IMG/VR virus record: IMGVR_UViG_3300050336_000030
Length of the DNA: 64,000 nucleotides
Reading direction: 5' to 3' (one strand)
Source of the DNA: a virus
Taxonomy: Duplodnaviria > Caudoviricetes
Program-made: the position numbers and the translations under genes
Notes under the pieces: model-generated
What the model saw: only the letters and a program-made list of their open reading frames with translations
What the model was told of the DNA's origin: nothing
The model's database searches: none
In this document: positions 1 to 64,000 of the stretch, in pieces
How positions within the stretch are numbered: position 1 is the stretch's first letter
Layout: every line of letters starts with the position of its first letter

Positions 1-2462
1 ATTATATTTTTTTCATTTGATTTAATACGTTGTTTTTTACATAATTTCGAATAATTACTCAAACTAGTTTTATATTCGTTGTATATTTTACTTACTTTCT
101 CATATAAATCTTTAGAATATTCTGTATCACTTTTTAAAATTGAATAATCAAATTCGCTTCCATTGTTAAATCTAAAATTGTCAAACTTACTTTCTATTTT
201 CCAACATATTTTATTTATTATACAAGGATTCATACCTAAAGGAATTTTTTTATAATAGTAATAAATAAATTTTTCTTCTTCTTTTGTCTTTTTTTCTTTA
301 GATAGCAATTCGTCAAAAGTAATCCCAAATTGCATGATACATTTATCATTGTTATTCTGTTTGTAATCTTCATATTTATGTTTTTCTTTTGGATATATAT
401 ATTGCATAAAGTAAGGTTTTTTATCTGCAATTATAGTGCGATTAATTACATTATTTTTATTTTGCTTTGAAGAATAATTACTGTTATATTTATTTGATAT
501 CCAATTGTGCCATTCTTCAGGCATAGGATTAGATTCAATTCCTTTGGTCTTGTCAATTGCATTTTGCTGATATAATTGACCACATTTAATCCTATAATCC
601 AAAATATTATATTCTCTAGTATTTGGCTTATATTGTGATTGTACCTCAATCATAGATGTGATTTTATTAGTAATTTCACCAACAGCATTACCAAAACTAT
701 TTATATTTGCTTGTATAAAACTATCTTCTGTTGGTACGCACTTAGGGGCTTTGCGTTGCTCACATATAATTGCCGGTAATATTTTTGTGTTTTCAACAAT
801 AAGCGGCATTGACACATTTATGACACAATCTCCATCTTTGTCCAACCCATTCATTGCATGTGCCGATGTATCCCAACTATTAAAAATACTAATAGTTTTC
901 ATATATTTATAAAATTCATCCATTTCTTCATTATGTACGATTTCAAATACTCTAATATTATTATGACATGTCATTGGTGCTCTAAAACTTGCTATTTTAT
1001 TTACTTCTTTATCTAACCAATACTTTGAATACATTTGTCCAGCCTTTAATAATCCTGTAACTTTTAATCCAAACATAGACTGACATAATGAATATGGATC
1101 TCCACTTACTAATGAATAATTAGCTGGAACATTCAAAACTCCTACTTTCGCTTCATTAATTCTTTTTCGTATCATTGAATGTATCCTATTCCTAACAAAA
1201 GGATCATTCATCATACGTTTATCAATCATAAGAGCTGTAGAAAAATCATTATCCAAATGTTGTACATTGATTTTATTTAATTCAGTGCCTTTTATATAAA
1301 GTAAAGTTTTCCTATAATCACCGCTTAAAATATCGTATATTTCATTAATAGTAGATTCGATCAATTCATCAATTTGTTCATCTGTAAAATCATAGCTCTG
1401 TAAAAATTGGTAATTCATAGTACGTTCATTTTCCAATTCTTCTTCTGAGGCTTTTGTAATTGAAAAAGTATAATTATTCTTTTTGCAATTATACAGGTAC
1501 ATGTATATTGACTGATATGAATCCCATAATTTTAACATAGACTCCGTTAAAACTAACTCTATTCTATCTATATGATGCCAGGCGCCCCAAACATCCTGAA
1601 TATATTTTATGCCGTTATCCCGTGCAAATTTTTGAAAGTCAACGCAAAATACAGCCCCCTTACAAAAACTATTCCGTATAACACATCCAGATAGAATATA
1701 ATCTTCTTCAATATCATTACTCCATCGCTCCATTAGTGATGGCATGGCAAGTCCATAACCATCACTATCATTTAATTCTATATAATCATTTATTAATTGC
1801 ATTTTTGGTTGTTTCATATTGCTATCATCTAATTTAATATAATCTGTTTTAAATTTGGTAATACAATCTTTTACAACAACAATTCCTTTTGGCATAGAAA
1901 CAGGGGTAGAAGCACTACATGTTAATGCTTGGTAAGCTTCTAATTTTGCAGGAGAGAACTCTTTACTTTTATCTCTTCCATTATCAATACGCCTTTTAAG
2001 CTCAGGTAATAATTTTTCATTTACAAAAACTATAGTTGAATTTTTAACACCTCCAGTTGTTCCTAATAAACGCCTATAAGTAATATCGTTAATTATGAAT
2101 CCATTTTTACATATTTTTTGATAATCTTTTAATTTATCTATGACAACACACATGTAATCTGGTTTAAATAATAAATCATCTAGCTGTTTATAATACATTT
2201 TTATTTCATTTTGTGTTTGCCTTATGTTTGGATTTCTTTTTAGCTTTTTTATTCTGTTTTTAATGAAACTAATTGTTATTTCTGGATTAAATACATCGTT
2301 AACTTCATCAATAAACCTTAAAATTTGATTATCGCTTAATGCTATCAATTCATTATTTACTCTAGCTTCATCTATTGACATATTTATATTCCAATCAGCC
2401 CTTCTTAAACGAGAAGAATGAACTTTTAAAATATATCTTTGCGAGGTTAGTTGTTTGGACAT
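1..2462 (-). CDS. yonO: YonO-like single-subunit (double-psi beta-barrel) phage RNA polymerase, C-terminus beyond window edge
   Basis: Hand translation from ATG 2462 (RBS GAGGAGG): MSKQLTSQRYILKVHSSRL...GTTGGVKNSTIVF...DSDGYG...FRAPMT...NGLDKDGD. Catalytic DxDGD at 828-842; frame runs open to position 1. Confidence 0.9.
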   Translation of the reverse strand, partial: MSKQLTSQRYILKVHSSRLRRADWNINMSIDEARVNNELIALSDNQILRFIDEVNDVFNPEITISFIKNRIKKLKRNPNIRQTQNEIKMYYKQLDDLLFKPDYMCVVIDKLKDYQKICKNGFIINDITYRRLLGTTGGVKNSTIVFVNEKLLPELKRRIDNGRDKSKEFSPAKLEAYQALTCSASTPVSMPKGIVVVKDCITKFKTDYIKLDDSNMKQPKMQLINDYIELNDSDGYGLAMPSLMERWSNDIEEDYILSGCVIRNSFCKGAVFCVDFQKFARDNGIKYIQDVWGAWHHIDRIELVLTESMLKLWDSYQSIYMYLYNCKKNNYTFSITKASEEELENERTMNYQFLQSYDFTDEQIDELIESTINEIYDILSGDYRKTLLYIKGTELNKINVQHLDNDFSTALMIDKRMMNDPFVRNRIHSMIRKRINEAKVGVLNVPANYSLVSGDPYSLCQSMFGLKVTGLLKAGQMYSKYWLDKEVNKIASFRAPMTCHNNIRVFEIVHNEEMDEFYKYMKTISIFNSWDTSAHAMNGLDKDGDCVINVSMPLIVENTKILPAIICEQRKAPKCVPTEDSFIQANINSFGNAVGEITNKITSMIEVQSQYKPNTREYNILDYRIKCGQLYQQNAIDKTKGIESNPMPEEWHNWISNKYNSNYSSKQNKNNVINRTIIADKKPYFMQYIYPKEKHKYEDYKQNNNDKCIMQFGITFDELLSKEKKTKEEEKFIYYYYKKIPLGMNPCIINKICWKIESKFDNFRFNNGSEFDYSILKSDTEYSKDLYEKVSKIYNEYKTSLSNYSKLCKKQRIKSNEKNI

Positions 2463-3895
2463 TCATTTTCCTCCTCATTTCTTAATATAAAAACATGTCT
2501 AAATACACTTTCTTTCCCATCATTCATAATTATATAATTATAAATTTCATTCATTGATTTTTGTAATTTTTCAATTATATAATTTAAAATACATTCTTGT
2601 GAAATATCATCAAAATTAAATATACTCACCCAAAAATAATCTTCATGATTGTAATTATATGCATTTTTGATTTTTATATAAATTTTATAACCATCTTTCC
2701 AATTGGAAGTTTTTGGCTTTTCAAAATTCAATTCCCAAATTGAATTTATTATTTGTAAATTAATATTGAATAATACTTCATCTATTTCTTTACAAAATAT
2801 TGGATATTTTAATTCTCTATCGTATATCTCATCTGCCTCATTTTTTATTTTATTAATAACATTTTTTATTTTTGAATATCTAAAAATCCATTCTCTTGAA
2901 TGATACCATTTAGACAAATCCTTATTCGTCATTAATGACTTATAATTACAATAAATATAAAATCCTTCCCTATCTATAAACTGTACTCTATTAATTATTA
3001 CGTTTTCAGGAAACATATTTTTGATATTTGTTTCTGTGAATTCAGTCCGTAAACATGAATTAATTATATCTCTAAATGAATCATTATAATCTTTAACACA
3101 TGACATTTTTTTAACTATATTAAAACAAACTTCTTTATCTTCATTTGGAAGATTATTAAACGAATATAATAATTTTTTAAAATTAGTTCCATGAGTTTTA
3201 AAATTTTGAAGTTCATTCCAAAACCAATCAAGTCTTTCCCACATAATTTTATAATTTAATTTATCTTGGCGTTTCCATTCAAGTTTTCTTTTGGCAATAG
3301 TTTCATCATAATCTGATTTTGTATATAATTTAATAAAGCATTTACCATCAGAATAAATCAGATTAAATTCTGGAATATCGTATGAAAATTTTTGATTAAT
3401 AAAATATCTAACATCAACTTCTACTACGTCGTTTCCTAATTCATCCCACTTTGGAATATAGTGTTCAGTCTTTTTATTTGTATTTTTAATTTCAAAAAAG
3501 AATGTTTTGTCTTCTTTTGTATAAACCGTAATGTCTGGCCTGTAATCACCAAACTTAGTATGATATGTTTTCTCTGTTTCAATTTTTTCTACCGTATAAT
3601 TTTGTTCATTAATTCTCAATTTACACCCAGATTCAAATAACCATGTTTTACATATGAAATGAACAAAAGTTTCATCATTACATCCTCCTGTCTCATGATA
3701 ATAATGTGCTTGTACTTGATATTCTCTGTCATCCTTATATGCTCTTGGCTTTATAATTCCTCTACAACAAGGACAATAATATACGGTATTTTCATTTGCA
3801 TCTTTTATGTGTATGTAATTTGCGTCTTCACCAAGTGAATCTAATGCTACTATGAGTTGCGGTAAATCTTTATACATGTCTTTGTATTCTTCCAT
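2447..3895 (-). CDS. CoiA-like PD-(D/E)XK nuclease-domain protein
   Basis: YYCPCC zinc knuckle, E-x-x-x-H, RPD-ITV...FFEIK motif. Confidence 0.6.
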   Translation of the reverse strand: MEEYKDMYKDLPQLIVALDSLGEDANYIHIKDANENTVYYCPCCRGIIKPRAYKDDREYQVQAHYYHETGGCNDETFVHFICKTWLFESGCKLRINEQNYTVEKIETEKTYHTKFGDYRPDITVYTKEDKTFFFEIKNTNKKTEHYIPKWDELGNDVVEVDVRYFINQKFSYDIPEFNLIYSDGKCFIKLYTKSDYDETIAKRKLEWKRQDKLNYKIMWERLDWFWNELQNFKTHGTNFKKLLYSFNNLPNEDKEVCFNIVKKMSCVKDYNDSFRDIINSCLRTEFTETNIKNMFPENVIINRVQFIDREGFYIYCNYKSLMTNKDLSKWYHSREWIFRYSKIKNVINKIKNEADEIYDRELKYPIFCKEIDEVLFNINLQIINSIWELNFEKPKTSNWKDGYKIYIKIKNAYNYNHEDYFWVSIFNFDDISQECILNYIIEKLQKSMNEIYNYIIMNDGKESVFRHVFILRNEEENECPNN

Positions 3896-4024
3896 TTAAT
3901 TCTCCTCTCAATTTTAATATAATACATTAAGTACCATAAAACTATCACTTAACCACTATTGTAAAAATCAAATTCCCTAAACACAGATAAATCCTTAACC
4001 ATTTCCAATATGGTACCATCCTTT

Positions 4025-4819
4025 CTATTTTTCGGTGTTTTGATCAAACTTCTTCTTTAAATACTTAAACTCTTTTATATAATCAATCCCCCATTGTAAC
4101 TCTTTTTCGTAATTATAATTATCATCAATAATGAAGCTTCCATTTTCAGTATTCTTTTTATACTTATATTTATTAACAAACAGTGTAACTTCCGTATGCC
4201 AATTATCATTTTCATCTTTCCATCGTGGCAACTCATAAGACTTAATAATATTCATTTCATTCAATATTTTTACCGACCTGGATATATACCTGTTGCTTAA
4301 ACCGATATCTTTCTCAATATTGATATACATCCGGTAACAAAATTCAGGTTTATCTGATTCATTGCCAATATAATATTCTTGCCTACGCAACATATTGACT
4401 CGCAAGTAAGAGAGTACAAGCAGTAGAATGGAAGAGTTCATTCTATTTGTATCTTCTGTATATTTTTTAAAGTCTCTTATCTTTTGAATTTCATTAAAGT
4501 AAATAATTGCAAAACTATTTGGAACATCAAACTTATCATTGTTAATAACGGCTTCGCAAAACAAATTTGATAAAATATTTCCATTAACCGTTATGTATTC
4601 ATTATTAACTAATCCATTTATGCATTGTGTGACTTGGTCATTAATTTTATTTTTATGATAATCAACTGAATGACCACACCACCCAACTATATTATTACAA
4701 GAAAACCCAACAGTATCATCAAACCCTCTTTTTGAAGCAAAATAAGAATATACCATAACATATTTCTCTTTAAAATCTTTAGTATAAATTATTTCTCTTG
4801 GTATTAATATGTAATTGAT
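4025..4819 (-). CDS. Putative winged-helix/Rep-like DNA-binding protein (ORF-track start 4756; frame extends to an ATC at 4819 behind GGAGG)
   Basis: Two HTH-like segments; upstream in-frame INYILIPREII with an RBS 8 nt before the ATC. Confidence 0.5.
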   Translation of the reverse strand: MNYILIPREIIYTKDFKEKYVMVYSYFASKRGFDDTVGFSCNNIVGWCGHSVDYHKNKINDQVTQCINGLVNNEYITVNGNILSNLFCEAVINNDKFDVPNSFAIIYFNEIQKIRDFKKYTEDTNRMNSSILLLVLSYLRVNMLRRQEYYIGNESDKPEFCYRMYINIEKDIGLSNRYISRSVKILNEMNIIKSYELPRWKDENDNWHTEVTLFVNKYKYKKNTENGSFIIDDNYNYEKELQWGIDYIKEFKYLKKKFDQNTEK

Positions 4820-4852
4820 TTTTACACCCTCCCTATAACTGTAAATTTATGT

Positions 4853-4924
4853 ATATTTTAATTTAGGTACATTCACCAATGGTCTAAAATAAAAAATATT
4901 TTAATTTAGGACATTGAAAATGGC
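4853..4924. repeat. Two imperfect direct repeats ATATTTTAATTTAGG(T)ACATT..AATGG, possibly iterons or operators
   Basis: Copies at about 4853 and 4897. Confidence 0.5.
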
Positions 4925-5073
4925 ACTTTGGTTACACTCATAAACTATATATACAAATATAACTATAGATTACTTTTTGCTACGCAATCGAAATAAACTT
5001 TTTGCATCTATTTCTTGTTTTATTTTTACCATACCATTTCTCCTTTCTGATTAATTTTATCATATTTCGAATA

Positions 5074-5178
5074 GTATCATATAACTATCACTGTAACCTT
5101 TTTCTTTGTAATATTCTATCCCTACACTTATAGAATACCACAGCAAAACTACTTTGTCAATACGTTTCATATAACTAA
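5074..5178 (-). promoter_or_regulatory. Leftward sigma-A promoter flanked by two phage operator copies; drives the operon containing the RNAP
   Basis: Minus strand TTAGTTATATGAAACGtaTTGACA-N14-TGgTATTCT; second operator copy at 5074-5091. Confidence 0.7.
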
Positions 5179-5225
5179 TACATAAAATTTTTTAATGAGC
5201 GTAAGTTTCCCTACACCCATAATGA

Positions 5226-5807
5226 TTATAATTTGAAGTTGCTGAAGTCTGTATTTATGATTTTGTACTTTACATTACATTTCTCTGGTAACTTTATATT
5301 ATCTCCAATTATAAATATCATTGGCATGATAGGGTAGTGGTTCTTGTAATTTCCACTTATATAAAATTTTTCATATTTGTTATAATTAAATCCTTTATGG
5401 CTTATTTCTACTTCAAGTAATCCTACATCAAGTTTTCCATTGTATCTGTAACCAAATACTGCATCAGGTCTTATATCATCGTATACGGGTTCTATCTTAA
5501 AATTTAATATTTCTGCTTTCTTGTGAAGTTCTCTGTAAAAATCCGTTACCAATATGCTATGTCTTAGCTGCTTAGGTAATGTTTTCTTTGTGTGATAGAT
5601 ATATTCTTGTGATACAAAATCTCTGGTACGTCTAATCATCTTTTCTTTATATATCATCGCTAATCTCTTATAACATGATCTTACACTTGGAAAGAATACT
5701 TCAGCTATTGTAGAGGTAGTAGCTACTTTATAGTTGTTTATAAAGTTAATTATCTCGTAATCTCTACTTGTCATCATGGCCTCTATCCTTTCATCAAAAA
5801 TTTTCAA
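5226..5807 (-). CDS. Replication-relaxation (Replic_Relax) family protein
   Basis: N-terminal wHTH (TSRDYEII), H..LV.DFY and IRPDA...LLEVE nuclease motifs; directly downstream of FtsK. Confidence 0.75.
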   Translation of the reverse strand: MKIFDERIEAMMTSRDYEIINFINNYKVATTSTIAEVFFPSVRSCYKRLAMIYKEKMIRRTRDFVSQEYIYHTKKTLPKQLRHSILVTDFYRELHKKAEILNFKIEPVYDDIRPDAVFGYRYNGKLDVGLLEVEISHKGFNYNKYEKFYISGNYKNHYPIMPMIFIIGDNIKLPEKCNVKYKIINTDFSNFKL

Positions 5808-7029
5808 TTACCTGTAATAATTCATCATCTGTAGTGATTTTTTCATTTAACATAAATGCTTTGTTAATATAGGTATGTTTAATCAGTTCCTTACATTGTT
5901 CTATATCCAAATAAGGACATTGTATCTCAGTAATTTTCCCTCCACGTTTAAATTTACCATGACCATTTCCATGTAATTTTTCTAATCCAGTTTCATCAAT
6001 AATAATGCTGCTATTTGTTCCATTGAGTGTTTTTAACCCTAATACGTTGCCTATATTGACCTTTATTCCTCCAGTTACAACTTTAGAATCTGGTCTTTGC
6101 GTTGCAATTATAACATGTATACCACAACTTCTCGCTTTTCTCCCAAGTTCTTCTATTAGAGATAAACCATCTTTATTGTATTGTAAATCAGCAAATTCAT
6201 CTATTATTAGAATTTGATAATCAATTTTTGTATCTTTAAATTTACTATTATAACCTTTGATTCCAGTTACTCCAACACTATAAAAAAGATTGCTTCTTCG
6301 TTCAACCTCAATACATAATTCTTGTAATATTTTTTTTGCCTCACTAATATTACGCGAAAAACTTATTACTTGTTTTGACTTTGAAAATACAGAAAATTCA
6401 ACCCCCATTTTAAGATCTATTAAATGAAGTTTAATGTTAGTTGTAAGTAAAATATTAGTTATAATCGATCTAATTATTGTGCTCTTTCCTGATCCTGTTT
6501 CTCCGGCTATAAGCATATGTGGTTCTCCATCGGATAGGTCACATGTAATTAATTCTCCCCGTCTATCATATCCGATAATGATTGGCACATCACCTTTAAT
6601 CTTAATGGGAGAGTAGTGGTAATTGGATTTTAATTTCTCATTATATTCTTCAATGTATATTTCTTTATAAGTATATTTGATATCTATATCTTTTCCCACA
6701 TATTGCTCTATAGCTTCTTTTTTATCAAGAAAGTCCGTTAATGATAATCCACATGGCAGTGTAAATTTATAAATGGTACTGTAATCTGTTTTGTGTTTGC
6801 TTTTGAATATTGGGTATGCAATTCCTATTCCTAAGTCAAGATTCTTAAATATCTTATTGTATTTACTCCAAGTCCATCCATAATAAGCTAATCCAGCAAC
6901 ACCACTTGCGTTTAGCATATAACTAATCGGTGCAAATGGTGGATAGAGTGCAGATATAAATGCTCCACCTATAATGCAATAAATACTGGTTTCAATAAGT
7001 GAATCTTTCTTATCTTTTTTACTTGCCAT
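5794..7029 (-). CDS. FtsK/SpoIIIE-domain ATPase with N-terminal membrane anchor
   Basis: PHMLIAGETGSGKS, LIDLK, LIIDEFADL, ARSCGIHVIIATQRP. Confidence 0.9.
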   Translation of the reverse strand: MASKKDKKDSLIETSIYCIIGGAFISALYPPFAPISYMLNASGVAGLAYYGWTWSKYNKIFKNLDLGIGIAYPIFKSKHKTDYSTIYKFTLPCGLSLTDFLDKKEAIEQYVGKDIDIKYTYKEIYIEEYNEKLKSNYHYSPIKIKGDVPIIIGYDRRGELITCDLSDGEPHMLIAGETGSGKSTIIRSIITNILLTTNIKLHLIDLKMGVEFSVFSKSKQVISFSRNISEAKKILQELCIEVERRSNLFYSVGVTGIKGYNSKFKDTKIDYQILIIDEFADLQYNKDGLSLIEELGRKARSCGIHVIIATQRPDSKVVTGGIKVNIGNVLGLKTLNGTNSSIIIDETGLEKLHGNGHGKFKRGGKITEIQCPYLDIEQCKELIKHTYINKAFMLNEKITTDDELLQVIENF

Positions 7030-7037
7030 AAAACCTC

Positions 7038-7322
7038 CTATTCAAAAACACCTAATAGAGTATCAATACCATTTTCATTTATTGGCAGGTTATTATTTAA
7101 CACTGGCCTATAACTATAATTTTTATTATATTCGTGCGGATTTTCCTCTCGTTCTAATTTTTCCATTGCAGCTTCTTTTAACCAACCACTAACATCAATA
7201 AAATTACATCTTTTTTCTATACGAAAATATAATTCCAATTCTTTTGGTTTTCTTTTAAATGATACTTCAATAACCGGATTTCTATCACTCTCTGGATTCC
7301 ATATTTTATTTTTATTTCTCAT
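7038..7322 (-). CDS. Putative ParR-like adaptor/DNA-binding protein
   Basis: Small ORF directly after ParM; RHH-like N-terminus (VSF...ELELY...SGWLKEA) and disordered tail. Confidence 0.55.
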   Translation of the reverse strand: MRNKNKIWNPESDRNPVIEVSFKRKPKELELYFRIEKRCNFIDVSGWLKEAAMEKLEREENPHEYNKNYSYRPVLNNNLPINENGIDTLLGVFE

Positions 7323-7324
7323 AA

Positions 7325-8245
7325 CTACCTCCTAGTACAGAATACTTGTGGCTGATTGAGAATATTACCAAATTTTTGTAATCCCACTTTGTAATAGCCT
7401 AATGCATTTGAAAATTGTGAATTTGGCATTAATTTGACTGACGGGAAGTACTGTTTAAACAATTCATAGAATATAATTGCACTTCCACCACAGAGGTAGA
7501 TTTGTGTACTGGTAGACGGATAGTTTAATTGGAACTCTTTTATAATAGGATTTAAATATTGTTTTAATGTTGGAATTAAGAAATCGTTAGATACTTTTTC
7601 ACCATAAATGGTAAGGCCGTTAACAAGAATGTTTTCTGCATATTGAATATCATAAGCCAAGTTATACTTCTCGTTTACCTGGTTAATTATCTTGGAATAT
7701 ATTTTTTGTATGCCTTGCATCCAAGTATCATATTTGTGTAAGATTGGATTCCCATACATTATTTCTAAGTACGCAATATCAATTGACATTCCACCAAAGT
7801 CAAAGATAATAATATTTCCACTTACATCTTGTAGACTTAATAATGCTCCGATTCCTTGTGGCATAACCAATACATCATTAATTTGAAATTTAAATGGCTT
7901 ATCTTTGTAGATGACTTCACAGTTGTTATATCCGAGTATCATTTTCTTGAATTTATCTTTCTGAGATTTTAATTGGCTTATGGGTAATCCAACAACTAAG
8001 TAATAATCATCTGATCCGGTAAGTGCTAAGTTAGTAAGCGTAGTAACTTTGTTCATTTCTGAATCTGATTTGTCGAATTGTATATTTCTGTCACCAGCTC
8101 CGACGGAGTAATCAACTCCATCAATGGTTATAAAAGCGGAACTTCCCATTGTGATTCCTGACTTTGTATAAGCGGAACGAAATATCCTCATTTCATTATC
8201 TTTGGTGTATAAGTATCCATGGTCTAATCCTTTAATTTTACTCAT
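7325..8245 (-). CDS. parM: ParM/StbA actin-like partition ATPase
   Basis: GLDHGYLYTK, VVGLP, VMPQG, IFDFGGMSID, LCGGSA, QFSNALGY actin-fold motifs. Confidence 0.9.
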   Translation of the reverse strand: MSKIKGLDHGYLYTKDNEMRIFRSAYTKSGITMGSSAFITIDGVDYSVGAGDRNIQFDKSDSEMNKVTTLTNLALTGSDDYYLVVGLPISQLKSQKDKFKKMILGYNNCEVIYKDKPFKFQINDVLVMPQGIGALLSLQDVSGNIIIFDFGGMSIDIAYLEIMYGNPILHKYDTWMQGIQKIYSKIINQVNEKYNLAYDIQYAENILVNGLTIYGEKVSNDFLIPTLKQYLNPIIKEFQLNYPSTSTQIYLCGGSAIIFYELFKQYFPSVKLMPNSQFSNALGYYKVGLQKFGNILNQPQVFCTRR

Positions 8246-8417
8246 ACTGCCTCCTTACATGAATTTTCATGAAAAATCCTGTAATTAATCTTGATTTATA
8301 CTTTAATCTATGCCTATATGAGAGATTAGTTTACTAAATTTCATGAAATTTATAGAAATCAGCATAGTGCTTGTATGATTTTGTCCTTTTTGTTCATAAT
8401 ACCGATGAGGTGATAAC

Positions 8418-8963
8418 ATGTTGATATATTCAATTGCAATGATAATATTAATTATGTTTGTAATCTGGATCATAAACCATAAGCAGTATAAAGCAAATAA
8501 GCCAATTGGTGACATTGGGGAGAGTATAGTTAAAAATAGATTGAGTGTGCTAGTGGATGATTATGTCGTTGAACATAATGTTCATTTGGGGAAAGCTCAG
8601 ATAGATCATCTTGTAATTAACCATGGAGTTAAAATTGTATTTGTTATAGAAACAAAATTGTGGGGAGGTATTATTACCGGAAGTAGTAGTGATGATTACT
8701 GGAGACAGGATAAAAATGGGGTAATAAGATATTTTGATAATCCAATAAAACAGAATAATTATCATTGCAGCGTAGTGAGAAAATATTATTCTGGGTATAA
8801 GGTTTATAATGTAGTAGTGTTTGTTAAGAATAACAATGTACCTAAATCAAAATGTATTATTGGTGTAAATGATTTGGTTAATTATATTATTGGGATGACT
8901 AATAAGGTGTCTAATAGGGGTGGAATAGAGGTAGAAACAGACTGGTTGACCAAGAGGGTGTAG
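8418..8963 (+). CDS. Membrane-anchored NERD nuclease-related domain protein
   Basis: TM helix then GDIGE, QIDHLVI, FVIETK, NPIKQN..H. Confidence 0.85.
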   Translation: MLIYSIAMIILIMFVIWIINHKQYKANKPIGDIGESIVKNRLSVLVDDYVVEHNVHLGKAQIDHLVINHGVKIVFVIETKLWGGIITGSSSDDYWRQDKNGVIRYFDNPIKQNNYHCSVVRKYYSGYKVYNVVVFVKNNNVPKSKCIIGVNDLVNYIIGMTNKVSNRGGIEVETDWLTKRV

Positions 8964-11000
8964 ATATTAGAAATACTATATTATTATTTTAATTTTGAAT
9001 CCTTATTGGCGTTTTTGCTACTGGTGGTACTATTTCATTTTTTTAAAATCAAAAAAAATCTCACGCGCGATAACACCTTCATTATGTAATCATGGTTGTG
9101 AGCCATTTTTATTATCTAGGTATAGTATTTAACATTTTAAAGATTTTATACGCTCTAAAGAATGATTAGAAATAAATAAGCATTCATTTTGGTTATGTTA
9201 TAGGTGTAATTTTAAACTATTGGATTAAATTTGAGTTTTAAGGGGTTGTTTTCTATTTTTAGTGGTGAGGTATATTAATTATCCTTAAAAGGATTTAAAT
9301 TGAAATTTGGGTTCATTTTCTGTGATTTAATACATAGATTACTAATTTTGGTGATGTGAGTATGTGGAGAGTTTAATTTCTAAGAGAATAGTGCATTGAT
9401 TCTTATGTTTATGAGCTAAATTTGATTTATCATTCTTGGAAGTGTTTCATATTGATAATATCAATGTTTATTTCTTTGTATATAAGTCATAGAGGCTCTA
9501 AAATGGTTTAGGTGGGTATTTTATTGTCTGTATAGGTAAAATCGATTCTAGGGTTGATTATAATTAAATTTTATAAGAAAAAGGTAATTTAATAAGTGGG
9601 TTATATATGGAACGGATGGTATATTGGATTGGGGAGTGAGTGTTATATGTAAAATATACTCCCTACTTCGATATGCTTCGGTGATGGTACATAGAAAATG
9701 TGGTGTAATGGCTGATTTTATGCGTGTTTAAGAGTATTATTGGATTAATTTTATGATGTGATTTATGATCAATCTGGTGCCATTTTAATGATTTTGGGTG
9801 TTGTTCGGGAGAATACAGTGTTTATAAGGGGTTGAGCGAGATTTGGGTTAGGATAATGGTAAGATAGGAGAGTAAATGATTTATATTTATGCAATTTTAC
9901 TAGTGGGCTAAAGTCGCTATTTTACTAGATTTGATTGGGATGGGTGAGGAGGAGTGTCGAACATGGTGCCGAAGGTTATTGTGATATTGCACAAATGGCT
10001 GAAAGTGGCTTAAATACTGGGGTTTCGACGTTTCAAAAGATTTGGGACGTGGAGATGGAACAGATAGGGCACTTTTTCTTTCTGGAAGCTTGCTCTAAAA
10101 TGTAAATATACCCCGGTCTAAGAATAAAATAATATGCCATAAAAGTATAGTATTATTGCATATTATCGAGTAAATATTGACTTTTGTTGAAAAAGTGTAA
10201 TTTTATATAGGTGAATCAATCAGGAATGATATAAATTTGATGTAAGAGATACTATAAATAATGACCACACTGGTCATATATCGGAGTTCGATATATTGAT
10301 TCTTTTTGACTAAATAATAAATTTTAGTCAGTATAATGAAATGGTACAATATTCACATTTTTAACTCTACCATAATCTATCAATCTCTTTATATATCACA
10401 TATCTATAATCATATCGCAATAGAAATATGACAATAGTATTATTTTCACCAACTTATAATATTATCTGTATAATCATACAGTTAATTTGCATATTTATAA
10501 TATGCTTTATATTGACTAGATTGCTAATTTCAGTCAATAAAATATTCATATTAGAAACATATTGTCACTGTATAAATTATCATATTGTATCTATAAATAT
10601 ACGTTATCATTTCATCCATAAATCAGCTCTATTAATCTTACTATTTAGTATTACATAGTAGAATATCAATCTATCATATTAACAATTCATTACTAAGTAT
10701 AAATGAGTACTAAATAAATCATCCCAATACCAGCTCTATTCACCTGATCACGTCCATTCATTTCCATTATATAATCAGGTCACACATATGCACCTTTATA
10801 ACCTCGTATACGTCTCATATAGCTATTCTATTATTCACACGATATCTAATACCTAAATTCATTTATAATCGATTCTAAGCCATACCATATATGGCGTATA
10901 AATCTATCTATATCAACCATTAACCACTACATATAGTATCCAACCATCGCATAATATAATTAGTATTTCCTGATACCATTTATCAAATAATCATTAAAAA
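8964..11000. other. Long non-coding region at the transcriptional divergence point; candidate packaging/terminal region
   Basis: No credible ORFs; G/T-rich left half switching to C/A-rich right half around 10100-10350; dispersed imperfect repeats. Confidence 0.45.
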
Positions 11001-11054
11001 AGTTATATGAAACGATAAAAAGGTATTGCAATAGTGATAGATATATGATACAAT
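11001..11054 (+). promoter_or_regulatory. Early rightward sigma-A promoter with upstream operator
   Basis: AGTTATATGAAACG; TTGCAA(11026)-N17-TACAAT with extended TG. Confidence 0.7.
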
Positions 11055-11084
11055 AAAGATAGTTAAAGAAGAGGTAATCAATAA

Positions 11085-11131
11085 GGACTTTATGAACGGC
11101 ATACAATAGGATTCAAGTTCCTATAAGTCCA
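11085..11131 (+). ncRNA. tRNA-like mini-structure (acceptor stem, D-like arm and T arm; no anticodon arm)
   Basis: GGACTT/AAGTCC, TATG-AACGG-CATA, ATAGGA-TTCAAGT-TCCTAT. Confidence 0.55.
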
Positions 11132-11267
11132 CTCTAGGTTATAAAGTAGTAACCATACAATTAGAACGGATAGACAACGAGCGGACGGAATCACCTGTCA
11201 TAACGGTATGACTTACATAACCAAATTGAACGGCGGACACAATTACATAGAGATAGGAGGTGATACC

Positions 11268-11372
11268 ATGTATAACACTTCATTTGGTTTCCTTGCATAC
11301 GTTAACGGCAAATTAATGTTGTTTGCAAGCGAAGAAGAATACGAAGAATACATACAGGATAGCACCACCTAG
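11268..11372 (+). CDS. 34-aa small phage protein
   Basis: Strong RBS AGGAGGTG; MYNTSFGFLAYVNGKLMLFASEEEYEEYIQDSTT. Confidence 0.65.
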   Translation: MYNTSFGFLAYVNGKLMLFASEEEYEEYIQDSTT

Positions 11373-11440
11373 TAACATCTTAAACCGACATAAAGTATTA
11401 GTCAACTAGTTTCTGATAATACGATTCATAGTAACTATAA

Positions 11441-11770
11441 TAATAAGTCCTTAAAGTAATAATGGCACTTGGACGTTGAAAACTTCATCCATTCTGAAAT
11501 AGTGGTAACACATTATTCGCACATATAAATTAATGTGCATGGCTCTAGCTCTAATGTGTATGGTAACTATAAAACGTGTGAATCGTTTGTGTAAGTCGGG
11601 TAAATAACAGTTATATAAAACAAATACAGTAAAACAGTAATACAATGTATTTATACAATGCTAACAACTTATAACTGAAATAATCTAGGATAGCTGGATA
11701 CGAGTAGGATATACACGAAAGTATAGAGCATAAAACGAATAGCAAAAATTAATTGTTATGACTTGTTAGT
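11441..11770 (+). ncRNA. Candidate ~330-nt structured RNA or leader
   Basis: Closing stem AATAAGTC/GACTTGTT; internal stems ACACATTA/TAATGTGT, GCACAT/ATGTGC, CAGTTATA/TATAACTG, TATAC-ACGAAA-GTATA. Confidence 0.45.
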
Positions 11771-11809
11771 ATTCATATTTACATTGGAACTATAAACATT
11801 AATAAATTT

Positions 11810-12013
11810 ATGGAGGTAAACAGTATGGATAATTTAAGAATCTACAAATTAGCATATGAAAGACTATTACAGGAGTTAACTTTTGAGAAAAGCAAGCCAC
11901 AAACTGAATTAGTAAAGAACAAAGTTATTGAACTTGATAACGAGGTTATATGGCTTGATGAACAGATTAAAAAACTAGAATACGAGAAAAGTTTAGAATT
12001 TTGGTACAAATAA
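11810..12013 (+). CDS. Hypothetical phage protein
   Basis: ORF with GGAGG RBS before the second Met. Confidence 0.65.
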   Translation: MEVNSMDNLRIYKLAYERLLQELTFEKSKPQTELVKNKVIELDNEVIWLDEQIKKLEYEKSLEFWYK

Positions 12014-12028
12014 ATCTAACATTTTATA

Positions 12029-12271
12029 GTGATTATAGGAGGAAATAACATGGTAAAAAGAATTGAAACTAGGCTAAATTGTATGATTGATTGGTTAGAA
12101 AAGGAATCTATTGAGTATTCAAGAGAAGAGTTTAAAAAAGATGTTGAAAGAATGCAAGATGCAATAAATGAAGCATTATTCATTGATTTAATAACAGATA
12201 AGCAGTATTCAGAACTTACAGAATTAGTTAAAACAAAGTCTATTAAGTATTTTTTAAATAAATCAAATTAA
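12029..12271 (+). CDS. Hypothetical phage protein
   Basis: ORF; AGGAGG RBS before the internal Met. Confidence 0.65.
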   Translation: MIIGGNNMVKRIETRLNCMIDWLEKESIEYSREEFKKDVERMQDAINEALFIDLITDKQYSELTELVKTKSIKYFLNKSN

Positions 12272-12274
12272 GAA

Positions 12275-12345
12275 TTTATATGCAGAGTGGCAGAGGATAA
12301 AACCTCTGTTAATGCACTAGCTAAACGGTCACAAGTCCGATAAAC
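12275..12345 (+). ncRNA. Twister ribozyme, type P5
   Basis: GCAGAGTG-[GCAGAGG/CCTCTGT]-TAATGCAC...CGGTCACAAGTCCG; pseudoknots GTGG/TCAC and AC/GT; P5 TTTAT/ATAAA; predicted cleavage 12310^12311. Confidence 0.85.
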
Positions 12346-12376
12346 AAGGCACTACCATATTATAGGAGGTTGTACA

Positions 12377-13114
12377 ATGGCAAGTATAGATTTTATAAGT
12401 AAACGTATCCAAGGTAAACAAAAGGAAATTGACAAATTAAATAAGAAGCTTGAAAGAATTCAGAAAGCTAAACAATCTAATTGGGAAAAGAACCCTTATT
12501 ACTATAGCGAATATGATTTAAACAGTACAGAAAAGGAATTGAATTTTGCAATTAAACAGCTTGATAGTTTGCAATCTGATTTACAAACAGCAAACGAAAA
12601 AGCAAATAGCCGTAATGTATTAGCAATAACTCAATTTTTAGATGCTTGGTTACAAAGAAATATAGAATTCTACACAGAGGAAAAGGAAAAATATGATATA
12701 GCTTTATCTGACTACCGGCAGCATGATAGAGATTACTGTAATTGGTTTAATTCACTAAGACATAATGTAACGGTAGAGAAAAGAAAAGAAGTAGAAAAGA
12801 ATCACAAAGAGTATAGAACTAATTTTATTAAATCTTGGAATACACAATTTGACCACGGAACTAAAGAATGGCATGAAACAATGCATAACGATTTAAAAGA
12901 GGAATACAATCGTAAATACGATTATATAATCGAAAAGACAAACGAAATAGTAGGCGAAATTACAGACGCAAGCTATTTAACAGTAGACGCAAACGGAAAT
13001 TTAAACGGCTACATTATAGGAACAAGAGGAAAAGCAAACGTCAATACAATCGGTGCAGGTGGTTACAATATACAATGTTATCATTTCAGAACGCTAATTC
13101 ATGAAATTAAATAA
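12377..13114 (+). CDS. Hypothetical phage protein (coiled-coil N-terminus)
   Basis: 245-aa ORF, strong RBS. Confidence 0.75.
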
Positions 13115-13169
13115 CAAAAGTAGTAATCAAACAATTATTTTATTCATAGTAAAGGAGAAATGAAACATT

Positions 13170-13427
13170 ATGATTAATATTGATACATGGGTTAGAGGAT
13201 ATAAAGTAAGGGCTTTTAATTGGGTAGATAACAATAGTATATATTTTAATGTACAATATTTTCAATCTGGTCAATCAATTAGTAAACCTCCTGTTTGGGA
13301 TAAAACAGTATATATTACAGATAATGAGGCTGGACAAAAGCTTATAAGAGAATTTTTAGATTCATTAGTTGAACATGTTGCAAAAATGCAAATTATAAAT
13401 GGTAATAAAGTAGTAATAACAGCATAG
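13170..13427 (+). CDS. Hypothetical phage protein
   Basis: RBS; bounded by 18-bp sites at 13126 and 13424. Confidence 0.7.
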   Translation: MINIDTWVRGYKVRAFNWVDNNSIYFNVQYFQSGQSISKPPVWDKTVYITDNEAGQKLIREFLDSLVEHVAKMQIINGNKVVITA

Positions 13428-13430
13428 AAA

Positions 13431-13646
13431 GTGCATTTTATGAAGTATAAGCAATATAAAACAATAACAGGAGGTAACACGATGTTATCATATGAAGAGA
13501 TCAATAAGAATCAAAAGGAAGACAAAAATTATATTGCAATCGGTGACAATGGAAAAGAATATACAGCTTCATGGGTAGTAAAATATCCGGCAATGTTTTT
13601 CTGTATTCCGTCAACCGTTGAAGTTATCGGTTATAAAGAAGCATAA
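13431..13646 (+). CDS. Hypothetical phage protein (likely start 13482)
   Basis: GGAGG RBS before MLSYEE. Confidence 0.6.
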   Translation: MHFMKYKQYKTITGGNTMLSYEEINKNQKEDKNYIAIGDNGKEYTASWVVKYPAMFFCIPSTVEVIGYKEA

Positions 13647-13756
13647 CTATTTAATATTTATATGTGCTTACAAGATATATAAAACGGCTTGTAAGTAGTT
13701 ATAAAGATTAAATGTAACTAATAAACAATCATATTAAATTATAGGAGGATTTTACA

Positions 13757-15475
13757 ATGATGAAAGATATTAACGGAATCGAATTACAAGAAGGTATGTT
13801 TTTAAAACTAACAGGATGTAAAGTAAAAAATGATAACAGTATTTATATTATAGCAGTAGATCAAAATACAAATGAGCAGTATACAAAAAGTAATTGCTAC
13901 ATTTTACACAAGGTAAACGCAAACGGAACAGAATCAAAAGCAAAATACAACTTATTATTTATTGATAAATGGTTATTTGAAAAGAATCCAGAGGTTAAGA
14001 TTGAAGTTGTAACAGATTTAAAACAGGCAGCAAAGGAAGTAAAAGAGTTTTTAAATGGTGTAATATCAATTGAAAAAGTTTATTCGTTTATTGATGCAGA
14101 TAATCAAACACTTAAAACATTAACAGCCGGACAGTATATCACATTTAAAAAACGCTTGCATTTACAAGGTAGAATGTATTCATTTTCAGGAACATATAAA
14201 CTAGATCATATTAGCAATCATGGAGAAAATATCTATAGTTTACATTTAGTTGGGGCAAAGGGTGAAACGGTATCATATAACGACAATAATAATTATCAGG
14301 GCAGACCTATTGTATTAAGTTTTAAAGAAAAATTAATGAATCAACTTTTTAATGAAGAATATGTAACAATTCAAGAACGCACAGAAACAACAAAAGGAGA
14401 ATTGCAAAAGGCAACAAAGGAAGAAATCAAAGACGAAGTAATAACAGAGCAGCCAAAAACAGTAACTGAAACTATTCCAGAAGTTGAAACAGCAACAGAA
14501 GAAGTTACAGAGAATAATACACAGCAAGAAGAAACAGCGGAACAAAATGAAGTTATAATAGTAGAAAGAAAGTATTTCCCTATTAATGAACAACTTGCAA
14601 AGTCAGCAAAAGGTATGTGGAGTTTTTCGGATTATACTCCAAACAGTACAACAAACAGCTATAAAAAATCAGTAGATGAAATATACGCCATTGTTGATAA
14701 AATAGCAGAACGAAAGCCGTCAAGAATATCAGAAGCCGAAACAATAGCAGAAAAATACTCTCGTAAATATGCAGAATGGATCAATAAAAGCAATCATATT
14801 GAAATGATGTGTCCCTCAGTTATGATATGTGGAGGATCAAATTTTCCGGTTAGAAAGAAAGAAAAACAGAATAGGGCAAGAGATAATCACCAGAAAGAAT
14901 TTGAGTATATTAACGGTTATATTTCAAAATTAGAAAATATATTAAACGGTAACGAAGTTATTAAGAGTGGAGACGCTGACGCAATCGAAAAATTACAAGA
15001 AAAATTAAAACAGTTTGAAGAACTACAAGAGACAATGAAACAAGTAAACGCATATTATCGTAAAAATGGATCTCTTGACGGATGTACGCTAATTAGTCAA
15101 AAAACCATTAACAGTATTAAGGATTTAATGATTAGAATTCCATATCATACGCAGCCATTTGCTAGTTATGAATTGACTAATAATAACGCAAGTATCAAAA
15201 ACACCAAACAGCGTTTAGAATCATTGCAGAAAGTAAAGGAAATAGGCACAAAGGAAACAATAAAAACGGAAGTTTGTCAAGTGGTAGAGAATAGCGAATT
15301 GATGCGTATTCAATTATTATTTGATAGTATTCCAGATGCAGAAACACGAAACATTTTAAAATCTAATGGTTTTAAATGGAGTCCAACAAATAAGGCATGG
15401 CAGCGACAATTGACCGATAATGCAAGATATAGCACAAAGAAAGTAATAGAACAATTAGAAAAACTATCAGCGTAA
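13757..15475 (+). CDS. Multidomain early phage protein, polyvalent-protein-like
   Basis: 572 aa; acidic linker; C-terminal PSVMICGGSNFP...LKSNGFKWSP..KAWQRQL segment typical of mobile elements. Confidence 0.65.
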   Translation: MMKDINGIELQEGMFLKLTGCKVKNDNSIYIIAVDQNTNEQYTKSNCYILHKVNANGTESKAKYNLLFIDKWLFEKNPEVKIEVVTDLKQAAKEVKEFLNGVISIEKVYSFIDADNQTLKTLTAGQYITFKKRLHLQGRMYSFSGTYKLDHISNHGENIYSLHLVGAKGETVSYNDNNNYQGRPIVLSFKEKLMNQLFNEEYVTIQERTETTKGELQKATKEEIKDEVITEQPKTVTETIPEVETATEEVTENNTQQEETAEQNEVIIVERKYFPINEQLAKSAKGMWSFSDYTPNSTTNSYKKSVDEIYAIVDKIAERKPSRISEAETIAEKYSRKYAEWINKSNHIEMMCPSVMICGGSNFPVRKKEKQNRARDNHQKEFEYINGYISKLENILNGNEVIKSGDADAIEKLQEKLKQFEELQETMKQVNAYYRKNGSLDGCTLISQKTINSIKDLMIRIPYHTQPFASYELTNNNASIKNTKQRLESLQKVKEIGTKETIKTEVCQVVENSELMRIQLLFDSIPDAETRNILKSNGFKWSPTNKAWQRQLTDNARYSTKKVIEQLEKLSA

Positions 15476-15573
15476 CAAGATAATATATCATGCACATTAT
15501 AGTTTTATACGTGTTATAATGTGCATGAATAAGTGTTAAAACAACAATTACATATAAATGGAGGTATGAAACT

Positions 15574-15900
15574 ATGAAAAGATTATTTAAGAAAAACACA
15601 TGTTTTAACTGGAGCGAGATCAAGATTATTGATACCGAGGAAAACACATTTACACAGTATTTACAAGATAACGAAATTGGATTTATTTTCTCTAAATCAA
15701 CAGACACACTTGAAAAAATGTTTTATTCATCGGCAGATGATTGTATTAAGAGATTAACAGAACGTGGTATTCTAGGAACGGAAGTAGACTATGAACAACA
15801 AATTGAATCAGAAAGAATCGGTCAGATAAGGTTGAAATCAGAGCAAGAAAGAATTAAAAAGAATCCGTTAGAATATAAACAGCGTATAGCCGCATTGTAG
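15574..15900 (+). CDS. Hypothetical phage protein
   Basis: GGAGG RBS, 108 aa. Confidence 0.7.
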   Translation: MKRLFKKNTCFNWSEIKIIDTEENTFTQYLQDNEIGFIFSKSTDTLEKMFYSSADDCIKRLTERGILGTEVDYEQQIESERIGQIRLKSEQERIKKNPLEYKQRIAAL

Positions 15901-15919
15901 GGAAAGAGAGGTAAACAGA

Positions 15920-17313
15920 ATGACAGTAGAACAGACAAATAGAATTAACATTACGCTTGATAGAGCAATAGAGCAGAATAAAATTGACAATAAAACAGAT
16001 GCAGTTATAACAGAAAATAAAGACGGTTTAGCTTTACTTAATTGGAAGAATTCAAGACGAAGTTTTTGTTTTACAATATTTCAGGATGGATCAATTCATA
16101 GCGGAAAATTTGGAATGTGGCAATAAAATTTTATAACTTAAAATTGTAATTTCATGTGGTGTCATAGGACACAGAAAGAAGGATATTATGGAAATTAAAA
16201 TAAACGAAACTTACACATTTAATCATAAGGAAGGAAATGTATTAGAAAAATATGATGGAACACAATGTAAGATAATTAGTAAAGATAACATGCATAATGA
16301 TATGTATTTTGCAGAAATGTGTGATGGTAGAAAAATTCAAGTTTACACAAAAGAATTAAGCAGATAGAAAATAGATTTTATAAGCCTTTAAAAGCTAGAA
16401 AGTAGGTTAATATGGAAATAAATTTTAATAAAAATGTTCCAAAGGAAATAGAAAAAAGAACGATTGAAAATATAGAAGTATATAAATTAAGTCTTGGAGA
16501 CGCATTTGAAGAAGCTGTAAGGGAACTTGCTAAGAAAGGTACTAAATTATGGAAAGCTTGGTATTATAGCGATTTTAGAGAATATCTTCCTGAAATATAT
16601 CGAAAAGAATATCTTGATTTTAGTAAGTATCCGTTAAAGTATTAATAACAAATAAATATGAACCAAAGACGGTTTTTATCAAGAAAGGAGATAATAATAT
16701 GACAGTTAAACAGGCAGCGAAAGGTGTAGTGTCAAATATAGGAACAAGAACTTATGATATAGATTTTATTAACAGCGATGGTGAAGTTGATGAAACACAG
16801 TTTGATGCAAAAGGAACTGAAGAACTGAGTGAAATATATTCAGAATTCTGTAAAGAAAATGGATTTAAATCTAACACCGTTATTAGTATTACTGATGTAT
16901 AAAATTATTTAATTATAATTAACATTAAAACAGGTTTTATATAGTTAGGAGTTTGGTATATGGGAGCAAATAAGGGAAAGCAAAATATTAGAATGAAAAG
17001 AGTTTGCGAAAGGGTAGCAAATAAAACAACTTATAAGGGATTAACAGAGCAGGAAGTAAAATACGTCAAAACAGTAAGGCAGCATCAACAAATAGAAAAG
17101 GATTTGAATTATTTTTATGCTACCTGTAAAAGAACAGAAACAGGTCAAGTAGACTGGGATTCAATGGACGATAAAGAACTTGATTACTTTGACTATATTT
17201 ACAAGTTATCAGAACGTTTATACAAAAGAAAATCTAATATGGAAGAAAAGTTTGACGGTGACAAGGTTATGAAAAGTTTTCTACAAATAAATAATAGGAG
17301 CATAAGTTTCTAA
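15920..17313 (+). other. Array of small hypothetical genes (15920-16126, 16188-16367, 16412-16645, 16699-16902, 16960-17313)
   Basis: Co-oriented ORFs with RBS; junction sites at 16138, 16364, 16662. Confidence 0.65.
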
Positions 17314-17344
17314 ATAGTCAAACTAGAATCGGGAGGTAAACACA

Positions 17345-17643
17345 ATGGAAGAAGTTAAAGAAACGTTAGATTATGACGTACTAGTAAAATGCAATAACTA
17401 AGGAGATTATACAACATAAAACCAATATTAGAATTTGAACTAAACAGAAAATACAATACAAAGCTTAACCGATATGAATTAAAAGTAAATAAAGAAAGCG
17501 TGAGATATATTAATATGAAACTAACAGAAGAACAGAAACAGCATAATATTAAAGAGGGTATAAATAAATTAGTTTCCATAGTACTAGAAAAAATAATATT
17601 AGACGGAGGACTAAACAATGTTAAGCAAAATAAAAACACTTGA
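17345..17643 (+). pseudogene. Frameshifted hypothetical gene
   Basis: GGAGG+ATG frame stops after 18 codons; a second frame (LRRLYNIKPILEFEL...) runs open to TGA 17643. Confidence 0.5.
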
Positions 17644-17887
17644 AACAGCAAATAATATTTATCAGTTTAGTTATAAGGTAACGGAGAAGACTACATACGA
17701 GCAGCGCCAGGAACAGAAAGAGGAATTGTTATATCAGATTAAACAGAAAGCAATAGGAGGATCACTTGTTATACTTGGTTTTATTCCTTTCTTGGCTTCT
17801 CATATGTTAATATCATTTACATTAGGGGCGATACCTCTGTTAATCGGAATAGCTTTAATATTAACAAAAGAACATGTAACAGGGTGA
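17618..17887 (+). CDS. Small membrane protein (2 TM)
   Basis: Hydrophobic C-terminal half; GGAGG RBS. Confidence 0.7.
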   Translation: MLSKIKTLETANNIYQFSYKVTEKTTYEQRQEQKEELLYQIKQKAIGGSLVILGFIPFLASHMLISFTLGAIPLLIGIALILTKEHVTG

Positions 17888-17985
17888 AATTATTAATAGA
17901 AATATGAAACAAATAATTGACTTTTGGATATAATAATACTACAATATAGGTAATAGATATATACAACATAAAGGAGACGGTAATT

Positions 17986-18435
17986 ATGATAAAAGAAATA
18001 GTAAAGAACACAGAACAACTACAAAAGAAGTGCAGAACAGCATCAGCAAAAGAAGATTTACATATCATTAAAAATTTAATTGATACCGCTAATGATGCAA
18101 ATAAACCACCGGAAACAGAAAACGATGTTCAACGTGGATGCTGTGGGTTAGCTGCGAATCAAATAGGATACGATAAACGGATTGTCATAGTATCAGTTGG
18201 AAAAGATAAATGGATTCCATTAATTAATCCAATGATTACTTTTAAATCAAAAGAACGGCATGAGTCAATCGAGGGTTGTATGTCACTTGATGGAGAAAGA
18301 ACAGTTCAAAGGCATGATACAATAAAGGTTAAATTTCAACAATCAAACGGTAAGTTTTCAGAGTTTAGATGTCATGATTTTTTAGCAACAGTAATACAAC
18401 ATGAAATTGATCATCTTGATGGAAAGTTGATATAA
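17986..18435 (+). CDS. def: Peptide deformylase
   Basis: GCCGLAANQIG, EGCMS, QHEIDHLDG motifs. Confidence 0.93.
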   Translation: MIKEIVKNTEQLQKKCRTASAKEDLHIIKNLIDTANDANKPPETENDVQRGCCGLAANQIGYDKRIVIVSVGKDKWIPLINPMITFKSKERHESIEGCMSLDGERTVQRHDTIKVKFQQSNGKFSEFRCHDFLATVIQHEIDHLDGKLI

Positions 18436-18496
18436 TAATTAATTGAAAATGACTGGAAAATGTAGTAAGATTTAAATAAAAATATTATTACATAAG

Positions 18497-18772
18497 ATGG
18501 TAAAATTAAAGTTATTTTTAAGGATGTATATGAGAAAATATGATATTAAAACTAAAGATTTAAAGCTTATTAGAGAAATGGAAATAAAGGTATCTCTTAG
18601 AACAGCTAGTGAATCAGAAAAAATATGTGTTGAATTATATCGTAGGTTTATAGATTTAGAAAAAGATGTTGTTAAAAATCCAATTGGAACTAAGGAAGAG
18701 ATTGATAAAGAACTAGAAGAAGAAATATATAATTATGGTGGAATGCTATATATTGGAAAAATAGAAAAATAA
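18497..18772 (+). CDS. Hypothetical protein
   Basis: ORF only. Confidence 0.5.
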   Translation: MVKLKLFLRMYMRKYDIKTKDLKLIREMEIKVSLRTASESEKICVELYRRFIDLEKDVVKNPIGTKEEIDKELEEEIYNYGGMLYIGKIEK

Positions 18773-18862
18773 AGAAAGACATATTGCCAGAGTTATTAAG
18801 TTTGCAGAATCAAATGTAATGTAAACTAATTACTTTTCTGTTTATGAAAAGAAGGTGAAAAT

Positions 18863-19126
18863 ATGATACCATGTAAGAGATGTGGACTTTGTTGCATTAT
18901 AGAATTGTGTTCAAAAGGAAGAAGAAAAGATAAAACGAAAAAGGGAAATTGTAAATATTTAATTCATAATAATGATGGAACTACATCATGTAAATTAATA
19001 CTTGAAAATAAAATGAAAAATAGCGCTATAGAATTTGAACAAGGGTGTGTTTTTCAGGAAGATTATCCGCATTTGTATGAATTTTATAGTGAAACTATTT
19101 TAGCAAATAATCAAATTAAAAGCTGA
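18863..19126 (+). CDS. CxxCxxCC (YkgJ-like) cysteine-cluster protein
   Basis: CKRCGLCC...CKYL...C. Confidence 0.6.
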   Translation: MIPCKRCGLCCIIELCSKGRRKDKTKKGNCKYLIHNNDGTTSCKLILENKMKNSAIEFEQGCVFQEDYPHLYEFYSETILANNQIKS

Positions 19127-19185
19127 ATTTGCCATAATAGGTGTAAACCAAATATTGATTCTATAAGGTGAAAGGGGAGGTTTAA

Positions 19186-19485
19186 ATGCAAATAGGTGAT
19201 ATTTACAGTGGGTATCCTTACAGTATTATGATATGTAGAATTGGCGATGATTCAGTAGATGTTATACCAATTACGGCAGACAAAAACAAAATAGATAGAC
19301 TAAATAATAATTGCTATTCAGAATTTATGTTAAATAATCGTAAAGAGTACGCTTTATTGCATTTAGTAGAAACGATTGAAAATATCCATTCAACAAAATT
19401 AGATAGTGTTGGGAAAGACATTTATAATCAGATTTTAAATGATTATGCATTTAAGATGTTGGGCGTCAAAATTGTGGTAAAATGA
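19186..19485 (+). CDS. Divergent PemK/MazF-like protein
   Basis: GDIY, VDVIPIT, YALLHLVETI pattern resembles the PemK fold; the RP catalytic motif is absent. Confidence 0.4.
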   Translation: MQIGDIYSGYPYSIMICRIGDDSVDVIPITADKNKIDRLNNNCYSEFMLNNRKEYALLHLVETIENIHSTKLDSVGKDIYNQILNDYAFKMLGVKIVVK

Positions 19486-19511
19486 TTATTTTATAAGGAG
19501 AGTGTTTAACA

Positions 19512-19853
19512 ATGACATATAATTCTGATATCAAAAATGAATATATTAAATTATCAGGGTTTAAACTTGAAACAAAAGAAATACTTTCATATTTATTTAG
19601 TAAATCAGGAGAAATAGAAAGATCACTAGATAAAGATTTATATGAATTTGAGGTATCTGATATAAAAACATTATTAAATGATTTAAAGTTAAAGTCAAGA
19701 GAAACATTAGAAACAGCATGTGTAATGTTTACTAATTATTACGATTGGTATTGGATTGACTATATGAATGTAGATGTTAGCGGAACGGAAAATCCTTTCA
19801 ACGAAGAAATCGTTAAACCAATAATACAAAGAATATATTTAAAAGCGTTATAG
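19512..19853 (+). CDS. Stand-alone paralog of the MrpR/YopR N-terminal domain
   Basis: Aligns by eye with the 34784 N-terminus (K..Y...T.E.....F..S...E.....DL..F......L......KS..TL......F..YY.W). Confidence 0.65.
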   Translation: MTYNSDIKNEYIKLSGFKLETKEILSYLFSKSGEIERSLDKDLYEFEVSDIKTLLNDLKLKSRETLETACVMFTNYYDWYWIDYMNVDVSGTENPFNEEIVKPIIQRIYLKAL

Positions 19854-19890
19854 AATGAACAATCTATTCAGATTTTAGGAGGAAATTAAC

Positions 19891-20208
19891 ATGGATATAA
19901 TGAAACTTTATACAAGATTAACTGAAACATACAAAACATTACAAGCAGGTTTAGAGGGAGAATTTGATGGTTATAAAAATACAGATGAACAGCCGGACGC
20001 AAGATTAACAGAAGCTAGTATAAAATTAGAAGACATTATGAATGATTTATTGGATGAAATTACAAATGAAGCAGCCAGTAATTCATTAAAAATTGACATT
20101 GGAGAATGTAACATGAATTATGAATCTGGTAAACTTACAATTCCTAAAAATGAAAAAATTGATAAACTAGATAAAGAACATATAAAATGGGGAACAAAAA
20201 ATAAATAA
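19891..20208 (+). CDS. Hypothetical protein
   Basis: AGGAGG RBS. Confidence 0.7.
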   Translation: MDIMKLYTRLTETYKTLQAGLEGEFDGYKNTDEQPDARLTEASIKLEDIMNDLLDEITNEAASNSLKIDIGECNMNYESGKLTIPKNEKIDKLDKEHIKWGTKNK

Positions 20209-20325
20209 TACTCTCCATCGTGACAGCGAAATATGGCTGTAGACGCAAAGTTACACGATGGATTGACATTAATAATAATTAATAGTCATATTATTAATTA
20301 AATAATTATGAAAGGAATTATTATT

Positions 20326-20505
20326 ATGGGAGTTTTAGAATTTATTATTGCACTAATAGTTGCTTTTGGTTCTGTCTTTGTTCTTACTACACTTATAGCT
20401 GTAGGATTTAAAGATGAAACAATAGCCATAATTAATGCAATAAAAGGTAAGGAAACTATTAATACAGAAGAAAATATAATTAGTAAAGATGAAATAGAAA
20501 CATAA
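20326..20505 (+). CDS. Small single-TM peptide
   Basis: Hydrophobic N-terminus; AAAGGA RBS. Confidence 0.55.
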   Translation: MGVLEFIIALIVAFGSVFVLTTLIAVGFKDETIAIINAIKGKETINTEENIISKDEIET

Positions 20506-20579
20506 TCTCGACTAGACGAGTATAAACAGGCATTAGGTCTAGTGCGCCACACCTGTAATAACATCAGGTGTGGGTTGTT
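20506..20579 (+). ncRNA. Pistol ribozyme
   Basis: CTCG-ACTAGA-CGAG, TATAAACA, pseudoknot ACTAGA/TCTAGT, GCG, P3 CCACACCTG/CAGGTGTGG, P2 GGCA/TGTT; predicted cleavage G20574^U20575. Confidence 0.9.
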
Positions 20580-20634
20580 AGATTATTAATCAATTAACTG
20601 TCTGTATTGGAAAAATAGAAAGGATGTGAGTTAT

Positions 20635-20748
20635 ATGAAACTATTAAAATTCATGTTAACATGGTTACTAATGATAATAATGGCTATTTTTATGCCAGTG
20701 TTGATGTTAATGAAATATAAAGTAACAGTAGAAGCAGAAAGACAATGA
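20635..20748 (+). CDS. 37-aa hydrophobic peptide
   Basis: AAAGGA RBS; MKLLKFMLTWLLMIIMAIFMPVLMLMKYKVTVEAERQ. Confidence 0.5.
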   Translation: MKLLKFMLTWLLMIIMAIFMPVLMLMKYKVTVEAERQ

Positions 20749-20853
20749 ATCAATTCTTTGATTAAGAAGTGATGGTGATATGAAACAATTTAAAAATCTA
20801 TTGACAAATAAATGTAAATTTGGTATAGTAAAGGTAATATGAAACGAACGAAT

Positions 20854-21075
20854 TTAATTTAGAGATTTTGGATCATCACTTATACCGGTAATATAATCAA
20901 GAGATATATTAAAAAATTTAGCAAGTAAGATTAATTTGTTAAGAGTTGGTTCTTTTGTACCAGACAAATAAAATTGCAAACCTCTTACAGATATACCTAT
21001 AGCGTCAGCTAATTCTTGATTAGATATGTTATTTTTTTCTTTTAATTCTTTAAGCCTAGTATTAAAGTTTGCCAT
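20854..21075 (-). CDS. XRE-family HTH repressor
   Basis: RLKELKEK..ISNQELADAIGIS...ISLDYITG. Confidence 0.9.
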   Translation of the reverse strand: MANFNTRLKELKEKNNISNQELADAIGISVRGLQFYLSGTKEPTLNKLILLAKFFNISLDYITGISDDPKSLN

Positions 21076-21107
21076 ATAAATTACCTCGAAAATTTTTTAT
21101 TTTATCA

Positions 21108-21164
21108 TTGACATGAACTAAAGTACATGGTATTATATACATATAAACATGAACTATAGTTCAT
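21108..21164 (+). promoter_or_regulatory. Sigma-A promoter overlapped by two palindromic operators
   Basis: TTGACA..TGgTATTAT; CATGAACTAAAGTACATG and ATGAACTATAGTTCAT (the latter also fits GAAC-N4-GTTC). Confidence 0.7.
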
Positions 21165-21177
21165 AGAAAGGAGTATA

Positions 21178-21384
21178 ATGTTAATATTACGATTAAAAAA
21201 TGAAAGATTGAATAGAAATTTAACACAGGAACAATTAGCAGCAATATTGCAAGTGTCACTTAGAACGTATCAACACTTGGAACATGGAACTAAAAAACCG
21301 TCATGTGATTTAGTTATAAAGTTACAAAATTATTTTAACAAAAATATTCAAGAATTACTAGATAAAGTTGAAGAAGATATCTAG
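21178..21384 (+). CDS. Cro-like XRE HTH protein
   Basis: LTQEQLAAILQVSLRTYQHLE.G; divergent from 20854. Confidence 0.85.
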   Translation: MLILRLKNERLNRNLTQEQLAAILQVSLRTYQHLEHGTKKPSCDLVIKLQNYFNKNIQELLDKVEEDI

Positions 21385-21418
21385 TATCTTATATTAATAG
21401 AAAGGATTAGGTGGTGAT

Positions 21419-22534
21419 ATGGAAGTAAGACGTACGAATTATTCATTAAAAAGAATAGTTTCGGATATGAAAAAAGGTAAAATAACATTTGATTTTCCAA
21501 TTCAAAGAGAATCTGGACAATGGGACAAAACGCAACAAGGTTTATTAATTCATAGTATTTTACAAGGATTTATTATTCCCGATGTTTATATCATAAAAGA
21601 AGGATCAACTGAATTTTCTCCATTTTCTGTATTAGATGGTAAACAACGGTTAACAACGGTTTATAATTACTACAATGATAAATTTAAACTTCCAAAAGAT
21701 ATTGAAAATGTGGTAATAATAGATGTTGATTTTACCAATGGTGAACAAAATATTTCAGAAAATAGTTATATAGTTGCTGATAAGAGATTTTCGGAATTAG
21801 ATGGTAAACTAAAAGAAATTTTTTTAGATTTTACGTTTGATGCAAAAATGCTAGTTGGTTTTACAGATGATGAAATTGAAGAACAATTTTACAGATTAAA
21901 CAATGGATGTATTTTTACTAAAGCACAAAAAAGTAATGTTAAACTTGGTACCGTACTTGCTGGAAAATTAAAAGAAATAGAACAAAGTAATTTTTTCAAA
22001 TATAAAGCATTATTTTCATCTGCCCAAAGAAGAAGAGGTGAAATTACAAGTTGTATATTACAAACACTTATGTTATTGATAGGGTATGAATATAGTAATT
22101 TTGGCTCCAGCGAAGTATTTAAATTTGCAGAATGGTACAGTGAAAATTATGATGAAAAACAATTAGAATATTGTAAACAATTGTTTGACAGACTTTATAA
22201 TTTATTGCCTAAAGATGAAATGTCTAAAAAATATTTAAAGAAAATAAATATTCCCATGCAAGTGATGAACTTGGATTATATGGATAGTTTAGATGAATCA
22301 ATATCCGACAAGGAGTATACGGAATTTTTAACAAAGTGGTTTGAGGTATGGATTGAAACATCTGGATACATAGATTTCTGTGGTCAAGGTTCTACTAGTA
22401 AAACAAAAGTTGAGGGAAGATTAACAATAATTGATAAAGAATTAAAAGATTATGTGATAAATAAAACAATTGAAAGGAACGAGAGCAATGGAACAATTAA
22501 AGAGGAAACTGACAGATTTGAAGCCGCATCCTAA
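21419..22534 (+). CDS. DUF262 (GmrS-like ParB/Srx) domain protein
   Basis: IQR...W, LDGKQRLTT, QFYRLN motifs. Confidence 0.85.
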   Translation: MEVRRTNYSLKRIVSDMKKGKITFDFPIQRESGQWDKTQQGLLIHSILQGFIIPDVYIIKEGSTEFSPFSVLDGKQRLTTVYNYYNDKFKLPKDIENVVIIDVDFTNGEQNISENSYIVADKRFSELDGKLKEIFLDFTFDAKMLVGFTDDEIEEQFYRLNNGCIFTKAQKSNVKLGTVLAGKLKEIEQSNFFKYKALFSSAQRRRGEITSCILQTLMLLIGYEYSNFGSSEVFKFAEWYSENYDEKQLEYCKQLFDRLYNLLPKDEMSKKYLKKINIPMQVMNLDYMDSLDESISDKEYTEFLTKWFEVWIETSGYIDFCGQGSTSKTKVEGRLTIIDKELKDYVINKTIERNESNGTIKEETDRFEAAS

Positions 22535-23627
22535 AAACGAAGAGATTTATGGAAGTAATGAAGACGTAAGTGATCTTATTGTTAAAATTCAAAAAAGCGG
22601 TAAAGTATCAACATTCACTATTACCAAAAATAACGTTATTATCGCAGGTCATAGGAGAAGAAAGGCTTGTATGCAATTAGGTATTAAAGAAGTAAACGTT
22701 GAAATTATGGACTTTGATTCTCCAGAAGATGAAGTTGAGTGGTTGATACTTGACAATGCTACTAGAGAAAAAACAGTTGAACAAAAAGGCAGAGAAGCTA
22801 AAACATTATTGGAAGTAGAAAAAGTTAAGGCAGAAAAGAGATTATCAGAACTAGGTGCAACTGGAGGCAGAGGTAAAAAGGGTATGGCAGAACTGCCACA
22901 GGGTTTTGAAAAGGGATTATCCAGAGATTTAACCGCGCAAAAAGTAGGTTTGAAGTCGGGTAGGGAAGTAGAAAGGGCTATTAAAACAGTAGAAATTATT
23001 GATGGATTAAAGGAGGATGGTAAAGATGAAGAGGCTGAGTTGATAAGAGGAGTATTAAATAATCGAAGTGTATCAATAGCAGAAGAATTAGCAAAAAATA
23101 TTGATAATGTTGTAATTCCAGACGAAGAAAAAGAATTAATTAAAACTGGAAAGAAAAGTGCATATTCATATGTTGAAAAAGCAAAACAAAAATTACAACC
23201 ACAAGAAGAAACTAAAGTATGTAAGGTCTGCGGTAAAGAATTATCATTATATAATTTTTATGATGGTAAAAATACTTGTAAAAATTGTTGTGCAGAAGAA
23301 GATAGAAAAAGAAAAGAAAATAGTAGGGTTTTTCGAGATGCTTCTGGTAATGAATTAAAAATTGATCATGAATTATTAAAGGGGGTTGATATGAATGCCA
23401 TAATTGAAAGTATAAAAGGAGATGTAAATCGGAATCCAGAAATCAATTATGAATTAGAATACGAATTATTTAAATCTAATGTAGACGATTTTATATTCGC
23501 AAATAATAAGTTTATAAAAAATAATGAACTATATAATGGTATGTCAAATGATTTACAATTAATGTTTAAAAATGAAGTAAATAAGTTAAGTAATGCTGTT
23601 GAACAATTAAAAAATATTATAAAATAA
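22488..23627 (+). CDS. ParB N-terminal-domain protein with C-terminal CxxC pairs
   Basis: LKPHPKN, IIAGHRRRKAC, CKVC/CKNC. Confidence 0.8.
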   Translation: MEQLKRKLTDLKPHPKNEEIYGSNEDVSDLIVKIQKSGKVSTFTITKNNVIIAGHRRRKACMQLGIKEVNVEIMDFDSPEDEVEWLILDNATREKTVEQKGREAKTLLEVEKVKAEKRLSELGATGGRGKKGMAELPQGFEKGLSRDLTAQKVGLKSGREVERAIKTVEIIDGLKEDGKDEEAELIRGVLNNRSVSIAEELAKNIDNVVIPDEEKELIKTGKKSAYSYVEKAKQKLQPQEETKVCKVCGKELSLYNFYDGKNTCKNCCAEEDRKRKENSRVFRDASGNELKIDHELLKGVDMNAIIESIKGDVNRNPEINYELEYELFKSNVDDFIFANNKFIKNNELYNGMSNDLQLMFKNEVNKLSNAVEQLKNIIK

Positions 23628-23632
23628 GGAGA

Positions 23633-24505
23633 ATGAAAATTATGAGTACATTAAAAAATTTAATTAAAAACAATAAGGTAGTGGATGGTAATTTGGCACT
23701 TAATAATGTGGTAGATATTACAGATGAACCAGCAGGGACAATTAAAACTATGAAACTTAATACATCAGTGTTAAACTCAACTCAGCCTTATCAACGCGAT
23801 TTAGATCAAAAGAAAATTGCTGTTATTGTATCTAATTTTAATATTCATAAATTTGGTATTATTAAGGTTAGTTATAGAGATGGGGTATATTATGTTTATG
23901 ATGGGCAACATAGATTAGCCGCAATTAAAACCAAAAATGGTGGCAGAGATTGTTTAGTAGAGTGTGAAGTTCACTATGGACTTACATACGAAGATGAAGC
24001 TAGATTGTTTGCGGAACAATATGATGGAGCAACAAAAGTTGATATTGTATATAAGTGGAGGGCTATGTATGAAGGTAGGTTACAGCCTGTATATGAAATA
24101 GTAAACTCATGTAAGAGAATTGGAATTGATATTAATTTTTCAAAATCCAAAACTAACAATCGTATAATTTGTCTTGGTGAATTACAGAAAATGTGGAATA
24201 AACTTAAGGCTGAAGATACTTTAAAAGCCATTAGTTTAATTAAAGAGACTTGGAATGGGGATATGAATTCATTTAACAAGAGTATAGTTGCCGGAATGAA
24301 AGAGTTTTATGCAATTTATAAAGATGAAATTAATGAACAGACTTTTGTTAAGCAATTGAGAAGAATTGAACCTGCTAAGATCGAAGCTCTTGGAAATTCT
24401 GATATGATTACTCGTGGTGATTTAAAATATGCAAAGGTTATTTGGGATGTATATAATAGAAATCTCAGAGAAAATAATCGTTTAGATTATAAGTTTAAAG
24501 GTTAA
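23633..24505 (+). CDS. ParB/Srx-like (DUF6551-type) protein
   Basis: PYQRDLD...YVYDGQHRL...EARLF. Confidence 0.7.
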   Translation: MKIMSTLKNLIKNNKVVDGNLALNNVVDITDEPAGTIKTMKLNTSVLNSTQPYQRDLDQKKIAVIVSNFNIHKFGIIKVSYRDGVYYVYDGQHRLAAIKTKNGGRDCLVECEVHYGLTYEDEARLFAEQYDGATKVDIVYKWRAMYEGRLQPVYEIVNSCKRIGIDINFSKSKTNNRIICLGELQKMWNKLKAEDTLKAISLIKETWNGDMNSFNKSIVAGMKEFYAIYKDEINEQTFVKQLRRIEPAKIEALGNSDMITRGDLKYAKVIWDVYNRNLRENNRLDYKFKG

Positions 24506-24522
24506 TTAATTGATAATTAAAA

Positions 24523-24630
24523 ATTACGGCAAAATATCACCGTCAAAGTATCAATTTCGCCGTAATGAATAGCAATATCCTTTGAAAGGATATCCTTATT
24601 TATTATATATCATTATTGATATCCTTTCAA
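24523..24630 (-). promoter_or_regulatory. Antisense promoter plus hairpin (putative sRNA), copy 1
   Basis: Minus TTGAAA-N17-TATAAT (24630-24602); hairpin 24523-24566. Confidence 0.55.
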
Positions 24631-24655
24631 GAATTAAAAATGAGGAGATTACATA

Positions 24656-24937
24656 ATGAACGGAAAAATCCAAAAAGTAATTGATTTATATGAAGCTTCT
24701 TATGATAGATTGACTGGTGTTTGTATATATGTAAATAGTCAAGTTTATGACACGGATTTTACTTCAGTAACATTTTATGAAGATAAATTTCACTTTGAAT
24801 TTGACGAAGATGAATTAGATGATTTTGAAGTAAATATAACTGAAATAGTGGATATAAAATTTGATAAAGTTTCAGGAATGGTTGTTTCCATTTTAGAATT
24901 ATTTAATGGAGATGTAATATTAATATTTAATTTATAG
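24656..24937 (+). CDS. Small acidic protein, distant paralog of 29864-30157
   Basis: Similar C-terminal pattern (F.V....I..I.F.K.S). Confidence 0.65.
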   Translation: MNGKIQKVIDLYEASYDRLTGVCIYVNSQVYDTDFTSVTFYEDKFHFEFDEDELDDFEVNITEIVDIKFDKVSGMVVSILELFNGDVILIFNL

Positions 24938-25022
24938 TAATAAGTCTCCGGTGTTAGAGATAGCATCGGAGATATAATCGGAAACATATAAGTAATATGA
25001 AACAATGAAAGGAGCGATAAAT

Positions 25023-25565
25023 ATGTATGTATTAACTAACGGAACATGCTATTATAATAAAACAGATACAAATAAAATAGTAAAAGTTACAAATATTAAC
25101 GATGCGTTTATATTTGATACAGAAGAACAGGCAAACAAAGAAATTAAGAGAGCTCCAGCAAAATTAAAAAACTATAAACTCAAAGAAATCTTTGAGGTAG
25201 CCCCACAGTCACATAAGATATGTAAACGAAAATCGTTTGGTACAGGAACCAGAAAAGCAGTTTACAGAAAGTCCAAAGGTCATTGTTGCTTGTGCGGTGA
25301 ATTTGTTGATTATGATGATTTTACAGTGGATCACATCATTCCGTTAGCAAAGGGTGGTACTAATGATATTGATAATTTACAATGCGCTTGCAAAGTATGT
25401 AATAACATTAAAACTGACGTTTTACCAAATGAATTTATTGATAAGATTACAGAAATGATTATTCATAATATGAACAATAAATATAATAAGAAAATAGGAA
25501 ATAAAATTATTAAGATGATAATAACAGCTAATGTACATAGATTAATTAAAAGAAAATCTAGTTAA
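25023..25565 (+). CDS. HNH endonuclease
   Basis: CCLCG...TVDHIIPLAKGG..DIDNLQCAC..CN..K. Confidence 0.9.
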   Translation: MYVLTNGTCYYNKTDTNKIVKVTNINDAFIFDTEEQANKEIKRAPAKLKNYKLKEIFEVAPQSHKICKRKSFGTGTRKAVYRKSKGHCCLCGEFVDYDDFTVDHIIPLAKGGTNDIDNLQCACKVCNNIKTDVLPNEFIDKITEMIIHNMNNKYNKKIGNKIIKMIITANVHRLIKRKSS

Positions 25566-25911
25566 AATACTTATTTGATACATAGAAAGGAGAATTAATA
25601 TGTTTGATTGTGAAAATGAAATGTGCTGCTATACATGTTTAAGTGGTGAATATGTTAAAGACAATGATTTAGGATATAAAGTATTATGTCATGAAGATGA
25701 TGAGTATAGAGAACCAGATGAAGTTTGTTTGAAATTTAAAGATCATCAACAATATAAAAATACTATTTTGTAAAGAAAGGAATATGAAATGTATGTCAGG
25801 ACTGAAGTTATTAATAAATATAGTAAATGAAATATTTTTCTCCAAGAAAAGAGCGAATGATTTATATAATAAAAATCAAGAAAGGAAAAGAAAGTTAGGT
25901 TTAATAAAATA

Positions 25912-26139
25912 ATGAAAATGCAGGAATTAAGATTAAATGATACGGAAAGATATAAGAAATTTGTTGCACTTAAAATAATAGGGGTTACGGTAGAAAGAGT
26001 TAATAAAAAGCTGGTGATATCAATAGAAAATTACCCTAATGCAGATAAATATATGGATACTACTTTTGATACTGTAGATGATATCCTAATGGCATTTAAA
26101 GATGAATTTATGAAACAGAAAATTAAATTAGCAGCTTAG
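25912..26139 (+). CDS. Hypothetical protein
   Basis: ORF only. Confidence 0.55.
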   Translation: MKMQELRLNDTERYKKFVALKIIGVTVERVNKKLVISIENYPNADKYMDTTFDTVDDILMAFKDEFMKQKIKLAA

Positions 26140-26320
26140 TAAAGGAGATGTGAAACCATGACAGGAATATTCAAACTATTATTTTTACCTATATTAAAAT
26201 TTATGGAGTATGATAGCTACGTTAAAACACGTGATAGACTTGATAATGATCCGTATAATACGATTAAGAGTGACAAGTGGAAACGAGAACGTGGAATGTT
26301 AAAGTGAAAGGGTGATAATT

Positions 26321-27298
26321 ATGTGTTACAAAGACGAGGTTCAAAGAGAATCTATTGAAAAATTAGAAGAAAAATTAGTCAATGTACCGGAGTTTATACA
26401 GAATTATTTTACATTCTTGAACAGTGCTAAGTCTAAAGTCGTATATTGGAGTAATATTCGTTCTTTTTTAGAATGGCTTATTGAACAAAAGGTTATTAAA
26501 AATACAGTAGAATATATTGTAGTTGACGATTTAAAGAATGTAAATGATATTCATATAGTTAAATATTTAGATGGTAGATTAGCAGGTATGTATGGAGAAA
26601 AAATATCTCTCAATACTGCAAATAATAAAATGAATTACATTAGAGGGTTTTGGAGTTACTTACTTGAAAATGATTATGTTCCGAAGAATATAGCAACAAA
26701 AAGAGTTGCTAATAAATACAAAGTAAAAATAGACAAAGAAGTAGAAGTTCCTACTGATGAAGAAGTTGAACAATTTTTAAGCAATCTTGAAAGTATTAAG
26801 AGTGAAATAATAGCAGTTAGAAATATAGCAATCGTTAAGTTATTTATGGGTAGCGGAATTCGTATTGAAGAACTTGTTGGATTGGACATCAATGATTTAC
26901 ATTTAGATGGTAATGAACCATATATTTCTATAATGCGTAAAGGTGAACAACATACAAAAAAAGATTTAGATATAAGTCAATCAGCAGTGGAAGCTATTAA
27001 TGACTATTTAAAAATAAGAAATTTGAATTCTGAATTAAAAGACATGGAACCTTTGTTTTTATCTGAAAGAAAAGATAGATTAGCTCAAAACTCAATTCAA
27101 AAATTCTTTGAAACGTACAGTAATGGAATGATCCATCCTCATATGCTCCGGCATTACGCAGGTACTAAAATGTATGAAAGCAATCATGATATTGTGGGAG
27201 TAAGTGAACAGTTAGGTCATGGAGATATTAATACAACTAAAAAGTATTATGTTAAGTCTGACAAGAGTTCTATTAGGGCTGCATTAAATAGTATTTGA
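26321..27298 (+). CDS. Tyrosine recombinase (XerC/D-like; positionally like SPbeta YopP)
   Basis: Intact catalytic set: GIRIEEL, RKG, HMLRH, LGH, TTKKYY. Confidence 0.9.
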   Translation: MCYKDEVQRESIEKLEEKLVNVPEFIQNYFTFLNSAKSKVVYWSNIRSFLEWLIEQKVIKNTVEYIVVDDLKNVNDIHIVKYLDGRLAGMYGEKISLNTANNKMNYIRGFWSYLLENDYVPKNIATKRVANKYKVKIDKEVEVPTDEEVEQFLSNLESIKSEIIAVRNIAIVKLFMGSGIRIEELVGLDINDLHLDGNEPYISIMRKGEQHTKKDLDISQSAVEAINDYLKIRNLNSELKDMEPLFLSERKDRLAQNSIQKFFETYSNGMIHPHMLRHYAGTKMYESNHDIVGVSEQLGHGDINTTKKYYVKSDKSSIRAALNSI

Positions 27299-27353
27299 TT
27301 AAACAGGATTATTTGAATGTCTACAATTTGTATGATATAATTACAGTAATTAT

Positions 27354-29483
27354 TTGGTAGAAGAAATGTTTTTAAAACAGAGATTTTATAGTGATATGAA
27401 AGGAAAATTTGTGATGGATGATATAAAACAAATGAAAAATAAATGCCATCAAGTTTTTGATTCCTACTGGGCGAAACAATTAAAGGGGACAGATAAGAAA
27501 CACATTAGAAATGTCAGGAAAAGAGCTTACATTAGATTAACAACTGAAATGAGATTGCCTGATAAAAGATATAGCCATTTTAGTAAAATGAATGACTTAC
27601 AAACACTGAATAAGGCTTATGCAATTATAATACAATGGTAAATATAAACATTATTTCATGTAGAAAGAGAGGATGTTATGTATAAAGTAACGTATTTAGA
27701 TGAAAACAGAAAAGGATTTTCAAATACAGAGCCTTGGATATTAGACGAATTTGAAAATATTAATATAGCGAACAGTGAAGCTGATCGGCTCATTGAAGAA
27801 GGATATAAAGATGTGAAAGTAATACCTGTTAAATTAATTACTTGGCAGTGTTTAAAAAAGCTAAATAATGAAGAATTGTTAAATTTAGTAACAGATATTA
27901 ATAACGGCACTAGTTATACAGTAGATGGATATGAAGATATTTATCCTACTGATGAAGAAATTTTAGATTATGCAGGAGTATAAATAACACGATAAAAAAC
28001 GATTTTTATTTTGATTTATAAAAAGGAGATGTTTTTATTTGAAACATATTGTAACAACGGTGAATGAAAGAGCTGGAGTTTATCCAGTAGGAACAAGTTC
28101 TTGTTTTAATATAGGTATTAGTGGTAATTGTAAAAATAATTGCTACAAGTGTTCTGCATTTGATAATGATGAAATGACAGATCAGGATATTGTTGATAAT
28201 TTTGGAGTAGAAGAACAGGAACGTATGTTAAAAGAATTTGAAGAATGTGGTGATTTATAAATAAAAAATTTTGTTGGAGGATTTTAAATGGCAGCAATAT
28301 GTAAAGAGTGTGGATGTGAAGATTTAAGATTTGACGAAAATATAGGTTATTATTGCAATAACTGTTCTAGTGTAAATATTTTATATTTTAAACAATATGA
28401 AAGTGAAAATTTCACAATAAAACAATTAAAAAGTAAATATAAAGAGCAGATAAAAAAGTAATTTTGTTTAGATTAAAAAAAGGAGATGATAAAAATGAGA
28501 TTAACTAATAAAACAGAACGTTGGAGTATGGGAAACGAAACGTATAAAGGGAAATACAAAGGATATGAATGTAATATTAGCTATTCTTCAGAATATTATA
28601 GTAAAATTCCATTTTGGTATTTTACATGTACTAGTAAGGAAGATAAAAGTTTTAATTCATTGTGGAATAGTTTAAAGTACAATACAAAAGAAGAGTGCCA
28701 TGATGCTTGTATAAAATATATTGATGAAGATTGTAAATGAACTTAAATTTTGTTTGGTTATAAGGAGGATGATAAGATGAAATTAACTGATAAGACAGAT
28801 AAATGGAGTATGGGCAGTAGAAGATATGAAGGAAGAAAGAATGGATATAAAGTAGCAATTATTTTTTTAGCAAAAAGTTGGGCTGATGAAAACGAATATT
28901 GGTTTTATACGTTGTCTAATGATAACTATAGTTACAATTGTTTATGGGAAAAATTATTATTTACTAGTTATCCAACTAACTTTATATGGTAATTTGCAGA
29001 CCAAACGAGAATTTGGTAGTTATAGAAAGGAATGATAATTATGGATGATATTATTCTATCCAGAGAAGCTTCTTTGAATTTAATTAAACAGTTATGTAAT
29101 CCTGACAAAGAAGCATTAGAAAAAAGAGATGAGTATTTAGCAAGCATATATCAAGCAGTAATAAAAAATAAAGATGGATCTATCACATTAATATGTGATG
29201 ATTTGGATTTGATCGAATTAGAACATCAATCGTCTGATTGATGTTTAAAAATGAAAAGGAGATTAAAATTATGGATAGTAAATTAGAGTATGAATTAAGT
29301 GAACAGTTGGAAACACCAAGCTTTGCCAAGATACATACAAAGGTTATGAGATTATGGTGTGAAGCTGAAGAAGGAACAGAAATGTTTGATAAGTTAAAAG
29401 ACATCATTGATACAATTGAGGAAGAACGAAAGAAATTAGAAAATGTTAAGTCATTAGCTTTTATGATAGCTAATAAATTATAG
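27354..29483 (+). other. Array of about 8 small hypothetical genes (incl. paralogs 28486-28740 and 28777-28992)
   Basis: Junction sites at 27372, 27642, 27992, 28257, 28450, 28736, 29000, 29225, 29484. Confidence 0.65.
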
Positions 29484-29577
29484 ATGAAAGAATCATTTGA
29501 TGCTAAAAATAATTTTATAAATGTACTTGACACGTACATGTTAAGTGTATATAATGGTACTTGAAAGGAGGAACAAT

Positions 29578-29727
29578 ATGGCAAAGCAAAAGCAAAACAC
29601 TAAAAGAGTTAGTGTTTTCTTATCCCCAGAAATACATCAAGAATTACAATTAGAAGCAGAAGAAAAAGGAATGAATGTTAGTGCTTTAATTAGATTGATT
29701 ATAATGGAGAGAAGAACAAAAAAATAG
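29578..29727 (+). CDS. Ribbon-helix-helix (CopG-like) regulator
   Basis: RVSVFLSPEIHQELQLEAEEKGMNVSALIR; own TTGACA/TATAAT promoter. Confidence 0.8.
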   Translation: MAKQKQNTKRVSVFLSPEIHQELQLEAEEKGMNVSALIRLIIMERRTKK

Positions 29728-29837
29728 TGGTTGCATCACCCTGAGAAAGTTAACAACCACTATAGCCATACTTTGCCACATAAACTCATAGGTGGATTGG
29801 CTATTAATATTATAGCATAAATGGCTAATCCTTTCAA
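29724..29837 (-). promoter_or_regulatory. Antisense promoter plus hairpin (putative sRNA), copy 2
   Basis: Minus TTGAAA-N17-TATAAT (29837-29809); hairpin 29724-29763. Confidence 0.55.
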
Positions 29838-29863
29838 GTTGTTAAAGAAAGGAAACTATAATA

Positions 29864-30157
29864 ATGATTAAAGAAGAATTGAACAAAGCAATTAACATGC
29901 AAGAAGAATTTGGAAACCCATTTATTGTTGTATATAAACCTAAGAACAAAAATAAAATCGTTGAATTCGATTCTGATACAGCTGCATTTGACATTGTGGA
30001 AAATACAGTAATGTTTGACTTTTGGGAGATGGATGGATTTAATGTAAAGTTAGATAAAATCAAATCTATTCTGTTTGAAAAATTTTCAGATGCTATGACA
30101 ATTGTACATATTAGTTTAAAAAATAAAAATACGGTGATGCTACATTTTATGAAATAA
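29864..30157 (+). CDS. Small protein, distant paralog of 24656-24937
   Basis: RBS AAAGGA; similarity by eye. Confidence 0.65.
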   Translation: MIKEELNKAINMQEEFGNPFIVVYKPKNKNKIVEFDSDTAAFDIVENTVMFDFWEMDGFNVKLDKIKSILFEKFSDAMTIVHISLKNKNTVMLHFMK

Positions 30158-30187
30158 TTTCTTGTGACTTGGGAAGGTGGTGATAAG

Positions 30188-31405
30188 ATGAAAGTCACAA
30201 GAGTAGAACAACAAATGATTAAGAAAAGTCACCCATTATGGAAAGTTATTGATGAAAAATGTTATCATTCTAAAAACTTATATAATGAAGCTAATTATGT
30301 AATCAGACAAGAGTTTATAAATAATGGTAAATATATTAATTACTATGATATGAACAAAGAATTTAAAACACACGATAATTATAAGCTATGCGGAAGTCAA
30401 CCTGCTAATTGTACTTTGAGGCTACTTGATAAGAACTGGAAATCTTTCTTTGTAGCTATAAAGGATTGGACTAAGAATAAAGAAAAATATCTTGGTATGC
30501 CAAAAATGCCAAAGTATCTTAAAAAGGATGGTAGATATATTTGGAGTATCCCTAACAATACCGTTTTCATTAAAGAAGCTGGTAAAATTCATTTTGCAAT
30601 AAGAAAAATGCAATCGTATAATTGGAAGACTAACGCAAAAGGCAGATTATTACAAGTAAGATTCGTACCAAGAGCAAACTTCTACATGATGGAAATTATA
30701 TATGAAACAGAAGTGATTGATATACCTTCAGATCTTAAATCTAGCAGAATTACATCAATTGATTTAGGGATAGACAACTTTATAACTATGACAAATAATA
30801 TCGGCATTCAGCCAATTATTATTAACGGTAAAGGTATTAAATCCATAAATCAATTTTATAACAAACAAAGAGCCAAGATGCAAAGTGAACTAAAAATAAG
30901 GCATAATAAGTTTACAAGTAACAAATTTATTGCAATGACTAACAAAAGAAATAGGCGAATCAAGAATTATATTCATTGTACTAGTAAATATATAGTCGAT
31001 TATTGCAAGAAAAATAACATTGACACATTAGTTTGTGGGATTAATAAGGAATGGAAGCAAGAATCAAGTATGAGTAAAGTTTCAAATCAAAAGTTTATTA
31101 CAATTCCTTATGATATGTTAATTAGCCAGCTAGAATACAAGTGTCAGGATTATGGCATTAAATTCATCACAACAGAAGAGAACTATACAAGCGGTACATC
31201 ATTCTTAGATGGTGAAATTCCATGTAAAGAAAATTATGATAAGAGCAGACGTATCAAGAGAGGTTTGTTTCAATCTAAAAATCAATTAATAAACAGCGAT
31301 GTAAATGGTTCACTACAAATCATGAAGAAAGTATTTCCAGATGCATTTAAGCAATGCTACGGAATAGAGGGTGTTCTAACCCCTGTAATTATAAGTGTAG
31401 CGTAA
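30188..31405 (+). CDS. tnpB: TnpB RNA-guided endonuclease (IS200/IS605 family, no TnpA)
   Basis: KNLYN, SIDLGIDN, NQFYNK, EENYTS, NSDVNGS; no CxxC zinc finger. Confidence 0.9.
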   Translation: MKVTRVEQQMIKKSHPLWKVIDEKCYHSKNLYNEANYVIRQEFINNGKYINYYDMNKEFKTHDNYKLCGSQPANCTLRLLDKNWKSFFVAIKDWTKNKEKYLGMPKMPKYLKKDGRYIWSIPNNTVFIKEAGKIHFAIRKMQSYNWKTNAKGRLLQVRFVPRANFYMMEIIYETEVIDIPSDLKSSRITSIDLGIDNFITMTNNIGIQPIIINGKGIKSINQFYNKQRAKMQSELKIRHNKFTSNKFIAMTNKRNRRIKNYIHCTSKYIVDYCKKNNIDTLVCGINKEWKQESSMSKVSNQKFITIPYDMLISQLEYKCQDYGIKFITTEENYTSGTSFLDGEIPCKENYDKSRRIKRGLFQSKNQLINSDVNGSLQIMKKVFPDAFKQCYGIEGVLTPVIISVA

Positions 31406-31480
31406 TATGCTACATGATTTATTATAAATCGATTAATAATAATCGAATAGAATGTATATTTGATATGAGGAGAATAATTA

Positions 31481-31867
31481 ATGAAAAGAGATATGGATCT
31501 AGTAAGAAAAATTCTTTTTGCGATTGAAGAACAAAGTGATGGAACAGCTATATATGATCTTGAAATTGAAGGATATACAGACAAAGAAATTGCATATCAT
31601 TGTAAGATATTATTTGATGCAGGTTATTTACTTGATTATGATGCTCAATATGCAGACGGTGATTACTTGATTGGATTTGGTGTTGGTAATTTATCTTGGA
31701 ATGGAAACGAATTTTTGGACATTATTAGAAATGATACAGTATGGAATAAAACAAAAGATACTATAGTTAAAAATGGGTTATCCATGGTAGTCGATGTAAT
31801 AAAATCTATAGCAACTGATATTGTATCGAGTATGACACAGGCTGTTATTAAAGGCATGATACAATAA
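31481..31867 (+). CDS. DUF2513 domain protein
   Basis: MKRDMDLVRKIL...YHCKIL.DAG...LSWNGNEFLD.IR.DTVW.KTK. Confidence 0.85.
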   Translation: MKRDMDLVRKILFAIEEQSDGTAIYDLEIEGYTDKEIAYHCKILFDAGYLLDYDAQYADGDYLIGFGVGNLSWNGNEFLDIIRNDTVWNKTKDTIVKNGLSMVVDVIKSIATDIVSSMTQAVIKGMIQ

Positions 31868-31904
31868 ATCGATGATTTGACAATGATTGAAAAGTGGTGA
31901 TATT

Positions 31905-32222
31905 ATGCAGTTAGCTGATAAATTAAAAGATCTTAGAGAAGAACATGGATATATGCAAAAAGATGTATCTCAAATGTTAGGAATAGCCCCTAATACCTTA
32001 AGCGGCTATGAAAGAGGATTAAGAAAACCGGATTCAAATACATTATTGTCTATTGCAAAATTTTATAATGTAACTGTTGACTACTTGCTTAATGATAACA
32101 TTTTCGATGAAACATTTGAAGAAGAATTCAAGTGGGATGAGTTATGTGAACAGATTCGGAGTCTTAATAAAACTGAGCAACGAAAAATTTATAAAATTGT
32201 TAGTATTTTAATTGGAAAATAA
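31905..32222 (+). CDS. XRE-family HTH regulator
   Basis: KLKDLREE..QKDV...LSGYERG.R.PD...VTVDYLL. Confidence 0.9.
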   Translation: MQLADKLKDLREEHGYMQKDVSQMLGIAPNTLSGYERGLRKPDSNTLLSIAKFYNVTVDYLLNDNIFDETFEEEFKWDELCEQIRSLNKTEQRKIYKIVSILIGK

Positions 32223-32272
32223 TTTATAAAAGGTGTGTTTCTATAGATAAGTAAATCATATGAGGTGGTTTA

Positions 32273-32668
32273 TTGACAATGAATACAAATGAAAATGATA
32301 TTATTGATTTAAAAAAAATGTATCCTGATAACAAAGTACAATGTCTTTACAGAAATGAAGCTTTATATCGTAGAATTTATAATCATTCTAAAAAACGAAA
32401 GCAGAGCATCGAAGATTATTTATATGACTTAGGATTTACGTATACAAGTGGTATTCTTCATGATGAAGATGATATTGAACAAAGCGATTATGAAAAATTA
32501 ATATCTATATACCCTGATTGTAAAGTTATAAATATATCAAAAATACCCTCTTTATATGAGGGAATTAAATATCATGCAAAGAAAATGGATTTAACCATTG
32601 ATGAATATATAGAAAAATTAGGATTTACAATGATATATCCAATTGGAAATAGGCATCATATAAATTAA
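32273..32668 (+). CDS. Hypothetical protein with internal tandem duplication
   Basis: Two YPD.KV...LY..I..H.KK...I..Y...LGFT units. Confidence 0.6.
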   Translation: MTMNTNENDIIDLKKMYPDNKVQCLYRNEALYRRIYNHSKKRKQSIEDYLYDLGFTYTSGILHDEDDIEQSDYEKLISIYPDCKVINISKIPSLYEGIKYHAKKMDLTIDEYIEKLGFTMIYPIGNRHHIN

Positions 32669-33030
32669 ATAATTCAAATAGAAACATCAAAACACAATTT
32701 GAATTACTTTTAGGCTATAACTATGCCTATTTATAGTAACAAATAATACCAATATTTTAAAATACCGTAAAAGATATGTGAAACAATAATAAAAGTGTTG
32801 ACATGTTCTTTTTGTTATGCTATATTAAGTATAAGAAATATGAAACGAATACGAATAATCTGATTCGTAGACGAATATACTTTAATATAACAATAAGAAA
32901 GGATGTGTCTAAAATTAAAAATTTAACTATTAAACAATTCAAGTGAGCAACATAGCGAGCAAAGGAGATCAAATATGAATAACGAAAATAATGATTCGAG
33001 CTGAATAAAAATTAAAGGAGAGATTTTATA

Positions 33031-33438
33031 ATGTGTAATGAGAGAGTAGTAATTAAAAGAGGAGATATATTTTACATTGACATACCGAAGGATGAAAAAG
33101 ATAAACATAAACAATGGGGTTGCAGACCTTGTATTGTAGTATCAAATGATAAAAATAACGTATATAACAGTAGGATTCAATATGTACCATTAACATCTAA
33201 AATGAATAAAACAAAATTGCCAACTCATGTACCGTTAATTAATACTGAGATGCAAAAAGAATCTACTGCATTATGTGAATGTATAGACTCAATAGACAAA
33301 TCTTTTATAAGAGAGAAAATAGGCAGAGTTTCTAAAAGAGATATGCTTTATATAGAAATGGGAGTAGATATTCAATTACATTCTAAAGAATATTTACAGT
33401 TTATAGTAAAATTTACAAAACAATTTAATTATGCATAA
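33031..33438 (+). CDS. PemK/MazF-family endoribonuclease (no adjacent MazE)
   Basis: IKRGDIF, Q.G.RPCIVVSND..N, VPLTS, LPTHV, S.ALCE.I.SIDK. Confidence 0.88.
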   Translation: MCNERVVIKRGDIFYIDIPKDEKDKHKQWGCRPCIVVSNDKNNVYNSRIQYVPLTSKMNKTKLPTHVPLINTEMQKESTALCECIDSIDKSFIREKIGRVSKRDMLYIEMGVDIQLHSKEYLQFIVKFTKQFNYA

Positions 33439-33536
33439 AAATAGTAATATGGAACACTAAAAATCATATATTGACATTCTTTGGAACTAATGATATGATT
33501 ATGTTACATATGTTTATTCAAAAGGGAGGTTAATAT

Positions 33537-34784
33537 ATGATTGATGATAAAAAATGTAGAGAAGTACTACAGAGAAAGATAGAACAAATTAAACAAACTA
33601 AACCGAGAGCAGCTGTAAAAGAAATATCTCAGGTTATGGCTGACAGATTTAATGTTGATCATGGTAGAACAATGGATATTTTTAATTATCGTGAACCAAT
33701 TGAATCTATGCCATATGATATGTTATATAAATTAATGGAATCTATCAAAAAGGTTTCTATTGATAGATGGAATGAATTAAATCCAGAAGATTTAGATGTA
33801 AGAAGTTATTTCACAGTTTTAGAAATAGAAAAATATAAAGTTCCACTTGAAGAAAAAGATAAAGATTTTGATATTGTTATAAAGAGCGGAAACTGGCATC
33901 ATACAAATATATACCCATATAACTATTATACAATTCATACTGATATTAATGAAGTTGTGAGATGGAGGGATTATAATAAATTAGGGTTTAATCCAGAAAC
34001 TCAAAGAGACTTAATTGTTGTAGAAACTAATGGAATACCAGTTAAAAAATTAGATATTAAACTTAAGTCAATTAAACAAATGAAAAAGGCTATGATTGAG
34101 GGCACGTACTTTCCTGTACAAGGAATAATCAATATTAATCCAGAACATAACGAAAGCGATATAACAATTATCAATGGAGATTTAATAATTAAAAATGATA
34201 TCAAACTTGATTTAGTAGAAGGCTTCCATAACTATTTGTCAGAAACACAAGTAAAAGATGACAATCCAGATTGGAATTTTCCATGCGAATTTAGATTAAT
34301 ATTTATGAACACATCAAGAACTAACGGTGTGATAAAACAAATGGATATAAAAAATCATTTGGCAGAGACACAAACATCTAGTATGGATGAAAACGATGAT
34401 TATACTTATGTCATAACTCAATTAAATACTTCAAGTGGATTTTATTTGAAAGGTTCAATAGATAAAAAAATGTTTGTTTATCTATATAAAATAATTAAAA
34501 GATTATTTGAAATAGATGGAAATAGAGAAAAAATTGCATTTATTAATAATATAAAAGACAAAATAAATAAAATTATTATCAGAACTGATCATTATGATAA
34601 AGCACTTAGTAAAGAAGAGTGGTTTTCATATTTATATATAATACAAAAAACCAACGATGATTCATTTGATAGAATTATTAATAACGATAAACTATATGAA
34701 ACAATATCTGGAATTTCATTTATGGATACTCCAAGTAAAAAACATTATAAATTATTAGATGTATTATTAAAAGAGGTGATATAA
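33537..34784 (+). CDS. YopQ-like (DndB/ParB-like) protein
   Basis: NPETQR, ININ, DLVEGFHN; translationally coupled to the MrpR-like gene as in SPbeta. Confidence 0.6.
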   Translation: MIDDKKCREVLQRKIEQIKQTKPRAAVKEISQVMADRFNVDHGRTMDIFNYREPIESMPYDMLYKLMESIKKVSIDRWNELNPEDLDVRSYFTVLEIEKYKVPLEEKDKDFDIVIKSGNWHHTNIYPYNYYTIHTDINEVVRWRDYNKLGFNPETQRDLIVVETNGIPVKKLDIKLKSIKQMKKAMIEGTYFPVQGIININPEHNESDITIINGDLIIKNDIKLDLVEGFHNYLSETQVKDDNPDWNFPCEFRLIFMNTSRTNGVIKQMDIKNHLAETQTSSMDENDDYTYVITQLNTSSGFYLKGSIDKKMFVYLYKIIKRLFEIDGNREKIAFINNIKDKINKIIIRTDHYDKALSKEEWFSYLYIIQKTNDDSFDRIINNDKLYETISGISFMDTPSKKHYKLLDVLLKEVI

Positions 34785-35794
34785 TGGAAATTAAAGAAGA
34801 TTTATATTATAGGGAAACTAAGTATCAGAAAAAAAGATATTTAGAAAACTGTAGATTTGAAGAACCTACACGCGAGGTTATAGATAAGTGGTTTAGAATG
34901 TCGAATGTTGTTGAATCAAAAGAAAATACTGATTTAGCTAACTTTAATAGAAAACAAGTTATGAATCTATACAAAAATTTTAATTCAAAATCCAAGCATA
35001 CATTAATTACAGTATCTTTATATTTTTCTGATTATTATAATTGGTGCATATCTGAGGGATTGATTGATTCTAGGAGTTTTATTAATCAATATGATATTAA
35101 AATGGTTAAAAGTATAATAGATGAAATCATTCCAATTGAATTAATATCAGATAAAGTTATTACGAAAAATGATATTATCAATGTTTATTTGGAAAAAGTT
35201 CCAGATGTTTCAAATAAACTATTGTTATATGCGCCATTTTGTGGCGTATATGGGAATGAAGCTTCTGATTTAGTACTTTTAAAGATTGAAGATATTGATG
35301 AAAATAATAAAACAGTTCGTTTAAATTCATCTAAAGTTTTAAATGTAGACGATTTATTTGTTGAATTAGCAAAGAAAGCTAACGAAGCTAAAAAATATAT
35401 GCCAGAGGGGGTAGCTGGCGAAGTCAGAGCAATAAGACCCGAAAGGTATGTATATGATGAGAGTGATTATATAATAAAAGCTTGCGACACAGGCAAAAAA
35501 GATACACCAGCTAGTTACAAAATGATATTAGCTAGATACAGCTTAATTCAAAAACAGACGGAGAATAGATCTATAAATGGAAATAATTTATATAAAAGCG
35601 GATTAGTAAATTATGTTAAAGAGAAATTTAATGAACGTGGAATCACATTAAAGAAAGCCGTTTATGATAAATATAGTGGAAGAAATTATACTTATTCTAG
35701 TGATATTCAAGAATATATAAATGAGTTTGGATCCAATATGAATGACAGAATGTTTAGATTGAGATTTGGAGAATATTTAGATTTATATGAATAA
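34784..35794 (+). CDS. MrpR/YopR-like master repressor (catalytically degenerate tyrosine-recombinase fold)
   Basis: Recombinase-like layout lacking the catalytic R and HxxR (CGVYGNE, NLYKSG); synteny with YopQ. Confidence 0.7.
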   Translation: MEIKEDLYYRETKYQKKRYLENCRFEEPTREVIDKWFRMSNVVESKENTDLANFNRKQVMNLYKNFNSKSKHTLITVSLYFSDYYNWCISEGLIDSRSFINQYDIKMVKSIIDEIIPIELISDKVITKNDIINVYLEKVPDVSNKLLLYAPFCGVYGNEASDLVLLKIEDIDENNKTVRLNSSKVLNVDDLFVELAKKANEAKKYMPEGVAGEVRAIRPERYVYDESDYIIKACDTGKKDTPASYKMILARYSLIQKQTENRSINGNNLYKSGLVNYVKEKFNERGITLKKAVYDKYSGRNYTYSSDIQEYINEFGSNMNDRMFRLRFGEYLDLYE

Positions 35795-35801
35795 AAATAA
35801 A

Positions 35802-35817
35802 GGGTGGATAACCACCC
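35802..35817 (+). terminator. Hairpin after the repressor gene
   Basis: GGGTGG-ATAA-CCACCC. Confidence 0.55.
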
Positions 35818-35876
35818 AATATTTTATAATAAAAGCAATATGAAACATCTAGAAATAAAAATTACGGATTAACGGA

Positions 35877-35926
35877 TTGAATAAATAAAAGTAATGTGAT
35901 ATAATAAAAACAAGAACAAACGTTCG
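35877..35926 (+). promoter_or_regulatory. Sigma-A promoter with LexA/DinR (SOS) box
   Basis: TTGAAT..TGaTATAAT followed by AGAACAAACGTTCG (35913-35926). Confidence 0.7.
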
Positions 35927-35946
35927 AAAATTTGCTAAACAGTAAA

Positions 35947-36053
35947 AATTAGAAGTACAGTTAACTTTGGTCGGCAACCTGTACTTCTAATTAAGAACTA
36001 TCAACTCATGCGATAGTCAGGATTATTATAGCATAACCCCTCTATCGTAGCAA
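35947..36053 (-). promoter_or_regulatory. Antisense promoter plus hairpin (putative sRNA), copy 3
   Basis: Minus TTGCTA-N17-TATAAT (36053-36025); 14-bp hairpin 35947-35992. Confidence 0.55.
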
Positions 36054-36079
36054 TGAAAATCAAGGGGGATTTACAAAGT

Positions 36080-36385
36080 ATGGTAAATAATTTTAATAAT
36101 TTCTTAAAGCAGCTCAGAAGAAACTTACTTACAAACGATATTACTGAATATGAAATCACAGAGCATTTTGATATAAATGGGGATCGTACATATAAAGTAA
36201 ATAATCTTAACTATGAAATAGAATTTGATATGATATACTTTAAAGACGAAGAAGAAAAATTAATGTATATTAATTATGTTCTAAGAAATTTCATATTGCA
36301 GTCATTGACAGCTATCGATTTTACAAAAGACTTGACTAAGTTGTACTTTGAATCTGGATATATCACAATTAAAACAATTGACTAG
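36080..36385 (+). CDS. Hypothetical protein, putatively SOS-controlled
   Basis: RBS AAGGGGG; followed by terminator TGGCAG/CTGCCA. Confidence 0.6.
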   Translation: MVNNFNNFLKQLRRNLLTNDITEYEITEHFDINGDRTYKVNNLNYEIEFDMIYFKDEEEKLMYINYVLRNFILQSLTAIDFTKDLTKLYFESGYITIKTID

Positions 36386-36777
36386 TTTAGTGAATGGCAG
36401 CCTATAAACGACTGCCATATTTTTAAAAATAATCGTAATAGTTATATGAAACGTATTGACAAACGAAATTATTAGTAGTAATATAATGGTATAAGATAAA
36501 GAAAGGGGATAGAAAGGTCGTGAACACAAGTTGAGCTATAAAAGATGTAAAAAAGATTTAGAGAGTTTTATTAAATATAATGAAAAGCTAATTGCAAAAT
36601 TAGAAGCCAGTAACGGAGATATACATAAGATAAATAAACTGAAAGAGAACGTGGAATTGTATGAACAGCAGCTGAAAGAATTTGATATGTAATAGTGATA
36701 TGAACCAAAAATGTTGAAAGGAATTGTGTGATAGTATTTTACAAATAATAAGGTAGAATAAAATATAAGAGGTAGAT

Positions 36778-37080
36778 ATGAATTTTAATTTCAGTAAATT
36801 AAATAAGTATGAAAAAGTAAGCTATTTGCAGCGTTTTATATTGGTTCATAGTTATATTTATTATGAGTTAGATAAAAATATTATATCAGATAAACAGTAC
36901 GATGAATCAGCTAGATTATTAGCGGAAATGCAGAATGAAGTTGAATTAAATAAAACTGATTACGGATATGTATTTGATGGATTTACAGGAGTAACCGGCT
37001 TTGATCTGTTCAGCAAACTTACAGATAAAGACAAGAATAAAATTGTTGATATATCAATAACAGTAGTAAAGAAGCAATAA
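36778..37080 (+). CDS. Stand-alone NAD-ligase domain Ia-like protein
   Basis: HSYIYYELDKNIISDKQYD resembles LigA YY..D.P.ISD.EYD. Confidence 0.65.
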   Translation: MNFNFSKLNKYEKVSYLQRFILVHSYIYYELDKNIISDKQYDESARLLAEMQNEVELNKTDYGYVFDGFTGVTGFDLFSKLTDKDKNKIVDISITVVKKQ

Positions 37081-38405
37081 TTAGTTAAATAAATGCAAAC
37101 AAAACCGTTTGAAAATTATAAAATTAAACAAAAATGGTTGCAGAAAGGAGATTGTATGATATATGTTGAACTGTCTACTGAAGATAAAAATATTGATATT
37201 CATGAACCTACGCAGGAAGAAATCGAGGAAATGTTTGAAGAGGATGGTGATAATAAGTGAATCATCGAAGAATAGTGAATGGAGTTACGGTTGATGATAC
37301 TGAACTATATAAGCAGATAGATTTTCATAAAAGAGAGTCAAATCATTGGAAGCAGATGTATATAGGACTAAGTAGGGATTATATGAAACAATACAAAGAG
37401 TTAAAAAGCTATAAGGAAAAGGCAATTAATAAAACTAAGATATGTTGCAAATGCAACGGAATTATGAAACATATAGATGATTTTGGGTTTTACGTTTGCT
37501 TAAACTGTGGAAATAGTGAGGTGAAAGAATGATAGAAGAATTAATTATGTGGTTACTAGGAATAGGAATTGTTGGATACATATTATATTTAGTGATAGAA
37601 AATGGATTATATTTACATAAAAAGTATCAAAACAATAGATAAAATATGGAATTGCTTCAGAAAGGAGATTGCTTTGAGAATTAAATATTTAATTATAAAT
37701 CTTTTTTATTTATTATGTATTATTGGAACAATTACTATTCCTACTGGAATAATATTATGGATATGGGTCGCTGGTAATTTGGGATTAAAAATTGCCGTAA
37801 CTGGAATTATTATTAGTGTTATATCTTATGGAATTGCAGAAGCTTTAGAAAGTATTTAAATTTGGAGATTTGTCTAGAAAGGAGAGTATTGTTATTAAAA
37901 AAGAGAAGAAATGTAAAAATTGTATATTCTCTAAGTATTTACAAGGAGAATCAATACTAGCATCAGGATATATATGTTACAAAAATCCATTTAAACCGAA
38001 AGGTAAGGGATTATTTGGTGGTTGTGGAGATGATAAAGAAAAACAAATGTGAGTCAAATGGAAGTTTTGTAGAGAAAGGATGGGATAAATGAATCCGTAT
38101 AATATGGATGAAAGTAAACAAGATTTAGTTAAACTAGAAGCATTATTTAATGCTCAAGTTGATACACAGGTAATATTGCAGCTTTTGATTGATAAAGGAA
38201 TATGCACTAGATCAGAAATTAATTTACATAGAGAAAAAGTTAAGGAATTACCTAAATATAAAGCCACTGCTGATTATATCAAACAATCTAAAGAAACGGT
38301 TGATTATTATAATAAAAATCCAGAACAACATCTAAGAGATATATTTAAGGCAAAAATGGATGGAAAGATAAAATAAAAACTAATTTTGATTAAGAAAGGA
38401 ATAAA

Positions 38406-38675
38406 ATGTTTGAATATAAAGACATATATGGGACTCCATGTTTTACAAATGATGGTTGGAAAACTTGTCAAATTGGAATTAAACATCCCGATATACAATA
38501 TATTGGCGATCTTAGTAATTTAAATATAACTGATAAAAATACATATATTGATCAAATTAATTATTATATGGAACATCCAATAGAGTTTATAGAAATGTCG
38601 ACTGGATTAAAATTAAAATGGTATCAAAAATTAGTACTTAAAACAACTTTAAAAAATAATAAAAGGAGGAATTAA
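38406..38675 (+). CDS. Small protein whose C-terminal half resembles a terminase large-subunit N-terminus
   Basis: YYMEHPIEFIEMSTGLKLKWYQKLVL. Confidence 0.45.
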   Translation: MFEYKDIYGTPCFTNDGWKTCQIGIKHPDIQYIGDLSNLNITDKNTYIDQINYYMEHPIEFIEMSTGLKLKWYQKLVLKTTLKNNKRRN

Positions 38676-40388
38676 TTATGCAAGAATTTTCAAGATATGA
38701 ATGTGATTTATTAACAAATTGTGCAGACGAACCGGAGAGATATGGAATTAATATTAATAGTAAAACAAGTGAAGTAACGATAACCGATAAATTACATAAT
38801 AAAAATTGGAGATTAGGAAATGAAAAAGATGTATTGGTTAAATTATTTAGATATTGCCAGATAGAGCCATCCTTTAAAATTAGTAAATAGTGATAGTAAT
38901 ATAAAACAAATACTTGACACATTATAAAATAAGTGATAATATAATATTGTAGTGATAGTTATATGAAACGTAACAGAAAGGAAAGTGATTAATATTAATT
39001 TAAGTGATAAAGACAAAAAGGAGATGTGCCAATGCCGTAAATGTGGTCGTGTATTTAATCAAAATGAGGTTAAACATGTACATAAAAAGCAACTTGGACA
39101 GAATATTACATATGGGGTATGTCCCGAATGTGGAAGTATAGAATGGGGATTAATTAATTATCCTATTCAAGAAGAAGACTTAATTTACAAGACAGGAAAG
39201 TTTTATTTATATAACGGTAGACATATTAGAAATAACTTACATAAACTTGGAGTGTATTAGAAGAAAGGTGGATTAATATGCAGTATTTATTTAATGAAAA
39301 AGAATTTGAATCATATAAAAGAATGAAAAATGACAGAGAAATTAATTTAAAAGCTTTGGAATTATATCTTGAAAATAATAGTGGCAACAGAAGTATGTTA
39401 AAGGATAGACCGCTATTTGAAGAAGATAGGAAGAAACATAAAGAGGAAAATAGCAAATAAACTGTTTGATTTATTGAGAAAGGAGAATATATTTGGATCA
39501 AAAAATATTAATTAGTTATGCAAAATATGGGTTGGTAGTTCTAATAAAAGAAAATGAAAATGCTGAATTGATAGAAAGACATTACGGAAATGATATAGAA
39601 GCGGAGCAAATACATAAAGAGAATCTGGTTTTTAAAAATGATTTATTGGAATTATCAAAGTAAAATACGGATTCTACGTATAAAATGAAAGGAAAATATA
39701 TGAATTTAAATAAAAGATTAACAGATAGACAATCTGGTGGTATTTGCATGGATGATATTGAAAAAATTATGGAAAAATTAAAGTTTTTTGAAGATACTTA
39801 TGAAGATGGTAAACTCTTAATTTTACCTTGTAAAATAGGTGATGAAATATATTACATAGAGGATAAATATATAAGTTGTTCTGGATGCCCGTATTTTGAT
39901 GATGAAGATAGTTGCGAACATCAAGATAGATGTCCTCAGACAATTAAAAAGATTAAATTTCAGCATAGTATGATTCCTTTTATTAGAACATCATATTTTC
40001 TCACAAAAGAAGAAGCTGAAAAAGAGTTTAATAAATATCTATAAAAAACTGATTTCATGAAGAAAGGAAAAAATATGGCAAGTAAAAGATATTATGTATG
40101 TGATTATTGCAAAAAGGAAGAACAAACTGAAAATAATGGATGGAAACCTAATGGATGGCAAAGCGTTGAGCTAAGATTAGGACAATATAACAGCAAAACA
40201 TTTGATTTATGCTATGAGTGTTCAAAGAAATTAGGTTTGGTTAAAGAAGATAAAAAACCAAAAGATATTAGTGAGCCAACTACATATGAAAAGTTATTTG
40301 ACATTATTTCTGAAATAGTAAATGAAGCAATAGATAATAGATAGTAATATGAAACGTGAAATTTATAGAGAAAAAGAAAGGATAGAAA

Positions 40389-40604
40389 ATGGAAGAAAGA
40401 CTTAGAGTAGAAAAAGCGTTCAAAGATTTAGGTATAAAGATAAAGAGGTTTAGAAGATATAAATCTACATATAGCATATTGAACAGTTTGTCTAAAAAAT
40501 GGAATAAATTGACCAAGGATGATAAAGAACATTATTCTAAAGAAATAGCAGGAGATAAAGATGCTGTCGCATTTAGACATAATATGGATCAAAAAACAAC
40601 ATGA
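40389..40604 (+). CDS. Tape-measure-protein-like fragment
   Basis: VEKAFKDLGIKI...KSTYSIL..LSKKWNKLT...IAG. Confidence 0.55.
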   Translation: MEERLRVEKAFKDLGIKIKRFRRYKSTYSILNSLSKKWNKLTKDDKEHYSKEIAGDKDAVAFRHNMDQKTT

Positions 40605-41105
40605 AATCATTCTTCAATTAAGTTATAAGAAAGGAAGCAATATGAAAGATAAAATAAATACGTTTTTAGCATTAATGATTCATTTCTTCGCAATACTATG
40701 CATCGGAGAGGGGGTTGGAGAATTCATAATAAGCCGAAAAGTTACATGGTGCACTTGGCTAAATTTTATTAGTTGTATTGTATTTATATGTTTATATGCA
40801 TACATATCATTTAAGAGTGATATAAAACGAAATGAGTAATTACGTCAAAGAAGAGCTTTGATGAGATTTAATGAAAGGAGACTTTATGTTAGTTAAAGTA
40901 AAATTAATAAGTGATTCTAGTCTTCAGGAAATGTTCCAAGATGTAATTTCAATTACTTCTACATATTATAATTATGTTATTGTAACGGATAAAGCTGCAG
41001 TTGGTGGAGCAAAGTTTTTTGACAAAGAAATTTACTATTTAGAAGTATGCAATTAAAAGACTATAAAAACAACAATCTATGGTCAATTTGAAAGGAGAAA
41101 GTAGA

Positions 41106-41546
41106 ATGAACAATAGTAATGAAGGATTTGTAATATTGACAAATATGATTAAATCAGCCGTAGACGACGTTATGGCATTAGATAACGCTCTTACTGATTT
41201 AAAACAAGAAACAAATAATATTGACAATATAGTAAGAATTAATGGAAATGATTTTACAGACTACGACAAAGCAATAGAATATATAAATAAATTGAAAAGT
41301 AAAGAAGTTGAGAAATGGTATTTACATGATGTTGATTTATTTGGCATAGGTTATGCAATTATGAAATGGTGCCAGGCTAAAAATGTATATTATAACGAAA
41401 ATATACTTAAATCAGCATTAGATGAATATTCAGTAAAATCAGGTGTAATTGGTAGTAATTTTGCTAAAGATGTTTTGCATCTCTATAATAAGATTTCTTC
41501 TTTACCACAGTTTAGAGGAAAAAGATTTGAGGGATTAGTACGATAG
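41106..41546 (+). CDS. Protein with a tape-measure-like N-terminal segment
   Basis: IKSAVDDVMALDNALTDLKQET. Confidence 0.45.
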   Translation: MNNSNEGFVILTNMIKSAVDDVMALDNALTDLKQETNNIDNIVRINGNDFTDYDKAIEYINKLKSKEVEKWYLHDVDLFGIGYAIMKWCQAKNVYYNENILKSALDEYSVKSGVIGSNFAKDVLHLYNKISSLPQFRGKRFEGLVR

Positions 41547-41883
41547 AAGAGGCATTTTATGCGAAAATTAAAGTTTGATGAAAGGAAATAGAAATTTATG
41601 ACAGTTACAGTATTAAAATCTAGGCTTAATGATATTGAGAAAATTAGAAATGGGTTTAATGTTATGATTAACACTGGTAGAGAAAATCCTGAAAATATCA
41701 AAAAGATGGCTGAGGTTTGTGGGTTTGATAGTCAAAAAGATTTAGAAAACATGCTTAACAATAACTATATTATAAATATGCTTACAAGTGCATATAATGA
41801 CGCAATTGACAATGCGGAATGTCCAAATGTATCAATAGAATAAACTGAAAGTGGCATAAAATAGAAATTTGGAGGTGATTTAA

Positions 41884-42132
41884 ATGAAAATGACAAAGGA
41901 AGAATTTATTGAGAAGTGCGGTAATGATATTACATTGATGTCAAATGTATCAGGAACTTCTACGGAAGAGTGTGCGGAATCTTTATATGTTACCTATTGT
42001 AGTTTCAATATTGACGAAGACAAAGCAAATGATATTATTGACAAGTTATCAAATTTACCACTTGAGAACCCAGTAAGTGTAAAAGAATTGGAAGATGGAC
42101 TCAAAAACGCAATGAAATATGTTACCAAATAG
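41884..42132 (+). CDS. Tape-measure-protein-like fragment
   Basis: MSNVSG.STEE.AESL....FNI...A..IIDKL......VSV.EL..GL. Confidence 0.6.
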   Translation: MKMTKEEFIEKCGNDITLMSNVSGTSTEECAESLYVTYCSFNIDEDKANDIIDKLSNLPLENPVSVKELEDGLKNAMKYVTK

Positions 42133-42839
42133 AGGATTGATGCTAAATTTAGAAAGGAGTTTAATGGAGCGATTAACTGATAAAGATGGTCTAAAGGCTT
42201 GTTACTGTAATGGTAAATATTTTGATAAATTAAATGGTCAAACAGAATGTAAACATGAATGTCAACCAATACATGATGCTTTAATAAAATTGCAGCAATT
42301 TGAAGATTTAGAAGAAAAGAATTTAATTGGATGTGCCAATGGTGAGTTAGAAAGAGATTGTAGAAATTGTGATAACATGAGTAGTTGTATAGAACTATTT
42401 GGGTTTTATATCGATGCTAAGAAATGTAGCAGATTTAAATATATAAATAAAACAGAATCAATGTGATATTTGATTGTGAGTTTAATGTTCCCGACATTGA
42501 TGTCGGAAAGATAGAAGGGAGAATTAAGTGGGACAGTATAGCGAAAAGGTAAATAATACGCCAAAACAAAAGAAAATTAAAAAGAAGTTAGAAGAATTAG
42601 GACATACAAATGTAGAAGTTTGGTGGGAAAAATTGCAACCTGCTTGTGAAATGTGTGGTATGGGCGGTGGATATATTTTTTGTTCAGATCAAGAACAAGT
42701 GTATCCTCTTGGATATTCTCTCGAAGATGCCTTATATTCTATTGAAAATTATAAATGGTTAGATGTAAGAGATAAATAAATCAGGTGTTTTATTCACATT
42801 ATAAATAAGAACTATATTAAACAATAAAAAGGAGGATAA

Positions 42840-43544
42840 ATGTTAGAAGTAAATAAAATATATAATATGGACTGTTTGGAAGGATTAAAACAGTTGGATG
42901 ATAATAGTGTAGACTTGATTATTACGTCACCTCCATACAATTTGGGAAAACAACACCATACAGGCAATAATAGATTTAAAAGTTATAATGACTATGATGA
43001 TAATATGCCAGAAGAATTATACCAACAATGGCAAGTAGAAGTTTTAGACGAATGTTTTAGAGTTTTAAAACAAGATGGTTCAATGTGGTATAACCATAAA
43101 AATAGAATTAGAGATGGAATTCAAATTACGCCTTACGAATGGATATTAAAATCAAAATTTGCTCACTTAGTAAAACAAGAAGTGGTTTGGTTTAATCGTA
43201 GTCAGAATTTTGATAAGATTCGGTTTTATCCAATGACAGAAAGAGTATATTGGCTGGCTAAAGATGATAAAACTAAAATGTTTAATGCTATTGGTCATCA
43301 TGACGTATTTGATGCAAAGGATTGGAAACCAGAAGGAACTAAGAGTAAATTTAAACGTGCTTATCCTGAGAAGATGGTTGAAGATATAATTAGCTGTTTT
43401 GAAAATGCAAATATAATTCTCGATCCTTATAGCGGTAGTGGAACTACGTGTGCTGTAGCTAAGAGAATGGGTAAACAATACATAGGTCTTGAATTGAGTA
43501 AGGAATATTGTGATATGTCAAATGAAAGAATTTTGATAGCATAA
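42840..43544 (+). CDS. Orphan N4/N6 amino-DNA methyltransferase (beta class)
   Basis: DLIITSPPYN; ILDPYSGSGTT; GLEL..EY. Confidence 0.92.
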   Translation: MLEVNKIYNMDCLEGLKQLDDNSVDLIITSPPYNLGKQHHTGNNRFKSYNDYDDNMPEELYQQWQVEVLDECFRVLKQDGSMWYNHKNRIRDGIQITPYEWILKSKFAHLVKQEVVWFNRSQNFDKIRFYPMTERVYWLAKDDKTKMFNAIGHHDVFDAKDWKPEGTKSKFKRAYPEKMVEDIISCFENANIILDPYSGSGTTCAVAKRMGKQYIGLELSKEYCDMSNERILIA

Positions 43545-43613
43545 TTACATATAAAATATAGATTGAAATACACATAAAATCAAAGTTTGGTTTGCACTTC
43601 GGGAGGTGATGAA

Positions 43614-44271
43614 TTGGCAAAGAGGAAAGAAACGTTAGAACTAGAAGAGGCATTAACTAAAAACACCAGAGAAAAACGTATTTATGGTTGTGAAGAAATC
43701 ACAATTGGATTTTACAATAATGGACATGGCAATGAGATAGTAGATTTTATGACTATGGATTTTAAAGGAGTAATTAAATGCTATGAACTAAAAGTCACTT
43801 TACAGGATTTAAAGTCTAAAGCAAGGAAATCGTGGTATGGTCATTATAATTACCTTGTAGTTACTAGAGATTTATATGATTCAATAGATGATTGGAATAC
43901 ATACATACCAAAATATGTTGGAATTATAGTAGGTAACAATTTATCGATCGTAAAGAAACCAATAAGACAAGAAATTGGGATTGACACCGAAATGATGTTA
44001 AAAGAAAGTATGATACGTAGCATCTATTGGAAGATAGATAAATATAAAAATGCGAATAACTTAGATAAACAAAAAAGAATTAAATTCTAAGATTCGTAAA
44101 GCAGAAAAAGATAGAGATGAATATTATAAGAGGGCTATTAGTGCTGAGAATATTATTAGCGAATACGAAACATACAAGTCTTATAATGACGGATTAGATG
44201 ATTTTGATTTAAAAGTTGCAGCAAAAGAAGAATATGAAAAATATAAAGTGAAACGCAATAATTCAAGATAG
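43614..44271 (+). pseudogene. PD-(D/E)XK nuclease-like gene with a +1 frameshift in the A6 run at 44071-44076
   Basis: VDFM...CYELKVT.QD; annotated frame stops at 44090, the +1 frame continues to TAG 44271. Confidence 0.55.
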
Positions 44272-44329
44272 AATTGCCGTTTCATTTACAAAGAATAAAT
44301 AAAACAAATATAAAAGGAGATTAAAAAGT

Positions 44330-44980
44330 ATGAAAGGTTTAAATGATTATACAAATGAAGAATTATCAATGTTAACAGATTCTGAGATTGAAAATTTAAT
44401 TGACGTAGAGTGTATGAAAGCCGGAGTTCCTTTATCTATTACACCAAAGCCTACACTAAAAGAAGTACCTGAAATTAAAGATCCTACAACTGAAATTTTT
44501 CAGGTAGATAATTATTATTTTACTGATAGCAAAGAAGCTAATCAATTAGCTACAATGTTATCTTCGATTACATCAAGAGTAACACTTGATTATAATTATA
44601 ATTCTGGTAGTAGTAATTACAAGTACTATAAGAAATACGAAACTCCTACAGACATTAAAAAGACTAAATGCTATTCAAGAGAAGAATATAATGATTTAAC
44701 AGATATTTTAAAGGCAAGAAAAGACATTGAAGATTATAATAGAAATATTACAAAAGAATATGAAGATGCTGTGTCGGAAAGAAGATATATTGTTGATTCT
44801 GTATGGGATGCTATTAGTGAAGCTCAGTATGAAATGAGAAAAATCAATGAAGCTCTTGATATTTTTAAGAAATATGTTGAATTGTCAGATGGAGACGAAG
44901 AAATCGCGAAGAAGTTCTTTAGTCAAAATGAAAAGGTTTCAGAATATATGGATGATATATTAAAGAGGTATAGTAAATAA
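44330..44980 (+). CDS. Hypothetical protein
   Basis: 216 aa, AAGGAG RBS. Confidence 0.75.
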   Translation: MKGLNDYTNEELSMLTDSEIENLIDVECMKAGVPLSITPKPTLKEVPEIKDPTTEIFQVDNYYFTDSKEANQLATMLSSITSRVTLDYNYNSGSSNYKYYKKYETPTDIKKTKCYSREEYNDLTDILKARKDIEDYNRNITKEYEDAVSERRYIVDSVWDAISEAQYEMRKINEALDIFKKYVELSDGDEEIAKKFFSQNEKVSEYMDDILKRYSK

Positions 44981-45013
44981 AATCGTCGAATTTATGAAGA
45001 AAGGAGAAATATT

Positions 45014-45379
45014 ATGAATGAGCAAGAATTAGAAGATGAAGTATTTAAATATTATGATACTCCGTTTATAAATAAGTGTAAAGATTTGTTACGGGAAATA
45101 TCGGTTACTTTAAAGAATTTTGGATTTGTTGATAAATATTTTGAATATAAAGAAGATAAGATTACTAAAGAAGAGTTAGAAAATTACTTTTATGATACAC
45201 TAATTAAATTAGATGAATATAGAAGACATGATTTAAATGAATTGTCTAAAATGTTATCATCTTCAAATTGTGGATGGTATGAATATAAGATTGGTGAAAT
45301 AATACATAATCAGTTAATAAAAATTTGGTTTTTAGATGAATTTAAAGATAGTAATATGAAACAAATGCTTGACAAGTAA
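45014..45379 (+). CDS. Hypothetical protein
   Basis: RBS. Confidence 0.7.
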   Translation: MNEQELEDEVFKYYDTPFINKCKDLLREISVTLKNFGFVDKYFEYKEDKITKEELENYFYDTLIKLDEYRRHDLNELSKMLSSSNCGWYEYKIGEIIHNQLIKIWFLDEFKDSNMKQMLDK

Positions 45380-45596
45380 ATTCAAATGATGTATTATAAT
45401 ATTGTAAGTAATAGTTATATGAAACAGTAAAATGAAAGGTGGTGAGTACAATGAGTATGGAGCAACTTGACTGGCTGGATAGAAGAGGAGTCAACAATCC
45501 TGGCGAATATAAGTTAGTACGCCAAACAAAAACGCATGTTTATTTAAGACATCGACAATATGGATATGTAATTGAAAGAAAAAAAGATATGCCAAA

Positions 45597-45983
45597 TTGG
45601 GTATTTTAAGTAGAAAGGAGAAAATTACAATGAAGATTTATTCATCAGATGGAAAAGAATTTGGAAAAGATAATATGACTATGGAAGAATTGGCGGATGC
45701 TTTTAAAAAATGTAGTACATATGAGGAAGAATTAAATAGTAAAAAAGCTAAAGCTGAAGCTGAAAAGAAAGAGAGGGAACAAAAGAAAAAGATTTTATAT
45801 GAGCAGATTAAATCAGAGATGGATAAAATTAATAAATTGCTAGATGAATATAAAAAATCTGATGGCAGACCTCTTTGGGTTGGATGTGATAATGGAAAAA
45901 TTTATGTAGATGAATATATTTCTTGTTCAAGTCTAAATTATGATTGGGTGAAAAATTTTAGAGAAGCATTAGAAAGTTTATAA
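45597..45983 (+). CDS. Hypothetical coiled-coil protein
   Basis: RBS before the internal Met. Confidence 0.65.
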   Translation: MGILSRKEKITMKIYSSDGKEFGKDNMTMEELADAFKKCSTYEEELNSKKAKAEAEKKEREQKKKILYEQIKSEMDKINKLLDEYKKSDGRPLWVGCDNGKIYVDEYISCSSLNYDWVKNFREALESL

Positions 45984-46062
45984 ATCAAGTTTTTTATTTA
46001 GAAATTATAGTAATAGTAATGTGAAACATAAAAATAATACATATTAAAGGAGAATAAAGAAT

Positions 46063-47310
46063 ATGGGTTTAACATTTGAAATGGTAGGAAAAATAAGTTT
46101 AGGAAAGGATACAGAAAAATTCCATCCTTATGAAGAAAAAACTTATGAAAAGTCTGGATGGTCAAACAAAACTATAAGATTCAATGTGACTAGTGGAGAC
46201 AATAGACATCTTTTGCAAGTTAAAGCTGGTGCATTTGCTGATGGTCATGGGGATGTTTATTCTTATACAAAAGGATATACTAACGAAAGTGGAACAAAGG
46301 TTAAAGGTGAATCCATTAAAATACCCTTTAAAGATAGATTGACATCAAAAAGATTGCCTGAGATTGCAGAATTTAAAAAGTTTGTATTTGATTTGGAGAA
46401 ACCTAATAGAAGATACAAACTTGAAAAAGCTGCGGAAAAAGTTAAAGAAGGAACTAGTTTAACAGATGAAGAATTGAAAGATTTGGAAATTGAATCAGAA
46501 GATAATTTAATTACTGCTATTGAAAAAAGCAAAAAGAAACGTCATGAATTTATTTCCGAATGGGATTTTGTTGAATTTATAAAAAAAGTAATTGATAGTG
46601 GAAAGTATTCTAATAATAAGTTTTTTATTAAAGGAAACGGAGATTATTCTTATTCTGAAGATAAACAAAAGATTTATGAAAATTATATTCCAAATAGAAT
46701 TTATCTTGCTTCCGATGATGCCGAAGAATATTCTCATGCAACTTTTACCATTTTATTCAATCAAGATTCTTTTGATGAAATGTCTTTGGAAGAAAAAAAT
46801 AAATATTATGTCAATGGTTGGATGATGGAATATGATCAAAATAGAAAATCAAATATTCCAGTTCCCGTAACCGTCGTTATTAATAATGTTGATGAAACAG
46901 ATAAAGATGCTGTAAAGAAATTAAATGCAACAAAGAGAAAATTTGTAGTTGAAGATGAAAAACTTTATGAGTATGGATGTGTAGTTAATATGCTCAATGG
47001 AGCACAAAAAACAGAAATTACAGATGATATGCTGACAGACGAACAAAGGGAAGATTTGGAATGTGGTCTTATTACAATGGATGATATTAGAGCAGAATTA
47101 GGAGGTTCTGTTTATGGTGATAGAATACAAGAATATCAGTTTTTAAAAGTTGCAAAAGGATGGAGTAAAGGAAGAAATGCAACAGTGTTTACTACTGACG
47201 ATATGAGAATTAAGCCAATTGAAAGTAATGTGGATTCTGGCGAAGAAATTGAAAATCTATTTGAAGAAGATAGTATTGATGAAGACGCGTCCGATGATGA
47301 TGATTTATAA
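46063..47310 (+). CDS. Putative single-stranded DNA-binding protein (YorF-like position)
   Basis: First gene of the replication operon; beta-rich with a very acidic C-terminal tail. Confidence 0.5.
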   Translation: MGLTFEMVGKISLGKDTEKFHPYEEKTYEKSGWSNKTIRFNVTSGDNRHLLQVKAGAFADGHGDVYSYTKGYTNESGTKVKGESIKIPFKDRLTSKRLPEIAEFKKFVFDLEKPNRRYKLEKAAEKVKEGTSLTDEELKDLEIESEDNLITAIEKSKKKRHEFISEWDFVEFIKKVIDSGKYSNNKFFIKGNGDYSYSEDKQKIYENYIPNRIYLASDDAEEYSHATFTILFNQDSFDEMSLEEKNKYYVNGWMMEYDQNRKSNIPVPVTVVINNVDETDKDAVKKLNATKRKFVVEDEKLYEYGCVVNMLNGAQKTEITDDMLTDEQREDLECGLITMDDIRAELGGSVYGDRIQEYQFLKVAKGWSKGRNATVFTTDDMRIKPIESNVDSGEEIENLFEEDSIDEDASDDDDL

Positions 47311-47386
47311 AATTTAGTTGAGCGAAAGCTATTTCAAATAGATAATTAATTTTTAGTTGTTAAACAAAAAGGAGGATTATTGTATT

Positions 47387-48544
47387 ATGGCTAATTATGG
47401 TAAGAAAAATAAAGTAAAAGATGGACTTGAAAACTATTCAGTAGCTCTTTTTGGTGAAAGTGGAATTGGTAAAACTACACTGATGTATGAAGTTTGCGAG
47501 AAATTATTCGGTTCAGATGGATATATGATATTCAATGCAGGTAAAGAACAGGGTATTGATTGTTTGGAAGATGCATCATATGAAGATATTGAAAATTTCA
47601 AAAAATTTGACGCTGTTGTTTCTGATATTATAAAAAATAAAAAATCTGATTATCCAGATTTAAAAGTAGTTGTATTAGATACTCTAGATCAAATCATTGA
47701 AATTGTTGAACCTGAAATAGTAAGACGTTATAATTCTGAAAACCTAGGAGTAAAAGATTTTAAACCAGCAAAAACAATCAATGGAGCTTATGGCGGTTTT
47801 CAAAATGGTCAAGATGAATGTATTAAATTAATCTTGAATAAAATATGGGATTTACAAAGTGTTGGAGTGCGAGTTTGGTACACTGGACACGTTAAGACAA
47901 AAGAGTCAATTGATCCTTATACAAACATGTCGTTTACATCTTTGTCAACAAATATTTCTAACAAGTATTTAAATGGATTTAAGACAAAAATTCATGCATT
48001 AGGAATTGCTTGTATTGACAGAACAATTGAAACAGAAGATACAGGAAGAGAAAACATTGTTACCCACAAGAAAATTACAGTAAATAAAGTAAAAGCGGAG
48101 AAAAGGAAAATAGTCTTTAGAGACGATAATTATTCAGTCGATAGTAAGTCAAGACTTGCTGATATTGTAGACGAAATATCTATGGATTCTGATGCATTTA
48201 TTAAGGCAATTGAAAATGCTATTGAATCAGCAAAAAATAAAAAAGTAGTAAGTAAATCAAATACGTCTAAAAAGAAGTCAAATAAAACTTATGATGAAGA
48301 ATTAAGTGATGATAAAGAGAATTTAGATGATATTGAAAATACTAATGATATTGATGACGTATTACTTGATTCAGAGAACAGTAATTATCCAGAAGATTTA
48401 GTTGAAGAAACAAGAGCACTATTTCAAAAATGCAAAGACAATGTGCTAAAAACTGAAGTAAGAGAAACAGTTAAATCGTTTGGTAAATTTACCGACGTTC
48501 CAGAAAATGAACTAAAATCATTATACGACAAATTGTCTAAGTAA
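47387..48544 (+). CDS. AAA_24/Sak4-like ATPase (YorG-like)
   Basis: GESGIGKTT, VVLDTLD, TGH. Confidence 0.8.
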   Translation: MANYGKKNKVKDGLENYSVALFGESGIGKTTLMYEVCEKLFGSDGYMIFNAGKEQGIDCLEDASYEDIENFKKFDAVVSDIIKNKKSDYPDLKVVVLDTLDQIIEIVEPEIVRRYNSENLGVKDFKPAKTINGAYGGFQNGQDECIKLILNKIWDLQSVGVRVWYTGHVKTKESIDPYTNMSFTSLSTNISNKYLNGFKTKIHALGIACIDRTIETEDTGRENIVTHKKITVNKVKAEKRKIVFRDDNYSVDSKSRLADIVDEISMDSDAFIKAIENAIESAKNKKVVSKSNTSKKKSNKTYDEELSDDKENLDDIENTNDIDDVLLDSENSNYPEDLVEETRALFQKCKDNVLKTEVRETVKSFGKFTDVPENELKSLYDKLSK

Positions 48545-48589
48545 TACATATTAACTACTAAAGGGTTCAATCCCCTTTAGTAGTATTAG

Positions 48590-49075
48590 GTGGTGATAAT
48601 AATATTAGTAAAATGTAAATCATGTGGAAATAAAATAGAAAAAGATAAAGCATATAAGGTTACTGTGTCAGGCAAAAACTCTTATTATTGTAATAAACAG
48701 GAATATGAAACAATAGTTAAAAATAGAGAATTAAAAAATAATACATATGAAATAATTTATCAAATATTTCAACGTGAAGTAACAAATACAGCTTTATTTA
48801 AAGAAATTAATTCCCTCGTTGAAGTTTATGGATATGAAAAAATTTATTTGTATCTGATAGATAATAAGGAATATTTAATAAGTGTTTTACAAAAGTCTTT
48901 CCAAAATGAATATTCAAAAATTCGATATTTCTCAGCTATTTTAAGAAATTCGTTAAGTGATTATTCGATACCCGAAAAAAAAGAAGAAAAAGTAATTGAA
49001 ATTGAGTTTGTAAATATGGATAAGCAAACAATCAGGAAAAGAAGAATATTAGCAGATATGGAGGATGATTTATAA
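48590..49075 (+). CDS. YorH-like zinc-binding replication protein
   Basis: VKCKSCG...YYCN; precedes the helicase. Confidence 0.6.
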   Translation: MVIIILVKCKSCGNKIEKDKAYKVTVSGKNSYYCNKQEYETIVKNRELKNNTYEIIYQIFQREVTNTALFKEINSLVEVYGYEKIYLYLIDNKEYLISVLQKSFQNEYSKIRYFSAILRNSLSDYSIPEKKEEKVIEIEFVNMDKQTIRKRRILADMEDDL

Positions 49076-49076
49076 T

Positions 49077-50627
49077 ATGAAAGTATTTTTAACAGGTGTT
49101 GAAGAAAAATACCATCCTCAACTATTAAAAGGTAGACTTGAAATTGAAGGTAATGTAATTAGCTGTTTTATGAAAGATATGCTTTTACTTGATGAAACAA
49201 AATTAGAAAGCGAAAGTTTTTTAACATTAGATGGTTTATTTTATTTTTCTCTTTTAAAGAATTTGAGAAAAAAAGGTTTTTATTCTTTAGATGAAATTAC
49301 AATATTAAGTAATTCACCAGAAGATGTTATCGAACGATTTGAATCGTGTGGTGGATGGGAAACAATTCAACACCAAATAGATATTATTAATGAAAAGAAT
49401 TTTGATACATATCTTGATATTTTATATCGTGAAAATATATTGATTCACATGCATGATGATGGATTCAACTTATTGAAAGAAATAAAAATCAATAATAAAA
49501 AAGTCTCTCCTTTAAAACTTTTGAGAAAATTAACAGCAGAAGAGGTAGTGGATTGGTACTCTGCTAGAATAGAAACATATGATTGTGGACAGTCCAGTAG
49601 TATTTTAGAAGAAGAAGAAATTGATTTTGATGACAAATTCATTGAATCATGTTCAGATGGTGAAGAAAATGGTATTGATTTTGGTAAAGCCGGAGATGAT
49701 ATAAATTTAGAAGAAATAAATTGTTTCCCATTCTTGTCGAGTCAAATTAATGGCTTATTGCCAGGAACATTTACAATGATGGGTGGATTTTCATCAACAG
49801 GTAAGTCTACATGGTGGATAACTGTAATCGCAGCACTATTATATAGAGAAAGAAAAGTTTTAATAATTACAAATGAAGAAAACGTAAAGAAATTTAAGAT
49901 GAAAATTCTTGTTTGGATACTTGGAAAATACTGTAGATATTATAAGTTAACAAAGAAAAAACTCATGAGTGGCAACATTACAGATGAGGATAGAGAATAT
50001 ATAGCAATTGCAAAAAAATATTGGCAAGAAAATTACAAGGGTAATTTAAAAGTTATTTCAACAAACACATCAAATTTATCAATATACAAGAAAAAGATAA
50101 GAGAAAATGTATTAAGATATGGCTATGATACGGTTTTAATCGACACATTCAAACTTCAAGAAAATGATTTTAAAGGTCAGAGGCAAGACTTAGCCCTAGT
50201 AAGAGATAGTAGAGAACTTGATAAGATTGCAAAAAAATATAATTTAATTATGCTTGGTTCTGTTCAATTATTGGAAAGTATGAAAGGCAAATTGTTTCTC
50301 GATTCATCAGTATTGGTAAATAGCAAACAAATAAAGGAAGTTCTTGAAAATTTATTTTTTATGAGGAATGTATATGAAGAAGAATTAGATCCTAAGAGTA
50401 AGTATTTTTGTAATCCGTTTCAGTTAAAAAAAGTACAGGATAAATGGATTGAAGAAGAATATCATCCAGATAGAAATGCAGTTTGGCGTATGGTGTTTGT
50501 TGAAAAATGTAGGTCTGGAGCAAATTCATCTGATACAGGTATATGTTATATGCTTAAATTTTCTGGTGATTATGCAATATTTAGAGAAACTTGTCAGTGT
50601 AGACCAAAGCATGGAGAAATAAAATAG
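49077..50627 (+). CDS. dnaB: DnaB-like replicative helicase
   Basis: GGFSSTGKS, ITNEE, LIDTFK, VQL, EKCRSG. Confidence 0.85.
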   Translation: MKVFLTGVEEKYHPQLLKGRLEIEGNVISCFMKDMLLLDETKLESESFLTLDGLFYFSLLKNLRKKGFYSLDEITILSNSPEDVIERFESCGGWETIQHQIDIINEKNFDTYLDILYRENILIHMHDDGFNLLKEIKINNKKVSPLKLLRKLTAEEVVDWYSARIETYDCGQSSSILEEEEIDFDDKFIESCSDGEENGIDFGKAGDDINLEEINCFPFLSSQINGLLPGTFTMMGGFSSTGKSTWWITVIAALLYRERKVLIITNEENVKKFKMKILVWILGKYCRYYKLTKKKLMSGNITDEDREYIAIAKKYWQENYKGNLKVISTNTSNLSIYKKKIRENVLRYGYDTVLIDTFKLQENDFKGQRQDLALVRDSRELDKIAKKYNLIMLGSVQLLESMKGKLFLDSSVLVNSKQIKEVLENLFFMRNVYEEELDPKSKYFCNPFQLKKVQDKWIEEEYHPDRNAVWRMVFVEKCRSGANSSDTGICYMLKFSGDYAIFRETCQCRPKHGEIK

Positions 50628-50639
50628 AGTAGGTGAAAT

Positions 50640-51653
50640 ATGCTCGAAGATATTAAGAGAGAACTGATTAATAAGCCTGAAAAACTGAAATCTTTATTAG
50701 AATATTATTGTTATGAAAATATAAAAATCAGAGATAAATATATTCAATTTGGTAGAGATGAGTACTCATCACAAAAATCAATAACTATTAAACTTGATGA
50801 TAATCCATATCTTTATGTTAAAGATTGGGCAAGAAATATATCGCAAGATTTAATAAATTATATTATAGAACAACGAAAAGTTGAATTTATAGATGTTATG
50901 AATTCAATTAAAACCATTCTTGGCATAATTGATTATTATAACCACTATGAAGAAAGAGGAATATTTGGTGGAATTTATAACAACATAAGAAAAATTAAAG
51001 AAAACAAATTGAATACATATAATAATAATTTTTTAAATTCATATAACAGAATAGGAAATTTGCGATTTCTTCGGGACAATATTTCACTTGAAACTCAAAA
51101 ATATTTTGAAATTGGATATGATATTGAAACACAAGGAATTACAATTCCAATTCGTAGTCAACTTGGAGAATTAATTGGCGTAAAGATAAGAGTTAATTAT
51201 GATGTAGAAGATGGAGAACAAAAGTATTATTATTTGTTGCCATGCGCAATGAGTAAAACATTGTTTGGCTATTCACAAAATTATAAGTACTTAGTTGGTA
51301 ATACAATATACATATTTGAAAGCGAAAAATCGGTAATGCAATGTTATTCATATGGAATTAGAAATTGTGTTGCATTGGGGAGTGGAAGTATTAGTAATCA
51401 GCAAGTAAAAATGATATTAGAATTAAATCCTAAAAGTGTTATTTTTATGCATGATTATGGATATGAGTTTGAGAATATTATTGCAAATATTAATAAACTG
51501 AAAAGATATTCAAGGTTTAATGATTTTGACATAGGCTATTGGGATTGGAAAATAAGGAAATTTGATAAAAAATATTCTCCATCTGATTTAGGAAAAGATA
51601 TTTTGATAAAAATTATTGAAAATGAAATAAAAATATATAATGGAAAGGAGTAG
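50640..51653 (+). CDS. dnaG: DnaG-like TOPRIM primase
   Basis: ITIPIR...G..IG...R, IFESEKS, VALG, MHD. Confidence 0.8.
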   Translation: MLEDIKRELINKPEKLKSLLEYYCYENIKIRDKYIQFGRDEYSSQKSITIKLDDNPYLYVKDWARNISQDLINYIIEQRKVEFIDVMNSIKTILGIIDYYNHYEERGIFGGIYNNIRKIKENKLNTYNNNFLNSYNRIGNLRFLRDNISLETQKYFEIGYDIETQGITIPIRSQLGELIGVKIRVNYDVEDGEQKYYYLLPCAMSKTLFGYSQNYKYLVGNTIYIFESEKSVMQCYSYGIRNCVALGSGSISNQQVKMILELNPKSVIFMHDYGYEFENIIANINKLKRYSRFNDFDIGYWDWKIRKFDKKYSPSDLGKDILIKIIENEIKIYNGKE

Positions 51654-51693
51654 GAGTAATAAATAGTTAAGTGTTTATTACTCTTATTATAAA

Positions 51694-53307
51694 ATGCATA
51701 AACATTTTAAGATTTTAAATGATTGTAGAGGATTTAAATCAGAGGATATTTTTGATATTATCTTAAAGCAAAGGGAAATTGATGATATAAACGAATTTCT
51801 ATATCCATCAGAAAACAATTTATTACCTTTGGATTCTCTCTTAAATATTGATAAAGCATATGAGTTAATAATTAAACATATGAATCATAAAAATATTATT
51901 GGTATACTATGGGATACTGATACTGATGGAATTGCATCCGGCACAATTATGACGAGATATTTGAAAAATTTTATAGATAACGATAATATAAAGTGTTTCA
52001 TCAATGAAGGAAAAGCTCACGGATTAATAGATCAAGATATAGATAAATTTATTGGATTGGATTTATTAATAATTGTAGATAGCTTAGACAAAGATATTTC
52101 TCAATATAAAAAATTAACAGAAAGTGGAATAGAAATAATTGTTTTAGACCATCATGTTGTAAATAAGGAAATAACTTATGATGAATATATAACACTTATA
52201 ACTTCTCAAATAAATTATGAAAATCCTCAATTATCCGGTTCAGGGGTTGTATGGAAGTTTTGTAAGTATATAGATGAACAAGAATTAACTGAATATGCTG
52301 ATGATTTAGTTGATTTAGCAGCCTGTGGTTTAATTGGAGATATGATGGATATGTCTGTTATGGAGAATAGATTTATTGTTAATCAAGGACTAAATAATCT
52401 AATTAATCCAGCAATAAAAAAAATATTGAGTGGATATGAGTTTAATTCAACTGCTATCGCGTTCAGTATAGCTCCTTTAATCAATGCCGCTAATAGAATG
52501 TTTGAAAATGAATCCGCTATGAAATTATTTTTAGCAGACGATAATAAAGATGTTTTAAAGTACAAAAAAGAGTTAATTAGTTGTAAAGAAGCACAAAATG
52601 AGGAAGTTGCAAGGATTATGCCTTTAATAATGGAGCAATCTGAAAATCAAACAAATAAGACAATGATTGTAACTCAAATCGAAACACCTTATGGAATTAG
52701 TGGATTAATTGGAAATAAATTATTGGAAATATATAAAAAGCCAATTTTAGTATTAAAAGATTGCAAAAATAAATTTTCTGGATCGATGAGAGCAGTTGGT
52801 ATAGATGATTTTAGAAAAATTTGCAACGAAAGTAAACTGGCAGAAGCCAATGGACATGAATTAGCAAGTGGTATAGAAATTGTTAAAGATAATTTTAATA
52901 AATTTATTGATTATATTGATGCAGAACTATCAGATATAGAATTCACTGAACAAGATACATTAGTAGATATACAAATTAATATTGAAGATATAACAAGAGA
53001 ATTGGTAGAAAAAATTAAATTAATTGATAGAATATCTGGAACTTCATTTAAACCAATTAGATTCTACATAAGTAATATTAAACAATATGAGATAAGTAAT
53101 TTTAGTAATTATAAGCATTTAGTTATTAAGCCACAGGATAATATTTATGTGATTGAATGGAACACAGATAAAAACTTCGAAGAGATGGAGGATCATTCTC
53201 TATGTGAAGATAGAATTTCATGTATTTGTACATTAGATAATGGATTTTTTGGAAGAAATTTTGTATTAAAAGCAATATGCGACGAAATATGGACGGAGGA
53301 TGAATAA
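51694..53307 (+). CDS. recJ: RecJ-like DHH ssDNA exonuclease
   Basis: DTDTDG, IVD, LDHH, SGSGV, PLINAA.R, GS.R, GHELASG. Confidence 0.88.
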   Translation: MHKHFKILNDCRGFKSEDIFDIILKQREIDDINEFLYPSENNLLPLDSLLNIDKAYELIIKHMNHKNIIGILWDTDTDGIASGTIMTRYLKNFIDNDNIKCFINEGKAHGLIDQDIDKFIGLDLLIIVDSLDKDISQYKKLTESGIEIIVLDHHVVNKEITYDEYITLITSQINYENPQLSGSGVVWKFCKYIDEQELTEYADDLVDLAACGLIGDMMDMSVMENRFIVNQGLNNLINPAIKKILSGYEFNSTAIAFSIAPLINAANRMFENESAMKLFLADDNKDVLKYKKELISCKEAQNEEVARIMPLIMEQSENQTNKTMIVTQIETPYGISGLIGNKLLEIYKKPILVLKDCKNKFSGSMRAVGIDDFRKICNESKLAEANGHELASGIEIVKDNFNKFIDYIDAELSDIEFTEQDTLVDIQINIEDITRELVEKIKLIDRISGTSFKPIRFYISNIKQYEISNFSNYKHLVIKPQDNIYVIEWNTDKNFEEMEDHSLCEDRISCICTLDNGFFGRNFVLKAICDEIWTEDE

Positions 53308-56300
53308 TGTACGAAACTTTGATTAAAATGATAATTCCAAAATTAAAATTTAAATTTCCTTATTCATTTGATGATTATTGCAATAACTTATATTTTGAAG
53401 ATTATCATTGCCATAAGGCATTTTCAAATGTATATACTGCTGATAGTGGAGAATTAGTAAGTGCTTATGTTGACAGAATAAAAGAGTTAAATGCTAAATG
53501 TTTATTCTCAGGGGAGCATGGATCACAAGGCAATCAATTCGAAATTTATACTATAGCAGAAAAGGAAAAATTAAAATATAGACATTCAACCGAAGCATAT
53601 TGGGTAAAAAATAGACATGAAAAAGATAAAACAAATTGTCATATGGTTATAGTCGCAAAGAATAAACAGGGAAGAGAAGATATTAATTATGTTTTATCAA
53701 TGGCAAATATTGATGGTTATTATTATAGACCAAGAATTGATTTAAATTTATTATTTGATATACCTAAAGACAACGTAATTGTGACATCTGCTTGTATTGC
53801 CGGATGGGGTTATAAAGACGCAGACGATATTTGGATTAAAATACATAATTATTTTGGAAATAATTTTTTCTTTGAGTTACAAGCAAATAATACGCCAAAG
53901 CAGATTGAGCTAAATAAGTATATTCTAGAACTATCTGAAAAATACAATATACAAATTATTGCGGGATTGGATAGTCATTATATTAGCGATTCTGGAAATA
54001 TAAAACGAGAACAAATTTTAAAATATAAAAAAGTTTCATATCCAGAAGAAGAAGGATGGTATATGGACTATCCAGATGTTCATACTTTGATACATAGATT
54101 TAAAGAACAGGGAGTATTAAATGAAGAACAAATTTTAACATCAATTATGAATACAAATGTATTTGTGGAAGAATGTGAAGAAATTGTTCTTGATAAATCA
54201 TTCAAAATTCCAAATATTTATAAAGGAAAATCATATGATGAGAGAGTAAAAATATACCATAAAATTTTAAATGAAAATTATGCTAAAGAAAGTCTTAAAT
54301 CAAAAGCAAAGGCTGATGGAATAAGATATGAAGCAAATGAAGTTACTGAGTCTGGAGTAGTTGATTATTTTTTAGATAATTATAAGCTTGTTGATTTGGC
54401 TGTAAATAAATATGGTGGAATACTAACTACTACTTCAAGAGGAAGTGCTGCATCTTTTGTAACAAATAGATTATTAGGCTTTACAACTGTCGATAGATTT
54501 AATTCAGATATACCAATTTATCCTGAAAGATTTTTAACGAAAGAAAGAGTTATGGCTGGTCAAATGCCAGATATCGATTTAAATGTTGCCACTCAGGAAC
54601 CGTTTGAAAAAGCAGGAAAGGAGTTATTTGGTGAAAATGGATGTTATCCATTAATGGCAGTCGGAGTTCTGAAAGAGAAATCAGCATGGGCATTATATGC
54701 CGGAGCAAACGGAGTATCTTCGCAAGATTCTTTAAAGATTTCAAAATATCTTGATGAATACAATAAAGCACTTAAATATGCTGAAGAAGATGAAAAAGAA
54801 TTTATTCAAGCAGAAGATTTTATTCCTGATGAATATATAGAGCTATATAATAAGAGTAAAGAATATCAGAGCATAACTATTAATTTAACAAAACATGCTT
54901 GTGGGTATATTCTTTTAGATGGAGATATCAGAAGAGAAATTGGATTAATTAGTGCAATTTCTGAAACAACAGGAGAAAGAACTCTCGTAGCTTGTGTTGA
55001 GGGTAAATATCTTGATGATTTTGGATATGTAAAAGATGATTTTCTTATAGTTGATAGCGTACATTTAACATACAAACTTTTTAAAAGTATTGGAATGGAT
55101 GTTCCTAGTTTCGAAGAATTAAAAACAATGATTGCGAATGATAAAAAGACTTGGGAAATTTATGAAAAAGGAATTACTTGTTGTGTTAACCAGTGTGAAC
55201 AGCCAAAAACAATATATAAAGTTATGAAATATAAGCCTAAATCCTTGGCTGAGCTATCGGCATTTATAGCTGCTATTCGGCCAGGTTTTGCATCTTCATT
55301 AAAAACATTTTTGGGTAGAGAATCATATTCTACAGGAGAAAAATTAATAGATGAATTATTAAAAGATACTTCTCATTTTATGTTATATCAAGAATCTATA
55401 ATGAAAGTATTGTCGTTTCTTGATATGAAAATGAATGATACATATGGCGTTATCAAAGCAATCTCTAAAAAAAAATATAAAGATCATCCAGAAAAACTTG
55501 CAGAGTTAAAAGAAGGATTATTGGAAGCGTGGAAAACAAAGATATCTAATATTAATAATTTTGAGACAGTATGGAAGATTATTGAAGATTCAGCATTCTA
55601 TGCTTTTAATTCTCCACATGCGTATAGTATGGGAGGAGATAGTGCTTATCAAGCATGGTTTAAAGCTAATTATACTATGATTTTTTATGAAGTAGCAATT
55701 AATCATTATCAAGAAAAAGAAAAGAAAAATAAAATTGATGCACTTATTAAAGAATGTATAAAATTTTATGGGTTAAAATTAGGTGGATATAAGTTTGGAA
55801 AAGATAATAGAAAAGTTACCATAGATAATGAAGAAATGACTATATATCCTAATTTATCAAGTGTAAAAAATTTTGGAGAAAAAGTTGTCACTGAACTTTA
55901 TGAAATAGGTAAAAGAAAATATGATAATTTTATTGAAATATTAAAAGTAATATCAGAAACATCAATAAATAGTTCAAGAGTTGAAGATTTAATTAAAATA
56001 GGATATTTTAGTGAATTTGGAGACGTTAATAAGCTTCTGACTATAAAGAAATATTATGAATTAATTTATAATGCAAAAGTATTAAAAAAAGACAAAATTA
56101 AAGAGAATAGTTTGAACGAATCTATAATTGCTAAATATGGCCATGAAACAGCTTCTCAATATAATCAATTAGATAATGTTAAAATATTAAATGAGTTAAT
56201 ATATAATATTGAATATAAACCATTATCTATTAAAGAGAAATTAGATATTGAAAAAGATATTCTAGGAATAATAACAACGAAAGATTCATCTATCAGTAAG

Positions 56301-56618
56301 AGAATATATTACGTATCAGAATTAGAAGTTTTGAAATCTATTGTTAATGTAAAACTATATGAAATATATAGCGGTATAACAAGAGAAGTTAAAATGTGGA
56401 CTAATGCATATAACAGAAAACCATTCAATGAAAAAGATGTTTTACATATATCAGTATTAGAAAAGAAAAATAAAAAAGAGCCGACGGGAGAAATTGATGA
56501 TAAGACTGGAAAGAAAATATACATGGATGTTCCAGATAAATTTGAATTTTGGCTCTCAAAGTATTTCATAAAACAAAATATAGAGGAGAATAATAATGAA
56601 ACATTATTATACAGATAA
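53307..56618 (+). CDS. dnaE: DNA polymerase III alpha subunit (PHP plus family C)
   Basis: YHCH, RGSAAS, PERFL, MPDID, HACG, KDD, LYQE, YAFNSPHA. Confidence 0.93.
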   Translation: MYETLIKMIIPKLKFKFPYSFDDYCNNLYFEDYHCHKAFSNVYTADSGELVSAYVDRIKELNAKCLFSGEHGSQGNQFEIYTIAEKEKLKYRHSTEAYWVKNRHEKDKTNCHMVIVAKNKQGREDINYVLSMANIDGYYYRPRIDLNLLFDIPKDNVIVTSACIAGWGYKDADDIWIKIHNYFGNNFFFELQANNTPKQIELNKYILELSEKYNIQIIAGLDSHYISDSGNIKREQILKYKKVSYPEEEGWYMDYPDVHTLIHRFKEQGVLNEEQILTSIMNTNVFVEECEEIVLDKSFKIPNIYKGKSYDERVKIYHKILNENYAKESLKSKAKADGIRYEANEVTESGVVDYFLDNYKLVDLAVNKYGGILTTTSRGSAASFVTNRLLGFTTVDRFNSDIPIYPERFLTKERVMAGQMPDIDLNVATQEPFEKAGKELFGENGCYPLMAVGVLKEKSAWALYAGANGVSSQDSLKISKYLDEYNKALKYAEEDEKEFIQAEDFIPDEYIELYNKSKEYQSITINLTKHACGYILLDGDIRREIGLISAISETTGERTLVACVEGKYLDDFGYVKDDFLIVDSVHLTYKLFKSIGMDVPSFEELKTMIANDKKTWEIYEKGITCCVNQCEQPKTIYKVMKYKPKSLAELSAFIAAIRPGFASSLKTFLGRESYSTGEKLIDELLKDTSHFMLYQESIMKVLSFLDMKMNDTYGVIKAISKKKYKDHPEKLAELKEGLLEAWKTKISNINNFETVWKIIEDSAFYAFNSPHAYSMGGDSAYQAWFKANYTMIFYEVAINHYQEKEKKNKIDALIKECIKFYGLKLGGYKFGKDNRKVTIDNEEMTIYPNLSSVKNFGEKVVTELYEIGKRKYDNFIEILKVISETSINSSRVEDLIKIGYFSEFGDVNKLLTIKKYYELIYNAKVLKKDKIKENSLNESIIAKYGHETASQYNQLDNVKILNELIYNIEYKPLSIKEKLDIEKDILGIITTKDSSISKRIYYVSELEVLKSIVNVKLYEIYSGITREVKMWTNAYNRKPFNEKDVLHISVLEKKNKKEPTGEIDDKTGKKIYMDVPDKFEFWLSKYFIKQNIEENNNETLLYR

Positions 56619-57126
56619 AAAATATAAAGATCTTATTTCACATATGGTTATACTACATGATTCACGTGAACAAACCTCAAATCACATACTAGAATATTTT
56701 GACAAACATAATATTAAACATGAAAAAAGAGCATTAAAAACAGGGGATTATTCATTTAAAATTGAGGCGTGTCCCGAATTGGGATACCTTATTGATACAT
56801 ATTTTACAGACGAATTGTGCATAGAACGTAAAAATGGAATTAACGAGATTGCTGGCAATATATCCGAAAAAGATGATAGGTTTTTAAAAGAAATAAATCG
56901 CATGATTAATATTCAAGATTGCTATATACTTATTGAAGATGACCGAATAGATGGTATAATAGAACATAATTATGATACAAAACTAAATGAACTATCGTTG
57001 TTGCGAACATTATTAACTATCCAGAAGAGAAGTAATTTTTATCCTAACTTTGTTAAAAAAGAAAACATGGGAAAAATGATTTATGAAATATGCTTAAGTT
57101 CATTAAACAGTAAAATATTAAAATAA
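56596..57126 (+). CDS. ERCC4-domain nuclease
   Basis: DSREQ, LKTGDY, IERKN. Confidence 0.88.
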   Translation: MKHYYTDKKYKDLISHMVILHDSREQTSNHILEYFDKHNIKHEKRALKTGDYSFKIEACPELGYLIDTYFTDELCIERKNGINEIAGNISEKDDRFLKEINRMINIQDCYILIEDDRIDGIIEHNYDTKLNELSLLRTLLTIQKRSNFYPNFVKKENMGKMIYEICLSSLNSKILK

Positions 57127-57129
57127 GTG

Positions 57130-57254
57130 ATAGTTTTATGAAACGATAGTTGACATCATGAAAAATCTGTGCTATTATTAAATCATACCAAAGAAAAGGG
57201 GTTGAAATTAATAATATCACAGATTTTTAGCACATTGTGATAGTTATATGAAAC
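57130..57254 (+). promoter_or_regulatory. Operator-flanked sigma-A promoter of the RNA-repair block
   Basis: ATAGTTTTATGAAACG, TTGACA 57150, TGcTATTAT, second operator at 57240. Confidence 0.7.
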
Positions 57255-57306
57255 TTAATAAAAGTTAAATTCTATCTGCATATTAGTAATAAAAAAGGAG
57301 AAGATT

Positions 57307-58326
57307 ATGGATTTTAAGAAATTATTAGATACAAAAGAATATGAATTTTTGAAAACAGATGAGCATTTAGGAAATAAAATTATCTTATTGGGATTAGGGG
57401 GATCACACGCTTATGGAACCAATATTGAAGGTAGTGATGTAGATATTCGTGGCATAGCTTTAAACAGCAAATCAGATTTAATCGGAATGAGTAATTTTGA
57501 ACAGAGAGTAAATGAAGCAACCGATACTACTATTTATGCCTTTAATAAGATTATTGAATTATTACTTAATACTAATCCAAATACAATTGAGATGTTAGGA
57601 CTTAAACCGGAGCAATACTTATATATCTCACCAATTGGTCAGGAATTACTTGACAATAAAAAGCTGTTCTTATCAAAAAGATGTATTTATTCATTTGGAG
57701 GATATGCAAATCAGCAGCTTAGAAGATTGCAAAATGCTATCGCTAGAGATACATTAACACAGACTGAAAGAGAAACACATATTTTAAACACTATAAAAAA
57801 TATGATGTTTGATATTAAATCAAGATATGAACAGTTTGAAAACGGTTCAATTAAATTGTATACGGATAAGGCAATTCAAGAAGATATGGATACAGAAATA
57901 TTTATGGATATCAATTTAACTCACTATCCATTAAGAGATTATAAGAGTATCTGGTCTGAGATGAATAATGTAGTAAGAGATTATAGTAAAATTGGTAAGC
58001 GTAATAATAAGAAAGATGATTTACACCTGAATAAACACTGTATGCATTTGATCAGATTATATATGATGTGTTTAGATATTCTTGAAAAAGAAGAAATTAA
58101 TACTTATAGAGATAAAGAACATGATTTACTTATGAATATTCGCAATGGTGAATATATGCATGAAAACGGAACTATGAGACAAGAGTTTTGGGATTTATTA
58201 AATGAATATGAAAAAAGATTTGAGTACGCAAAAGAAAACACAAATCTTCCTGCTAATCCAGATTACAAGAAAGTGGAAGAATTTGTGATTAGCGTAAATG
58301 AGAGGGTGGTAAGAGGTGAATATTAG
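57307..58326 (+). CDS. Pol-beta superfamily nucleotidyltransferase (Nuc-transf/RlaP-like)
   Basis: GGSHAYGTN..SDVDIRG, NPN..E, HLIRL. Confidence 0.85.
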   Translation: MDFKKLLDTKEYEFLKTDEHLGNKIILLGLGGSHAYGTNIEGSDVDIRGIALNSKSDLIGMSNFEQRVNEATDTTIYAFNKIIELLLNTNPNTIEMLGLKPEQYLYISPIGQELLDNKKLFLSKRCIYSFGGYANQQLRRLQNAIARDTLTQTERETHILNTIKNMMFDIKSRYEQFENGSIKLYTDKAIQEDMDTEIFMDINLTHYPLRDYKSIWSEMNNVVRDYSKIGKRNNKKDDLHLNKHCMHLIRLYMMCLDILEKEEINTYRDKEHDLLMNIRNGEYMHENGTMRQEFWDLLNEYEKRFEYAKENTNLPANPDYKKVEEFVISVNERVVRGEY

Positions 58327-59659
58327 ATTTAATTTACCTATAGAGGTAGAAGAGATATTACGACTACTTAATAAAAACGGATATGAAGCGTATATCGTAG
58401 GAGGTTGTGTAAGAGATAAAATATTAGGCAGAACTCCTCATGACTATGATATCTGCACATCTGCCAAACCAGAAGAGGTTATTAATGTGTTTGAGTATTT
58501 TAAAGTAATTGAAACTGGATTAAAACATGGGACAGTAACAGTAATGATTAATAATGAGCCATTTGAAATCACTACATACAGGATTGATGGTAAATATTCA
58601 GATAATCGTAGACCAGATAGTGTAGATTTTACATTGAATTTAGAAGATGATTTATCACGTAGAGATTTTACGATTAATGCAATGGCTTATAGTAAAGAAA
58701 AAGGATTGATTGATCCGTTTCATGGAATGTACGATATTCAAAACAAAGTAATTAGGTGTGTAGGTACTCCTGAATATAGATTCCAAGAAGATGCATTGAG
58801 AATATTAAGAGCAATGAGATTTTCAATTCAGTTAGGATTTAAAATTGCAAGATCAACATTTGAAGCAATGATTGATAACAAGAATCTAATATCTAATGTT
58901 TCTTATGAAAGAATTAATGCGGAGTTAATGAAAATGCTTGAATTCCGTAAGCCAATATTAGAACATTTCAATGGTTGCAGAGATATTATAGCTGAATTTA
59001 TTCCTGAATTTGTTCAGTGTTTCGATTTTAAGCAGAATAATCCATATCACTTATATGATGTTTATAATCATATTTTACACGCCGTAGATAACTATATTGG
59101 CGATGATATGAAAATAAAACTGTCATTGTTGTTACATGATATAGGTAAACCGGATTGCTATTCAGAAGATGAAAACGGTGGACATTTTATAGGACATGGA
59201 ATTGTAAGTTCCGATAAAGCAAAAGAAATATTAATAAGATTGAAGTTTGATAACGATACTATAAAATCTGTTACAGAATTAGTGTTATATCATGACTCTA
59301 CTATCGAACCAACAAATAAAACAATTAAGAGATGGTTGAATAAAATTGGTGAAGAACAATTTAGAAGACTAATAGAAATTAAAATGGCAGACATGACAGC
59401 ACATTCAAATACTGGTTTAGACGTTAGATTAGAAAAACATAAACAATTATGTGAAATACTAGAAAGCGTTTTATTAGAAGAACAATGTTTTTCCATGAAG
59501 GATTTAAAAGTAAATGGAAAAGATTTATTGAATATAGGATACAAAGAAGGAAGACAATTGGGTGCTGCGTTACAAGGATTGCTAGATTGTGTGATTGCAA
59601 ATGAAGTAGAAAACGACAAAGAAAAATTGTTGATATTGGCGAAAGGATGGATTAAATAA
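58316..59659 (+). CDS. cca: CCA-adding tRNA nucleotidyltransferase with HD domain
   Basis: VGGCVRD, DYD, EITTYR, RRDFTINA, EDALRILR, ERI, LLHDIGK. Confidence 0.92.
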   Translation: MNIRFNLPIEVEEILRLLNKNGYEAYIVGGCVRDKILGRTPHDYDICTSAKPEEVINVFEYFKVIETGLKHGTVTVMINNEPFEITTYRIDGKYSDNRRPDSVDFTLNLEDDLSRRDFTINAMAYSKEKGLIDPFHGMYDIQNKVIRCVGTPEYRFQEDALRILRAMRFSIQLGFKIARSTFEAMIDNKNLISNVSYERINAELMKMLEFRKPILEHFNGCRDIIAEFIPEFVQCFDFKQNNPYHLYDVYNHILHAVDNYIGDDMKIKLSLLLHDIGKPDCYSEDENGGHFIGHGIVSSDKAKEILIRLKFDNDTIKSVTELVLYHDSTIEPTNKTIKRWLNKIGEEQFRRLIEIKMADMTAHSNTGLDVRLEKHKQLCEILESVLLEEQCFSMKDLKVNGKDLLNIGYKEGRQLGAALQGLLDCVIANEVENDKEKLLILAKGWIK

Positions 59660-60549
59660 TGAAGTGTTTCTATCATGGAGATAAAGACGGAGAATGTGCT
59701 GGATTTTGGGTTTATTTAAGTGCTGGTTTATATGATGGATATGAAACTGATAGTAAGTTTATAAGAATAAATTATGGTATGGATTTTCCGTTTGATGATA
59801 TTAGAGAGAATGAACAGGTTTATATCGTTGATTATTCAATTTCTCCAGACGAAATGAGAAAGCTGCTTGCAATAACAAAAGATGTAACTTGGATAGATCA
59901 TCATAAGACAGCAATAGCAAAGTATAAAGATTTTGAATATGATTTGCGTGGAGTTAGATATGATGGTGTAGCCGGATGTATGCTCACATACTGTTATTTA
60001 CACCACATGACAGAAAGAGGTCAAGGAGAAATTAAACCTTTTGATTTATCAATGACGAAAGATGCACCAATGTTTACAAAATTACTGGCAGATTATGATG
60101 TTTGGACTTTTGAATACGGTGATGATACAAGATATTTTCAAACTGGTGTAAATTCTTATGATTTTGAACCTGAAAATAAAAGATGGTACGATTTGTTAGA
60201 CGATGGATCGGAACAGACATACATCGAAGAAGGTAAAATCATGATTAAATTCAGAGATAATTGGGCAAAAGATTATTGCGAATGTAAAGGATTTCAAACA
60301 GAATTTGAAGGACATAAATGTTATGCTATGAATTTGGGTTTGTGTAGTAGCGAATATTTTAAATCTATTGATGATGGTACTTACGAAATATTAATTGCTT
60401 TTTCTTATAACGGTAAAAGTTGGTCGGTAAGTTTATATTCAAAAACGGTTGATGTATCTGATATTGCTAAAAAGTATGGCGGTGGAGGACATAGAGGAGC
60501 TGCCGGATTTAATAGTGATGAGTTATTATTTCAAAAAGACGGTCAATAA
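59659..60549 (+). CDS. DHH/DHHA1 phosphoesterase (nanoRNase-like)
   Basis: YH.D.DG, IVD, IDHH, GGGGHRGAAGF. Confidence 0.88.
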   Translation: MKCFYHGDKDGECAGFWVYLSAGLYDGYETDSKFIRINYGMDFPFDDIRENEQVYIVDYSISPDEMRKLLAITKDVTWIDHHKTAIAKYKDFEYDLRGVRYDGVAGCMLTYCYLHHMTERGQGEIKPFDLSMTKDAPMFTKLLADYDVWTFEYGDDTRYFQTGVNSYDFEPENKRWYDLLDDGSEQTYIEEGKIMIKFRDNWAKDYCECKGFQTEFEGHKCYAMNLGLCSSEYFKSIDDGTYEILIAFSYNGKSWSVSLYSKTVDVSDIAKKYGGGGHRGAAGFNSDELLFQKDGQ

Positions 60550-60645
60550 GTATACAACATATAGTAATTGATATTATAAAGATACTATATATTGATTGAA
60601 AATGCACATAAAACACTGTTTTTATGCGGTTAGAAAGGAGATAAA

Positions 60646-61239
60646 ATGACTGATAAAGAAAGAATGGAAGAGATTAAATCAGATTGGTTTTCAAAACACA
60701 AAGCTACTTATCAAAAGTTAAGTGATGAAACATCGGTACTTACATGGAAAGAAGACGGGACATCGATGTATCATGTTAGATACGTATTCGACAGAAATAG
60801 ATTATTTATAACAGGAGATATAGGAGATGCGGTATTTGTACTTACTGAGAAAGCTAACTTCAAAACCATAGCTTCTGAATATAGTATGCATTATTTATTT
60901 GGAAAACTTAGAGCAGATAATGAAGCATATGACTTTGATAGTGAGAAAGCTATTGAAACACTTAAAGATCATTTTAAAGATTATGAATTTGATAATGACG
61001 AAGACAAAAAAGAGTTTAATGAAATGGCAGAAGAAATTTATTCGTGCATACGAGAGGAATGTAACACAGAAAATCAATGGGCTACTGCTCTAAATTGTGA
61101 TTATTACGATAAATTAACTGAATACGACGTGGATTGTTGGGAGTGGATTTATGCTATTGGCAAAGAGTTAAGCTGGCAAGCATTAGGTTGGGTAGTTGGA
61201 TTGCAGATGGCTTATAAACAGTTAAAAGATTCACTATAG
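60646..61239 (+). CDS. Hypothetical phage protein
   Basis: 197 aa, RBS; LFITGDIGDAVF motif. Confidence 0.75.
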   Translation: MTDKERMEEIKSDWFSKHKATYQKLSDETSVLTWKEDGTSMYHVRYVFDRNRLFITGDIGDAVFVLTEKANFKTIASEYSMHYLFGKLRADNEAYDFDSEKAIETLKDHFKDYEFDNDEDKKEFNEMAEEIYSCIREECNTENQWATALNCDYYDKLTEYDVDCWEWIYAIGKELSWQALGWVVGLQMAYKQLKDSL

Positions 61240-61568
61240 AAAGATTTAAGAAAGAAGGTAATAATATTTTTACTACATATAATGATGAGTATGTTTTTAT
61301 AAAAAATGAAGATATTGAAAAATGTACATTTAAAGATAGTAGAGTATTAGCAACAAAGGTAACTGTTGGATGTAAAGCAATTTGTGATAAAACTATCTTA
61401 GATGAATTACTTATTAACGATTTGATTAAAGATAATTTCTCTCTAAACATAGCAAAAGAAGATAATTATTATTCGGTTTATTTTGGAGAGAAAAAGGATT
61501 ATGATGTGAAATGGTTTTAAAAATGTAAATGGAAAGAATATTTGGAGTGGTTTTAGAAAGGAGTATAG

Positions 61569-63817
61569 ATGAATGAAACGGGATTATTGGATTGCTATGG
61601 TAATATGATACACGTTGGCGACATCTTGCTGAATCCAATGATGTGTGACTTATGGAAAGTGGAAGAAGATGAACATGGTGAGTTTACTGCAAATCTAATT
61701 CCTAATAGTGGTTATGTTGGTCATCCTGAGAGTGCTAAATATCCATTGTGTGTCGAGGATTTAGATATGATAAACAACGTATTTGAAATTTATAAAGAAG
61801 ATAAATAACGTATTATATTATGAGATCTAGGGGGATTGATGCAATGAAAGAACAAAAATTATATGTATGTGATTATTGTGGAACACAATATAAAGATAAA
61901 GATGAATGTAAAAAATGTGAGCAAGGGCACAATACACCAAAAGAAATAACTGGTGCGAATTATATATCTTTAAAAAGTAACGGAAGTGGGTATCCTACAC
62001 AAATTCACATTAAAATGAGCAACGGAGAAACAATCACATATAAGAGATAAATTGTTAACAGAATCGGTCTTTTATATAGAAAGGAAAATATGAGAGTAGA
62101 ACAAAAACCAAATTATGAGTTAATCATTAAAACTAATAAATATACTGGAAACTTTGAGAGAGAATTAATTAGTTATTCTCTAGGTACTCTGGATAATGTA
62201 CAAATGGAACTAGGAGATTTCCATGGAGATTATGAAATGGATCTTTTTTGGGAAGAGGAATTTAACACCACCAGAAAAGATTACTATGATGACTATGAAT
62301 TAAAAGATGAATATCTTTTTGAAACGTACCAAGATGTAGATGATTGGGAGCAAATGACTTTTTATCATATAGTTGATGGGAATTCTTTGGCGGTGCAACT
62401 TATTAAACCCTTAAATGAATATTGGGAAGAAATAGTGGTTAGAAGAATTAAAAAGTTCTTTGATGTTCATCCGTGTAAATATACTTGGACACTTCCAGAA
62501 GACGGAATTTTGATAGAATTATATTTAATTGATAAAAATGGAAATGTAATTAAAAAATATATTTAGCAAACCAAATTGTGAATTCATTTTGAAAGGAGGC
62601 AGAAAATGAAAAAATACGAATGTGTTAATGATTTAAATGTAGACTCGGATAAAGATGGTTTAACTTATGTATGCGGAGCGAAATACACAAGTGATAGTTG
62701 CATAATCAGAAAAGAGGGATATTGTGATTTCGGTTATTTTGATAAAAATACAAACACAATACGTTGTAGTAGTATAGATTATTTGAAAAAAGTATAAAAT
62801 CAATCATTTATATTGAAAAGAGGATATATGTTTAAAGCAAAGTTTAAATCAGGAGTATCAGAATCAGTATTATATTTTTATGATTGGATGGTCGAAATTG
62901 AAATATATGATACAAAGATAATTGACAATAGTACATTTTTCTTAGTAAAGCCTTTATATGTTATTAAAAATAAAAAGTGGATATGGTTAAACAGTAATTT
63001 ATTTATTTGATAGGCTGCATTTAGTGCTTAGTGAACTCTAGGTATTAGGCGTAGATTGAAGATAAATATAACATAAAGAAAAGGAGTCTATAATGAAATT
63101 TCTAAATTTATGGAATAGGATAGGAAAACAACCAATAAAAGATACAAAGAAATTAGATGTGGTGGTAGAAACAGAAGATGGAAGATATATAGTCACAAAA
63201 ATCAATTACTTAAATGGCAAATTGTATAGCTTACAGGCAGAACGAATTACATGTAATAACTGTAAAAATTCACCTCAAAATAACAATGGATATTGTCCTC
63301 CACATACCTGTGATATATGCACATCGTTGGATGAGGAAGAGGAGTTTGGAATGTGGAACTTTAAACAAAATAAATAAAACAGTTGATTTATAAAGAAAGG
63401 AGATAATTATGGGATTAGATATAGTTAGTATTTTTAATCCACCCAAAGTAAAAGGGTTTGATTACGAAAACATTGAAAGGGATATTATGCAGTGGAAAAC
63501 TGATATTGAAGAAATGTTAAAAGTTAATAAATACGACATGAATAATTTATGTGTCAACGAGGTATTAGGAACTGTGATTTGTTTAATGCAAGATAATACA
63601 ATATATGAATAATAAAAGGTCTTATGATTACTTTGAAAGTGAGGAAGTTATATGGGAAAGAAAGATATGTCTAAAACCTGCGGATTTAAGGATGCTGAAA
63701 TGGATTATATGGCAGGAAAAGAAATTACATATGAAGAAACAGAAAAATGGTACGACGAAAATTGCAGACAGTGTATATGGGCTAGTGATATTTGTATGTT
63801 TGGAGAAGAATAAATGA
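61569..63817 (+). other. Array of small hypothetical genes (61569 YopX-like, 61820, 62090, 62606, 62813, 63093, 63409, 63605)
   Basis: RBS-bearing ORFs; junction sites at 62058, 62570, 62794, 63374. Confidence 0.6.
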
Positions 63818-64000
63818 AAAAATGTAAATATTCAAATAGTAAATGTACGGATTGTAAATTATGTGAACCAGAAATCGAATTAAATGAAGAACAAATGATA
63901 GTTATATTAAACATTATTGAAAGTGAAGAAAATAAAAAAAGAAAGGATAACATAGATGAACCATAAAAGCTTTATTGATAAGAAGAAAGAAACAGAAGAA

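Follow-up and report, generated by a model that had tools for sequence, protein, structure and literature searches.

Short, conserved intergenic elements that recur between small variable open reading frames are known from T4-type phages, in which promoter-early stem-loop cassettes (PeSLs) occupy plastic genome regions (Arbiol et al., 2010, PMC2839356; Comeau et al., 2014, PMC4122927). The insertion, deletion and replacement breakpoints of close relatives fall in the PeSL, and a modular shuffling of genes via recombination between its copies has been proposed. The locus described here resembles the PeSLs in these respects. However, PeSLs, for which mini-circles have been demonstrated, are composite regulatory units of tens of bp that unite an early promoter, a terminator stem-loop and a Shine-Dalgarno sequence, whereas our element is a bipartite palindrome of 18 bp whose centre varies and which has neither promoter nor stable stem, found in an unrelated, temperate phage family that infects Firmicutes.

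Similar to our element, a 17-bp dyad repeat in mycobacteriophages of Cluster O (Cresawn et al., 2015, PMC4351075) combines short inverted arms with a centre that varies; its copies number more than 30, are mostly intergenic, do not lie at promoters and are predicted to bind a dimeric protein; the authors assigned no function to them (PMC4351075). Their arms are invariant, their spacer measures 3 bp, one third of the copies lie inside genes, and few if any were seen at indel breakpoints, unlike the sites studied here, with which breakpoints coincide. Many dispersed protein-binding sites in short intergenic regions of temperate phages are likewise formed by the stoperators of Cluster A mycobacteriophages and the SPBRE/MrpR (SroF) operators of SPbeta, but these lack symmetry, follow the direction of transcription and are occupied by a repressor that binds as a monomer (PMC9283540).

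With the Xer/dif core sites (dif, difH, difSL) our element shares inverted arms around a 6-bp centre and a Xer-like enzyme encoded nearby; as in difH and difSL, an A-run and a T-run adjoin the centre. Xer arms measure about 11 bp and a replicon carries one site, while the element here is conserved over only 6 bp per arm and occurs in 25-45 copies with different centres. Integron attC cassettes, finally, are comparable in that promoterless single-gene units are separated by a recombination-type site often overlapping the stop codon. The attC sites are 57-141 bp long, recognition requires that a single strand with extrahelical bases be folded, and each site moves together with one gene; our 18-bp site, in contrast, shows no selection for pairing and stays with either neighbour.

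Results

Many small early genes in the 64-kb stretch of DNA that we analysed (the window) are separated by a real 18-bp signal, which consists of two inverted 6-bp half-sites and a central spacer that always measures 6 bp (consensus ATAAAA-N6-TTTTAT) and is placed between the upstream stop codon and the next ribosome-binding site (RBS). A preceding sequence-only reading had listed 22 such sites, all of which are found as written and where it placed them; its total of about 50 was too high, as some 24-30 credible copies can be counted within the window. As it had noted, the left arm often holds the upstream stop codon (18 of 39 oriented sites); in the other 21 the arm does not serve as the gene's stop. 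Sites with the stop in the left arm are ATAAAT-ctaaca-TTTTAT (12010..12027), ATAGAA-agtgca-TTTTAT (13424..13441), ATAGAA-aataga-TTTTAT (16364..16381), ATAGAA-tgaaca-ATCTAT (19850..19867), ATAAAT-cgatga-TTTGAC (31864..31881), GTAAAA-tacgga-TTCTAC (39660..39677), ATAGAA-gaggca-TTTTAT (41543..41560), ATAAAT-caggtg-TTTTAT (42776..42793), ATAAAT-caagtt-TTTTAT (45980..45997) and ATAAAA-tcaatc-ATTTAT (62794..62811). The RBS often begins at a fixed position, exactly 3 nt downstream of the right arm. This applies to three further sites with the stop in the left arm, ATAAAA-actaat-TTTGAT (38373..38390), ATAAAA-aactga-TTTCAT (40041..40058) and ATAAAA-cagttg-ATTTAT (63374..63391), and equally to ACCAAA-gacggt-TTTTAT with its variant left arm (16662..16679), ACAGAA-tcggtc-TTTTAT (62058..62075) and ACCAAA-ttgtga-ATTCAT (62570..62587).

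Further copies are ATCAAA-caatta-TTTTAT (13126..13143), the weak ACCAAA-tattga-TTCTAT (19147..19164), ATAAAA-aacgat-TTTTAT (27992..28009), ACCAAA-cgagaa-TTTGGT (29000..29017), ATCAAT-cgtctg-ATTGAT (29225..29242), which overlaps the end of the gene at 29041-29241, ATAGAA-tgtata-TTTGAT (31447..31464) downstream of a TnpB gene, ATAAAA-acaaca-ATCTAT (41063..41080), ATAAAA-tcaaag-TTTGGT (43574..43591) and ATAGAA-ttgccg-TTTCAT (44268..44285). A block of three overlapping genes (nucleotidyltransferase, CCA-adding and DHH) is indeed bracketed by a pair of sites, ATAAAA-gttaaa-TTCTAT (57258..57275) upstream and ATAAAA-cactgt-TTTTAT (60608..60625) downstream. With a stop codon in or near the left arm and an RBS after the right arm, two elements bound one open reading frame together with its RBS, and such single units are bounded in the accessory early arrays only. 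Junctions inside the replisome block carry no sites, in agreement with the sequence-only reading; most of them are shorter than 15 nt or overlapping.

The arms are conserved over 6 bp only, and symmetric conservation was not seen in the flanks outside them. No identical pair of spacers exists among the window-phage sites, a distinctness no greater than expected by chance, and no gene lies between sites with the same spacer, an arrangement that would have pointed to insertion. Spacers are richer in GC than the junctions (0.39 versus 0.26), in keeping with the earlier remark that they often exceed the arms in GC.

Enrichment was assessed by a spacing test that compares matches at spacer length k=6 with those at other k. 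The degenerate arms of the sequence-only reading gave 31 matches at spacer 6 versus about 8 at other lengths in the window; since a test with these arms is circular, it was repeated in three ways. Beyond the window, the remaining early region of this genome yielded 7 junction matches at k=6 versus about 0.25 per other k, and the whole early block 29 versus about 1.8, which corresponds to an approximately 16-fold enrichment at early-gene junctions, with matches in coding sequences remaining at background. With a symmetric pattern, junction matches at k=6 versus other k numbered 43 versus about 7 in the window phage, 36 versus about 4 in one distant relative (G1) and 30 versus about 3.5 in another (G2). 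Among junctions of 29-45 nt in the early block, 14/28 and 20/29 bear a site, and nearly none do in the late blocks; the motif is therefore specific to the early block and not a general translation signal.

The motif is present in G1, G2 and Bacillus phage SPbeta. Matches to the pattern outnumber those to its reversed control in G1 (37 versus 3) and G2 (23 versus 5), and the early region of SPbeta holds about 21 copies of ATAAAA-N6-TTTTA(A/T) (strict pattern, n=21). Hardly any accessory gene of the window phage has a homologue in either G1 or G2; the motif is nonetheless kept. Collectively, these data identify the element as a junction signal common to SPbeta-like phages. A yopQ-like gene and a gene for an MrpR-like repressor with recombinase fold (33537..35794, + strand; MrpR_N_CB, 4e-13; BLASTP to SPbeta YopR, 1e-8) place the window phage in this group, whose members are temperate; its relatives are proviruses. 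Searches of IMG/VR, metagenome contigs and INPHARED yielded no close relative. A separate 15-bp oriented repeat in the window fits the role of an SPBRE analogue.

The palindromic character to which the sequence-only reading had attached weight did not hold up in itself. Inverted repeats of the generic 6-N6-6 form show no enrichment, sites 16662, 19147 and 43574 are poor palindromes, and in no genome tested did true arm pairs covary or prove more complementary than permuted ones; mismatching A/C pairs are common, and the arms of G1 even show anti-covariation (4.08 versus 4.41 in permutations). We therefore reject a hairpin of RNA or DNA, and we see no sign of folded single-strand sites of the attC type. 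Between lineages, the half-site preferences shift on both arms together, from A..T in the window phage to G..C in G1, and from C2/G15 in G1 to G2/C15 in G2. This fits a symmetric protein that reads double-stranded DNA, and we infer that the element is recognised in this form by such a protein, probably a dimer.

Gene gain, loss and replacement were traced in five phages of the SPbeta family (SPbeta, phi3T, Goe11, Goe13 and Goe14). Pooled over these related and hence not independent genomes, a homology breakpoint occurs at 28 of 31 site-bearing junctions versus 26 of 63 (41%) site-less ones; per genome, the association reaches p=0.003 in phi3T only (0.1-0.3 in the others), and its weight is limited by the fact that viable breakpoints must fall at junctions anyway. 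In 18 of 23 cases, homology begins at the left edge, between -11 and +3 relative to the site; it ends at the right edge (+16 to +20) in 8 of 19 cases and beyond it, at the RBS or start codon, in 11. Breakpoints thus coincide with sites at nucleotide resolution, as the sequence-only reading had anticipated, but they fall at the outer edges or farther along, where the RBS and start codon lie; none in this five-phage tally lies within the spacer, and no insertion duplications were found at sites.

Within the family, one and the same site, spacer included (TATTCC, GTTTTA, TCGGTC, CTAATA, TTCTAA, GATCAA and others) adjoins different genes on either or both sides, and some shared sites show three-way gene combinations that require crossovers at the site. 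Where two phages differ in the gene downstream, the site stays with its upstream neighbour, and where they differ in the gene upstream, it stays with the downstream one, which implies that both parents had the same site and spacer and that the crossover occurred in or at the site. On account of these homology-block edges and shared sites, the elements appear to be favoured positions for the crossovers by which modules are exchanged, in close resemblance to the PeSLs. For the window phage's own lineage, one usable breakpoint is available from public contigs: near-identical soil-metagenome contigs match 43618-44279 and diverge after 44279, the last spacer base of site 44268, at the border of spacer and right arm.

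The enzyme put forward as the candidate recombinase (26321..27298, + strand; 325 aa) is a Xer-like tyrosine recombinase (Pfam Phage_integrase, 8e-30) that is closest to XerH, XerC-like proteins and XerA. An alignment with its best PDB match, XerH (7e-16), places R, HxxR, H and Y at conserved positions, so that it is apparently catalytically intact. Integration can be accounted for by a second tyrosine recombinase encoded at the end of the early block, and this leaves the enzyme at 26321-27298 an orphan; on the strength of site architecture, its one tie to the sites, it is a candidate binder or recombinase for them. We consider it the counterpart of SPbeta YopP (20% identity), which, in a weak pairwise alignment, appears to carry K at the position of the second catalytic Arg. 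YopP, to which no function has been assigned, belongs to the core genes of the SPbeta family and contains a XerC-type domain (PMC8612738; PMC10516654). Neither an IntI-type integrase nor attI or Pc was found.

Discussion

We read the element as a junction signal, recognised by a protein on double-stranded DNA, that also provides patches of identity for gene swaps by short-homology recombination; we judge the chances of this explanation to be about even. Accessory early junctions carry the element, and equivalent junctions of related phages carry it with the same centre, so that a short patch of identity is available in a harmless place. The most likely route in our view is short-homology recombination, driven either by a single-strand annealing protein of the phage or by the RecA of its host, as was proposed for the PeSLs. 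An identity of 18 bp is short for recombination of the RecA type. Such exchange leaves the palindromic arms and the fixed 3-nt distance to the RBS unexplained, and a further function is needed.

Dedicated site-specific recombination, in which the Xer-like enzyme (YopP in SPbeta) would bind the inverted arms as a dimer and exchange strands where the 6-bp centre meets the arms, appears unlikely to us. It has in its favour the Xer-type core architecture with a peak at k=6 only, and the A- and T-tracts beside the centre, which recall the left arm of difH (AGTTATGAAAA) and the arms of difSL (TTTCCGAAAA / TTTTCTTGAAA; PMC5357621). The intact-looking orphan enzyme, which has no assigned task, and the core status of YopP also speak for it. 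Recombinant junctions retain an identical spacer, the opposite of the spacer tolerance suggested by the sequence-only reading; with identical centres required, cassettes would be exchanged by position, each swap being confined to corresponding junctions in a pair of related phages, and the uniqueness of the spacers within a genome would prevent internal deletions. Yet this uniqueness does not exceed chance, only 6 bp per arm are conserved and the flanks add no symmetry, no gene lies between two same-spacer sites and the signature of insertion is consequently missing, YopP apparently has K for its second catalytic Arg, and a recombinase has no need of a fixed distance to the RBS. Moreover, the 11 of 19 homology ends at the RBS or start codon show that general recombination in conserved junction modules operates anyway, and this explains all cases. 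The integron-like system originally proposed is thus only partly supported: the accessory-specific delimiting sites, the breakpoints at them in the SPbeta family and the intact-looking recombinase stand, while the short arms, the lack of breakpoints inside spacers, the missing attC-type folding and insertion duplications, and the many crossovers at the RBS speak against it. The underlying observation as a whole is partly confirmed.

Equally improbable in our view is a purely regulatory operator, whereby a dimeric phage or host protein on 25-45 intercistronic sites would silence or shut off early operons as a stoperator-like roadblock or otherwise tune their expression, and the overlap of breakpoints with sites would merely reflect that neither can lie anywhere but at a gene junction. 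Symmetric half-sites in which a strong half compensates for a weak one are typical of dimer operators, and the restriction to the early block, the fixed position beside the RBS, the temperate lifestyle and the precedents of the Cluster A stoperators (PMC9283540) and Cluster O repeats (PMC4351075) all accord with this function. Gene-boundary selection alone, however, does not predict that the same site and spacer are kept with either neighbour; the master repressor's sites in the SPbeta family are different, namely the asymmetric SPBRE of 15-24 bp, of which the window has its own analogue.

We consider it very improbable that the element acts on the polycistronic early mRNA as a short AU hairpin, a site of RNase cleavage or processing (an alternative raised by the sequence-only reading) or a translational operator. 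It always lies in transcribed intercistronic space close to an RBS, and early RNA is processed elsewhere in this phage, as pistol and twister ribozymes are located in two junctions; but the arms do not covary and often form A/C mismatches, a 6-bp AU stem would be unstable, the arms differ in sequence on the RNA so that their symmetric change between lineages goes unexplained, and the motif is missing from late genes. An origin by chance, from an AT-rich composition together with stop codons (TAA plus A) and U-rich leaders, can practically be dismissed, despite the genome's GC content of 28%, left arms that often equal a stop codon plus AA and the lack of enrichment of generic palindromes, as it is refuted by the spacing controls, with their sharp, junction-confined peak only at spacing 6 in four independent genomes. 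The 21 of 39 oriented sites whose arm is not a stop and the G1 half-site GTCAAA, which contains no stop codon, also speak against it.

Under the preferred explanation of a junction signal that doubles as a patch of short homology, related phages or prophages residing in the same cell would recombine within the element and thereby swap whole genes undamaged. Extrapolating from the SPbeta family and the one breakpoint at site 44268, we infer that the same exchange may operate in the window phage.

A family-wide inverted element at early-gene junctions

The 18-bp junction element, an ATAAAA arm and a TTTTAT arm enclosing a variable 6-bp spacer, is real, and it reaches beyond the phage in which it had been noticed by a sequence-only reading: it occurs family-wide, including in the model phage SPbeta. 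Our window spans positions 32937-96936 of an IMG/VR virus record that is 139,975 bp long, has a GC content of 28% and stems from an anaerobic-digester metagenome assembly. The exact 55-bp overlap of the genome ends (1-55 and 139921-139975), its 'direct terminal repeat', may be a product of circular assembly rather than reflect true physical ends. Beginning at about 11.8 kb in the window, the genes lie on the + strand; they belong to an early block that covers genome 44.7-118.6 kb, comprises many small ORFs and the replisome, and is flanked on both sides by minus-strand late genes.

Pfam and PHROG scans assigned, all on the + strand, a Phage_integrase-family protein (26321-27298), a TnpB gene (30188-31405), an MrpR_N_CB protein (34784-35794) preceded by a yopQ-like gene, and a nucleotidyltransferase/CCA-adding/DHH block (57307-60549); the window also holds an HNH gene, a GmrSD_N gene and a DUF6551 gene. 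The gene order resembles yopP-yopQ-yopR of SPbeta. A second tyrosine recombinase of 405 aa (genome 117172-118389) is located 21 kb past the window end, at the extreme end of the early block, where it adjoins the strand switch.

Two early-block gene junctions contain self-cleaving ribozymes on the + strand: the junction of genes 12050-12271 and 12377-13114 holds a Type-P5 twister (12281-12340; Rfam RF02684, 51.8 bits vs a gathering score of 37.6), and another holds a pistol ribozyme (20506-20579; Rfam RF02679, 59.6 bits vs 34.5). The TnpB gene of the window has a diverged partner at genome 108.5-109.7 kb, outside the window (both OrfB_IS605/Cas12f-like TNB; 64% DNA identity across 611 bp), and a 6-N6-6 site follows each of them about 40-80 nt downstream. 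Genes 28495-28740 and 28777-28992 lie in tandem and are paralogous (73% across 110 bp). Internal duplications of this genome are few, and their ends do not coincide with sites.

The spacing of six is what sets the element apart

All 22 sites listed by the sequence-only reading match the sequence as it had given them; its estimate of about 50 sites shrinks to some 24-30 credible copies in the window. With its degenerate arms we find 31 matches at a spacer of 6 vs about 8 at other spacings in the window, a comparison that is circular, those very sites having supplied the pattern. The early block outside the window yields seven junction matches at this spacer length vs about 0.25 per other length, and the whole early block yields 29 vs 1.8, with matches in coding sequences at background. 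Enrichment at junctions hence appears at a spacer of 6 only, and also outside the window. The sites had been called palindromic; what stands is an inverted two-part motif at spacing 6, and generic 6-N6-6 palindromes show no excess.

An unbiased dyad count on junctions ranked the RBS first and a separate 15-bp repeat second, followed by TTTA-N3-5-GAAAGG and TAAA-N7-9-TTTT/TTTA/TTAT. Aligning the junctions at the stop codon or at the RBS produced a weak positional signal, because the site is present in a subset of junctions only, and a home-made EM search for motifs recovered nothing beyond the RBS preceded by TTTAT. In 18 of 29 sites the RBS begins exactly 3 nt past the right arm. Several further traits that had been read from the sequence hold up: a stop codon is often found in the left arm (18 of 39 oriented sites), all spacers of the window phage are distinct, they are richer in GC than the junctions (0.39 vs 0.26), and not a single site occurs at junctions inside the replisome block. 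Half to two-thirds of the 29-45-nt junctions in early blocks bear a site, and those in late blocks almost none; the element is therefore not a general translation signal.

A symmetric protein probably reads the element as double-stranded DNA

The complementarity of the two arms is no greater in true than in permuted pairs (4.59 vs 4.72 in the window phage). The same is true in three genomes, and in one distant relative, G1, pairing is significantly below the permuted level. Hence, there is no selection for base pairing, and these permutation tests rule out a hairpin, be it of RNA or a DNA cruciform; a stable stem was likewise not found in the site. The arms vary independently of each other within a genome, weak halves being paired with strong ones, and change jointly between lineages: G1 carries a G..C in place of A..T as its outer base pair and prefers C2/G15, and in the second distant relative, G2, the combination G2/C15 is common. 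Such behavior is that of a symmetric protein on double-stranded DNA, and we infer from the sequences that a protein of this kind reads the junction element. An RNA signal is highly improbable, since the two arms are different sequences on RNA and their symmetric change would go unexplained. Reasoning from the junction sequences, we also rejected the arms as a sigma-A promoter; the spacing misfits, and no -35/-10 pair matches the site.

The site persists where the accessory genes do not

A search for close relatives of the window phage gave no megablast match in INPHARED, protein 44330-44980 has no relative in IMG/VR, and the exact protein 43614-44090 was found on the source contig only. For the replisome proteins, the identity of relatives peaks at 71% in IMG/VR and at 70% in metagenome contigs, and it was through the replisome protein 46063-47310 (identity at most 71%) that we located relatives. 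Symmetric-pattern matches at junctions number 43 in the window phage, 36 in G1 and 30 in G2 at a spacer of 6 vs 3-7 at other spacings; in G1 the pattern scores 37 vs 3 for its reversed control, and in G2 it scores 23 vs 5. Beyond the replisome genes, BLASTP found counterparts in G1 or G2 for only a handful of the early-block proteins of the window phage. Despite these scant shared accessory genes, each lineage maintains 30-45 sites. Either all incoming genes must gain the site for function, or the site belongs to the route by which genes enter.

SPbeta (NC_001884) has about 21 copies of ATAAAA-N6-TTTTA(A/T) between its early genes. One of these copies carries the annotation 'stem_loop' only, and no description of the element turned up in the SPbeta literature searched, which did not include the original 1999 genome paper.

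The extended junction module differs by lineage, with one per lineage. In one relative (G001, L010; IMGVR_UViG_3300048929_000179; 59-113 kb) TTTGAC predominates as the right arm, and RBS leaders of the AGTGAAAGG type come after it. The SPbeta family has a second conserved junction piece, the leader ttagaataaaaataaaattagtggagg between site and start codon, present in SPbeta 100001-134416 (L040; for example downstream of the sites at record 113663 and 132746) and in phi3T (L041, 7826-7854 and 20959-20987). Twice in phi3T this leader directly precedes another site, as if the intervening gene had been lost.

Homology breakpoints coincide with the sites in the SPbeta family

The region from yorM to yotN was compared among SPbeta, phi3T, Goe11, Goe13 and Goe14, with the ends of megablast homology blocks taken as breakpoints. 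Such ends occur at 28 of 31 site-bearing vs 26 of 63 site-less junctions, counts that are pooled from related and thus not independent genomes; the trend has the same direction in every genome, with p=0.003 reached in phi3T alone. Of 23 homology starts, 18 map to -11 to +3 of the site; of the ends, eight map to +16 to +20 and 11 to the RBS or the start codon. The site therefore goes along with whichever neighbor is shared: with the downstream gene if it is the upstream one that differs, and vice versa. Inside the 6-bp spacer, the place that the sequence-only reading had proposed to check for gain and loss breakpoints, the main tally contains no breakpoint; one start at +9 in the raw list is uncounted there.

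When grouped by spacer, identical 18-mers are found between different neighbors: TATTCC and GTTTTA each have two left and three right contexts, and TCGGTC has three left and four right ones. For TCGGTC, the stretch in common grows to about 50 bp through a conserved leader and RBS, and it is at the RBS that the right-hand crossover is located. The spacers CTAATA, TTCTAA and GATCAA are embedded in gene combinations that require a crossover at the site. Judged by these sequences, both parents must have borne the same site with the same spacer, with the crossover in or at the site. The spacer tolerance that had been proposed for the system is at odds with this, as recombinant junctions keep an identical spacer.

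The window phage itself offers one such case. Soil-metagenome contigs are near-identical to it over 43618-44279, and both lose the match at 44279, the last spacer base of the site at 44268; one of them runs on with 22 unlike bases. This breakpoint agrees with the SPbeta pattern, as a single observation from one study. Contig joints at 38386/46045 and elsewhere were excluded as evidence, their sides being only 21-25 nt long.

How genes might be exchanged at the element

The junction element would serve as a crossover point at which related phages swap single genes, and the route would be short-homology recombination via a phage annealing protein or RecA. We consider gene exchange by general recombination at a protein-bound junction element about an even proposition. 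This route would cover all cases, including the crossovers at the RBS, with the palindromic arms calling for a separate reason. Short-homology and site-specific recombination leave the same pattern of footprints; the identical spacers of recombinant junctions and the breakpoints at site edges are predicted by both.

A position-addressed exchange, in which an orphan Xer/YopP-like tyrosine recombinase recognizes the 6-6-6 sites of SPbeta-like phages, would account for both the architecture and the exchange, yet we regard it as rather unlikely. The inverted arms and the 6-8-bp central region of Xer/dif sites find their likeness here in the enrichment at spacing 6 only; Xer-type core sites with a 6-bp central region and A/T runs are exemplified by difH and difSL (PMC5357621). 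The nearest matches of the protein encoded at 26321-27298 are XerH, XerC-like and XerA proteins, and from the Xer set R-K-H-R-H/W-Y the R, HxxR, H and Y of this protein align with the XerH and XerC-like chains, as far as sequence comparison can tell. The second tyrosine recombinase can serve integration, and likely does so, and no serine recombinase is present; the Xer-like protein is therefore left without an obvious task. Its SPbeta counterpart YopP is a core gene product with an XerC-type domain and no assigned function (PMC8612738, PMC10516654), although the two align weakly (20% identity). Against such a recombinase stand the arms, of which just 6 bp each are conserved with no symmetric signal outside, whereas Xer/dif arms measure about 11 bp, and the homology ends, over half of which are located past the site. 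Same-spacer direct repeats around a gene, the signature of an insertion, are absent from the window phage, SPbeta, phi3T, Goe11, Goe13 and Goe14; same-spacer duplicates in G2 seem to come from a duplicated segment. Moreover, spacers are no more distinct than chance, so that selection for mutually distinct spacers can be dismissed. Because strand exchange by this enzyme would need identical 6-bp centers, swaps of single genes would be confined to the same 'address' of two related phages or prophages, a restriction to which we likewise give little credence.

A purely regulatory operator, with which the crossovers would coincide only incidentally, is a doubtful explanation as well. Exchange by general recombination at a protein-bound element remains our preferred reading. 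The cassette interpretation of the sequence-only reading survives in so far as gene modules appear to be swapped at the sites, and the enzyme that it named stays a candidate; its integron-like details do not hold.

Relation to known systems

Integron attC sites consist of paired R''/R' and L''/L' boxes and act as a folded single strand, whereas arm complementarity here is at the permuted level. An integron has its IntI integrase by attI and Pc at the head of the array and each site travels with its own gene; here the Xer-like recombinase lies inside the arrays, within which several sigma-A-like promoters occur, and the SPbeta-family site and spacer are kept with either the upstream or the downstream gene. 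As the arms lack attC-type pairing, the site is not bound to one gene and the context does not look IntI-like, we abandon the integron label.

Functionally, the closest known system is the PeSL, the promoter-early stem-loop cassette of T4-type phages, which has been proposed as an exchange point for genes (PMC2839356, PMC4122927); its anatomy and phage family differ. Both are repeated elements between the variable small ORFs of plastic regions and are missing from core modules, and breakpoints of insertions, deletions or replacements fall in the element, as they do here in the SPbeta family and in one case in the window phage. Neighboring PeSLs recombine with each other to give mini-circles. 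However, a PeSL combines an early promoter with a terminator stem-loop, and the junction site has neither a fitting -35/-10 pair nor a stable stem. Stoperators, which are oriented with transcription and bound by the immunity repressor, and SPBRE, the MrpR/SroF operator of SPbeta, were rejected as counterparts, both being asymmetric and monomer-bound, unlike the symmetric junction site. The 17-bp dyad repeats of Cluster O phages are similar in form, but are reported as not located at indel breakpoints (PMC4351075).

The oriented 15-bp repeat ATAGTTATATGAAAC is separate from the junction site. It has 29 forward and five reverse genome copies at no more than two mismatches (reversed control, three and two), for example at 36438-36452, 38955-38969, 45411-45425 and 57240-57254 (genome 69374, 71891, 78347 and 90176), often just before or after TTGACA-N17-TATAAT-like promoters. 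It is likely the SPBRE analogue of this phage, whose window also encodes the MrpR-like protein. Two of its copies lie in a 95-bp repeat that spans a promoter-like region and is 82% identical between 38892-38981 and 45347-45439.

Implications for phage mosaicism

It is a long-debated question whether phage mosaicism arises by random illegitimate joining followed by selection, or whether conserved linkers serve as places of exchange. A short and easily scored junction element is now found to be common to a digester phage of 140 kb that is uncultured, to distant relatives of it and to the genetically tractable phages SPbeta and phi3T, and in the SPbeta family it coincides with observed crossover points. 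As it is present at crossovers in these Bacillus subtilis phages, the question becomes testable in a model system. For annotators of SPbeta-like phages the element provides a marker of module borders, and it suggests a candidate function for YopP, a core gene product without a known role. Position-addressed exchange, if true, would grant these phages integron-like plasticity without scrambling their gene order and without deletion within the genome.

Follow-up and report, generated by a model that had tools for sequence, protein, structure and literature searches.

Free-standing small genes probably derived from two segments of a tape-measure protein core in a phage of SPbeta-like layout

Introduction

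Virion proteins are sensed by bacterial immune receptors, and a conserved part of the tape-measure protein (TMP) is among the structures that are sensed (PMC13581612). The named TMP-sensing member of the Avs proteins, SeAvs18 from Salmonella enterica, binds the central alpha-helical segment of ~130 residues that is the most conserved of the TMP (PMC13581612, Nature 2026), and the bound segment is both necessary and sufficient for activation and cell death (PMC13581612). TMPs are also the target of an attack by resident prophages: Tab, a prophage protein of Pseudomonas phage JBD26, blocks the tail assembly of invading phages by way of the TMP (PMC10884400).

Here we describe a phage locus at which two small genes, 40389 and 41884, can be aligned residue by residue with the TP901-type TMP core (PF10145/TIGR01760). 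Motifs common to these mini-genes and to TMP cores are LMSNVS and a W..L(T/S) stretch that is followed by (I/L)AG. Unlike TMPs of ~2000 aa, the two products are stand-alone proteins of 71–82 aa, and the presumably early gene array that encodes them lies 66 kb away from the tail genes. They can be likened to the segment sensed by SeAvs18 in that both would come from the most conserved helical region of the TMP, the identity of the sensed segment with PF10145 being a candidate one (PMC13581612). The SeAvs18 study reports no phage-encoded mimic, unlike the role that we propose below for the mini-genes (PMC13581612). In the Tab/anti-Tab system, Tab is comparable by description, as a small phage accessory protein acting on the TMP of rivals; Tab specificity maps to the TMP C-terminus, whereas the mini-genes here match the core (PMC10884400).

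A third system for comparison belongs to the SPbeta group itself. Garb et al. reportedly found in 2022 that DSAD1, from an SPbeta-like phage, inhibits DSR2, a sensor of the tail tube protein. An accessory protein and a virion protein here compete for one defence sensor, which is the logic of the decoy proposed below. DSAD1 is reportedly not homologous to the trigger with which it competes, whereas the mini-proteins are probably homologous to pieces of their putative trigger. Our literature search found no paper on free-standing TMP-core fragments as accessory genes. One article considered as a link between PhageMin_Tail and integrating satellites (PMC10111431) was rejected because it concerns a different Pfam family (Phage_min_tail).

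Results

Setting of the locus

The window, which is the whole stretch of 64,000 nucleotides analysed, corresponds to positions 32937–96936 of a virus record of 139,975 bp, which carries direct terminal repeats and has a G+C content of ~28%. Our gene survey of the window places the locus in a long plus-strand array of small genes, which follows an MrpR-like repressor gene (Table 1) and precedes a replication module whose genes include AAA_24, DnaB-like and DNA polymerase III alpha-like ones. This succession of repressor, small genes and replication module is SPbeta-like in layout. The 7 kb around the site gave no megablast match among 50,697 phage records. The resident TMP, with a PF10145 domain at approximately residues 245–458, is encoded ~66 kb from the cluster formed by 40389, 41106 and 41884. 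Its nearest TMP is that of a Thomasclavelia phage (40% identity), and a PDB sequence search with its core found no solved relative.

An initial annotation, made from the DNA letters, had proposed that three mini-genes of this cluster correspond to three segments of the TP901/PhageMin_Tail core, that each has its own ribosome-binding site (RBS) and flanking 18-bp sites, and that they are out of order and far from tail genes. We find the three ORFs as described, each preceded by a Shine-Dalgarno sequence 6–8 nt before the ATG (GAAAGGA for 40389, AAAGGAG for 41106 and GGAGGTG for 41884). The ATG of 41106 was preferred as a start over position 41079 because it follows the RBS and agrees with the homologues. 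Along the genome, the order is C-piece (40389), N-terminal helix (41106) and middle piece (41884); thus, the pieces do lie out of TMP order as well as far from the tail. The span of 1.75 kb that holds the three genes makes up ~1.2% of the genome.

Table 1. Features of the locus. Positions are those of the window, except for the resident TMP.
Feature	Position	Strand	Remarks
Resident TMP	1777-7800 of record	(-)	2007-aa frame
MrpR-like repressor gene	34784-35794		upstream of the small-gene array that holds the locus
Promoter-like 16-nt motif GATAGTAATATGAAAC	40340..40355	+	33 nt before the 40389 start
Degenerate 18-bp dyad	40349..40366	.	2 mismatches to ATAAAA-N6-TTTTAT; junction before 40389
40389 mini-gene, matching the C-terminal part of the TMP core	40389..40604	+	71 aa; core-HMM positions 237-297
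65-aa predicted membrane protein	40642-40839	+	no Pfam/PHROG match; no significant core-HMM match
61-aa protein	40871-41056	+	no Pfam/PHROG match; no significant core-HMM match
Degenerate 18-bp dyad	41063..41080	.	2 mismatches to ATAAAA-N6-TTTTAT; junction before 41106
41106 conserved protein	41106..41546	+	146 aa; N-terminal helix (~residues 5-38) weakly like the TMP pre-core helix
18-bp dyad	41543..41560	.	1 mismatch to ATAAAA-N6-TTTTAT; overlaps the 41106 stop codon
81-aa gene between 41106 and 41884	41598..41843	+	not TMP-like (Pfam, PHROG, NCBIfam, core HMM)
41884 mini-gene, matching the middle of the TMP core	41884..42132	+	82 aa; core-HMM positions 119-186

Two mini-genes match different parts of the TMP core

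Public profiles matched both mini-genes below the curated cut-offs, which are 33.2 bits for PF10145 and 28.8 bits for TIGR01760. PF10145 gave 18.5 bits for 40389 (positions 145–201, E=0.002) and 17.8 bits for 41884 (positions 33–104, E=0.003); TIGR01760 matched 41884 at 18.4 bits (positions 76–143, E=8.5e-4) and left 40389 unmatched. Both genes also matched the TMP family phrog_4211, 40389 at positions 789–840 (E=3e-5) and 41884 at positions 678–738. In control phages, stray PF10145 matches of about E=1e-3 fell on unrelated helical proteins; in phage Stills, they fell on an NTP pyrophosphohydrolase and on a 'sigma factor'.

Because the Pfam scores were under the gathering thresholds and because of these stray matches, we built a custom core HMM of 351 positions from a diverse set of ten TMP cores (this phage, the related phage G001, TR-TP1, CB457P2, Stills, PJN02, phiL47, Bak10, BcoS-136 and Tsamsa) and applied it to a set of 999 ORFs. 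With this model, 41884 scored 35.3 bits (E=3e-10) and 40389 scored 32.5 bits (E=2e-9) on two separate stretches (Table 1); among 3,000 sequences made by shuffling the three mini-proteins, no score exceeded 7.8 bits. Profile–profile comparison with the TMP core by hhalign gave a probability of 97.1% when the 41884 family was used and of 95.0% with the C-piece mini-proteins. Compared with each other, the 41884 family and the C-piece mini-proteins gave a probability of 0.1%; they therefore represent distinct pieces rather than repeats of a single unit.

Single alignments point the same way for each gene. By tblastn in 2.3 Gb, 41884 matched the TMPs of Tsamsa-like Bacillus phages with 40% identity over 60 aa (E=1e-4). 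Gene 40389 aligns to residues 842–894 of the Tsamsa TMP and to residues 430–462 of the resident TMP (39% identity over the latter), and in the core alignment it is equidistant from all TMPs (19–27% identity). The ESM Atlas model of 40389 superposes on TMP clusters with TM scores of 0.79–0.89. The AlphaFold2 (AF2) model of the 41884 family consists of four helices at a pLDDT of 76, and a Foldseek search with it against BFVD returned nothing at E<1. PDB sequence searches with 40389 and with 41884 found no solved relative. The profile match to the TMP that the initial annotation had proposed holds for these two genes by hhalign and the core HMM; it is weak for 41106, and the structural search with the 41884 model came back empty.

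Could short helical proteins match a helical family by chance? The Pfam E-values of only ~1e-3, together with the similar weak matches on unrelated proteins of control phages, would be compatible with this. Against it stand the core-HMM E-values of 3e-10 and 2e-9, to be set beside the 7.8-bit maximum of the shuffled sequences, the hhalign probabilities of 97% and 95%, the tblastn match and the fact that independent family members match the same model positions. For 41884 and 40389, chance is effectively refuted as an explanation, but it may account for the match of the N-terminal helix of 41106.

The matches are confined to parts of the core. Each of the two genes spans about one fifth to one third of it, and the whole core of ~200–350 positions is not covered, PF10145 being matched at the two stretches given above only. 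Six-frame searches of the genome with PF10145, TIGR01760, phrog_4211 and the core HMM found the TMP and these mini-genes alone; with the core HMM (6,485 stop-to-stop pieces), E<5 was reached only by the TMP, by 41884, by 40389 and by the frame of 41106. Core positions 82–118, 187–236 and 298–351 were absent from every genome frame in this search, which detected no further TMP debris elsewhere in the genome in any frame. With 71–146 aa, the mini-proteins do not belong to the functional TMP class, whose members are long, are encoded in the tail module and set tail length by their own length. We are confident that 41884 and 40389 each stand alone as a derivative of a different sub-segment of a TP901-type TMP core, and that the two sub-segments do not overlap.

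The middle piece belongs to a family of selected small genes

A word-indexed search with 41884 returned the protein itself only, and homologues surfaced in an exhaustive HMMER search: P0014 (80 aa, 70% identity), P0016 and P0017 (64 aa each) and P0019 (61 aa). All are free-standing, so that the family comprises proteins of 61–82 aa, with homologues at 43–70% identity in four other phage lineages. Every member matches the core HMM, at positions 117–187, and PF10145 is matched independently by four of the five. Between 41884 and P0014 we calculated a dN of 0.17 and a dS of 0.59, a dN/dS of 0.29; judged from this sequence comparison, 41884 is under purifying selection.

The homologues occupy the same kind of early small-gene array in related phages. 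Gene order is conserved as well: at 1.8 kb downstream of P0019 there is a clear homologue of window gene 46063, after which come AAA_24 and DnaB-like genes. Gene 38985 of the window and a 348-aa gene are common to the relative L004 and to L011, which carries P0014. P0014 also follows a 146-aa gene in L011, and we considered a conserved 41106–41884 pair; this was rejected, as the 146-aa protein of L011 is unrelated to 41106.

The middle piece is nearer to Tsamsa/949-type TMP cores than to the resident TMP: the family shares 34–45% identity with cores of the Tsamsa/PJN02/phiL47 type and 18–31% with the cores of this phage and G001. The resident TMP is therefore not the source from which 41884 was recently copied.

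These results bear on whether the genes are non-functional debris, an inserted TMP fragment that was broken up and scrambled by recombination, an explanation that would apply mainly to 40389. Such an origin would fit the scrambled order of the pieces, the presence of approximately half of the core and the orphan status of 40389, for which neither clustering at 90% nor the word-indexed search gave a relative. But every ORF is intact with a good RBS, 41884 has a dN/dS of 0.29 and same-size homologues in four other phage lineages, neither the region nor the genome as a whole has more TMP-like remnants in any frame, and the middle piece does not derive from the resident TMP. We consider debris quite unlikely. 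The proposal of the initial annotation that the cluster is not the simple decay of one gene is borne out by the free-standing homologues of 41884, by the lack of other TMP debris in the genome and by the greater nearness of the middle piece to foreign cores. Consistent with this, pseudogene-like decay was seen neither in the 41884 family nor in that of 41106 (dN/dS 0.14–0.23).

Other candidates for the family were less convincing. P0018 and P0021 were rejected as repeat proteins matched by summed weak hits, and P0015 and P0020, which are long and match in multiple stretches, were set aside on the same pattern. Scans of viral contigs, genome contigs (two scans) and metagenome contigs brought no more members.

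The C-terminal piece and its analogues

No close homologue of 40389 was found by word-indexed search among 5.8 billion proteins, nor did tblastn give a match among the 50,697 phage records. Two related phages carry analogues of this piece: a 61-aa protein at L004:11591-11776 (core HMM E=4.5e-6; TIGR01760 positions 194–235) and a 72-aa protein at L006:10510-10728 (core HMM E=5e-5). Each lies 3–4 kb from a homologue of 41106.

Weak matches to other families also occur. Gene 40389 matches the HMG_box (PF00505) with E=0.0012 and 19.7 bits, which is below the 25.4-bit cut-off and covers residues 30–58 only; its HMG matches in the PDB have E-values of ~0.6. Members of the 41884 family weakly match HTH, SAM and sigma-region-4 families. 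It is possible that the pieces are exapted helical modules, captured once from a TMP core and now serving as adaptors or regulators, for example in DNA or protein binding, unrelated to the partners of the TMP; we hold this to be about as likely as the mimic mechanism discussed below. The genes are selected and are situated among regulatory and replication genes, and a PF10145-like region exists in the 'sigma factor' of phage Stills, which would agree with such a role. However, the alternative matches are weaker than the TMP-core signal and vary among members, of which four in five match PF10145, and two TMP pieces, possibly three, within 1.75 kb are hard to explain if their TMP origin is irrelevant.

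Gene 41106 is conserved, with a helix of uncertain origin

The frame of 41106 is the fourth and last match of the genome on the core HMM and is located between 40389 and 41884, which speaks in favour of a TMP origin. Its score is 10.3 bits (E=0.013) at positions 44–81, a helix just ahead of the core, where its homologues reach 8.2 bits. By hhalign, the probability for the family against the TMP core is 7.7%, so that homology to the TMP is not established. Of the three core segments claimed by the initial annotation, those of 41884 and 40389 were thus recovered and that of 41106 is weak; because of this weak third piece, the count of 'three pieces' was overstated. We give roughly even odds to a TMP origin of the N-terminal helix.

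The conserved remainder of the protein (residues 41–146) bears no relation to TMPs, and Pfam, NCBIfam, homologue and structure searches assigned it to no family. There are ten full-length homologues at 60–77% identity; tblastn against the 50,697 phage records gave no match. The AF2 model of the family (pLDDT 46) was unusable, and the ESM Atlas held nothing useful. Gene 41106 is conserved and under selection; its N-terminal helix may or may not represent a third piece of TMP origin.

The three genes are probably co-transcribed

A promoter-like 16-nt motif, GATAGTWATATGAAAC, occurs in 27 copies in the window, where 1.1 are expected. It lies mostly on the coding strand of the surrounding genes, with 23 of the 27 copies on the plus strand of the plus-strand gene arm. 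One copy stands ahead of 40389 (Table 1). No further copy is present between 40356 and 45346, and we found no intrinsic terminator in 39500–43500. As the next copy after the one ahead of 40389 comes only at 45347 and no terminator intervenes, co-transcription of the three genes is probable, and the motif at 40340..40355 is likely to be the start of the transcription unit that holds them all. Matches in a scan for sigma-70 promoters were not above the shuffled background.

The 18-bp sites that were said to flank each gene were found in part. Dyads with at most two mismatches are present at 40349, 41063 and 41543, but 41884 is flanked by a 3-mismatch dyad at 41856 only, with none downstream. The background is high: the pattern as coded has 87 matches in this AT-rich window against 67 ± 8 expected, barely above background.

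Do the three products co-assemble into one domain resembling the TMP core? Their matches fall on non-overlapping parts of the core (44–81, 119–186 and 237–297) and the genes are probably co-transcribed, which would fit such a split domain. But core positions 82–118, 187–236 and 298–351 are missing, and relatives carry one piece without the others. The pieces are not conserved as a set and therefore do not need each other, and we judge co-assembly to be very unlikely.

Discussion

What might free-standing parts of a TMP core do among the non-structural genes of a phage? We tentatively suggest, from the analysis as a whole, that the mini-genes may act as mimics of the TMP core. In an early gene array that is subject to shuffling, the pieces would move about as individual small genes, and this would account for their scrambled order. 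Their transcription would precede that of the late tail genes, a timing read from their position. Each mini-protein would present part of the surface of the TMP core and would compete for whatever normally binds that core. A partial mimic of this kind is plausible because Avs18 senses a conserved TMP segment and Tab targets TMPs (PMC13581612, PMC10884400). Taken as a whole, with the core-derived identity and the mimic mechanism together, we put the probability of this explanation at about 45%.

Selected free-standing parts of the TMP core among non-structural genes offer a concrete and cheap test case for 'trigger mimicry', which would serve counter-defence or the attack on rival phages. The constructs are small (71–82 aa), and natural variants are at hand in the five members of the 41884 family and in the C-piece analogues of two related phages. 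If the trigger-mimic reading is true, proteins for counter-defence or competition would have been made from pieces of the sensed virion protein itself. Even without a mimic role, the locus would be a clean example of small genes born from sub-domain fragments of a structural protein.

Two kinds of target can be envisaged for such mimics: (i) a host sensor of the Avs18 kind is a candidate, which the mini-protein would occupy without activating it, as a decoy; and (ii) alternatively, the target may be the TMP of a rival phage, its tail-assembly machinery or a chaperone, in which case the mini-protein would poison tails as a dominant-negative inhibitor. It seems doubtful, though conceivable, that large SPbeta-like phages carry early-expressed sub-domain copies of the TMP core as trigger mimics that occupy an Avs18-like sensor or cap a rival TMP or chaperone. 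As far as its sequence goes, the likeness of 41884 to a foreign TMP type would mildly favour the poisoning of rivals.

A promoter-like motif among the small genes of the window

We found 27 copies of a 16-nt motif, GATAGTWATATGAAAC, in the window, against 1.1 expected. Most sites lie on the coding strand of the surrounding genes and, as a rule, a short distance upstream of a gene. Because a -10-like hexamer (TAATAT/TTATAT) is present within it, GATAGTWATATGAAAC is probably a phage-specific promoter element.

The early gene array, upstream of the replication module, also contains a gene for a TnpB/IS605 OrfB-like protein (413 aa). In some contigs of related phages that carry P0005, a homologue of 41106 (L005 and L007), the early genes found downstream at locus L006 are swapped for a Mu-like DDE transposase, accompanied by an HTH repressor and a TniB-like ATPase. 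This phage region seems to carry a transposable element insertion.

Cys-rich proteins and a distant tape-measure-like protein

Directly downstream of 41884, a free-standing tape-measure core piece, lies the gene of a Cys-rich protein of 115 aa. It has a weak paralogue in another part of the genome (100277-100615 of the full record) and weak relatives in related phages (L005/L006 3624-3797), with E ~1e-3. A 349-aa Cys-rich protein in related phage G001, whose C-terminus appears SPASM-like by eye, is followed by four paralogues of 129-186 aa, all four starting with a conserved (D/T)(F/Y)VTNSSSSS(F/Y) motif; together they may constitute a modification enzyme with its substrate family.

A Bacillus phage Stills protein annotated as an RNA polymerase sigma factor is a further non-tape-measure protein resembling the tape-measure core: one stretch of it is PF10145-like (positions 20-190, E=3.7e-5), and its gene is distant from the tail genes.

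Coordinates of the features
Feature	Location	Strand	Remarks
GATAGTWATATGAAAC, example sites	window 36437, 38954, 40340, 45347, 45410, 57239
TnpB/IS605 OrfB-like protein	window 30164-31405	+	PF01385 and Cas12f1-like TNB domain
Mu-like DDE transposase, TniB-like ATPase, HTH repressor	L005/L007 9791-11881
Cys-rich 115-aa protein	window 42119-42466	+	next gene after 41884
Cys-rich 349-aa protein, then four paralogous proteins	L004 4885-7680		related phage G001
'RNA polymerase sigma factor' (annotation), 618 aa	NC_028777.1 69593-71449 (L031)		Bacillus phage Stills
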